From: a virus
Taxonomy: Duplodnaviria; Caudoviricetes
Length of the DNA stretch: 35,495 nt
Virus record (IMG/VR): IMGVR_UViG_3300046779_000859
Coordinates: 1 to 35,495 of that record
Reading direction: 5' to 3' (one strand)
The notes beneath the pieces were generated by a model. That model was not told the origin of the DNA and searched no databases. It saw nothing but the letters and a program-made list of their open reading frames with translations. Of this stretch, positions 1 through 35,495 are shown one piece after another (within the stretch, counting starts at the first letter, position 1; each line of letters opens with the position of its first letter). A program made the position numbers and the translations under genes.

Positions 1-791
1 ACACTTGGATTAAATTGACTTCCTGTATTAGTTCCTGCACCTGTATTAGTTCCTGCACCTGTATTAGTTCCTGCACCTGTATTAGTTCCTGCACCTGTAT
101 TAGTTCCTGCACCTGTATTAGTTCCTGATTGTGTAGATGCAAGCGCATTTGGGTTTGACAACATAGACTTATACGCTTCAAGCTTCATTTGCTCCAACTC
201 CTTTTGGTTAGCAAACTGCTTGTTCATCAAATCCATGTTTTGATTAAATGCAACATTTGTAGCAACACCCTGACCAATAGCACCTAAAGCATTCTGAAGG
301 TTCTGTTTGGCGGCTGTGTCTCTTGCAAGTCGAGCAGCAGATTCAGCTTGGAACTGCTGTAATTGATCCTGTTGAATACGAGTCTCTTGAGAAGCGTAGT
401 TATTCAAACCAGAAGTCAAGGTAGAAAGTCTATTAACATAATCCTTTCCAGCTGATATATCTAAATCAGACAAAGCCATACCCCTCTTCATATTCAAATC
501 AGCAATAGCACTCATTTTATCTGTTAAGCTACCACCTGCATTTCTAATGCCTGTTATAGCATTGTTTATGCTTTGATCTATCTTGTTTATGGCGGCTTCG
601 TAACCCATGGGATTACGGTTTGATGCTAATGTTCTCTGTATTCCTAAAGCCTCTTTTGCAGACTCAGGTATAGACAAATCAGGACGAGTTAAATCCTCCT
701 CACCAAGAGACTTACCAAACTGAACCCCAGACTGTATAAGTGCTGGAGCAGAAGATAATAGTGATGCTAATATTACTGGTGGTATAGGCAT
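1..791 (-). CDS. Putative internal virion (ejection/cargo) protein, 3'-truncated by the window edge
   Basis: Absent from the ORF track. ATG at 791 reads open to the edge (MPIPPVILASLIISAPALIQSGVQFG...GTNTGA repeats). Hydrophobic N-terminus, A/Q/G/N-rich helical composition, directly downstream of the tail stabilisation gene. Confidence 0.6.
   Translation of the reverse strand, partial: MPIPPVILASLLSSAPALIQSGVQFGKSLGEEDLTRPDLSIPESAKEALGIQRTLASNRNPMGYEAAINKIDQSINNAITGIRNAGGSLTDKMSAIADLNMKRGMALSDLDISAGKDYVNRLSTLTSGLNNYASQETRIQQDQLQQFQAESAARLARDTAAKQNLQNALGAIGQGVATNVAFNQNMDLMNKQFANQKELEQMKLEAYKSMLSNPNALASTQSGTNTGAGTNTGAGTNTGAGTNTGAGTNTGAGTNTGSQFNPS
22..127. repeat. 18-bp perfect tandem repeat (~5.9 copies of CCTGTATTAGTTCCTGCA) encoding (GTNTGA)n
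   Basis: Units start at 22, 40, 58, 76, 94 and 112, in frame with the minus-strand ORF. Confidence 0.97.
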
Positions 792-832
792 ATTTCTTGC
801 AAATTAAACATTAATCAGTTAATTATCAATAG

Positions 833-840
833 CAAACTTA
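833..840 (-). promoter_or_regulatory. Bacteroidota -7 promoter element (TAnnTTTG)
   Basis: TAAGTTTG on the minus strand in the intergenic gap upstream of the ORF starting at 791; -33 element not clear. Confidence 0.45.
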
Positions 841-855
841 CAAAAGTTTTAACAA

Positions 856-3800
856 TTATATTAACGCAGGACTGGGAACAAATACTACTTTGGCAGAGAA
901 TAATACTACTTTCTTATCAGTATTCTGACTTATAGTGTGTTCAAAAGCATATCCGCGTAATTGTCTACCGTTTTGTAGAGCCAATGCTGTTGTTGCTAAA
1001 TATGGGTCGGCTACGTTTACATTTAGCTTATCTCTCAAATATGCCGCCCAATAATACCCCTCTCTTAGAGATAGTATAGTGGATGGCATCTCCGTCTCCA
1101 TAACCGCATAAGACTCATTCTCATAGCTCTTAACAGAATCCACATTAAATACGGCGTTTGATCGTAATCCAAGAGTTAATGGTCTTTTAATTAACGTGCC
1201 TGACTCATTCATGATAAATGTTATAGACTGAGTTTTTTGCAAGCCGTAAAATTCTAACTCATCACCCTCGTTATGTACATAAAGTTGACCGTTTGCGTTC
1301 CATGAAACATTTACAACACCAAGCGTTTCGGCCCACATTGGATTATAGTCAACCATTGTTATCCATCTATTCCTTGAATATGAGAATACAACACCCTCTG
1401 TTTCTCTTGGTCTTTCAGTTCCATCTTTAAAACCAAAGAAGCATGTGTACTCCATGTTGCTCTCATCAATCATTGATGTAACATCATACTCAGTTATGTC
1501 GGCTGTTATTTCAGTCGCTTTATTTGACGTCCAATAATTGAATTTATATTGACCGCTTGATATATCCGACTGACCATTAGATGCAGTCCTAATAAATGCG
1601 CCTGTATAGAGGTCAAAATAGAATAAATCACCCTCAATTAACTGTACACTTCCTGGGTGTACGGTTCCAAATAGGCTGTCGTATGGATTTACACCACCAA
1701 ACACCTTATCCGTATATGCTAATTGACCCGATCCATCACCACCCGTAGCGTATGACTTTTGTATATATATTGACGTCTCCTTTCTATTTTGGAGAGCCTT
1801 CAAAGTATACCCAACCTGCTTTAGTCTATTGATTGATCCAAAGTTGTCATTTAAGTATAAGCTATTTCCAAGACCTTCAAATGAAGACAGTCCGTTTATA
1901 AAACTGTTTTGAACGTATGGAAGAGAGTGTATAATGCTTGATGTTAGATTACGTCTTTTTGCATTAATATCATCAAGACCAAATCTACCTAAACCATGAC
2001 TATCTGATTTATAATAGTCACTATAACTATAGTCCTCAACCCAGTAATAAGCATATCCTGGATATACATTGTTTATATCTGATTCAAATATTAAATAGTA
2101 ACCACTTCCACTAATACCACTTAATCCACCATAAAATAAGTATACTTTATTTGGATTAGATGATGGCTGCTCTTCTAAATAAATAAATGTTAGATTACCT
2201 GTACCAACTCCTGCTGTTGGACTTAATGGAAACCCTGGGAAGTCATTTATACTTGCATAAGGTCCTGAATATCTATATCCTGTAGTATATTCTCTACACC
2301 TTATATAAACATCTCCATAATCCAAATCAATTATTGCCGGCTGCAAGGATGTTTGGTCTTGAGTGTTTCCAGCGTGTGTTCTATTTGCAGTATGTGGGTT
2401 TAAAATAACATACCCCTCATCGTAGTTAACAGACGGATCCTGTATTTCATACCAAATCTCATCATCTTGTTGAGGTTTTGGAGTATATATCTCTATTAAA
2501 GCACCCGTAAAAGATGATATACCTTCAAATATTTGAGAGTAATCAAATTGAGATACCGTTATTGATTCTGATGGACCCCACCCTAAATCTATTCCACCAG
2601 CAGGATCATACTCAAGAACTTCTGTTTCATAATAAAAAGAACAGTAGTCTGGTTGTACATATCCAGAAGTTGATGGAGGGTTTGGAGATATGGGGGGAGC
2701 TTTAGCAACAAATCTAACTATATCACCCTTTTGAGGAGTGTGATTTATTGTTGCGCCCTCATAGTTATTTGTATAAAAATTCTCAAGAGATAATTTTATT
2801 GTATAACCACTTGATGATACCTCAGCTGCGGTTATAGATCTCTGCTGAAAATTAATCATCAACTCATCCTTTTTAACAAGGATTTGGTAGTGTGTTGCCC
2901 ATTCTGGAGGCGTATGATTTATTTCAACTTGAGCTTTTACAGTATAGGGGTTTCCTGGCTGCGTCAAAAATGATAGGTCCTCGTTGGAAGGAAACGGAAC
3001 ATCTAATTGCAACGGTATAATCTGAGAAGCTTTATATTGAACTGATCCAGATCTTAAGCCTCTATCATAATATTGTATACCAAATACTTTAGTAGAACCC
3101 TTCTTCAATGATTTAACGCACTTGTTCTCTCTAAGTATTTTTACATCATGAAAGAAGCTATCAACATCTCCATCACCCTGTGGATGCCACCATCCTGGAA
3201 CGTCTAAATATATATTCCCAGAAGTTGTACCAACAAGTGTATTTGTAACACCATCAGTATTTAAAGATGTAGATACATTACCAGCTAAATTTAACAATTT
3301 ATCTACTGGGTTTCCAACAAAAGCTATGTCAGCAGCTGTAACTTTATAGTAGTAATTTATAAGAGTAGACGGACCTGATGTTGTATTATATAAAGGGAAT
3401 ACAATCAAGTCACCTTCTACAAATTCAAATGTAAAAAAAGTATCTGTAATAGACGTAAACCTAATTATACAACTACCACCAGCACCAAATGGATTCTCAC
3501 TCCATGTTATACCTGTTGTATTATTTACTACATTAATCCTATTAATATATGGTCTTGCCAAATAATCTACGTTCTCAAGATTAGCCGTAATAGACATATC
3601 TATCTCTTCTAATAAGTCATAGTCGGCATAATAGTTTCCGTATGTGATACTATTATTTGATATTATCTCTTGACACTTAGCCACCTGTGGCATTGAGTCA
3701 TAGTTGTATTGTGTGGCGGCTGCTGGTTTGGTGGCTACATTACCATCATAAATAACGGTAGATATAGTCTCATCAGTTACCAAAGCCTGCTCCTTATCTA

Positions 3801-4707
3801 TCTCTTGAAATATAGACCAAGCTCCATTCTCTCCAACTCTTACAGCAAATCGTATTTTAGTAACGTCATACTGACCAGTGTAGTAATTTATAATTATCTC
3901 ATTATCAGTAAGTGGAGCCTCAGTGTCTCTACCAGATACATATTCATTAGTATTACTAAACGGCTGATTTGAAATCATCGACCATTTAGACTCCTCATTG
4001 TTATTATATACGTATTGATATCTAAATTGATATTGCTTACCATATAACTTATTAAAGCTTTTGTTTAAGTTAGTTTGGTATGCGGCTAATGGTTTATACG
4101 TGGGCGGACATTTTAAGGCGTCCATTGTGTGAAACGAATGATCTATTGTGTCAAAAGCTTCCACTGGATATCCCTCTGGATCAATACCAGCAGAAGACAT
4201 GTATTTAATTGCTTTTGGTATATCTATTTTGCGAGGAGGATTAAATTGAATAACTCCATTTACATCATAAAGAAAATCTTCAAAGTACCCGTCTGTCCAA
4301 TATAATAAATCATCAATTACATTAGTATGATATATTTTATGGTCAATTTGAAAATTTAATGCCTCGCCTGCATTTCCAACAGCTAAATTACCTAATACTA
4401 ATGTAATTACACTTGTATTAATATCAAACGACCATATTGTATGTAGGTTATTTGAGTTATGTACAAAATATATTATTGAATTACCTTTAATCCATTTAGC
4501 ACTACCAATAACGGTATTTACACCTGCTGGTAGATTTAAATTGTTAACTAATAAATTTCCTGGCATCGACTCTAAAGCCCCCTGATTCTGAGCTTCAGCA
4601 GAACCTGAGCGACAATAGGTAGACATTCTATAATCCCCATTTTGAAGTAGACGAGGATCATCATCGGTATTGATACCGTTTATAAATAATATATCTTTTG
4701 ATTCCAT
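856..4707 (-). CDS. Tail stabilisation / muzzle protein (P22 gp10-like, crAss-like)
   Basis: 1283 aa; N-terminal GINTDDDPRLLQNGDYR, YQFRYQYVY-x-NNEES-x-WS and FGIQYYDRGLRS motifs typical of crAss-like tail stabilisers; follows the ring-protein genes. Confidence 0.8.
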   Translation of the reverse strand: MESKDILFINGINTDDDPRLLQNGDYRMSTYCRSGSAEAQNQGALESMPGNLLVNNLNLPAGVNTVIGSAKWIKGNSIIYFVHNSNNLHTIWSFDINTSVITLVLGNLAVGNAGEALNFQIDHKIYHTNVIDDLLYWTDGYFEDFLYDVNGVIQFNPPRKIDIPKAIKYMSSAGIDPEGYPVEAFDTIDHSFHTMDALKCPPTYKPLAAYQTNLNKSFNKLYGKQYQFRYQYVYNNNEESKWSMISNQPFSNTNEYVSGRDTEAPLTDNEIIINYYTGQYDVTKIRFAVRVGENGAWSIFQEIDKEQALVTDETISTVIYDGNVATKPAAATQYNYDSMPQVAKCQEIISNNSITYGNYYADYDLLEEIDMSITANLENVDYLARPYINRINVVNNTTGITWSENPFGAGGSCIIRFTSITDTFFTFEFVEGDLIVFPLYNTTSGPSTLINYYYKVTAADIAFVGNPVDKLLNLAGNVSTSLNTDGVTNTLVGTTSGNIYLDVPGWWHPQGDGDVDSFFHDVKILRENKCVKSLKKGSTKVFGIQYYDRGLRSGSVQYKASQIIPLQLDVPFPSNEDLSFLTQPGNPYTVKAQVEINHTPPEWATHYQILVKKDELMINFQQRSITAAEVSSSGYTIKLSLENFYTNNYEGATINHTPQKGDIVRFVAKAPPISPNPPSTSGYVQPDYCSFYYETEVLEYDPAGGIDLGWGPSESITVSQFDYSQIFEGISSFTGALIEIYTPKPQQDDEIWYEIQDPSVNYDEGYVILNPHTANRTHAGNTQDQTSLQPAIIDLDYGDVYIRCREYTTGYRYSGPYASINDFPGFPLSPTAGVGTGNLTFIYLEEQPSSNPNKVYLFYGGLSGISGSGYYLIFESDINNVYPGYAYYWVEDYSYSDYYKSDSHGLGRFGLDDINAKRRNLTSSIIHSLPYVQNSFINGLSSFEGLGNSLYLNDNFGSINRLKQVGYTLKALQNRKETSIYIQKSYATGGDGSGQLAYTDKVFGGVNPYDSLFGTVHPGSVQLIEGDLFYFDLYTGAFIRTASNGQSDISSGQYKFNYWTSNKATEITADITEYDVTSMIDESNMEYTCFFGFKDGTERPRETEGVVFSYSRNRWITMVDYNPMWAETLGVVNVSWNANGQLYVHNEGDELEFYGLQKTQSITFIMNESGTLIKRPLTLGLRSNAVFNVDSVKSYENESYAVMETEMPSTILSLREGYYWAAYLRDKLNVNVADPYLATTALALQNGRQLRGYAFEHTISQNTDKKVVLFSAKVVFVPSPALI

Positions 4708-5453
4708 TAGCGTATATTAAATCCACTTGCACCATAAATGGTATCCATCACCTCATCTACAACAGGACCTTTAGCCAATATGTTAGCATCCCATAATGTA
4801 TCCTTGTATTGACGCTCCTTGTCCTTAGCCATATTAGCTAACTCAGGCTTCAACTCACACATCTGCCAAAGTAGATAATTTCTAAAAGGTTCAATATATG
4901 ATTGAGGAACTAATGTAGATCCACAAACATTCTTACCAGAACTTAGGTATTCTATTACGGCTTTGCCTGTTGGAAGAGCCTCTACAAATTGAATGTATCT
5001 CTCCGCCTCATTAACTCTGTAATAGTTTATATTAAAACCACCTCCAGCTGTATACAAAGGACCATAATATGTTCCGTTATAAAATCCTTCGGCTATCCAA
5101 AATCCACTGCCGATAGAAGCTGATTCAGCCTCTGCAATATCATTACAAATATCAGGAGTGTTATTTAATGCAATCGTATTATCAATACCCAACGTCCACA
5201 ACCTATTACCAATTTGGTATGCCACCTTTGTATATCTAATATAATCACTTGGCATCGGCCATATCTTTGTATTTGCATTTACATCAACATGGGCAGACAC
5301 AACAGATGGCATCTCGTAACCTCTTAATTTCTCTTGGTAAAATTCCAAAGCCAACTGCTCAACCCACTCATAATCACTTGTGGTATAGCCAAAGTTTTTC
5401 ATTCGGCTTATTGCTGACATTGTAATGTATGTTATGTTCTTAATTGGATCCAT
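4707..5453 (-). CDS. Tail ring / head-tail connector protein
   Basis: 248 aa; MPSDYIRYTKV and IEYLSSG motifs; position immediately before the muzzle gene. Confidence 0.65.
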   Translation of the reverse strand: MDPIKNITYITMSAISRMKNFGYTTSDYEWVEQLALEFYQEKLRGYEMPSVVSAHVDVNANTKIWPMPSDYIRYTKVAYQIGNRLWTLGIDNTIALNNTPDICNDIAEAESASIGSGFWIAEGFYNGTYYGPLYTAGGGFNINYYRVNEAERYIQFVEALPTGKAVIEYLSSGKNVCGSTLVPQSYIEPFRNYLLWQMCELKPELANMAKDKERQYKDTLWDANILAKGPVVDEVMDTIYGASGFNIR

Positions 5454-6046
5454 TATTTAGCCGGCTGTGTTGGTTTATCGGTATCTGGTACGTTATTGTT
5501 ATATGTCTCTCCAGGTTTAATTCCTGCTTGTTGTATCAACTGAACAACCATTTGAAAAATAATAGACTCCTTCCCTGGTAAGCTGATGAAAGCATCATCA
5601 TCCATTGAGTTAGGATTAGGTATCATTTCAACTGTTATATTTTCAGTTGGAGTTCCGTTAAAGTATAATTTACTACCTTGTAGGTATGTAGTTGTAAAAC
5701 AAGTTTGCGGCTTGATAATATTCATGATGTGATTCTCAATCGTACCCATTCTTGTTGGGTAAAAACAACCGTCAGAACCACTAACATAAGTTATACTATC
5801 GCTACCCATTAAAGGAGTAACCGGCAAATTAACATAATATCTTGGAGAAACACCCTGTCTCGTTAATTCATACGGAACAGATGTATCCCTCTTTCCATTC
5901 TCACTCTTATAAGCTAAATCAGTATAAACAAGACCAACCAAATAGGCGATTACTTGATATGGGTATTTACCCTTGATATCATCAGTCACATCATCGCCTG
6001 CTAGACGATTCTGTATCAATTCCACCATTTGACGTTTAGTAATCAT
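5453..6046 (-). CDS. Putative tail ring / adaptor protein
   Basis: 197 aa; overlapping stop/start coupling within the tail operon. Confidence 0.5.
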   Translation of the reverse strand: MITKRQMVELIQNRLAGDDVTDDIKGKYPYQVIAYLVGLVYTDLAYKSENGKRDTSVPYELTRQGVSPRYYVNLPVTPLMGSDSITYVSGSDGCFYPTRMGTIENHIMNIIKPQTCFTTTYLQGSKLYFNGTPTENITVEMIPNPNSMDDDAFISLPGKESIIFQMVVQLIQQAGIKPGETYNNNVPDTDKPTQPAK

Positions 6047-6765
6047 TATTGACCTTTATTTATATCTAATGTCTGCAAGTTAAATGCAGATTGAATGTTA
6101 ATAGTAAAGTATTTTACAATTAATTCCACAAGGTTGTAGTGAACAGATTCTGGCCATTCAAATTCAACGCTTTGGCTTGGTGTTCCTGCTGGTAGAACCG
6201 AGCTGTTTTGATGTACCGTTCCAGGAGGTAGATAAAATATCTCACTGTTTACGATGTCATAATCAAACACGGGATCAACAGGTCTACGTAAATATGAAAA
6301 GATTATGTTGTTAACACCAATAGGGCGTACAAGCCATTTATTGTTTTGTATTGCGGCTATTGGACGATCTAAAGATGGTGCTAATATATCTGTACCTAAT
6401 CTATAACCAAAGTCAGCTTGATTTAAGAACTCAATAGGTCTAACTTTTTCTACTGCTCCATCACAATCGTTTACATATTGAGTATAAAACGATCTAACGT
6501 AATAGTAATAATCTTCAGGTATATCCATATACCCAAATGAATCTAACTGCAAAGGTACAGATGTGCTATCTCCGATAGTCTTTACAAATGGAAGCAAATC
6601 ATCAGTTATCTCCCTCTTTTCCTCAAACACCTTGAGCAAATCATTGATCTGCTCTAAGTTAATCCACTTGATTGCCTCGTTATAATCTCTAGGAGTAATA
6701 TAACCACCATATTGGTCTTTACCAAGTTGATTATAAACCTTGTCTAATATTTCTCCTAAATTCAT
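6046..6765 (-). CDS. Tail tubular / ring protein (P22 gp4-like adaptor)
   Basis: 239 aa; KDQYGGYITP-x-DYN, IPEDY, YLRRP-x-DP and FEWPES motifs of crAss-like ring proteins. Confidence 0.7.
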   Translation of the reverse strand: MNLGEILDKVYNQLGKDQYGGYITPRDYNEAIKWINLEQINDLLKVFEEKREITDDLLPFVKTIGDSTSVPLQLDSFGYMDIPEDYYYYVRSFYTQYVNDCDGAVEKVRPIEFLNQADFGYRLGTDILAPSLDRPIAAIQNNKWLVRPIGVNNIIFSYLRRPVDPVFDYDIVNSEIFYLPPGTVHQNSSVLPAGTPSQSVEFEWPESVHYNLVELIVKYFTINIQSAFNLQTLDINKGQ

Positions 6766-6769
6766 ATAA

Positions 6770-7546
6770 TTAAGAATAAATTCTAACCTCTATACTTGCG
6801 TTGTAAATTGGATTATTAGCTAAAACTCCAGATGAGTTATATGATCTAATTAATATATAATCATTTCCATCATACCAAGCTTCAACAGAGCCTCCTGCCG
6901 CAAAAATACTCGTTCCATTTGTAATGAAAACAGCAACTTTATCAGCTGATACACCTACTAAACTTGTAAATGTTAATGTATAAATACCTGCTGATACATA
7001 TTGAGTTGATGCAGTCCCTAAATCATTTTCTAATTCAAAATTTATAGTAGGTGCGGCTGCCCCTATTTGTGTTAGGCTACCAACAAACTTAGTGTATAAT
7101 TGAACAGCCGAAGGACCCTGAGCACCCTGTGGGCCTTGAACTCCTTGTGGACCTTGCGCACCTTGAGATGCAAGTAGTGCCCAATTAGTAGCGTCTACAT
7201 CGGGAGCCAATATAGATGGTCCAACAGGATTTAGGCAAAACCAAGATGCCCCTGCATATCCTACAGCATCGTCTGCAACATAAGTTCCTGTTGTAGACCA
7301 TGCACCCTGCCAATTCAATCCAGCAGGACCTACGGGGCCAATAGGACCAGCAGGGCCTTGAACACCCTGAGGACCTTGAGGACCAGCAGGAAGTATAGAT
7401 GCAAAGTTTGAAACAGATATAATATTTCCTGTATTAGGGCTATCAACATCAACTATATTGACATAAGAGTCGGAAGGTGATGTAATACTTTGCTTTTGTA
7501 GCCCAGGCGTACTTTTTTTTAAATAAAACCAGTTTTTAATCGGCAT
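6770..7546 (-). CDS. Collagen-like fibre protein with CBM5/12-like module
   Basis: G-X-Y repeats flank NWQGAWSTTGTYVADDAVGYAGASWFC...NWALLA. Confidence 0.75.
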   Translation of the reverse strand: MPIKNWFYLKKSTPGLQKQSITSPSDSYVNIVDVDSPNTGNIISVSNFASILPAGPQGPQGVQGPAGPIGPVGPAGLNWQGAWSTTGTYVADDAVGYAGASWFCLNPVGPSILAPDVDATNWALLASQGAQGPQGVQGPQGAQGPSAVQLYTKFVGSLTQIGAAAPTINFELENDLGTASTQYVSAGIYTLTFTSLVGVSADKVAVFITNGTSIFAAGGSVEAWYDGNDYILIRSYNSSGVLANNPIYNASIEVRIYS

Positions 7547-7563
7547 GTCTTTATATTTTTAAA

Positions 7564-9600
7564 TTATGATAAATCAACTCCATATACTGATGCGCCTCCT
7601 GTTGAAATAGGATCTAATATTCCATCAGCTAATACTCCACCTGAGTTGTATGTGTATATAGTTATATATCCGTTTCCTGAGAAATAATATTTATAATATC
7701 CATAAGATGGGTCTAATGGAACAACATCATATCCACTCGCTGGAGATAAAGATACAAAATTACTTGGCGTTGGGTTGGTTGAATCATAAATAACATACTG
7801 ACCTACACCACTTCTTAAAAATGTATCATAGTTAAAGTTAGTTGTATTCCAAGATACAATTAAAACAGGGTCTGATGTTCCTGTTTGAGTTATGAAACCA
7901 TAGAATGCTTTAGCTCCTGCGGCTGAAATACCTTGTGGGCCTTGTGGGCCTTGAGGACCAACAGGACCTTGCGCTCCAGTAGGACCCTGTAATCCAGGAT
8001 CACCTTGTGGACCTTGTGCTCCAACTGCTCCATTTAATCCAGCAGGACCTTGTGGACCAACTGCTCCTTGTGAAGCTAAAAGCGCCCAATTTGTAGGGTC
8101 TGTGTCAGGTGTTGATGCAGATGGTCCAACAGGGTTAATACAGAACCAAGAAGCTCCGTTATATGCAACCGCATCATCTACAACATAAACACCACTTGGA
8201 CTCCACGTTCCTTGCCAGTTTAAACCAGCAGGTCCAACAGGTCCTTGTGGACCAGCAGGTCCAGTTGCTCCCGTTGCTCCCGTTGCTCCGGCAGGACCAG
8301 TAGGTCCAGTAGCACCTGCAACACCTTGAGGACCAGCAGGTCCAGTAGCACCAACAGGTCCAACAATTTGTGGTATAGCGTCAATTTCAGCTTGTAAATT
8401 ACTAATCTCAACAAGAAGTTGATCAAAGATTGAAGTTCCATCTTGAGATGAATTATCTACCCATGCAGGAGTATCCTCCCCTGAGCAACAATCACAACCA
8501 CATTCAACACCACTTGCATTGAGTAATTCAACCATAGCATTGTAATAGTTTGTGTATTGATCGTAATCACCACAAGCTTGAGCCTCTTTTGCTAATGGAT
8601 ACAATAATGCAATTCCATCAACGTATTTTGTATATGGGCTTGATGTTCCGCAACCTAAAGCAGCCATGTGCTTTACATATAGAGCATCAATACAATCTCT
8701 TATAGCGCAAAGAGTTCCTACACACGTAACTTGAAACTCTTTTGAAAAATCTATATTATCAGCAATACTTAATCCGTCAACTTGAGTTATAGCGGCTGTA
8801 ACTGATAAATTTGTAGTCCATGTTCCTGTCGCTAATTCAGATAAAGCTAAATTAGGATACGTAGTTGTTTGCGGATTTACTACAGGTGCAGGAACAAGAC
8901 CGTTAGGGTAATACGCACTAATCTCACGATCAATAGGCGTCCAAGAACCGTAGGCAGTTGAATCCGTAAACTCAATAGTCCCAAACTGTGTAGCTTGACA
9001 ATCGTATACGGCTGTGATATTAGGTTCTACGCGAGTACAGCCTGAATATGTATATGTCAAGCTGTTTGCTCTATTTACAATAAAGCTAAGTCCACAACTA
9101 GCATCTGTAACTAAACTTTCTGCAACAGTTATTGTTGTGATACCTGCAATGTAGGTAACAGATACAACAGTCTTAGATCCATCATTAGCACCCCCTGAAT
9201 TTAAAACTATATTATCTCCTGCTTGTAGTACATTAGATAAATCTGTTACGTTAGATGTAATTGTATTTACACCTGTAGTAGTAGCCCAACCTGTTGTAGA
9301 AAAATAATTAAAGTTTGCAGTATATGTCAAGTTATAAACGCCATTTACAATGTCCCCATTCATTACAGGAAGATTGTATGCAGGGCTTATGATTGAACCT
9401 GCTGATATATTAATTGGCGGCGTTGTAGTATTGGTCTCGGAAACAAAAGCTACTCCAGTAGGACCTGTCATTACAATAAGACCTTTTGTTGTAACAAGTG
9501 ATGTATCTACACCTTGACCGGCGTATGTAGTTTCATCTTTAACAACGACTGTATTGTTGTTTACATTAAAGGTTGTTAAAATATCGAATGTAATAGGCAT
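7564..9600 (-). CDS. Virion structural protein (hub/fibre) with Cys cluster, collagen repeats and CBM5/12-like module
   Basis: Thr-rich beta N-terminus, CGCDCC cluster, short coiled coil, long G-X-Y runs. The ATG at 9600 is preferred over the TTG at 9618, which overlaps the promoter element. Confidence 0.75.
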
Positions 9601-9615
9601 ACTCTTAGGTTTGTA

Positions 9616-9652
9616 CAAAACTAAAAAAGGTAGCCGAACTAACGACTACCTT
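9616..9652 (-). terminator. Intrinsic terminator with adjacent TAnnTTTG (-7) element
   Basis: Minus strand: AAGGTAGTCG-TTAGTT-CGGCTACCTT then a T-run; TAGTTTTG at 9623-9616. Confidence 0.7.
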
Positions 9653-9691
9653 CTAAACTATTTATTCTACTCAGTTAAAAAGTAATTGACA

Positions 9692-10648
9692 TTACTTTGA
9701 GTACTTCTCAATAATTGATTGTAACTCAGCATCTTGAGACACCTTCTCAATCAAATTAAAGATCTCCTCATCTTCTGATGAACCTTCAATCTTGCAAATT
9801 GACTTTGGCTTACCACCCGTCTTTATTTTCCAATCTGCGCCATCGCTATAAATCTTGGTCTCATCAATTAGTGATGTAATTCTGTTCTTCAAACTTGTAG
9901 TCTCAACAACTCTTTCAACTGTAGGAACCTCAGTAAATACTGGCTTTTCTACAGGTGCTAAACTTGATTTTACCTCAACATACTTTGCGTATGCTCTTTG
10001 AGATGATGAAATATTATCAAATAGACGTATACGGTCTACCTTCTCTTCATTTCTAACATCTAATCCAAGCTTAGGCATAACGTGCTTAACAAGATCGTAT
10101 GACACGCGAGTTCCTTCGATAAGAATCTCATCTTCAATTTTACGGCGGCTTGCGATATTATCCCATTTAGAAATAACCTCCACTTCTGGAATTACAAACG
10201 AAAAGTCTGCATTACCCTTTTTATAGGAGCAGTCATTGTTTGAAAACTCAGGACAATAAAACCACAAGAAAACAAGTAGTTCTAAATCTGTTTTTGGATT
10301 AAGCTTAGTGTTGTGAGCTAATTTCAAATTCAAATTATTAAATCTGAAATCACCGCCTGAAAAAGTAGGAGCTGTCTTTGAATATACAACTTCAACTTTG
10401 AATCCATCCTCTACATCGTATCCAATAGACTTAATACCTTTTGGAACTGGTGGAATAGACCTCATTCCAACTCTAGCATCTCCACCTGGTTTAAATAAAT
10501 CCACATTACGCATTCTATGTTTAGCATAATTAAACATAATTGGTAGTGCATTTTCTTTCCTAAAGAATGATGGAAATTTGTGTTTTAGGATTTCTACATG
10601 ACCTTGTAGATCCTCTTTTGTTAACCTTTTGCCTTCTCTGTATAACAT
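9692..10648 (-). CDS. Conserved capsid-module protein (crAssphage gene 75-like by position)
   Basis: 318 aa directly downstream of the major capsid gene; assignment by synteny only. Confidence 0.5.
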   Translation of the reverse strand: MLYREGKRLTKEDLQGHVEILKHKFPSFFRKENALPIMFNYAKHRMRNVDLFKPGGDARVGMRSIPPVPKGIKSIGYDVEDGFKVEVVYSKTAPTFSGGDFRFNNLNLKLAHNTKLNPKTDLELLVFLWFYCPEFSNNDCSYKKGNADFSFVIPEVEVISKWDNIASRRKIEDEILIEGTRVSYDLVKHVMPKLGLDVRNEEKVDRIRLFDNISSSQRAYAKYVEVKSSLAPVEKPVFTEVPTVERVVETTSLKNRITSLIDETKIYSDGADWKIKTGGKPKSICKIEGSSEDEEIFNLIEKVSQDAELQSIIEKYSK

Positions 10649-10659
10649 TGTTTTATAAT

Positions 10660-10700
10660 TTTAAAAATTAAAGGGTGGAGGCTCATCACCTCCAACCCTT
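10660..10700 (-). terminator. Intrinsic terminator/attenuator after the major capsid gene
   Basis: AAGGGTTGGAGG-TGATGAG-CCTCCACCCTT followed by TAATTTTT on the minus strand. Confidence 0.75.
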
Positions 10701-10719
10701 ATATTATAGTGATGTTGTA

Positions 10720-12120
10720 TTATACATACATCAAACCACACTGCTCAATCTTGAACCAGTCGAAACCGAATTGAGTCAACATGTAAACTACATAGTTGTC
10801 ATTTGGTCCCAAGCGACGTGGAGAAGCAGCTCCATCATCCCATACTTTCATGAAACGATCTTCACCGTCCATTGATTTGTATGCAAGTTCTACGCAGTTA
10901 CGCATTACACCTTGAGCGTCAGCAGACTTCTCAGCAGGGATGAAGAATCCGTAGTCAGCAAACTTGGCGTTTGATACAGCTCCGAACATTACTGGATCAT
11001 AAGACAAGTCGAATGATTTCAAGTGTAAGTTCTTACCGTTCAAAGTAATAGTGCTGAATGCGAATGTAGACATCATTGTCTCGAAATCAGTGTTGTTTCC
11101 GAAGATAACTTTAGCACCCTCTTGACGAGTAGACGCGATGTTTACGTTATTAGTGTAGCTCAACAACTCTTGTTCAGCAGCTACATATAGGTCTTTTGAT
11201 AACAATCCCATAAGGTCTGTTCCAACCCAATTAGCTTTCAAACCATTTACAAGGTTGTAGAAATCATCAACCAAAGTTGCTTGAGTCCAAGCCTCTTGAA
11301 CAGCGCGATCTTTGAATGTTTCAACCATACCTTTAGTAGTACTTGGCTGACCTGAAGCAGTTGTAGTGTCTCCATAAACCATAGCACCAACTAATCCCAA
11401 CAAGTGACGATATTCGTGTTGAGCAAACAAGTGTGTGTGGAATCCTTTTAAAGATTTTCCATCATCCATCATTACAGGATATAACTTGTCAGTCAAAGCA
11501 TCACCAGTGATTTTAGCGGTTGTCTTGTGACGTTGTAGGTTGAAAGAGAATTTCTCCCAGTAACTAGCTTTAGCTTCTGGCTGTGCAGTATCTTCATCAA
11601 ATGCAGATGAGTAGATAACTAAAGTAGGTGCTGTAGCTCCCCAGTTAGTACCATCAAGAGTAACAACTGTGAAATCATAAGTTCCGTTGTTGTTGTCAAC
11701 CTTAGCTGTGATACGTCCTTTTGTTTCAGTAACAAGGTCGATAACCAAGTCACCAACTACAGGGTATACATAGTAGTCTGGAGATGTAGGTTGAGTAGAA
11801 TCAATTTCCTGAGCAGCATTGAATGTAAATGTCTCAGAAGCAGCACCACCAGCCCAAGCTGAAATATTAGCAGCAGGAAGCGTGCTGTGGTAACGATTCT
11901 CTTCAAAGTGGAAACCCCCGTTAGAGTTTGTGATTACACGCTTTGCACCTTGAGCAATCAAAAGGTTCAAAAGATCTAATCCTTGACCACCAAAACGACG
12001 ATAAAGTTTGGTAGATACATCTGGAGGAAGTGCGTCAATAGACGACAATAGGGTGTGTTGGCTATAACCGGCTGCGCCTGTGCCATACGAGTGATTTATT
12101 ACTGGAACTGTAGTTGCCAT
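10720..12120 (-). CDS. Major capsid protein (crAss-like)
   Basis: 466 aa in the TerL-portal-X-MCP-Y order; RFGGQG, FHFEENR, SSAFDEDT and TTKG motifs; A-rich leader; followed by a terminator. Confidence 0.85.
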   Translation of the reverse strand: MATTVPVINHSYGTGAAGYSQHTLLSSIDALPPDVSTKLYRRFGGQGLDLLNLLIAQGAKRVITNSNGGFHFEENRYHSTLPAANISAWAGGAASETFTFNAAQEIDSTQPTSPDYYVYPVVGDLVIDLVTETKGRITAKVDNNNGTYDFTVVTLDGTNWGATAPTLVIYSSAFDEDTAQPEAKASYWEKFSFNLQRHKTTAKITGDALTDKLYPVMMDDGKSLKGFHTHLFAQHEYRHLLGLVGAMVYGDTTTASGQPSTTKGMVETFKDRAVQEAWTQATLVDDFYNLVNGLKANWVGTDLMGLLSKDLYVAAEQELLSYTNNVNIASTRQEGAKVIFGNNTDFETMMSTFAFSTITLNGKNLHLKSFDLSYDPVMFGAVSNAKFADYGFFIPAEKSADAQGVMRNCVELAYKSMDGEDRFMKVWDDGAASPRRLGPNDNYVVYMLTQFGFDWFKIEQCGLMYV

Positions 12121-12143
12121 TTTTTTTGTTTTTTAAAGGTTTA

Positions 12144-13307
12144 TTAAAGTCCCAACGCTGCTCTTGTAGCTGAAAGGTGTGGACTCTCCTTTACATCGTA
12201 ATTTGGGGCGTCTTTACGGTCTACTACTTTTCCGCCATTGTGCACATTTCTGACGGTATCCTCCTTAATTTTGCCAGCCGCAGATTTAAGGACTTGTTTC
12301 ATAATTTGGTCTCTGTTTTCTAACCATACCCGGTTTTCTAAGACCTTCATAGCCGTTTCAATTCCCTGACTATCAGGGTTTAACCCCAACATGTATTGTT
12401 GAATATCTGGTATGAAGCGTTGTAAATCATCTTTGCTTACCGCATAATTTACTGTTACTTCTCCAACATCTTCAACATTCAATGTAATAGGAATAGATTG
12501 CATTTTAGTGGGGATATCCTGAAGGATTTTCTGCCACTGGCCTGCTCTCTCATCCATAGCCCGTTGGCTATCAGCACGTTGGTTTTGCAAATATGTAAAG
12601 TAATCTTGGTTTGAATCAAACTCTTTTCGTTTGTTTTCAATACTTTTCAACGCTTTCTGTGCTTCAATGCGAAGAGACACAGGCATTTCATCTACGTTGT
12701 CATACTTAGTATCTACATCTAAGTTGTTTTTATTAGCAACGTATTCCATTACTCTATCAAAACCTAAGATAGCTAAGTCCTTATCATTAAGGATTTCTAA
12801 GATAGCTAATGCACGAACTGGATCTGTCTTTAACTGATCGTCTGATGTGTTTAAGATTTCGGCGGCTAAATTCAAATCGTCAATACCTGTGGTTCTAACG
12901 AAATTATTTAAACGCTGAATATTGTCATTTGCAAACGGCTTTTGAATATCGTTAGCATAAGGGATTACATGCTCAACCTCCTTATACTTGTTAGCCATTT
13001 GCTCATACTCTTTAGCCTTCTCTATGTAGCTTTTTAATTCTTCGGCATTGTTGAATCCAAGCTGAGAAAAGTCAAAAGATGTTTGAGGCGGAGTATCATC
13101 GCTGTTATCAATTACTTGATTATCATTTGATGAAACCGACTGCAAATCATCTTGACTAATGGTTTGAGTTTGAGTTAAATCCGTATTACTATCATCATTA
13201 GATACAGTGTATTTCTGCATCTCTTGATCAATACGGTCTTGCGACCATCCTTCAATGGCCGCTGTTGCAGCTACATCAGCTGGCAAATAGTTGTTGTTAC
13301 CTTCCAT
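12144..13307 (-). CDS. Putative scaffolding protein (gene 77-like by position)
   Basis: 387 aa, acidic disordered N-terminus and helical remainder, between portal and major capsid. Confidence 0.6.
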   Translation of the reverse strand: MEGNNNYLPADVAATAAIEGWSQDRIDQEMQKYTVSNDDSNTDLTQTQTISQDDLQSVSSNDNQVIDNSDDTPPQTSFDFSQLGFNNAEELKSYIEKAKEYEQMANKYKEVEHVIPYANDIQKPFANDNIQRLNNFVRTTGIDDLNLAAEILNTSDDQLKTDPVRALAILEILNDKDLAILGFDRVMEYVANKNNLDVDTKYDNVDEMPVSLRIEAQKALKSIENKRKEFDSNQDYFTYLQNQRADSQRAMDERAGQWQKILQDIPTKMQSIPITLNVEDVGEVTVNYAVSKDDLQRFIPDIQQYMLGLNPDSQGIETAMKVLENRVWLENRDQIMKQVLKSAAGKIKEDTVRNVHNGGKVVDRKDAPNYDVKESPHLSATRAALGL

Positions 13308-13312
13308 AGTTA

Positions 13313-15622
13313 TTATAAGTTACCTGATATTTCTACCTCTTTTTGCTTTTCTAAAGTTCCCTCTTGAGCAAGTTCTGCCATACGGTGTTGGTGCTTCAAA
13401 TCTTCCAACAACGCCTTTTGTTGGTATTCAGTAAGCATTCTACCCGTTTTAATTTGTTCAAGGGCAGCCTCAGCACGAGCCTTAGCCTCTTGAGCCATCA
13501 TGGCAGACTTCTGTTGCTCCTGTGCGGTTATTTGAATTGCTCTAAGTTTCTCCTCTTCCATGCGCTTTCTTGAACGCTCTTCAGATAGGTTTAAATACCA
13601 TGAGGCAAACTCCTCATTACCCTTTTCAAGCTCCTTCTCTATAAATAGGAAGTCACTCATTGTAATACCTATCATTCCACTCTTTCCTGCTTTCATTGAC
13701 TCTGTGGCGGCTGTCAAAATTATGCGCTTACGCTCATTTGTAGGAGCTGAAGTCATTGTGATTCCTAATTGCTCAAGAGTCAAATCTTCAAACGCATTTA
13801 ATGCATTCATTCTTTCAGTACCGATAATATGCTCGTAATACTTCTGAACCTCCTTATCAAAGTGCATGTTGGTACGAGTCTTTAGAACAATCTTCTTAGC
13901 CGCCTTCTCTTTCAATCTCATCAAAGCCTTCTTCAATGGATATAAGGCGTGGTTAGTTGCGTCTACCTCCATTTGAGATATACCTAACCCCTTATCAGGA
14001 TTCTCAGTAGGCATAGCAGCCATAGCTGGAGTAATACCTGCTAAGTCCATAACTCTGTTCATATCATCCTGCCAACATGTTAACCACTCCTGCAACTGAG
14101 GACCGATACCACCAGGAAGTTCATTGATAGCATTGTATCCACCCCCCTTGTTTAAAAGGTCAGTCTTAGACTGAATGAACTGATTACCCGTTTGACGACG
14201 TATGCGAATAAGCTCTAATGGAGACATCTTTCCAAATCCCATATCCATATTAGCTAATAAACCAATATCAATGATAAGACCTTTAGGTGCTGCACTCCAT
14301 TTGGCGGCTTGTAATTTAATCCAAGTTAACATCAATGAGTCAAGATGCGGCTTCCATCTTTCTACGATGGATTTACCTGGAACACGCTCAAAGAAATAGG
14401 ATAACACTACGTTACCCTTTGTATCTCTCATCATATTCTTTTGCAAACCAAAATCGTAAACGAACTTAGTTCCAAGAATATGCTTTCCTTCATATAGATT
14501 CTGCACGCATGTTACATCAGTCTTTCTTGTTCGACCATCAGCATACGGCTTCTTAATTTGACCAAACTCCTCTTTACCATACACATACATTCCGTCCTTC
14601 TTTTGACGTCCTGTATAGTATTCGTAGTCATTGGCTTTATATTCAAAATGAAGAACCTCAACAACGAAGTCCTCCCAAATATATCTTCCTGTTACAGGAT
14701 CTTTTCTATTAAAGTTAAAGTCCTTGTCACTATAACCTTGAGTCTCGTAATAGATTCGTGCAAGATTTTCAAGGTCCATAGGTGTAGCACCCAAAGCCAA
14801 AAGCTTATCTTTAATGTCCTTAATTTGAACTCGCTCAATATGTCCTGCAAAAGCTGGCTCCTGTTCTTCATTCTCATCAATATATGCGGTTACAAATGAC
14901 GCTGGATTTACAAACTTAACTCTTGTAGAACCATCATCCTCAGTATATACACGTCCTACTGCAAAGTTTGTCTCAACAAGCTTTTCAATAGTACGTAAAC
15001 GAGTCTTATCCCAATCACTAATGTTGAACGCATGCTCAACAATATCCTCCATAGCTGATTCCAATGGAAGTTGGAAGCCATGGTACTTCTCATACATATT
15101 TAACTCAGCCTCAGTACTTGGCGCCCAATCGTATATTACTGGCGGCAATCCAATTTCAGCGCGAATAGGATTTAAGATAGTATTGTCATAATACATCTTC
15201 CACTTCAAATACTGCTTCTCGTGTTTAGCGTCTTTGGTTAAACATTCAACATTTACCTTATAATCGCTAGATGCAAGAACTGATTTAATAACAGAAACAA
15301 ACTTAGGCGCAGGACTTACAATCTCATAGCTTACGTTTGTATATGCTTTACGAGAGTACTCAGTAAAGTTTCTGTCAGTTTGGTTCTTATCATTCTTAAC
15401 GCCCAAAAACCAATCACGGTAAGGGGCAGAAGATTGTCTTGCCTCAGAATAGTCAACCATCATTTGAAACCAACCTGTAGCACTATGACCAAACAAAGTT
15501 CTACCGTTGTACCAACGAGAATAGATAGCTTGGGCTACCTGACGGATATAATCAAGCTGGTTTTTTTGCTCTTTAGGCACGTTGTCGGATGGGAATCCGA
15601 TTATTTCGCTGAATTTCAACAT
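13313..15622 (-). CDS. Portal protein
   Basis: ~770 aa after TerL; GFPSDNVP, PAPKFV, KSIVER and DLAGIT motifs; C-terminal coiled coil. ATG at 15622 (the track uses TTG 15631). Confidence 0.88.
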   Translation of the reverse strand: MLKFSEIIGFPSDNVPKEQKNQLDYIRQVAQAIYSRWYNGRTLFGHSATGWFQMMVDYSEARQSSAPYRDWFLGVKNDKNQTDRNFTEYSRKAYTNVSYEIVSPAPKFVSVIKSVLASSDYKVNVECLTKDAKHEKQYLKWKMYYDNTILNPIRAEIGLPPVIYDWAPSTEAELNMYEKYHGFQLPLESAMEDIVEHAFNISDWDKTRLRTIEKLVETNFAVGRVYTEDDGSTRVKFVNPASFVTAYIDENEEQEPAFAGHIERVQIKDIKDKLLALGATPMDLENLARIYYETQGYSDKDFNFNRKDPVTGRYIWEDFVVEVLHFEYKANDYEYYTGRQKKDGMYVYGKEEFGQIKKPYADGRTRKTDVTCVQNLYEGKHILGTKFVYDFGLQKNMMRDTKGNVVLSYFFERVPGKSIVERWKPHLDSLMLTWIKLQAAKWSAAPKGLIIDIGLLANMDMGFGKMSPLELIRIRRQTGNQFIQSKTDLLNKGGGYNAINELPGGIGPQLQEWLTCWQDDMNRVMDLAGITPAMAAMPTENPDKGLGISQMEVDATNHALYPLKKALMRLKEKAAKKIVLKTRTNMHFDKEVQKYYEHIIGTERMNALNAFEDLTLEQLGITMTSAPTNERKRIILTAATESMKAGKSGMIGITMSDFLFIEKELEKGNEEFASWYLNLSEERSRKRMEEEKLRAIQITAQEQQKSAMMAQEAKARAEAALEQIKTGRMLTEYQQKALLEDLKHQHRMAELAQEGTLEKQKEVEISGNL

Positions 15623-15628
15623 TATTGG

Positions 15629-15655
15629 CAAATATATTAATCTATTACAAAATTA
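15629..15655 (-). promoter_or_regulatory. Two tandem TAnnTTTG (-7) elements upstream of portal
   Basis: TATATTTG (15636-15629) and TAATTTTG (15655-15648). Confidence 0.5.
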
Positions 15656-15682
15656 CTATGCAATTTTTAATATTTATTCAAC

Positions 15683-18100
15683 TTAATCGAAAAATTCAAG
15701 CAAATCATTCATTATGCGAGTTGAATTTGCCTCTTGAATGTATTTTGGAAAGGCACTCTTTGCACCAAGGAGAGCCATGCCCCCTGCTGAGAATAAGTCA
15801 TAGTTAGTCATTTCGCTTGGATCGTTAATCTCCAAACACTCCTCAAGAAGCTCTAAATGGTTATCATTCTTACCAAACATTCTAATGTAGTTCATGTATT
15901 CCGTGAAGATTTGCTCCTTATCCGCCTCACCCGTATAACGTCCAGGCGCAGGAACTAACTTACCATTAGCATCAATGTCATTTAATAGATACCCCTCATA
16001 TCCCCACTCTCTAAACTTCTCTATTACAATAGGTACGTTTCTCTCAGGATATACGTGAGCACCAAACAGTAACGCTAACTTTAACATGTCCTCGCAATAC
16101 GTATTACCATCATCAACACGAATGTTATACGTCACAACAAACTTATTTGATATCCATTGGTCCAAAGGTTTCTCAGTATAGTCTGTACTTGGATCGTGCT
16201 TGTAAAAAACAGCACCACCACCATTAGACTTCCTTCTACCCTTAACATCTCGATTATTGAACTTAAACGGGTCACATCCAAGTATATACTTATTTACAAC
16301 TTCAGATGCTGGATACCAACTATTCTTTTCAGAATCAAAATACTTCTTATTTCTAAAATCCTCACTCGGAAGATATGATACAACATACTTACCCTCAGGA
16401 TCATCTGTTACAATCACATTACTTCCAAAGCCATTAGACCAATCTAATTTAACCGTTCTTGTTCTAAACAGCCTATCAAACTTTAATTGGTTTATTCTAC
16501 TTCTTAATATAGAAAGGTCAAAGTTTGAGTTCTTACTTGCTTTAGAGGCGGCTTCCTGTAAAGTCCATGGGTTATCTCGAATCTCACCATTCAAACGAAG
16601 GTCAAGACCCTTCTCCTCAAGGTCTTTACGAGTATTCATTAATATTGTTTTAGCTCCACGTGTAACGATATTCCCTTCAAGGTTTCTGACTGGTTCCAAA
16701 GGGTCTTCGATGATAGAGATTCCGTACTCGTCCACACATTCGTCATACCCGTCGTATGCCGGGATGAAAAGCGTGAATAAGCCGCTTGTAGTGAATCCGT
16801 TTTCGTTTCGTTCGTCATAGTATGATGATTTAATTAAGTCAAAGAACTCCTTACCACCCCCTGCCTCAAACTCTCCAAGCGTAGATGTAAACATAGCTAA
16901 TCCGTTAATACGCAGACCTTGAGATAAACACTTTCGTACAACGTCCTGCCATCTTCTTGGAATTGATACCCCACTATCCCCGTGCTTACCACCCTCATCA
17001 TCTAAGTAGGCGTGAAGCTTCTGACCATCAAAAGCTCTTTCACTTGATGCGCGAGCTTCAATCCAACCATCATGGCTTGCAATTCTGTTTTGCGATACAC
17101 CTTGAGTTCTGGCGGCTGGATATGTAAAGGATAACTTCTCCTTTGGAAAGTCAGTACCATCATGTGCAGGTTTATAAAAGAACGGAATCTTTCTCCACGG
17201 TTTAACAACCTTATCTAAGTAAACGTCCTCTTTAGCCTGCCTCTCTGTAATAGACTGAATACCACCCTTCTGCTGCTTGCGCTCAGTTGTTATACAATAC
17301 AATATACACGACGCCTGAGATGTCGCTCCAATACGTCTTCGTTTTGGGAATATGTAACCATAGCATGTTCTATATCCCATATCAACTACATACTTGCCCT
17401 CATCAATATAGGCGGCTGGATATCTTGATGCAAAATCCTCAGCGTTCTTAACTCTTTGGAAGAACTTCTGACGTATATCCCCCTCACTCCTGTATGTAAC
17501 ACGATACTTATATACAGCATCGGTTGTTGTGTAGCAGTGCTTTGCGAATAGGAATATGCGGCGATCCAAATCTCGATACCACGGAAGTGAATCGGGTCTT
17601 GTCTCATTTTGAATATCCCAAAAGTTTATATACACATAATGCCACCCATCAATATAGGTTGGCTTTCCATTATTGAAAAACCAATACCCTTGATAGCGCC
17701 TTTTAATCTGAATCTGTATCCACTCAATCTCACTTCTATACTCCAAACGATTCTCCTCTAATTCAGAGTAGATATCATCCTGAGTAACCGCCTCCCTCTT
17801 TTTCATCTTCTTTTTACGGCGAATAATATCTTGTATGTTCTTTAGCTTATCTGGAACAGTTTGATGTTTAAACTTTTGATTCTTAGGGTGAAGTCCATAT
17901 CCATCTATTAATTGAACGGCTTCATCCCAAGGTTTACCATAGAATGACTCAACCGAAGGTAGCTTGACCTTGAGTGTTTCAAGAACGGGATCGTCGCCAT
18001 GATATACAGCGTACTCATCCTCCTTCTTATATGTTTCATGGTATTTACTAATTGCCAACTTCGGGGAATATTTGATTAGCTTTTGATTTTCCTGGTACAA
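15683..18100 (-). CDS. terL: Terminase large subunit
   Basis: GYWFFNNGKPTYIDG, Walker A KRRRIGAT, Walker B YLDDEGGK, coupling motif TST, nuclease GCDP and C-terminal YD. Start uncertain (TTG at 18100 or 18058). Confidence 0.93.
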   Translation of the reverse strand: MYQENQKLIKYSPKLAISKYHETYKKEDEYAVYHGDDPVLETLKVKLPSVESFYGKPWDEAVQLIDGYGLHPKNQKFKHQTVPDKLKNIQDIIRRKKKMKKREAVTQDDIYSELEENRLEYRSEIEWIQIQIKRRYQGYWFFNNGKPTYIDGWHYVYINFWDIQNETRPDSLPWYRDLDRRIFLFAKHCYTTTDAVYKYRVTYRSEGDIRQKFFQRVKNAEDFASRYPAAYIDEGKYVVDMGYRTCYGYIFPKRRRIGATSQASCILYCITTERKQQKGGIQSITERQAKEDVYLDKVVKPWRKIPFFYKPAHDGTDFPKEKLSFTYPAARTQGVSQNRIASHDGWIEARASSERAFDGQKLHAYLDDEGGKHGDSGVSIPRRWQDVVRKCLSQGLRINGLAMFTSTLGEFEAGGGKEFFDLIKSSYYDERNENGFTTSGLFTLFIPAYDGYDECVDEYGISIIEDPLEPVRNLEGNIVTRGAKTILMNTRKDLEEKGLDLRLNGEIRDNPWTLQEAASKASKNSNFDLSILRSRINQLKFDRLFRTRTVKLDWSNGFGSNVIVTDDPEGKYVVSYLPSEDFRNKKYFDSEKNSWYPASEVVNKYILGCDPFKFNNRDVKGRRKSNGGGAVFYKHDPSTDYTEKPLDQWISNKFVVTYNIRVDDGNTYCEDMLKLALLFGAHVYPERNVPIVIEKFREWGYEGYLLNDIDANGKLVPAPGRYTGEADKEQIFTEYMNYIRMFGKNDNHLELLEECLEINDPSEMTNYDLFSAGGMALLGAKSAFPKYIQEANSTRIMNDLLEFFD

Positions 18101-18719
18101 CAGCTTCCGGAGCGAACATCATATACTCCTCAGGTCTTATACCTAAGTTTTCTTGAGCCAAGAATTTAGTTATCTCATTCTCAAGCGACTTAGTTGTCTC
18201 CCCCTGCATGAAACGATCTCTTGCATCACTTAACTGACGTCTAACTGTTTCAATGTTAGCCAAGTGATTCTTTTGATCGGCTGGATCTTCTGGAAGCTCA
18301 AGCTCAAGAAGATTATACAGCATCTCCTCTGCACGTATCATAATAGCCCAATCCTCAGGCTGTTGTAATCTCAAAAATAATAAAATCTTCGCACGTACAT
18401 TAGCATTTTTATTCAGAAGTATATCATTATATGCTTTTGGGTATGAGCCATCCTCATGAGGCTCTACACCTAACTCCCTTAATGCCCATGACTTTCTTTT
18501 ATTTAACTGCGGATAAGCCTCAATACCAGGACTTCCTGGACTATACATTAGTATGATATACCTCATCACAAAATCAGGCGTTATATCGCTCGGTAGACCT
18601 ATGGACTGACCGAACGTAGTAGCGTGCTGTGATAGGTCATGAAATTTAAATAGAACCTGATCCGTACTTGGTATACGGTCAATTCTATATTTCATCTTTA
18701 CAAATTTACTGCTATCCAT
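18048..18719 (-). CDS. Hypothetical protein, candidate terminase small subunit
   Basis: 223 aa, helical, overlaps the terL start; function inferred from position only. Confidence 0.4.
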   Translation of the reverse strand: MDSSKFVKMKYRIDRIPSTDQVLFKFHDLSQHATTFGQSIGLPSDITPDFVMRYIILMYSPGSPGIEAYPQLNKRKSWALRELGVEPHEDGSYPKAYNDILLNKNANVRAKILLFLRLQQPEDWAIMIRAEEMLYNLLELELPEDPADQKNHLANIETVRRQLSDARDRFMQGETTKSLENEITKFLAQENLGIRPEEYMMFAPEAVVPGKSKANQIFPEVGN

Positions 18720-19434
18720 TTTGTTTGGCTATTACAGAATGTGATTGAAAATATATAAACGGCTCTAAAATCCTATTGTATGAGAACTCAAGGTCTATTG
18801 GGTTTATTCTTCTCGTCTTTACAATCTCACCAACACTACACTCAACCTTCTTCCAATTAGACTTTAGTGGGAAGTTCTTTCTCCAGTCATACTTTAAATT
18901 GCCAGATGGAGCATACACAATCTCAAACATGTCAGGCTCATCACCAACAAGAGACGTGTGATCCAAAATAATTAAAGAGCTTGGAGACTCCTTCTTAACC
19001 CGATTACAAATCAAATAGTCATTCAATGCTAAAAACTCATCACCCCTCTTTCTTAAAACAAGTTCCTTATACGGCAAAAGGAGTAGATTTATAATCTCCC
19101 CATTATCCTCATACATGTAGTGAAACTCATCCTCTTTATTTGTCAAGGAGATTTTAGCAATAGCGTCCTGAGTGAACCAAACCTGATCTCCAGGCTCTAC
19201 TTCAACAGGTCCGTCCCATGAATAGTTTAGCTTTGGCCAATCCGCCTGATCATTAACAGACAGAACTGTGCCGTATCGAGCAGAAGCTAATATCTTAGCC
19301 TCATCACTCTTTGCAGAAAAACTAAACTTCTTTTCTCCAAGAACAAACTCTGGAGTTAATACGTATGGTATACGTACAATTACACGACCTCTACCCGGTC
19401 TGATTTTTTCTACCTCTTCCTTATTCAGAATCAT
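18712..19434 (-). CDS. GroES/Cpn10-like protein with two tandem domains
   Basis: KIRPGRGRVIVR...GTVLSV...VEPGDQVWF, then ALNDYLICNRVKKESPSSLII...SVGEIV. Confidence 0.65.
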   Translation of the reverse strand: MILNKEEVEKIRPGRGRVIVRIPYVLTPEFVLGEKKFSFSAKSDEAKILASARYGTVLSVNDQADWPKLNYSWDGPVEVEPGDQVWFTQDAIAKISLTNKEDEFHYMYEDNGEIINLLLLPYKELVLRKRGDEFLALNDYLICNRVKKESPSSLIILDHTSLVGDEPDMFEIVYAPSGNLKYDWRKNFPLKSNWKKVECSVGEIVKTRRINPIDLEFSYNRILEPFIYFQSHSVIAKQNG

Positions 19435-19539
19435 ATAACTAATTATAAGTCAACATCTCACGTCATAAACCAATAACTTTATGTTTTTGGATTATTTCGG
19501 AATTGTATTTTTGTTTTGCCTACCTTCCTGTTCAGAATT

Positions 19540-19565
19540 GGCGTCACAACGGTGGCGCCTTTTTT
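19540..19565 (+). terminator. Intrinsic terminator on the plus strand, antisense to the flanking genes
   Basis: GGCGTCAC-AACG-GTGGCGCC-TTTTTT; the G-U pair and U-tract work only on the plus strand. Confidence 0.55.
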
Positions 19566-19567
19566 GT

Positions 19568-21415
19568 TTAGTGATCCCTTAGCTGTACAAAGTTAGGAAT
19601 CAAAATGTTTGCCTTTGATTCATTTTCTGACTCATTGACATAATCAAAAGATAGGATGTAACTACCAATAGGCTTTGGAGGTCTACCCTTCTCAATGTGA
19701 TATCCAAATTCTCCATCTCCATATTCCTCTTTATAGGCGGCTGTCCTAATATGATGGACGTACTTGTGCTTAACTGAATATCCAGATCTTGGAGTGTGTT
19801 CCAATGATTCTTGAGAGTCAATAACATGATACAACTCGTGAACGTGACCCTGCCAAATACAATCAGCTCCAGATATCATTACACCCATACGGTTGTTTTG
19901 TATAACACCCTTTGTAACAGGTCCACCACCTCCAGAACCATGATAATACTTTACATTAAAAGCATGGTTAGAGTGGCTCTTATATCTCATCTGAAGTTTC
20001 CACCAACCGCCATATCCACCAGTGTGAATAGATGTCTTGTTCTTATAATTCATAAGATCAACAAATCTTTGGAGTGGATCAGTCTCTGTGTTTTTAATAA
20101 TTGCAGTGTTACCAGAGTACGCTACTTTACCATCAATTCTAGTAATAAAACATCCAGAAGGCATATTTAAACAATATACATCCCCATCATAATCTTCTCT
20201 TGTTATAGAAAGCTTCTTAGATTTTTTCAATTCCTCAGATATCAAAACCTTATATTGTTTCTTTCCGTTTTTAAAAGCACTAAGAGAGTCATGCTCTGAA
20301 TACTTACAATTCCAGCCATTGTTTACGCAGGCAGATTGAACAACGTCAACATTATGTTTATCCGTAGATGTCCAAAGCATACTAGACCCCGTGATATTCG
20401 CATCAGTGTTTCTAATAGCGTTAATCATAGCCAAGAACTCAGATTTGTTACAGTCTTTCAAATATGATGGTATTTTCTTCTCCCCATCAAGGTTTTGAAA
20501 TATTCTTCTTGCATCATCACCATAAATACGAATGTAATAAGGTTGCAACTTATTCAGCCCTGTCTTTTTACACTCAGTAAACGTATATTCAATACCATTA
20601 GCTTCTAATAACTCTTTAATATACTCAATCTTTCTCTCCTTTGAAAGCTTAAACTGAATACGAATCTTCTTGGAGTTCTCCTGGTATTTAGCATGATTAA
20701 CTATAGTAGCATCCATAACCACAGCGGTCAATAGCTCTACCCATTGCGGTATCCACTCAATATCGTCCTGTATCTTAACTCGACCATGAGGAAGGTCAGA
20801 TTCTGTTATTTTCTGACATTCAGATAACGCCATTAAATCTTCAGCGTTAATCTTCTCCATGTTGTTAAACATAACAGCGTGTTTTGAAGATACAATCTGC
20901 TTTGTGTAAGTTCCCTCAATGGTGTATAATGCATCCGCCTTTTTAGAAACAACAGCGTTTGGATTCTCATAATAAACATTATTTGAATCAAATGTCGCAA
21001 CTAAATCATCGGTTGTAACATCAGTTATTTTAACCCATCCTCTATCGGTAAGAACCTCCGTATCAGGGCGGTAGCATTCATGATTTCCATAACCAATCCA
21101 AGCAATGTTCTGAGCGTATGGACTCCACCAATCAACAGCCGATTCTATTACGGCGTCCAAATAATTGTGTACGTTATGCTCAGGTCTAATGTCCTTCTTG
21201 TTTCTTCGAGGATCCCACTTACCCTGCATTAAACAGAAAAAATCGCCATTAATAACGATTCCCATATCCTGCTCAATAGCCATGTCTAAATGTTTTTTTA
21301 GAATATCCCTTTTACATTTAGGGTTGTCCCAATGGATATCAGACATCATTAACCATTTTTTTTCAGATGAACACTCAGTAATCAGAATGTTTTTTCTGTG
21401 TTTTGTAGTTATCAT
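19568..21415 (-). CDS. Calcineurin-like metallophosphoesterase interrupted by an intein
   Basis: SDIHWD, NGDFF, GNHE, YYHG and GHVH motifs; extein 292 aa. Confidence 0.9.
   Translation of the reverse strand: MITTKHRKNILITECSSEKKWLMMSDIHWDNPKCKRDILKKHLDMAIEQDMGIVINGDFFCLMQGKWDPRRNKKDIRPEHNVHNYLDAVIESAVDWWSPYAQNIAWIGYGNHECYRPDTEVLTDRGWVKITDVTTDDLVATFDSNNVYYENPNAVVSKKADALYTIEGTYTKQIVSSKHAVMFNNMEKINAEDLMALSECQKITESDLPHGRVKIQDDIEWIPQWVELLTAVVMDATIVNHAKYQENSKKIRIQFKLSKERKIEYIKELLEANGIEYTFTECKKTGLNKLQPYYIRIYGDDARRIFQNLDGEKKIPSYLKDCNKSEFLAMINAIRNTDANITGSSMLWTSTDKHNVDVVQSACVNNGWNCKYSEHDSLSAFKNGKKQYKVLISEELKKSKKLSITREDYDGDVYCLNMPSGCFITRIDGKVAYSGNTAIIKNTETDPLQRFVDLMNYKNKTSIHTGGYGGWWKLQMRYKSHSNHAFNVKYYHGSGGGGPVTKGVIQNNRMGVMISGADCIWQGHVHELYHVIDSQESLEHTPRSGYSVKHKYVHHIRTAAYKEEYGDGEFGYHIEKGRPPKPIGSYILSFDYVNESENESKANILIPNFVQLRDH
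20108..21076 (-). mobile_element. Intein (323 aa) with a degenerate LAGLIDADG-type endonuclease domain
   Basis: Block A CYRPDTEVLTDRGW, block B VSSKH, blocks F/G YDGDVYCLNMPSGCFITR...SGN followed by +1 Thr; LTAVVMDA and INAIRNTDA resemble LAGLIDADG helices. Confidence 0.92.
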
Positions 21416-21735
21416 TAGTTGAATTTAAATTTACCAAGATCCTTGACGTATTTTCCGTATGCTATAGAAATCTCCTTAGCATTGCCCTTTATTATTATGT
21501 AGTTGTTTGTGATTAAGTAAAGCATGGCCCTTTTTTCAGAATATCCATTTTCACTTACATCATGTGATATATATGAAACATCATCCATTCTAACGTAGGA
21601 TGGAACCCACTGCATAGACTTTGAATCTGAAAATTCGCTGTCAGAAGAAACCTCCATAAGAACGTAGCAGTTCAAAAGACCATTTTCATCTACAAAGAAA
21701 TCTTTACTCATATTGGTAAATTTACTAAAGGTCAT
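21415..21735 (-). CDS. Hypothetical protein
   Basis: 106 aa; stop overlaps the next start. Confidence 0.7.
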   Translation of the reverse strand: MTFSKFTNMSKDFFVDENGLLNCYVLMEVSSDSEFSDSKSMQWVPSYVRMDDVSYISHDVSENGYSEKRAMLYLITNNYIIIKGNAKEISIAYGKYVKDLGKFKFN

Positions 21736-21759
21736 AACTACAACAGCAAAATTGTTAAT

Positions 21760-21790
21760 ATAAAAAATAAAAGGGGGCCGAAGCCCCCCT
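21760..21790 (-). terminator. Intrinsic terminator after ssb
   Basis: GGGGG-C(TTCG)G-CCCCC followed by TTTTATTTTTT. Confidence 0.9.
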
Positions 21791-21793
21791 CAA

Positions 21794-22147
21794 TTAAAAT
21801 GGTAAATCATCATCACCTTCTGATACCGCCTCCTGTTTAGGCGCTATCTTGCTACTCTTTTGCTGAGGAGCCGCCTCCTTAACTTCAATACCATACACGT
21901 TTAACGATGTATAGTATTTACCATTGTACTCTTTAGAGCGAATGTTGAACTTAATAGATGAAACATCTCCAAGTGTTGGTTTTGGAGTTGAGTCTAAAGA
22001 CTTTCCGCCTAAAGTAAACGCATAAACATCCTTGTAGGTTGTTCCGTTAACATCTCTTTCTGTCTCGACAACGAACTCAACGAAGTCGAATTGTCCTCGA
22101 GTCTGAAGCTCGCTGACTGCTACCACTTTTCCTGTAATATTAAACAT
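21794..22147 (-). CDS. ssb: Single-stranded DNA-binding protein (DUF3127-like)
   Basis: OB-fold pattern ITGKV...FNIRSKEYNGKYYTSL; acidic tail DDDLPF. Confidence 0.88.
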   Translation of the reverse strand: MFNITGKVVAVSELQTRGQFDFVEFVVETERDVNGTTYKDVYAFTLGGKSLDSTPKPTLGDVSSIKFNIRSKEYNGKYYTSLNVYGIEVKEAAPQQKSSKIAPKQEAVSEGDDDLPF

Positions 22148-22163
22148 TGTAATTAATTTTTAA

Positions 22164-22193
22164 CAAATATAAAACTTTATTCTACCGTGTCAA
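22164..22193 (-). promoter_or_regulatory. Bacteroidota housekeeping promoter, leftward
   Basis: TTG-N19-TATATTTG. Confidence 0.8.
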
Positions 22194-22231
22194 ATATTTT
22201 TTATTAACAAATAGGTTGTTGATACATTCTC

Positions 22232-22261
22232 TTGACTTTTTATTTCTTAATCGTATATTTG
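22232..22261 (+). promoter_or_regulatory. Bacteroidota housekeeping promoter, rightward
   Basis: TTG-N19-TATATTTG. Confidence 0.8.
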
Positions 22262-22263
22262 CC

Positions 22264-22366
22264 ATGTCGAAAGACGATTGGTGTAGCGGCCAATTAAGAA
22301 ATTTAAATAGCCCTGTGATTTAGGACGTGTCCGCTACCACTCCTAAGTTACGGGGTTTATTTTTTA
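22264..22366 (+). ncRNA. Structured leader/attenuator with kissing-loop complementarity upstream of the initiator gene
   Basis: Three hairpins; loop GTAGCGG (22283-89) is complementary to loop CCGCTAC (22331-37); the last stem is followed by a U-tract. Confidence 0.6.
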
Positions 22367-22382
22367 AAACTGTGAGTATTAT

Positions 22383-23159
22383 ATGAGTTTACATTCTTTT
22401 GAAGTTGAGCATGCAAGGAAGTATGGCTTAGCAGAAGCTGTGTTAATCAAAAACTTTAAGTTTTGGATTGAGCATAACATAGATCAAAAATATAACTTTA
22501 AAGATGGAAGGACCTGGACATATATATCGTTAAGGGAACTTGCTAAGAACTTTGACTATCTTTCAGAGAAGCAGGTTAGAACTGCTATTGATCATTTAGT
22601 TAATGAGGGTGTTATCCTAAAGGGCAACTACAACAAACTTGCTATTGACAAAACTTTATGGTATGCTTTTGTAAACGAAAGTGAGTTTGTAAAACCGTAT
22701 GACCTAATGGGAACTCCATTTGCCCAAATGGGCAAACCAGATGCCCAAGAGGGCGAAGCAATACCAGATACAATAAACATATACAGTAATACAAATAATA
22801 AGAAAGAAAATATAAAAAGAAAGAAAGTTGATTTTGAGCCGCCAACACTTGATGAAGTTAAAAGATACTTTATTGAAAATGGATACTCACCAATCAAAGG
22901 GGAGCAGGCATTCAACTACTACTCAAGTTCAAACTGGATGGATAAAAATAATAAGCCGGTTCTTAATTGGAAATTGAAAATGCAGATATGGTTCAAGCCT
23001 GAGGATAAGATAGATGTTTCCAAAATGGCTTTTGAAGTAGAGAATCCTGAGCAGTATGAAGGATACAACAAGTGGCTACACGTAGATGCTAAATACACAA
23101 AGTCACTTGACGATCAAAATATATGGAGATACAAAGCAAAACCAATCGGATTTAAATAA
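22383..23159 (+). CDS. Replication initiator / replisome organiser (lambda O-like architecture)
   Basis: N-terminal winged helix (YGLAEAVLI...WTYIS...LSEKQVRTAI), internal iteron linker, C-terminal FEPPTLDEV...FNYYSSSNW...NWK domain; upstream of the helicase. Confidence 0.8.
   Translation: MSLHSFEVEHARKYGLAEAVLIKNFKFWIEHNIDQKYNFKDGRTWTYISLRELAKNFDYLSEKQVRTAIDHLVNEGVILKGNYNKLAIDKTLWYAFVNESEFVKPYDLMGTPFAQMGKPDAQEGEAIPDTINIYSNTNNKKENIKRKKVDFEPPTLDEVKRYFIENGYSPIKGEQAFNYYSSSNWMDKNNKPVLNWKLKMQIWFKPEDKIDVSKMAFEVENPEQYEGYNKWLHVDAKYTKSLDDQNIWRYKAKPIGFK
22695..22830. promoter_or_regulatory. Putative replication origin: three 21-bp iterons plus A-rich tract
   Basis: CCGTATGACCTAATGGGAACT / CCATTTGCCCAAATGGGCAAA / CCAGATGCCCAAGAGGGCGAA in tandem at 22695-22757, then an A-rich run. 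Confidence 0.6.
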
Positions 23160-23160
23160 T

Positions 23161-23370
23161 ATGGAAAACGCAAAGCAAATGGCAATCAATCTTGTAGGCA
23201 GCCACTACAAAAAAATCACATCAATAGCAGATGATGATGCAGCATACAAACAGGCAAAGGAACACGCCCTGATAACATGCGATCTAATACTTGACAACAC
23301 AAACAACCTATTTGTACGAGAGAACTTTCTAATGTATCAAGAGGTATACGAGGAGATTAAAAAATTATGA
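23161..23370 (+). CDS. Small hypothetical protein (MTPKEKA...EVKQEI family)
   Basis: ATG at 23161 directly after the initiator stop; ends YQEVYEEIKKL. Confidence 0.7.
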   Translation: MENAKQMAINLVGSHYKKITSIADDDAAYKQAKEHALITCDLILDNTNNLFVRENFLMYQEVYEEIKKL

Positions 23371-23585
23371 CAACACCGAGACAAAAGGCTATTGAACTAA
23401 TTAGTAGATTAGGATTTCAAAGCGCTAAGTTGGTAGCCTCCAACATGTCCTATGAGTTAGGATTATTAGCATTAACAGCAGACACAAAAGAACATTCTGA
23501 TGAAATTAAAGACAGAAGATTCTATTGGGACACAGTATTTGACATAATCAAAAAGGAATGGCATCAGAGAAAATTATCAATTTAG
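23367..23585 (+). CDS. Small hypothetical protein (same family)
   Basis: MTTPRQKAIELI...YWDTV; ATGA overlap. Confidence 0.7.
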   Translation: MTTPRQKAIELISRLGFQSAKLVASNMSYELGLLALTADTKEHSDEIKDRRFYWDTVFDIIKKEWHQRKLSI

Positions 23586-25273
23586 AAAATAGAAAGACCT
23601 ACATCGTAAACGCAGATCGTGTAGGTGAAAATTCTATGTCTTGTCCTGTATGTTCTCAGGATAGAAAGAAGAAGGATGTTAAATGCATGTCTTTCAATAC
23701 AATAGAGGGTGTTGGTAAGTGTAATCATTGCGGCGCCAGATTTGTTAGGAAGAATGAGGACAGAGAGACCCCAAGATACGTGAGACCCGTTCCTCAATCA
23801 AATGTGACATGCCTTCCAGACCGACTTGTTGAGTGGTTCAAGGACAGGGGTATATCCTCATCTACATTAATCGACTTCAAGATTACACACGGCAGACAGT
23901 TCTTCCCACAAGTATCAAAGGAGCGTAACTGCATAAACTTTAACTACTTCAGAAACGAGGACCTAATCAACGTGAAATATCGTGATGCTGAAAAGAACTT
24001 CCGTCTTGTAAAGGATGCCGAATTAATTCTATACAACCTTGACAGCATAGATCACAAGTACGTGGTAATCACAGAGGGTGAAATAGATGCAATGTCCTAC
24101 CACGAGGTTGGTGTTAAATCAGTAGTGTCCGTTCCAAATGGGGCGTCAAAAAACAACCGTCTACAATATATTGACAACTGTATTGACGAACTTGACAAGG
24201 TGGAAAAGATATACATAGCAACTGACGATGATGAGCCAGGTAGAGTCCTTCAAGAGGAGATAGCAAGACGTTTGGGGAAGGAGAGGTGTAGGCGTGTGTC
24301 ATTCTTTGGAAAAAAGGATGCTAACGAACTTCTCATAGCCGACCCTTTGATGCTACCTAAGACATTGGAAGCCGCAGAAGAATACCCACTTGAAGGCGTA
24401 GTAACAGTAGATAATCTATCAGAGGATATATGGAGGCTTAGAAGGGATGGACTAAAGAGGGGTTGCGATATATCTATAAGTGAGTTTAATGACCTGCTAA
24501 CCTTTGTTCCAGGATATGTCACAGGAGTTACAGGCATACCGAACCATGGTAAGTCGGAGTTCCTCGATCAGATTATAGTTGACCTATCCGTAAAGCATGA
24601 TTGGAGATTTGGAATATTCTCACCTGAGAACTACCCACTTCAACTGCACTTTGCAAAGCTTGCCAGTAAGCTGCTCGGAGTTAGTTTTAATGAGACGAAT
24701 GATGCTCAAATTATATCCGCCATGAACTACTGCCGTGATAACTTCTTCTACATCGTGCCTGAAGAGGACAATAGCCTCGATTCAATAATAGAGCATGCAA
24801 AGAACCTCGTTAAGAGGTACGGCATAAATGCAATCGTAATAGACGCCTGGAATAAGCTTGACCACAACTACGTCGGCACAGAGACACAACACATTTCAAA
24901 GGAGCTTGATAAACTAATATCATTCTGCCGTAAGTATAGCGTACACGCCTTTGTAGTAGCCCACCCAACTAAAATGTCAAGAGATCCAAAGACACAAGCC
25001 TACAACGTAGCAACACTATATGATATGGCTGGTAGTGCCCACTTCTATAATAAGATGGATAACGGTATATCCGTATACCGAGAGTTCTTCCCCGATGGAT
25101 CGTCACAGCCGCAAATCTATGTTCAGAAGGTTAAGTTCAAACACTGGGGGCAACAGGGTAGCGTTACACTACAATACGATGTCCCAACAGGTAGATATTA
25201 TTTTTTTGGAAAGAGGGATAGAAGTTCTTATATTAGCAACGAATTTATCCACAAACAGGAATTAGATCTATGA
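23558..25273 (+). CDS. Bifunctional primase-helicase (T7 gp4/Twinkle-like)
   Basis: Zn finger CPVC...CNHC, TOPRIM EGEIDA and TDDD, Walker A GIPNHGKS, Walker B VIDAW, VAHPTK. Confidence 0.95.
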   Translation: MASEKIINLENRKTYIVNADRVGENSMSCPVCSQDRKKKDVKCMSFNTIEGVGKCNHCGARFVRKNEDRETPRYVRPVPQSNVTCLPDRLVEWFKDRGISSSTLIDFKITHGRQFFPQVSKERNCINFNYFRNEDLINVKYRDAEKNFRLVKDAELILYNLDSIDHKYVVITEGEIDAMSYHEVGVKSVVSVPNGASKNNRLQYIDNCIDELDKVEKIYIATDDDEPGRVLQEEIARRLGKERCRRVSFFGKKDANELLIADPLMLPKTLEAAEEYPLEGVVTVDNLSEDIWRLRRDGLKRGCDISISEFNDLLTFVPGYVTGVTGIPNHGKSEFLDQIIVDLSVKHDWRFGIFSPENYPLQLHFAKLASKLLGVSFNETNDAQIISAMNYCRDNFFYIVPEEDNSLDSIIEHAKNLVKRYGINAIVIDAWNKLDHNYVGTETQHISKELDKLISFCRKYSVHAFVVAHPTKMSRDPKTQAYNVATLYDMAGSAHFYNKMDNGISVYREFFPDGSSQPQIYVQKVKFKHWGQQGSVTLQYDVPTGRYYFFGKRDRSSYISNEFIHKQELDL

Positions 25274-25803
25274 TTAAGGAGCTGACATCAATGGTTAAAC
25301 CACACATGGTAAACCAATTCTTAGAAACAATCATCAATAACGAATACGATAAAATAAAAGACGAAGCTATGGAAATGCTTGAGGAGATACGCTGCAATAT
25401 AGATGTTAAGCTGCATATCAAAAGATTTATGGAGGTGACTCTATCATGTTGTGCTGATGCATTTGGAACGACTGCCGATGAGATTCGCAGCCGCAATAGA
25501 CGAAGCCACATAATAGACGCAAAGAGAGCCTACATGTGGATCGTAAAGGTGTCAACAGGATGCACGCATAGATTCATAAGTGACAACTTAGAGATGCACC
25601 ACTCATCAGTTATACACCACCTCAATACAGTAGAGGCGTATCTAATGTATAACCCCGACTTTAAAACAAAGCTCAACTCTATCGTAACCGACTTAAAACG
25701 AGTTGGATACACAGAACCATCAGAGCAATTTGTTAATCATGTTAATAAAGCGGAGCAAAGAAAGAGAAGAAATAGAGACCGGATAAATAAGAATAGGTTG
25801 TAG
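25270..25803 (+). CDS. DnaA C-terminal (domain IV)-like HTH protein
   Basis: FGTTADEIRSRNRRSHIIDAKRAYMW...HHSSVIH resembles DnaA domain IV (S-x-x-R...R-x-x-x-MY...DHTTV). Confidence 0.75.
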   Translation: MIKELTSMVKPHMVNQFLETIINNEYDKIKDEAMEMLEEIRCNIDVKLHIKRFMEVTLSCCADAFGTTADEIRSRNRRSHIIDAKRAYMWIVKVSTGCTHRFISDNLEMHHSSVIHHLNTVEAYLMYNPDFKTKLNSIVTDLKRVGYTEPSEQFVNHVNKAEQRKRRNRDRINKNRL

Positions 25804-25830
25804 ATTTGTAGGCTCTAAAAACCTACAGTC

Positions 25831-25983
25831 ATGGATATAAACAACCTAAATTTTCTTAAATCACAAATCAAAGCATTTCACCCAAATTGGTCGGAGCAAC
25901 AGGTAGAAATGGAAGCCATCAGAATTATAAACTCCCCAGACGATGAGGAGGATGAAGAGGACTGTCTATACTGCGGTTCATAA
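25831..25983 (+). CDS. 50-aa protein with acidic CxxC tail
   Basis: Absent from the track; my translation is MDINNLNFLKSQIKAFHPNWSEQQVEMEAIRIINSPDDEEDEEDCLYCGS. Confidence 0.7.
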   Translation: MDINNLNFLKSQIKAFHPNWSEQQVEMEAIRIINSPDDEEDEEDCLYCGS

Positions 25984-26011
25984 CGTGTTATTATTTTTTA
26001 TTTAAAAGTTG

Positions 26012-26056
26012 TTGCACTTTTGTAAAAGTTATTATACATTTGCTGAAGTTCTTTGA
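26012..26056 (+). promoter_or_regulatory. Bacteroidota promoter followed by a boxA-like element
   Basis: TTG-N20-TACATTTG (26012-26042); GTTCTTTGA at 26048-26056. Confidence 0.7.
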
Positions 26057-26071
26057 TTAATTAAAAAAATT

Positions 26072-26218
26072 AGCTCCGTTGGCCAGGAGATCGTAAAACA
26101 CAGTAAGCCTCTTGACAATGCTCAAAGTAACTGTTCTCATCGTATAGGAGATAGAGTTAGCCTTCTCGACGTCGTTTAAAAAGGCTGACAGCTGGAAAGA
26201 CAGCCACCTTCGGGTGTA
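26072..26218 (+). ncRNA. Candidate multi-hairpin structured RNA
   Basis: Consecutive stems CTCC/GGAG, ACAGT/ACTGT, TCTC/GAGA, GTTAGCCTT/AAGGCTGAC, GCTG/CAGC and CACC-TTCG-GGTG. Confidence 0.5.
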
Positions 26219-26236
26219 ACATTTAAAATAAACGCA

Positions 26237-26623
26237 ATGAGTAAAAAGTACACGATTGAATTGTCAGAAGATCAAATGAGATTGATTGCAGACTGCATGG
26301 ATGACGTATCTCGATTTGCCTCTGGACAATGGCAGTTAAGACAGACTATTGAAGCAATGGTGGAAGGGTTGCCATTTGATGAGCAGATTAAAAGACGTAA
26401 TGAAGCTGAGGAGTTGCTAAGACAGGCTAAAAGAGTTCTTCTCCCTGACTTTGTAGACAATCAAAGCTATGGATACAACAGCACCGAGTTCATTGGAAAC
26501 TGCTATCAAATTTCTAGGACTATAATGTACCGACTAGCAATAGACAACGACTGGAACAATGTCTATTCCTCTCCAGCCTTAGAAAGTGGAACTATGGGGA
26601 CGATTAAGATTGAGCAGATATGA
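26237..26623 (+). CDS. Hypothetical protein
   Basis: 128 aa, ATG start, A-rich leader. Confidence 0.75.
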   Translation: MSKKYTIELSEDQMRLIADCMDDVSRFASGQWQLRQTIEAMVEGLPFDEQIKRRNEAEELLRQAKRVLLPDFVDNQSYGYNSTEFIGNCYQISRTIMYRLAIDNDWNNVYSSPALESGTMGTIKIEQI

Positions 26624-26838
26624 GTAGCAAAAAGCAAACCTCGGTAGACACCCTATTTGAAAGACTATGGGACACACCAAAAGACAAGTGGGAATGGAAC
26701 GCTGTACTCAAGGAGGTAAGAGAGATGCATAAGCAGGAGATGAAAGATTTGTATCTTGCTCATGTGACCAAAGCTCCTCGTTTGAGAGAAATCTTCGAGA
26801 AGCAATTTGAGGAATACTACACGAATACATTTGAGTAA
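26620..26838 (+). CDS. Small hypothetical protein (KQTAVEWL family)
   Basis: KKQTSV...EMHKQE...FEEYYTNTF; paralogue of 27093-27326. Confidence 0.7.
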   Translation: MSSKKQTSVDTLFERLWDTPKDKWEWNAVLKEVREMHKQEMKDLYLAHVTKAPRLREIFEKQFEEYYTNTFE

Positions 26839-26840
26839 TC

Positions 26841-27080
26841 ATGACACCAAAAGAAAAAGCATTAGACTTATTTTCTACATTCAGATTTGCTATATCATTT
26901 CCTAATAATCCACTTGGTGAGGATAAAGATAGAGTAGCAAAGATATGCGCATCTATGGCAGTGGCTGAAATAGAAGAAGCACTTGTGGATTATGGTAGAG
27001 GGGATTCGCTTCAACTTCAAAACATGGATTCTGAATTTAGATTTTGGGAGCAAGTAAAACAAGAAATAGAAAACCTTTAA
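26841..27080 (+). CDS. Small hypothetical protein (MTPKEKA family)
   Basis: MTPKEKALDL...AKICA...FWEQVKQEIENL. Confidence 0.75.
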   Translation: MTPKEKALDLFSTFRFAISFPNNPLGEDKDRVAKICASMAVAEIEEALVDYGRGDSLQLQNMDSEFRFWEQVKQEIENL

Positions 27081-27092
27081 AACTAAATAACT

Positions 27093-27326
27093 ATGGAAAA
27101 GAAACAAACTGCGGTTGAATGGTTAGCTGAACAATTAGTGCCAAAGGCTATGCTTACCTATGATGCTATAACTTATAATGCTATTCAACAAGCCAAGCAA
27201 ATGGAGAAGGAGCAACATTTTGAATCATATAGACAAGGTAACGTCTTCTTAGACTCTGACTCACTTAACTTTAAAGGTAGTTTTGATGAATACTACAACG
27301 AAACATACGGAGGTAACAATGAGTAA
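27093..27326 (+). CDS. Small hypothetical protein (KQTAVEWL family)
   Basis: KKQTAVEWL...QAKQMEKEQ...DEYYNETYG. Confidence 0.75.
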   Translation: MEKKQTAVEWLAEQLVPKAMLTYDAITYNAIQQAKQMEKEQHFESYRQGNVFLDSDSLNFKGSFDEYYNETYGGNNE

Positions 27327-27591
27327 TTGGATAAGCGTAAAAGAGGCACTGCCAAAATCTATAAATGATGAGTATTATTATAGCGAAAATGTTTGGGTGC
27401 TTTGCGACAATGAGGTAATGGTAATGAGATTGGTCTTAATACAAGATGATGATGGAGATTGGGCTTGGTTATGGGCAAATTGCTATGGAAATGTTTTTGG
27501 AGATGGTAAAGTGGATGATGATTACGAAGTAACACATTGGATGCCATTAGAAATTCCACAAAATTTAGGAGGTCAAGATGAAAACCCGTAA
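27319..27591 (+). CDS. DUF551-like protein
   Basis: MSNWISVKEALP...VTHWMPL; start moved to ATG 27319. Confidence 0.8.
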   Translation: MSNWISVKEALPKSINDEYYYSENVWVLCDNEVMVMRLVLIQDDDGDWAWLWANCYGNVFGDGKVDDDYEVTHWMPLEIPQNLGGQDENP

Positions 27592-27946
27592 ACATCAATG
27601 GTTCTGTGAAAAAACAAAAGTTGCTCAAGCATACACTATACCTTGTGTTGGCTGTGATTTTACTTGTAAGAATGTAGTACGTCAATCTAAATCTCATGTT
27701 ATAACCAGAGCTAAACGTAAAGCAATATTACAACGTGACCGTAAAAGGTGTACACAATGTGGTAACACAGAAAAATTAACTGTAGACCATTTACTTCCTA
27801 TTTGTGAAGGGGGTAAAAATGATAGTTGGAATCTTACTACTTTATGTCATGCTTGTAATAACAGTAAAGGAGATAAACTGGTAGATAAATTCTTGAAGTT
27901 ACGGTTTAATCAACGGTACGGAATTAAAACTTACATGGGATGGTAG
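27578..27946 (+). CDS. HNH endonuclease
   Basis: RD-x-x-x-CTQCG...LTVDHLLP...GG...NLTTLCHACNNSKG. Confidence 0.92.
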   Translation: MKTRKHQWFCEKTKVAQAYTIPCVGCDFTCKNVVRQSKSHVITRAKRKAILQRDRKRCTQCGNTEKLTVDHLLPICEGGKNDSWNLTTLCHACNNSKGDKLVDKFLKLRFNQRYGIKTYMGW

Positions 27947-28071
27947 AATTATTTTGGATTATTTTTAAAGAACCTTTTAGAATGGTCAACGATTTTATGT
28001 TTGGAGATAACCATCATATCGTATCTGAAAGAGGTTGGAAAATATTAAATAACAATAAAAGGTCAAGATGA
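27940..28071 (+). CDS. 43-aa hypothetical protein
   Basis: Absent from the track; fills the gap and overlaps both neighbours (MVELFWIIFKEPF...). Confidence 0.5.
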   Translation: MVELFWIIFKEPFRMVNDFMFGDNHHIVSERGWKILNNNKRSR

Positions 28072-28361
28072 AAAGTAAAAGACTCACAGAAGAAGAAATG
28101 CTAATAGAAATAATAAACACAATGTTTCTTATAGCTGGTCATGATGCAACATACGAAGATGTCAAAGGTCGACAAGACAACTGGTACAACCAATGGACCA
28201 TGACTCCTGAGCAAGAAAAGAAGTGGATGGAGTGGATGATCTCCTACTACCGTAAGAATAAAAGAATGACAATAAGCTACGCAAAAAGAGCCGCAGCATG
28301 GACAAACCTAATGTGGGGACTAACCGTAGTACAACCATTAATAGAACAGGAAAATGAGTGA
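28068..28361 (+). CDS. Hypothetical protein (Trp-rich)
   Basis: 97 aa, translationally coupled in the operon. Confidence 0.75.
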   Translation: MKSKRLTEEEMLIEIINTMFLIAGHDATYEDVKGRQDNWYNQWTMTPEQEKKWMEWMISYYRKNKRMTISYAKRAAAWTNLMWGLTVVQPLIEQENE

Positions 28362-28560
28362 CATAAGCAAGTGTTCGGGTGAAGGATGCCCACACAAAGA
28401 AAAGTGCTACCGATTCACAGCACCAGCTGACGAGTACCGACAAGCCTATTTCGCAGAGCCGCCAATCAAAGACGATGGATCATGCGATATGTTCTGGGGA
28501 CAGACACAAACAGACATCCTATCCCAACTAAAAGAAATAGTACAACAGAAGCCTCAATAG
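28354..28560 (+). CDS. Small Cys-rich putative Zn-binding protein
   Basis: DISKC-x4-CP-x4-CYRF...CDMFW. Confidence 0.75.
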   Translation: MSDISKCSGEGCPHKEKCYRFTAPADEYRQAYFAEPPIKDDGSCDMFWGQTQTDILSQLKEIVQQKPQ

Positions 28561-28571
28561 AGGCTTTTTTT
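28549..28571 (+). terminator. Intrinsic terminator closing the replication-side operon
   Basis: AAGCCTC-AATA-GAGGCTT followed by a T-run. Confidence 0.85.
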
Positions 28572-28593
28572 ATACCCATAAAGTCCCCTATAC

Positions 28594-28909
28594 GTCACAA
28601 TTATTCTAAAATTTGTGGCATAAAAGACACACTATAGTATGACTTTTCAGTCATTAAAGTCAAAATATGGCTTTACGGTCAGCGATCCCATACTTTAATA
28701 TGAGTTAGATGTTATTTATAACACCTGTCCGATATAAGCGGACAACCAACAAAAGACAGTAAACCACTCCTACTGGCAAATGTTTGTCGCAAGTATAGTA
28801 AACTTTTGCGACAGCTGTTGTAGATAATTATCACCAGAATCAACCCTATCGTTGATAATAATCCCCAACCCCCCCCTACCAAAAAAAACAGCCCAGCGTG
28901 GAACACGCT
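28594..28909. repeat. Dense array of about 10 mutually different inverted repeats
   Basis: For example TGTCCG-N7-CGGACA (28726-44), TGTCGCAA-N13-TTGCGACA (28785-813), ATCAAC-N6-GTTGAT, ATGAC-N6-GTCAT. Confidence 0.75.
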
Positions 28910-28925
28910 ACCACCTTAGCACATC

Positions 28926-28941
28926 CGTTTCACGTGGAACA
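28926..28941. promoter_or_regulatory. parS: parS site 1 (one terminal mismatch)
   Basis: CGTTTCACGTGGAACA versus consensus TGTTTCACGTGAAACA / TGTTCCACGTGAAACA. Confidence 0.8.
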
Positions 28942-29044
28942 TCAAAACAGGCAGAACATAGTGTGGAGGGGGTCATATATACACATGGGACGCATACATC
29001 GGTGGGCAAACTGCTTTTTTGCGAATGGGGTGGGGTTCTAGTTA

Positions 29045-29113
29045 GTGTACATTCAACACTAAGGGGGGGTGTGTACTTTATACACTAAGGTTCGTGTACA
29101 TTTTACACTAAGG
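29045..29113. repeat. Three 20-bp direct repeats, internally palindromic (GTGTA-N5-TACAC-TAAGG)
   Basis: 29045-64, 29071-90, 29094-113. Confidence 0.9.
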
Positions 29114-29119
29114 TAGGCT

Positions 29120-29234
29120 TATTTAGAATGATTATAAATTACAGCAAATACTTGACAAGGGCAATAAGCAACAAAAGAGGAAAGTATTTTCACTATTTAG
29201 AACGTTTCTAAATTACGCCGAAAACTTGACAAAG
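29120..29234. repeat. Two 41-bp imperfect repeats, each with a 19-bp Fur-box-like palindrome and CTTGACAA
   Basis: ATTTAGAATGATTATAAAT (29121-39) and ATTTAGAACGTTTCTAAAT (29195-213); 74-bp period. Confidence 0.7.
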
Positions 29235-29380
29235 ATATGTTTTATTTTGTAACTCCTACGCGCGCGGGAATACCTTATATGGACAAAGGGCAAAAGTAGT
29301 AAGCAAAAAAAAATTTCAAATTTATTTCATTGATAATCAGTACTTTAGATATAACTCGAAAAAAAATTTTGCAAAAACTA

Positions 29381-29411
29381 TTGACAAAAAAACATATCCG
29401 TTGTATGTTTG
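29381..29411 (+). promoter_or_regulatory. Bacteroidota promoter for the early-type region, with upstream A-tracts and an IHF-like site
   Basis: TTG-N20-TATGTTTG; AATCAGTACTTTA (WATCAR-N4-TTR) at 29335-47. Confidence 0.75.
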
Positions 29412-29798
29412 CAAAGTCAATCGAAACAACATATACAAGCGAGTATAATGCGGTTGGTAGGTATAGCCCCTACGTGCTATATAGGAAAGGATAAACGTGC
29501 CTAAAACCCACTAAAATAGGGATATTTTAGATGTGGCGAAGCCATACCCTACCTGTACATTCTTTGACATCTGCAAAGGGAGTAAATTTCACAACTGAAA
29601 TAAGGGGTGAAGTGCGTCTAATATGGAAATACACATTGTTTGTGTTGGTGGTGGTATGCGGTGAAGTGCATACGTTTATTAGGCGGTTGCGAATTTGGTG
29701 CATAAAAGTAGAAATACGTGCGCACGTCTTGACAAGGCGGTTTCTTACTCGGTAGGAAAAAAACAATACAACAAACATAAACGCGCGGTTTGTTCATG

Positions 29799-29814
29799 TG
29801 TTCCACGTGAAACA
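29799..29814. promoter_or_regulatory. parS: parS site 2
   Basis: TGTTCCACGTGAAACA. Confidence 0.88.
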
Positions 29815-29852
29815 AGCTGTATACCTATATTAAATAGTGCTCGGCGCCGATG

Positions 29853-29868
29853 TGTTCCACGTGAAACA
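29853..29868. promoter_or_regulatory. parS: parS site 3
   Basis: TGTTCCACGTGAAACA. Confidence 0.88.
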
Positions 29869-29938
29869 TTGCATGGTTCGATTCCATGACTATTTCAATA
29901 CGCAATAATGCGTAGAAATCAAACAACAAACAAAAAAA

Positions 29939-30343
29939 ATGGGTATTTTTCAATTAAGTGTTTCCTTCAAGAAGGACAACAAAGTTACGGGCGTAACTAC
30001 AGAAACAAGTGTTTACAACATCGAATTTGAACCGAAGGGCAAATTGAATACGGGGCAAATTGTCGGTACAGCTTGCAATGAATTGTACAAATGGGTTGAC
30101 CTTGTAAAAGATATGGGCGCAACATTCAGTACTACGGGCGGATACTTTGACATATTCATAAAGTCGAATAGCACTGTACTTGATACGTCTATAGTTAAAC
30201 GTGAGCTTAAACAAAAGTTAGCGTTCAACAAGACGGATGAAAGTAGAAAGCGATTTGCACAGCGTGTGAATAGACTCGCTAAGTTTATGGCTACTGAACC
30301 TACTGTAGTTCACATAGATGATGTTATAGAAGCGCTATCTTAA
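29939..30343 (+). CDS. Hypothetical protein, first gene of the early-type block
   Basis: 134 aa, A-rich leader, followed by a terminator. Confidence 0.8.
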   Translation: MGIFQLSVSFKKDNKVTGVTTETSVYNIEFEPKGKLNTGQIVGTACNELYKWVDLVKDMGATFSTTGGYFDIFIKSNSTVLDTSIVKRELKQKLAFNKTDESRKRFAQRVNRLAKFMATEPTVVHIDDVIEALS

Positions 30344-30365
30344 TTCTGGCGGCTATTCAATTTTC

Positions 30366-30393
30366 AAGGGGGGCTTCGTGCCCCTTTTTATTT
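30366..30393 (+). terminator. Intrinsic terminator
   Basis: AAGGGG...CTTCG...CCCCTT followed by TTTATTT. Confidence 0.75.
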
Positions 30394-30410
30394 ACCTTAA
30401 AATTAAACTT

Positions 30411-30695
30411 ATGTTTAAAATATCACATTTTATCACAGGTGAACGTAGAGAAAAATCAAAAGGGTTCACTATGGAATTTGAAAACGGCAACACGATAAGC
30501 GTTCAATTCGGTCGCGGTAACTATTGCGAAAATCGAGACGATTCAGAAGGTAAACACTATTCAGCAGATGCTGAAATAGCAATATGGAATACCGAAAACA
30601 AATGGTACGACTTCGGAACTGATACGGTCAAAGGCTGGTGTACACCCGATGAGGTCGCTAAATGGATTCACTTTGCATCAACCACAAAATTCTAA
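30411..30695 (+). CDS. Hypothetical phage protein
   Basis: ATG at 30411; FENGNTISVQFG-x-GNYC...AEIAIW...VKGW-x-TPDEV. Confidence 0.8.
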   Translation: MFKISHFITGERREKSKGFTMEFENGNTISVQFGRGNYCENRDDSEGKHYSADAEIAIWNTENKWYDFGTDTVKGWCTPDEVAKWIHFASTTKF

Positions 30696-30711
30696 TGTTC
30701 CACGTGAAACA
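30696..30711. promoter_or_regulatory. parS: parS site 4
   Basis: TGTTCCACGTGAAACA immediately after a stop codon. Confidence 0.88.
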
Positions 30712-30743
30712 ATTAATCAAGTATAACCATAAAAACAAACAAC

Positions 30744-30947
30744 GTGAAAAATCTAATCAATCAATTCTTAGTAGTGTTGCTATATGCAATGCTATTTGCG
30801 TTCACATACGCATCAATTTGCGGCTTAGTTGCCCTAATATTTTGGACAAGCTACATAAGTGTGGCAACTTATCCAGCTTCGATACTCATACTCATAGTGT
30901 CGGTTATATGTGTTGGATGTTACAACCTTTGTAAACTTAAATTCTAA
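30744..30947 (+). CDS. Small membrane protein
   Basis: GTG start, two hydrophobic segments. Confidence 0.65.
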   Translation: MKNLINQFLVVLLYAMLFAFTYASICGLVALIFWTSYISVATYPASILILIVSVICVGCYNLCKLKF

Positions 30948-30951
30948 GGCA

Positions 30952-31125
30952 ATGAAGAAAGTAAACTTCTATGTAGTCATGTACCTATTAGCCATGACTT
31001 TTGCGGCTGCGTGTTTAACGTGTTGCACACCATCAAAGAGTTCTGTTAACCCATGCGAACACTTTGTAAACAAGGGGCATAAACAAAATGCCCATGACCT
31101 GCTACCATATCATAGAAACAATTAA
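30952..31125 (+). CDS. Small putative lipoprotein
   Basis: MKK, hydrophobic stretch and LTC-C lipobox-like site. Confidence 0.55.
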   Translation: MKKVNFYVVMYLLAMTFAAACLTCCTPSKSSVNPCEHFVNKGHKQNAHDLLPYHRNN

Positions 31126-31136
31126 AATCAAATAAC

Positions 31137-32384
31137 ATGGAAGAAGAAAAAACTCCAGAAACAATCCTCCTATACAACGGAGAAGAAGTCAGCACCGACA
31201 CAACAACGGGTTGCTTTGACTATGGTCAATATCAAGGCCAACTATACGCCGATGGTGATGATGATGTTATCATCTTGACAAGTGGTGATACATGTCACAG
31301 CGATGATGATTGGCACACCACAAATTGCGGTGATACATTCCACGAAGATGAACAGGACAGCCTTGACATAATCTTTGCGGACTATGATGGTGAGTACGCC
31401 TATTCATCAGATTGTACCTATGGTATAGTAGACCGTAGGGGTCATGAGGGGTATTGGTTAGACACATATCATGACCATGAAGCCGTATATTCAAATAGAG
31501 ATAGCATTCATTTCATTGACTCACAAGTAGCACGTGAACGTGACTACATCTTTGATGATAATCAAGACGATTGGGTACACATAGATGATTATGAGGGTGA
31601 TAATGATGATGATGAGGGTGAGGATACGTCCTCTTATGTTAAGTCATATCATGGCTATTCAAGACAGTTTGTTTGTGACTCTTCGGCGGCTTGGAGGTTT
31701 GGTGTCGAGGTCGAGAAGGAGGACTACGATGCTAAGACCATGGAGTACCCCGATACTATATACAACGCTGTCAAGTGGTGTAAAGAATCGGACGGGTCTC
31801 TCAATGACTACTCTGGCTTTGAGTTGGTGTCGCCCGTGTATGACCTCATGGACAAGGGTACTTGGTTGCGTGACTTTTCGAACCCACTTATCGAACCGCT
31901 ACTCAATGCTAAACATAGTTCATCATGTGGTGGTCACATCCACATATCATCAAGTATGTATACACCTGATGAGATTATGTTAGGACTTAGCGGCTTCCTA
32001 CCTATACTGTACAGCCTTTACAAGAGACGTATGTTTGCCGACTACGCACGTACTAAGAAGAAGTATCAGTACCTAACTGAGAAAACTAAGAGGGCGAGTG
32101 TATATGTGCAAGATAGGACTTGTGAGTTCCGTATCTTCCCTGCTGTACGTAGTAAGGATAACTTGATATGGCGGCTTGACCTACTACGCATCTTCATTGA
32201 CAACTTCAATGCCTCTGAGCGTGATGTCCTCAAGATGTTGTGTAATACATCACACCCCCTTCATATTCATATCAAGAATATGGTTGGTGATGATAAAATG
32301 ACTGAGAAGATTGATGAGTTCATCGGCTTCAGTAAGACGTGGAATAACTTTAATTTAGATAATGACGATAAAACAATCAAATAA
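31137..32384 (+). CDS. Putative amidoligase (COOH-NH2 ligase, Amidoligase_2-like) with acidic N-terminal region
   Basis: FGVEVE, ESDGSL, FELVSP, SCGGHIH and TCEFR motifs. Confidence 0.88.
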   Translation: MEEEKTPETILLYNGEEVSTDTTTGCFDYGQYQGQLYADGDDDVIILTSGDTCHSDDDWHTTNCGDTFHEDEQDSLDIIFADYDGEYAYSSDCTYGIVDRRGHEGYWLDTYHDHEAVYSNRDSIHFIDSQVARERDYIFDDNQDDWVHIDDYEGDNDDDEGEDTSSYVKSYHGYSRQFVCDSSAAWRFGVEVEKEDYDAKTMEYPDTIYNAVKWCKESDGSLNDYSGFELVSPVYDLMDKGTWLRDFSNPLIEPLLNAKHSSSCGGHIHISSSMYTPDEIMLGLSGFLPILYSLYKRRMFADYARTKKKYQYLTEKTKRASVYVQDRTCEFRIFPAVRSKDNLIWRLDLLRIFIDNFNASERDVLKMLCNTSHPLHIHIKNMVGDDKMTEKIDEFIGFSKTWNNFNLDNDDKTIK

Positions 32385-32386
32385 TT

Positions 32387-33289
32387 ATGTGCATAGCAAT
32401 CTTAAACCCTGAAGATGTTACTCTTGATAAGAGTGTTCTTCGCACGTGTTGGGACAATAACACGGATGGAGCTGGTATTCTATACGTAGATGGCGGCGTC
32501 CTAAAAACACACAAGGAGATGTCTAACTTTGATTCATTCTATGATGAGTATCTACGTATACGTAGTGCTCACAAGGAGTCTCAAGTAGTCATACACTTCC
32601 GTATATCTACACATGGCAAGGTCAATGAGACTAACTGCCACCCATTTATTGTAGATGATTATTGGGGTTTTGTGCATAACGGTATCATATCCAATGCACC
32701 ACACCACGCTGATTACAGCGACACCTATATGTTTAATCAAGAGGTACTTCAAAAGCTACCTAAGGATTGGTTATTCAATGACGCCATCTATGAACTTGTT
32801 GTAGGTTACATTGGCTCATCTAAGTTGCTGTTTCTTAATGCCGACAACGATGCCTATATTCTTAACGAAGATATGGGTGTGTGGGACTTAGGCTGTTGGT
32901 TTAGTAACAAGACGTACAAAGAGTCACGCTACTTTGACTATGGCGGTAAGCAGGTATGGAAGTCGGCGGCGACGCCTACTATCACCTCCTCCTCTACTAC
33001 TAAAGATTATTCTACTAAGTGGTGGGACCGTAGTGATTACTCACCTAAGTGGGTGTGGGATGATAAGAAAAAAGATTATGTTAACAAGTCGGCGGCTGCG
33101 GATGTTTTTGATGATGAGGATGTGGATGTGGACAACTACCCACAAACCGAGTGGCCAACTGATGCGTCTGAGTTATTCATAGACACTTGCGATGGCTGTG
33201 ATTCTCCAGAGGTGCTTGTCGCCTACGATACATCATACAACGCTTGCCTATGTAAAAGCTGCCACGATGATTTGTACACACCCTTTTAA
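32387..33289 (+). CDS. Class II (Ntn) glutamine amidotransferase with C-terminal CxxC...CxxC
   Basis: N-terminal MC, N-x-DGAG, HFRISTHG, NCHPF, HNG and SDT motifs. Confidence 0.92.
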   Translation: MCIAILNPEDVTLDKSVLRTCWDNNTDGAGILYVDGGVLKTHKEMSNFDSFYDEYLRIRSAHKESQVVIHFRISTHGKVNETNCHPFIVDDYWGFVHNGIISNAPHHADYSDTYMFNQEVLQKLPKDWLFNDAIYELVVGYIGSSKLLFLNADNDAYILNEDMGVWDLGCWFSNKTYKESRYFDYGGKQVWKSAATPTITSSSTTKDYSTKWWDRSDYSPKWVWDDKKKDYVNKSAAADVFDDEDVDVDNYPQTEWPTDASELFIDTCDGCDSPEVLVAYDTSYNACLCKSCHDDLYTPF

Positions 33290-33299
33290 CACATGATTT

Positions 33300-33572
33300 A
33301 TGACAAAAGACCAACTAATGCAATGGTGGTTAAAACCACATGAGTATGTAAGATACAGAAGGGCATTAAGAGATAGCCTCAATACTCATTATACAAATTA
33401 TCTTCAAAGATTTGATGCATACCTATCTTTTGAACTTCATAGTGATTGCGATTATAGGCATGAGTTTTTTAATTCAATAGATAAATTTTCATGGCGTGAT
33501 TCTAAAGAGGGTCATGACTATTGGAGTTGCATATCAGAAAGACGTAGGCCTCTTGGAACTCAAACTAAATAG
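33300..33572 (+). CDS. Hypothetical protein
   Basis: 90 aa; FSW-x-DS-x-EGHDYW motif. Confidence 0.75.
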   Translation: MTKDQLMQWWLKPHEYVRYRRALRDSLNTHYTNYLQRFDAYLSFELHSDCDYRHEFFNSIDKFSWRDSKEGHDYWSCISERRRPLGTQTK

Positions 33573-33574
33573 AT

Positions 33575-33889
33575 ATGAATAAGATGATTTGTCAATTAGG
33601 TTTTACCTCTACGATGTATGAAACTACATCGTGGGGTAAACAACTAAGGGTAGAGGTTACATGTTTAGCTGACTTCTATCTTCTATCAGGCACTGTTAGT
33701 AGTGGTCACATGTATGTAGAGTTACATACTGATTATGATAATCAAGTGTTTGATATTGGGTTGTATACATTGGATGGGCGGCTATCCGATTTTGATGGGG
33801 TAAAAGAACTTCCCCGACCAATCATAGACCACATGCATGAATACATGGGCGTTGATTGTAGTAAGCAAATAGTTCTATTAGAATCTTAA
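33575..33889 (+). CDS. Hypothetical protein
   Basis: 104 aa; DIGL...LSDFDGVKELP. Confidence 0.75.
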   Translation: MNKMICQLGFTSTMYETTSWGKQLRVEVTCLADFYLLSGTVSSGHMYVELHTDYDNQVFDIGLYTLDGRLSDFDGVKELPRPIIDHMHEYMGVDCSKQIVLLES

Positions 33890-33900
33890 ACTTTATTAAC

Positions 33901-34035
33901 ATGACTCCAGAAGAGAAAAAAGAAATTGTAGAATGCTACATTGAGGATTTTATTATGTACCTAACATCTGACGATAAGTTAAGAGATAGATACTACTCCG
34001 TCCTTCAAGATTACATGAAAGAAGTTTACCAATAA
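33901..34035 (+). CDS. 44-aa hypothetical protein
   Basis: Absent from the track; MTPEEKKEIVECYIEDF... fills the intergenic gap. Confidence 0.6.
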   Translation: MTPEEKKEIVECYIEDFIMYLTSDDKLRDRYYSVLQDYMKEVYQ

Positions 34036-34043
34036 TTAGAAAG

Positions 34044-34421
34044 ATGAACTACGATACATTCCTTATGCACAAAGTCTTAATAGACGATGGTGTTTCAGTT
34101 AACAATGTTATGTTTGAATCACTACCTTATGATGAGCAGTTCTGTATAATTGAAGAATTATTCAGCGGCTTCGAGGCTTCTGGTTTCAATGTACCTGAGA
34201 TAGACCTACTCACATGTCTCAAGAACTATGTATATGCAAGTAAGTTTTGTCTAACATACGGCAATCAAACATACGAACTTGAGGTAGACGTAACTAACTA
34301 TGAGTTTAATAACCTATACGCACACGTTATGTCAGGCGAGTTTTCTAACCACCCATGTGGTGAGACTCTATACAAGATAATTAATGGCAAGATAAAAATA
34401 AAGGAGGTTGACAATGCCTAA
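34044..34421 (+). CDS. Hypothetical protein
   Basis: 125 aa, in operon. Confidence 0.75.
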   Translation: MNYDTFLMHKVLIDDGVSVNNVMFESLPYDEQFCIIEELFSGFEASGFNVPEIDLLTCLKNYVYASKFCLTYGNQTYELEVDVTNYEFNNLYAHVMSGEFSNHPCGETLYKIINGKIKIKEVDNA

Positions 34422-34902
34422 CTGGTGTAGAAATGACGTTTACTTCTCAGGTAACAACTTACACAAGGTAGAAAAGTTGTTCGATGATTTAATCAAAGAG
34501 CAAAATGAGACGAGGCTTGGTGTCCGACCTGATTGGAAGGTAATGTCTAAGAAGGATTGTCTATTCATGTTTGAGATATACAAGAATGATTCAGGACATT
34601 ATTCATTCGATAGCAGGTGGGCTCCTGCACATGAGACTATGTTTTATATTGGGCGGCGTTTCAAAATTGCATTCAGCATGAGCTACGATGAGTGTGGTAT
34701 GGGGTTGTATGGTCAGTATACGTTTGACCCATCACAACCCAACATTCTAATGTCTAAAGATGCTTCCAATATAAACTATGAGTATGATGAATACTTTGAT
34801 ATGTACACATACAATGGTGATAAGTATGAATCCATGTATGACTTTTTAGATAATGTATTAGAATCACAAGAACCCTCACCAATAATAATGATCAGCACAT
34901 GA
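34414..34902 (+). CDS. DUF1281/YubB ferredoxin-like domain protein
   Basis: MPNWC-x-N...FDSRWAP...YDECG; ATG at 34414. Confidence 0.75.
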   Translation: MPNWCRNDVYFSGNNLHKVEKLFDDLIKEQNETRLGVRPDWKVMSKKDCLFMFEIYKNDSGHYSFDSRWAPAHETMFYIGRRFKIAFSMSYDECGMGLYGQYTFDPSQPNILMSKDASNINYEYDEYFDMYTYNGDKYESMYDFLDNVLESQEPSPIIMIST

Positions 34903-35087
34903 GAAAAGTTTCAGGAGTTATAATGATTGTATCATCCTTTGCTATTACACTGGCAACGCTATTTATGTTAGCGGCTTTCGAGTATAATACTTTAAGGGAT
35001 GCTTCAATCTACACATTCCTTGTGGTATCATCCATAGGAATATTATCAGCAATCGTTTTAGCAATCTATGATATAAATAAGTTATGA
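34899..35087 (+). CDS. Small membrane protein (2 TM)
   Basis: Two hydrophobic helices; ATGA overlaps on both sides. Confidence 0.7.
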   Translation: MRKVSGVIMIVSSFAITLATLFMLAAFEYNTLRDASIYTFLVVSSIGILSAIVLAIYDINKL

Positions 35088-35338
35088 AGATAGAACCTGT
35101 ATGGGCATGCTCCTTTCACTTTTGTAGAAAGGAATGCTCGAAAGACTTAAAAGAAGTTGGGGATTGTATGTGTCACAATATGAATTGGGACAAGGCTAAT
35201 AAGCCTGATGGATATGCTAACCTTCCTGTTAGTACAACCATAGTATTACAACCTGGAGAGATAAACTCTGAGAAAAAACGCAAGGCAAGATTAACAAACA
35301 AAGTAGTATTAAGACCTTATGGAAGCAAAAAAACCTAA
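35084..35338 (+). CDS. Small Cys-rich hypothetical protein
   Basis: 84 aa; five Cys in the N-terminal third, basic C-terminus. Confidence 0.6.
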   Translation: MKIEPVWACSFHFCRKECSKDLKEVGDCMCHNMNWDKANKPDGYANLPVSTTIVLQPGEINSEKKRKARLTNKVVLRPYGSKKT

Positions 35339-35495
35339 GTACATCTGCGTGATGTCAAGTACCGAGCAGGGTATCAAAAGAGAAAAGATTAACTATAATG
35401 ACTGGTCTATCATGGTACGCCAAGAGACGGACAGTTATTATGGAATCGTAAAAGATTATAAATCAGTTAGTTAATTGTTGTTTGATTGTTTATTG

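Follow-up and report, generated by a model that had tools for sequence, protein, structure and literature searches.

The closest described relatives of the phage considered here are podophages of Flavobacteriia (Pachyviridae, Pervagoviridae and Elemovirus), which have homologous terminase and portal proteins at 21–24% identity, too distant for family membership. According to the available part of one description, they similarly have a non-coding region followed by small early genes, and in phage Gundel this region holds a predicted 322-bp terminal repeat (PMC8776804). The phage's primase belongs to the same enzyme family as those of T7 (gp4), SP6 and plant Twinkle; the accessible portion of PMC10557236 states that the zinc domain sets template specificity in the T7 and plant Twinkle enzymes, and gives gp4/Twinkle sites of 3–4 bases with cryptic 3′ bases. 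A further comparison is offered by the lambdoid phage LLS, the Pseudomonas phage MD8 and P1, in each of which, as in our sequence, one short word is enriched at least 20-fold, beyond what codon use predicts, and recurs about once per 1.8 kb; it points to a DNA end, in our sequence a putative one, and is denser near it (PMC12315714, in the part available).

The 35,495-nucleotide stretch that we analysed (the window; Table 1) belongs to a freshwater podophage of ~66 kb, the host of which is probably a member of the Bacteroidota. Its terminase large subunit is ~24% identical to that of Elemovirus, with other matches including Pachyviridae and Pervagoviridae phages. The palindromes in Table 1 presumably merit the parS label that we give them. 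An Rfam search and PADLOC on 14 proteins returned no match; a search for an AP2 domain in 5 records also gave none, as did its control.

Table 1. Genes, sequence elements and word-bearing blocks of the window
Feature	Position	Strand	Remark
Left arm, structural genes	309..19742	-	18 copies reading AGCCGC on -, away from likely origin
Terminase large subunit	15683..18100	-	Clade-defining gene
Single-strand DNA-binding protein (DUF3127)	21794..22147	-	PHROG 4932, PF11325
Right arm, SSB and replication block	21869..28463	+	7 AGCCGC copies on +, 0 reversed
Replication initiator (lambda O / DnaD-like)	22383..23159	+	PHROG 11233, E 9e-37
Likely origin (putative)	22700..22830	.	Short repeats, then A-rich tract, within initiator gene
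T7 gp4/Twinkle-like primase-helicase, N-terminal Cys4 zinc domain	23558..25273	+	Candidate reader
DnaA C-terminal-type helix-turn-helix protein	25270..25803	+	Possible reader or helper
parS-like palindrome, 1 mismatch	28926..28941	.	
Conserved G-rich element	28954..29032	.	Candidate terminase cut / genome end
Two parS-like palindromes (29799, 29853)	29799..29868	.	
Early-gene block	30348..34976	-	10 AGCCGC copies on -, toward likely end
parS-like palindrome	30696..30711	.	

The 7-mer AGCCGCC/GGCGGCT occurs 20 times in the window against ~0.8 expected, an enrichment of ~25-fold at one copy per 1.8 kb, and 20 or more copies arose in 0 of 100 dinucleotide shuffles (mean 0.77). Counted by the strand of the G-rich form, 16 copies are on + and four on - (13898, 21869, 22837, 28457). 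The 15 plus-strand positions listed in an earlier sequence-only reading were all exact, and a further copy at 33777 had been missed; its six reverse sites all hold the 6-mer, although at 24370, 25489 and 28289 this is followed by A, and 25107 had escaped it. The core of the word is the 6-mer AGCCGC/GCGGCT, with 38 copies (28 on +, 10 on -) where an order-2 Markov model predicts 4.4, ~9 times chance, and the window's top 5-, 6-, 7- and 8-mers are this word or overlap it. Single internal mismatches show no enrichment: five bases are invariant and the flanks preferred, leaving a strict core with tolerated end variants. An octamer linked to collagen-like sequence was rejected as a further signal, since on inspection it comes from tail-fibre repeats.

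The 6-mer changes polarity twice along the window, with 18 plus and 3 minus copies at 1–21.7 kb, 0 and 7 at 21.8–28.5 kb, and 10 and 0 at 30.3–35 kb. The three reversed left-arm copies (12276, 13898, 16780) are at background level, and the early-gene block is the densest in the window at 1.7 per kb. Comparing 22.8–28.9 kb (6/0) with 29.1–35.5 kb (0/10), the flip ranks first of 2016 hexamer pairs, yet the genes of both stretches are coded on +. The word is thus oriented relative to the initiator rather than to the coding strand. Synonymous shuffles within genes (n=3000, block by block) yielded 2.4, 0.85 and 1.2 copies in the favoured orientation of the three blocks versus 18, 6 and 9 observed (p≤0.0003 in each), with the opposite orientation at background (4 vs 1.9, 0 vs 0.01 and 0 vs 0.4). 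AGCCGC is a selected, strand-specific signal. A codon-pair bias or compositional artefact is very improbable and largely refuted, for despite the 13 of 18 left-arm copies that share one frame, mostly as X-Ala-Ala, and the precedent of cultured Flavobacterium phages, the words of which (z 8–12) follow the coding strand, this word flips against the coding strand, uses all three frames, includes an intergenic copy at 30348 that relative G002 also has, and is kept at 15/16 sites in G007 (control 45%) and 12/14 in G010 (control 50%), and the sister phages encode the corresponding residues with different codons; the earlier argument that codon bias does not suffice held in all three blocks.

An origin likely lies at ~22.7 kb inside the initiator gene, an arrangement for which we take lambda O as the model; the initiator of G272, a cousin phage with another gene order, has the same layout, with an A-rich tract after short repeats. 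Genome ends are likely near 29 kb, judging from phage Gundel and the conserved G-rich element there, which is present in 6/6 aligned genomes, two of them word-free. Contigs assembled from 8 runs showed no end and no depth step, and they bridge 29 kb. With an origin in the initiator gene and ends at 29 kb, 34 of the 38 window copies would lie on the lagging-strand template. The sequence-only reading had proposed that the word runs from an origin near 22 kb toward ends near 29 kb: its course from the initiator gene toward ~29 kb is borne out, whereas origin and ends are still putative. The proposed turn in polarity near the origin was also found, near the initiator gene, and it is repeated in G272 with a different word. 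The right-arm copy at 21869 sits left of the likely origin, an exception to this model, and the right arm is of mixed orientation near the origin in relatives G006 and L042.

The word is restricted to one clade and tracks the replication module. It is present in 10/10 records with a primase 78–98% identical (L038–L047) and lacking in four sister genomes with a primase 60–62% identical, and the zinc-domain loop of the primase differs between the two groups. Across 81 loci scored (80 with the endolysin family), strong enrichment was confined to the clade's own, with mild enrichment in L186 and L205; Gundel and elemoE have one AGCCGC copy each in the DNA examined. G003 has the early module and parS-like sites in common with the clade, carries the sister primase and is without the word. 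G425 and G267 have near-identical genes in common with the clade (between G425 and G002, one gene 100% identical, a tail protein 90% and an endolysin 89%), yet the pattern is absent, with 0 copies in the G425 early block. Six of 19 sites are common to the window and G002, density being kept despite turnover between lineages. No family A DNA polymerase was found in 5/5 related records. In the sister clade TGTCGG/CCGACA, chosen post hoc, is oriented 13/13 in G003 and not in G004; CCGACA is weak, shows no flip in G004 and was not top in the later scan, and we treat it as a lead only. GAGGCT in G003, considered as a polar word, follows the coding strand.

We favour, tentatively, the explanation that replication proteins of the phage itself read AGCCGC, the likely reader being the T7 gp4/Twinkle-like primase-helicase, for which it would be a site of lagging-strand priming; the chances of this explanation seem to us not far short of even. 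The phage encodes a protein with zinc domain, TOPRIM and helicase, the AlphaFold model of which is of low confidence (mean pLDDT 61, 5-row alignment). The genome would be a linear molecule replicated from the lambda-like origin, with one fork reaching the ~29-kb end after ~6 kb and the other fork the far end after ~60 kb. AGCCGC(C/A) would read 5′–3′ in the fork direction on both arms, on the strand along which a helicase of the gp4 type travels and which is read by its primase. In DNA of 38% GC a site of 5–7 bases is rare, chance giving ~2 per strand over the window, and only by being built into genes at synonymous positions could it reach the observed ~1 per kb. The neighbouring DnaA-type helix-turn-helix protein, 57–99% identical inside the word-bearing clade and 21–24% to the sister clade, may instead be the reader or loader.

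As in T7 gp4, SP6 and Twinkle systems, the word would fall on the lagging-strand template of both arms (PMC10557236, part available). It is, however, long and strict for a primase, as the sites described there have 3–4 bases, whereas here the invariant core is 5 bases and internal single mismatches are not enriched. Unlike the window's word, the T7 priming pentamers are enriched only 1–2x in the T7 genome and are not polar. Also against a primase, the sister clade has no strong word with a primase 60% identical, G002 has 5–6 kb gaps without the word and a reversed stretch at 21.8–29.2 kb (8 reversed vs 3 forward copies), and the switch lies at least 0.9–1.7 kb left of the putative origin in the window and G006. 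Density is 1.7–2 per kb near the likely end in the window, G002 and L042, though not G007, and falls to ~0.4 per kb in the G002 interior, which fits end processing better than priming. It also should be considered that the association of word and primase cannot be separated from the shared descent of the whole lineage.

In 12 genomes, words directed away from the initiator were ranked on polarity and enrichment, and a word leading on both was found only in the window, G007 and G272, with polarity z of 8.0 and 5.2 for AGCCGC and 8.4 for CCCCG in G272. The remaining 9/12 held nothing comparable, the nearest being CGGGTA in G266 (z 6.0). CCCCG switches at the G272 initiator, with counts of 27/56 on its left and 16/4 on its right (rank 2 of 512), and L329, a close sibling of G272, has 40 copies versus 13.3 expected (29/11). 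Both words contain a CCG core. Other candidates were rejected: ACCGCC in G271, GCGGTT in lillamy and GGTATT in elemoE follow the coding strand, and GCCGTG in G264 is enriched but not polar.

The sequence-only reading had assigned the word to Chi, and it remains a serious if doubtful possibility that AGCCGC(C) is the Chi of a host AddAB, with end-pointing copies taming an entering nuclease and interior ones helping to repair collapsed forks. As expected of Chi, AGCCGC is short, asymmetric and commoner than codon use accounts for, its core strict and its end variants tolerated. The 7-mer's spacing is near that in LLS and P1 (one copy per 1.86 and 1.90 kb, respectively; PMC12315714, available part), its 3′ end on the C-rich strand would point to the putative ends at 29 kb, the right sense for entry, density peaks next to that point in 3/4 genomes, and sites turn over with density kept. 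The Chi of Bacteroides fragilis AddAB was unknown in 2010, by the part of PMC2887965 available, and our literature searches found no report of a Bacteroidota Chi; among the matches listed for four forms of the word, nearly all were the plant GCC box and none phage or Chi.

Against Chi, 14/14 sampled Bacteroidota genomes, mostly chosen out of 251 and 401 searched because their word-to-control ratio was high, showed no leading-strand skew, though the sample may not include the phage's host. The G-rich form stood at 23/32, 56/53 and 42/41 (leading/lagging) in three single-contig genomes; G207, the single promising genome, had 61 copies versus 39–42 expected, at 25/36, and three further stretches gave 23/20. 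An apparent 9/0 orientation in G096 was lost on more DNA, and an apparent all-plus orientation in the wider genome searches was set aside as an artefact, G014 being mixed. G425 and G267 share genes with the clade but not the pattern. Relatives carry RecE- and RecT-like genes of the clade's own that contain the word (DUF3799, PD-(D/E)XK, and RecT in G002, with homologs in G007), whereas, in the part of PMC12315714 available, most Chi-rich lambdoids have no Rec module and those with one have no Chi near it; the LLS class, with many Chi, has no exonuclease/annealase module of the kind found here. Unlike LLS, MD8 and P1, with one active strand and G-rich Chi words in that same part, the window has two arms of opposite polarity switching near the initiator, no matching host word was found, and the geometry needs the C-rich strand. 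A terminase profile against genome contigs found 8 distant loci in unrelated MAGs and no host link, tail DNA matched 18/401 Bacteroidota genomes only through short matches among the collagen-like repeats, the SSB matched 0/401 at E 1e-8, and a metagenome scan returned one irrelevant locus. These results make the assignment to Chi less likely but do not refute it.

It is improbable that the word serves as a private Chi for the phage's RecE-like exonuclease (DUF3799) or a partner, limiting resection from the ends and building concatemers. The RecE-like and RecT genes are clade-specific, and such a reader explains the end-pointing, the terminal gradient and the absence from hosts, but it leaves the switch near the initiator unexplained, and an enzyme of this family also occurs in the word-free sister clade (the nuclease is 79–95% identical within the word-bearing clade and 54–58% to the sister clade). 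We know of no sequence-regulated RecE/Exo. Slightly less credible still is a host translocase or defence signal, either KOPS-like words guiding FtsK to ~21.5 kb or a one-orientation restriction or methylation site. The G-rich strand does converge on 21–22 kb from both sides, the parS-like sites imply that the clade carries host chromosome signals, and the many palindromes avoided in the window indicate real restriction pressure. However, no dif-like site was seen near the switch at 20–22 kb, no host skew appeared in the sampled genomes, the opposite orientation is at background and not depleted, implying gain and not avoidance, and a DNA methyltransferase gene was seen in L042 alone among clade records.

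If the primase reads the word, its site would be long enough to shape the synonymous codons of a whole genome, and metagenomic pairings of word and zinc domain would amount to a specificity code. A wider generalisation, which we consider rather unlikely as yet, is that the gp4/Twinkle-like primases of a family of Bacteroidota podophages use long start words particular to each lineage (AGCCGC; CCCCG in G272), placed by the phages within genes of both replication arms, making primase specificity, origin and ends readable from sequence. If instead AddAB reads it, the word would be a candidate for the Bacteroidota Chi that was unknown in 2010, by the part of that source available (PMC2887965). For a phage that is uncultured, the word pattern may also serve to map origin and ends.

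The polarised 7-mer AGCCGCC/GGCGGCT, which the sequence-only reading had proposed with an excess on the + strand, was borne out: the window holds 16 copies on + and 4 on -, and shuffles gave a mean of 0.77. Its core is the 6-mer AGCCGC/GCGGCT (28 copies on + and 10 on - versus 4.4 expected); five central bases are strict, each flanking base being preferred rather than obligatory. By block (1-21.7, 21.8-28.5 and 30.3-35 kb), the +/- counts of the 6-mer were 18/3, 0/7 and 10/0. Enrichment persisted under codon-aware synonymous shuffles (observed versus shuffled, 18 versus 2.4, 6 versus 0.85 and 9 versus 1.2); counts for the opposite orientation stayed at background. Polarity also proved independent of the coding strand, as had been claimed, since the last two blocks are both coded on + and carry the word in opposite polarity, a flip that is the strongest among 2016 hexamer pairs.

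The window is an entire virus contig of 35,495 bases (GC 38%, completeness about 54%); G001, from a sister clade free of the word, is complete at 66,069 bases. Counterparts of the window's terminase and portal in podophages of Flavobacterium, Cellulophaga, Tenacibaculum and Maribacter show 21-29% identity, and on this similarity the host is probably a Bacteroidota. Most runs holding window DNA are freshwater or lake metagenomes. The small early genes include an amidoligase and a glutamine amidotransferase. CTAG is strongly avoided across the window (22 versus 185) and several hexamers are wholly absent, including the non-palindromic GGGAAA (0 versus 13), a restriction footprint that could aid host finding.

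Features of the window and their coordinates
Position	Feature	Remarks
1-21.7 kb	Virion proteins, portal, terminase	- strand
19568-21415	Metallophosphoesterase	Exceeds its counterparts in relatives G007 and G003 by about 320 aa; insert resembles an intein on inspection
21.8-28.6 kb	SSB, replication initiator, T7 gp4-like primase-helicase, DnaA-type HTH protein	
22270-22360	Non-coding; complementary segments and terminator-like hairpin	Upstream of initiator; possible regulatory RNA; no match in Rfam search
~22.7-22.8 kb	Probable origin	Inside initiator gene
28.6-29.9 kb	Non-coding region	Upstream of small early genes
28926, 29799, 29853, 30696	parS-like palindromes	
28,954-29,032	G-rich element	Conserved in 6/6 aligned genomes; likely genome ends nearby
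29041-29113	Three 24-base direct repeats	Probable protein-binding sites by the end
29120-29232	Two copies of inverted-repeat element	Probable protein-binding sites by the end; also in G002, G003, G007, L042
30347-30389	Intergenic word copy with terminator behind	

The origin is placed within the initiator gene because short repeats there are followed by an A-rich tract, the arrangement of the lambda origin. When 12 genomes were scanned for words directed away from the initiator, AGCCGC was recovered in the window and its clade member G007, and CCCCG in G272, a cousin phage with a 52% identical primase and a different gene order; the nine other genomes gave no comparable away-from-initiator word. 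The CCCCG switch in G272 ranks 2 of 512, and its close sibling L329 agrees. In both phages (for G272, over the whole record) CCCCG is 5-fold enriched away from the initiator, in the window's layout. Within the sister clade, all 13 CCGACA cases in G003 are directed away from the initiator if the window's layout is assumed; the tendency is less clean in G001 and G005 and missing in G004. Another phage, G264, whose primase is of a different type, has strong enrichment of CCGTG (220 versus 96) and GCCGTG (75 versus 25) on both strands without polarity.

The genome would end near the conserved G-rich element, by analogy to phage Gundel, whose terminase and portal are homologous to those of the window and for which PhageTerm predicted a 322-base terminal repeat immediately upstream of small early genes, unverified by its authors (PMC8776804). 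Assembled contigs from 8 runs show no genome end. In three runs, variant contigs with a swapped upstream gene return to the window sequence at 30347, at the intergenic word copy and its terminator. The parS-like palindromes flank the likely end in the window and in G002 (1373-2402, 5 sites), occur also in G007, L042, L043 and G003, and are absent from G001, G004, G005 and 10 more distant records; the same non-coding region of G001 (56.3-56.8 kb) instead holds about eight copies of a distinct 18-base near-palindrome. No ParB gene was present in 5/5 related records checked, the same parS-like 16-mer lies close to the GC-skew switch in three Bacteroidota chromosomes, and this suggests that the host's ParB is used.

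The 22 terminase loci divide into 13 word-rich ones (86-97% identity) and 9 that are not rich in the word (83-86%). Block polarity recurs in G002, G006, G007, G010 and L042, and is not repeated in G001, G003, G004 and G005. Window sites are retained in 15/16 aligned cases in G007 (GC-rich control hexamers 45%), 12/14 in G010 (50%) and 6/19 in G002 (control 16%), where 7/13 sites are placed elsewhere than in the window. High retention in the first two together with displaced sites in G002 indicates that word density is under selection and individual sites turn over. Two observations count against a clean polarity picture: the reversed stretch of G002 at 21.8-29.2 kb (8 reversed versus 3 forward copies), which holds tail and ejection-type genes, and the mixed orientation in the right arm near the origin of G006 and L042.

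Given the inferred origin and ends, AGCCGC is read outwards, from the origin towards an end, in 34/38 window copies. An enzyme coming in at either end would have its Chi-active strand here, and the lagging-strand template would be this strand too; geometry is therefore unable to tell a Chi from a site for replication proteins. We lean, tentatively, towards a reader among the phage's own replication proteins; the primase would be the first candidate and the HTH protein the second. Such a reader fits both arms exactly, two lineages whose different words have a CCG core in common both switch close to the initiator, and the word tracks the replication module and has no matching skew in the sampled genomes. 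It is present in 10/10 records with a primase 78-98% identical and absent at 60-62% identity, the primase's zinc-domain loop differing between these groups; G003 combines the early module and parS-like sites of the clade with a sister primase, and lacks the word. Lineage, however, confounds every word-versus-gene correlation. Against a replication reader, the word is longer than the 3-4 base sites described for this primase family (PMC10557236), T7 pentamers are only 1-2x enriched and non-polar (64 versus 41, 30 versus 15, 25 versus 24, 18 versus 17), and in 3/4 genomes the word becomes denser towards the likely end.

That the word is instead the host's Chi is the second and somewhat less likely reading. 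Its length, strictness, LLS/P1-like density and terminal gradient would suit a Chi, and Bacteroides has AddAB for which no Chi was known in 2010 (PMC2887965). The leading-strand skew anticipated for candidate hosts did not appear in the 14 Bacteroidota genomes sampled. Word and reversed control were counted in 251, then 401 Bacteroidota genomes (largely overlapping samples), and 60 stretches of 20 kb were taken from 14 genomes, mostly high-ratio ones, five high-ratio genomes with a control count of zero being left out. Three single-contig genomes have a GC-skew sign change at the parS-like site, in the expected direction in 27/28 stretches bar three (G096 at 1200 and 1400 kb and G051 at 1000 kb); in these genomes the G-rich form fell 23/32, 56/53 and 42/41 on leading/lagging strands, and the other sampled genomes showed no leading-strand skew of the word. 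One of these Bacteroidota, G207, had 61 copies versus 39-42 expected (25/36), then 23/20 in three of five further stretches (two left uncounted); its three congeners had word-to-control ratios of 0.9-1.4. Since the sampled genomes need not be the true host, this lowers the Chi reading without refuting it. Five of the 401 genomes (G123, G147, G335, G383 and G430) show near-total avoidance of the reversed control word, with 0-1 copies in 2.4-4.7 Mb; other Bacteroidota genomes have tens to thousands.

Gene-sharing phages without the pattern also weigh against a host Chi. G425 shares with G002 one 100%-identical gene, a tail protein (90%) and an endolysin (89%), which suggests that the two have a common host, and its early block has zero word copies (the contig does not include a G425 primase); G267, with one gene 91% identical to the window, has 10/10 copies versus 5.8/4.7 and no polarity. 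Across 81 loci scored, strong enrichment was confined to G007's own. Such absences are not decisive, because phages with a nuclease inhibitor would need no Chi. The clade's RecE- and RecT-like genes contain the word internally, unlike most Chi-rich lambdoids, which lack a Rec module (PMC12315714). What weight remains goes to the phage's nuclease, to translocase or defence signals of the host, and to an artefact.

Polar words in phages have precedents in the Chi sites of LLS, MD8 and P1 (PMC12315714), and our literature search found no report of an AGCCGC-type word or of a Bacteroidota Chi. In contrast to those words, the one described here is two-armed and origin-centred. Three things are new: the occurrence of such a word in a Bacteroidota podophage that carries RecET, the equivalent arrangement of a different word in a cousin phage, and test results that lead away from the host as the reader.

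Follow-up and report, generated by a model that had tools for sequence, protein, structure and literature searches.

The window, by which we mean the whole stretch of viral DNA analysed here (35,495 nucleotides), carries four real parS matches, and chance is excluded as their origin. These host-type sites lie around the predicted early promoter of a phage in which no ParB gene was found. To judge from sequence, host ParB very probably binds them, and we tentatively propose that the phage keeps them so that ParB loading positions its DNA on the nucleoid.

The parS sites and their surroundings

Three exact copies of TGTTCCACGTGAAACA begin at positions 29799, 29853 and 30696, and a further copy with one mismatch lies on the minus strand at 28926-28941, as a sequence-only reading of this DNA had claimed. 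Its statement that there were none elsewhere also holds: the window contains no other copy at one mismatch or fewer, and the mean over 100 shuffles is 0.00. The chromosomal parS consensus is given as TGTTTCAC-GTGAAACA (PMC7383237). From the idealised consensus TGTTTCACGTGAAACA, a 16-bp inverted repeat, the four sites differ by one to two mismatches each, which bears out their earlier identification as the bacterial ParB-loading sequence. When up to three mismatches against this idealised form are allowed, the same four are still the only ones (shuffle mean 0.37, with four reached in 1 of 100).

Three of the sites fall within the largest non-coding gap of the window (28561-29938, 1378 bp), and the fourth begins right after the stop codon of an ORF at 30378-30695. 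Some short ORFs overlap the sites, but at the thresholds used the early arms of relatives hold nothing that corresponds to them. A terminator-like hairpin (28550-28571) precedes the control region, whose features are listed here. The earlier reading had caught the parS sites of this region and overlooked the half site, the Fur-like boxes and the promoter.

28897-28905, plus strand: parS half site in a short hairpin, also in G001 and G004
28926-28941, minus strand: parS site 1, which precedes the -7 box of the promoter by about 480 bp
28953-29032, plus strand: conserved clade-specific "anchor", the point at which early arms are swapped
29042-29111, no strand: TTAGTGT-N7-ACACTAA palindromes, two good copies and one degenerate, in G000, G001 and G004 only
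29121-29139, no strand: Fur-box-like palindrome 1 (Riemerella-type), a motif match
29195-29213, no strand: Fur-box-like palindrome 2, a motif match
29335-29347, plus strand: IHF-like site by its match to the consensus, similarly placed in 7 of 13 records
29381-29411, plus strand: Bacteroidota-type -33/-7 promoter (TTG-N20-TAnnTTTG), the predicted main early promoter
29799-29814, plus strand: parS site 2, in the untranslated leader
29853-29868, plus strand: parS site 3, in the untranslated leader and followed by a T-loop-like hairpin (29872-29888)
29939-30343, plus strand: first early ORF, 134 aa, with homologues in G006 and G011
30696-30711, plus strand: parS site 4, separating early ORFs 2 and 3
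31137-33289, plus strand: amidoligase (PF12224) and class II glutamine amidotransferase, which travel with the parS-type early arm

The promoter is predicted from the -33/-7 consensus; with it the window gives six matches against a chance mean of 2.9, which by count alone is not significant. Four of the six are intergenic and face genes, and a -7 box stands at the matching place in 10 of 11 records. The untranslated leader is about 520 nt long and contains parS sites 2 and 3 and the T-loop hairpin. The first early ORF has no family or Atlas match. A boxA-like word (29561-29568) and the tRNA T-loop-like hairpin, both in the leader and possible signals for antitermination and RNA processing, are common to G006, G011 and the phage Gundel_1. 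The short terminal repeats of Gundel_1 are predicted by PhageTerm (PMC8776804); from its left end it is about 630 bp to the matching -7 box, after which come the boxA-like word, the T-loop and the first genes. By analogy, the region described here is probably the left, first-entering end of the genome, near 28.8 kb, and the anchor is a candidate genome-end or packaging signal. A search of all viral contigs with the anchor returns ten matches, nine of them on contigs already found through clade proteins and the tenth identical letter for letter to the anchor of G006. The cumulative GC skew of G008 has its minimum at the anchor, but is flat over 5 kb. Two other identities for the region were rejected. 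One-mismatch DnaA boxes number 0-3 per 1.6 kb (10 in the window), an absence of enrichment that argues against an origin mimic with DnaA boxes. As for a non-coding RNA, there is no Rfam or tRNA match, and the fold of the leader has z = -1.76, with 7 of 100 shuffles as stable.

A 19-bp Fur motif was derived and gel-shifted in Riemerella anatipestifer according to the results of one study, whose abstract gives the classical box (PMC5609570). Against the 19-bp ATTTAGAATnATTCTAAAT, the two Fur-like palindromes have one and two mismatches (shuffle mean 0.09, two reached in 1 of 100). The -7 box follows 210-280 bp downstream of them, which is too far for plain repression, and the first ORF about 730-800 bp downstream, outside the distance of up to about 100 bp from a regulated start codon that goes with Riemerella-type boxes. 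Fur-like boxes occur in nine of the ten parS-bearing records and in none of the four parS-free ones, a co-occurrence that amounts to physical linkage in a few lineages; a general pairing of Fur and parS was rejected, parS being near only 1 of 123 Fur-like loci elsewhere. It is possible, on the analogy of the Spo0A boxes of phi29, that the Fur-like boxes are a host-state input beside the partition sites. The TTAGTGT repeats fit the GT-N7-AC core of NrtR sites (PMC2330246) and are a candidate lead confined to three records. A stretch similar to them lies about 480 bp from parS in an unrelated locus (L016).

Conservation of parS and exchange of the early arm

Relatives were gathered by primase, terminase and anchor scans, and 13 other records cover the parS region. 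Contigs that stop short of it (L132, L134, L137, L139, L140, G014, G015 and others) stand outside the 13, and G016, whose contig breaks off within a parS-like site, was left uncounted. Nine of the 13 keep parS, so the sites are conserved in relatives, a point on which the sequence-only reading had staked its proposal. They number one to six per record, at matching positions and in unrelated flanks: six in L163, five in G009, four in G001 and in G002, three in G004, two in each of G003, G006 and G011, and one in G012. Four records lack them (G007, G008, G010 and G013), among which G008 is the only complete genome; its lone two-mismatch match breaks the core of the site. At up to two mismatches, parS is found in none of seven cultured distant relatives, of the Elemovirus, Pachyviridae and Pervagoviridae types.

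Across the 33 sites in ten records (window included), variation is confined to positions 1/16 and 5/12, and there is no compensatory change. In Bacillus parS, position 5 is the degenerate one. Between G000, G001 and the G002 group the leader parS is identical at 16 of 16 positions and the 40-nt flanks match at 8-14 of 40, the chance level; between the two lineages with this identical leader parS, terminase identity is 88-89%. The ten parS-bearing records represent about four independent lineages. Selection for a DNA-binding protein that has the specificity of ParB would be expected to produce this pattern, and we take the sites to be under selection.

The whole early arm is swappable, and parS is gained and lost with it. 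G006, which has parS, and G007, which has none, share 99.5% identical terminases, and their DNA is 96-98% identical up to the anchor and diverges completely beyond it; the terminases of G011 (parS) and G008 (none) are 99.6% identical. Since these near-identical pairs differ in parS and four relatives do without it, the sites are not essential to the clade: parS is an accessory, dispensable trait. The amidoligase and amidotransferase pair is present in all seven parS-bearing records that are long enough and in none of the four parS-free ones, and these two are the only genes common to the parS-bearing records and absent from the others. The correlations among parS, Fur-like boxes and the two enzymes reflect linkage on one module and few events.

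Right after the anchor, the parS-free G007, G008, G010 and G013 (L499, L504, L506 and L519) have 7-9 phased GTTGTA-N6-TACAAC palindromes, which in G008 occupy 56350-56760 and are mostly spaced by 23-24, 32-36 or 45-46 bp. This array may be iteron-like or centromere-like and read by a phage protein. It was rejected as a host site, clustered arrays being found in only 4 of 42 loci, all of this clade, and plasmids gave no match of note to it. A related word occurs in or just upstream of the initiator gene of the parS-free relatives.

The phage, its host and the search for partition genes

The phage appears in sequencing runs that are mostly freshwater metagenomes. The left arm of the window holds tail, capsid, portal and terminase genes, and the right arm genes for SSB-like, initiator, primase-helicase, DnaA domain IV, HNH, amidoligase and amidotransferase proteins. 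Terminase and portal each match 87 of 50,697 phage records at 21-29% identity. These belong to Elemovirus, Pachyviridae, Pervagoviridae and Maribacter phage Panino, with Flavobacterium, Cellulophaga, Tenacibaculum and Maribacter as hosts, plus one uncultured record. The earlier label "crAss-like" has to be given up, as neither terminase nor portal matches Crassvirales. Crassvirales typically carry genes for a virion RNA polymerase and a DNA polymerase; neither polymerase is found among the 43 ORFs of the window or among 90 ORFs of G009 and G008.

The phage is best described as a podovirus of 64-66 kb in which no polymerase gene was found, and whose host would be Gram-negative and non-sporulating. 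There are strong indications in the sequence that this host is a member of the Bacteroidota with ParABS. Besides the terminase and portal matches to phages of Flavobacteriales, such a host is supported by a Shine-Dalgarno-like motif upstream of only 2 of 32 ORFs and by the -33/-7 promoter matches. Bacteroidota are not known to form endospores. Bacteroides thetaiotaomicron encodes ParB, and clusters of parS are reported at the origin of 12 gut bacteria, two of them Bacteroidetes (PMC10197239). Cellular genomes gave a single weak and unrelated match in the search for a prophage copy, and the control region has no match of note among cultured sequences.

No ParA or ParB match to Pfam or PHROG was found among the 43 ORFs of the window, in agreement with the earlier claim that it holds no parAB, nor is there a DNA or RNA polymerase match among them. 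The window is a virus record 54% complete, with about 46% of the genome outside it, and the search was extended to relatives. With controls responding, ParB_N was found in none of ten relatives nor in the window, and HTH_ParB, ParA-type ATPase and tyrosine integrase in none of five; the window, G006 and the relatives that are 86-100% complete show no ParA, ParB or integrase. Together the window and G009 (86% complete, with five parS sites) tile the gene order. The 90 ORFs of G009 and G008 from parts outside the window include RecE/RecT, a ferritin-like protein, polyvalent virion proteins and an endolysin, and contain no DNA polymerase, RNA polymerase or partition gene; nor did they reveal a repressor or anything else that would point to a stable plasmid-prophage state. 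Since no polymerase was found, the phage likely relies on the host replisome. An orphan phage ParA or ParB-like HTH was looked for and rejected: G009 has a small HTH protein, but it looks like generic phage HTH_7/psq proteins, and neither G001 nor G002 has a match to it. A cognate phage ParB, the finding that would have pointed away from the host, thus did not appear in the relatives searched or in the 54%-complete window. With parS kept against unrelated flanks and no ParB found, the sequences make co-option of host ParB a well-supported proposal.

Several other features of these genomes were observed. The stand-alone DnaA domain IV (DNA-binding) protein is encoded after the primase at 25270-25803, also in G008 and G013, and a perfect DnaA box at 25245 lies 25 bp before the start of its gene. 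A 615-aa nuclease-like ORF (19568-21415) has an internal LAGLIDADG-like insert (a weak match), which is missing from G001, G006 and G007; in G003 the primase is interrupted by an insert of a similar kind. The insert is likely a mobile intein. The small-gene block at 26841-28060 is a mosaic among lake populations, with contigs that skip single genes such as HNH. In both arm types, genes for giant polyvalent virion proteins flank a ferritin-like gene (L209:7906-8391 in G009, L205:2511-2990 in G008); it suits an iron theme without tracking the Fur-like boxes.

Possible roles of the sites and comparison with known systems

In the proposed mechanism, the host ParB clamp would load on the early end of the phage DNA, and host ParA would then hold and move the ParB-bound DNA on the nucleoid, much like a chromosome origin. 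If ParB does bind, the chances are about even that the benefit is one of position, namely access to the needed host replisome and inheritance by daughter cells if lysis is delayed. SMC loading would not be needed for this. The sequence-only reading had proposed that the phage recruits host ParB and with it SMC. With sites conserved and no cognate ParB found, the first part is well supported; the second is unsupported, as the one Bacteroidota control genome, a Bacteroides, is without ScpA, and no condensin is reported in two Bacteroidetes (PMC10197239). Several points stand against positioning. Four of 13 relatives, including the complete G008, and all seven cultured distant relatives are without parS, which means that the clade replicates without it. 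Partition by ParA is independent of position, yet the sites lie within about 2 kb, which a role in entry or regulation fits at least as well. The absence of any detected repressor or other sign of a stable plasmid-prophage counts against it too, as does a record with about 46% of the genome outside the window and parS in only about four lineages.

The sites could instead be decoys: once phage DNA is amplified, hundreds of parS would draw ParB off the host origin and so stall segregation and division, to the advantage of the phage. Bacteria are reported to have 1-10 parS sites per chromosome (PMC10197239) against 2-6 per phage copy, so titration would follow from binding, and the DnaA domain IV protein suggests interference with the host origin. 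However, that gene is also present in the parS-free G008 and G013, and a decoy could work from anywhere, yet the spacing between the sites and the promoter is maintained. We consider this explanation unlikely.

Somewhat less likely still is a role at entry, in which ParB clamps on the first 2 kb to enter the cell would anchor the DNA, ratchet it in or shield its end, with other binders doing so in sister phages. It agrees with the location of every site within about 2 kb of the anchor, with the terminal repeat of Gundel_1 about 630 bp upstream of the analogous promoter with its boxA-like word and T-loop, with the outcome of an independent scan for parS pairs, in which 44 of 78 loci place a site no more than 350 bp from a contig end, and with the 7-9 other phased palindromes that the parS-free relatives hold at the same place. 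The genome end, however, is placed by analogy, and the set of 44 contains redundant loci, most of them from small phi29-like phages. Moreover, since the alternative array is specific to the clade, a phage protein probably binds it, and such a protein would be absent at entry.

Control of transcription, in which ParB spreading over the flanked promoter would damp early transcription according to CTP or cell-cycle state, together with Fur, is improbable. Silencing by ParB spreading is known mostly from plasmid ParB or from overproduction, and no parS site overlaps the promoter. On the other side, sites flank the promoter on both sides, the leader pair lies 255-470 bp downstream of the -7 box in seven records, and there are precedents in the host regulators CtrA, LexA and Spo0A, which are reported to gate genes of other phages (PMC9437464). 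Finally, about half of the genome lies outside the window and any palindrome folds as RNA, so the sites might be look-alikes read by a phage protein or acting as RNA hairpins; this is very unlikely given their identity to the host consensus, variation at two symmetric positions only, the lack of compensatory change, the failure to find a ParB-like domain in the relatives searched, the presence of only two enzymes specific to parS-bearing records, and arrays of the same word in unrelated phages.

These alternatives and the positioning of phage DNA by host ParB are not mutually exclusive. In a broader picture that we regard as speculative and unlikely to hold as a whole, the first-entering 2 kb would be a switchboard of host-protein sites, through which a phage of a Gram-negative host without spores would have the full logic of phi29: Fur would gate the early promoter by iron, ParB clamps on the incoming end would anchor the genome to the nucleoid, and daughter cells would inherit it until lysis pays. 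The switchboard and the amidoligase/amidotransferase genes would be traded among near-identical phages as one lifestyle module, and the same borrowing would recur in hundreds of unrelated phage contigs.

The exact 16-mer is present in about 2,700 viral stretches (an estimate from 3 of 64 parts), some of which may be host DNA; as a rough control, a degenerate 18-nt pattern that is about half as probable by chance gives 42. Close parS pairs occur in about 790 (estimated from 11 of 64 parts), and among the loci sampled are small phi29-like phages, siphoviruses and phages of T4-like type. Many phi29-like phages of about 11-12 kb, with a protein-primed polymerase and a phi29-type capsid, have a parS pair in both terminal inverted repeats (L231, L241/L242, L245/L246, L272/L273, L293/L294). 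A 116.7-kb contig with 65% GC (L057-L059) has at least 13 parS in about 8 kb, most of them just upstream of successive small genes. In L282 (3405-6415), five parS lie near a terminase gene and a second conserved palindrome follows four of them. How non-integrating phages without partition genes position their DNA or persist in slow-growing cells is the question raised here. G006/G007 and G011/G008 are natural near-matched pairs, with and without parS, for a direct comparison, and given these estimated numbers of exact sites and close pairs the answer would apply widely.

In the literature searched, the only worked case of a phage with host parS is that of phi29 and Nf, with spore entrapment as its purpose; no report of host-type parS in Bacteroidota phages was found among titles and abstract openings, with subscription journals mostly outside the search. 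The source cited for parS in phi29 and Nf is said to be Meijer et al. in 2005. In these Bacillus phages parS is bound by host Spo0J (PMC2731898), and phi29 is described as using five parS sites with Spo0J and as having Spo0A boxes near early promoters (PMC2731898; restated in PMC9437464). Like them, the phage described here is non-integrating and has several host-type parS, with no cognate ParB found; its Fur-like boxes, 210-280 bp from the -7 box, may be the counterpart of the Spo0A boxes. Unlike them, it has an inferred Gram-negative, non-sporulating host, Fur-like instead of Spo0A boxes, a genome of 64-66 kb in which no polymerase was found, sites gathered in 2 kb around one promoter, and a trait that can be swapped. 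With a non-sporulating host, spore entrapment cannot be the purpose, and ParB must offer something else.

The chromosomal ParABS centromere has the same 16-bp site, also clustered in a few kb, but no parA or parB was found on this phage replicon, as judged in the 54%-complete window. P1 is a phage-plasmid with its own partition system. The cluster A mycobacteriophages are likewise described as phage-plasmids with their own parABS (PMC7157519). Both resemble the present phage in being non-integrating phage DNA with a centromere; they have their own ParA, ParB and site, whereas here the site is that of the host and neither protein was found. The nearest cultured kin by terminase and portal (identity 21-29%) are the Elemovirus, Pachyviridae and Pervagoviridae podoviruses of Flavobacteriales, among which Gundel_1 has a similar layout of end, promoter and leader; unlike the phage described here, none of the seven records tested has parS at up to two mismatches. 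The phage would thus work like the phi29 system, and is a member neither of that system, nor of the ParABS phage-plasmids, nor of Crassvirales.
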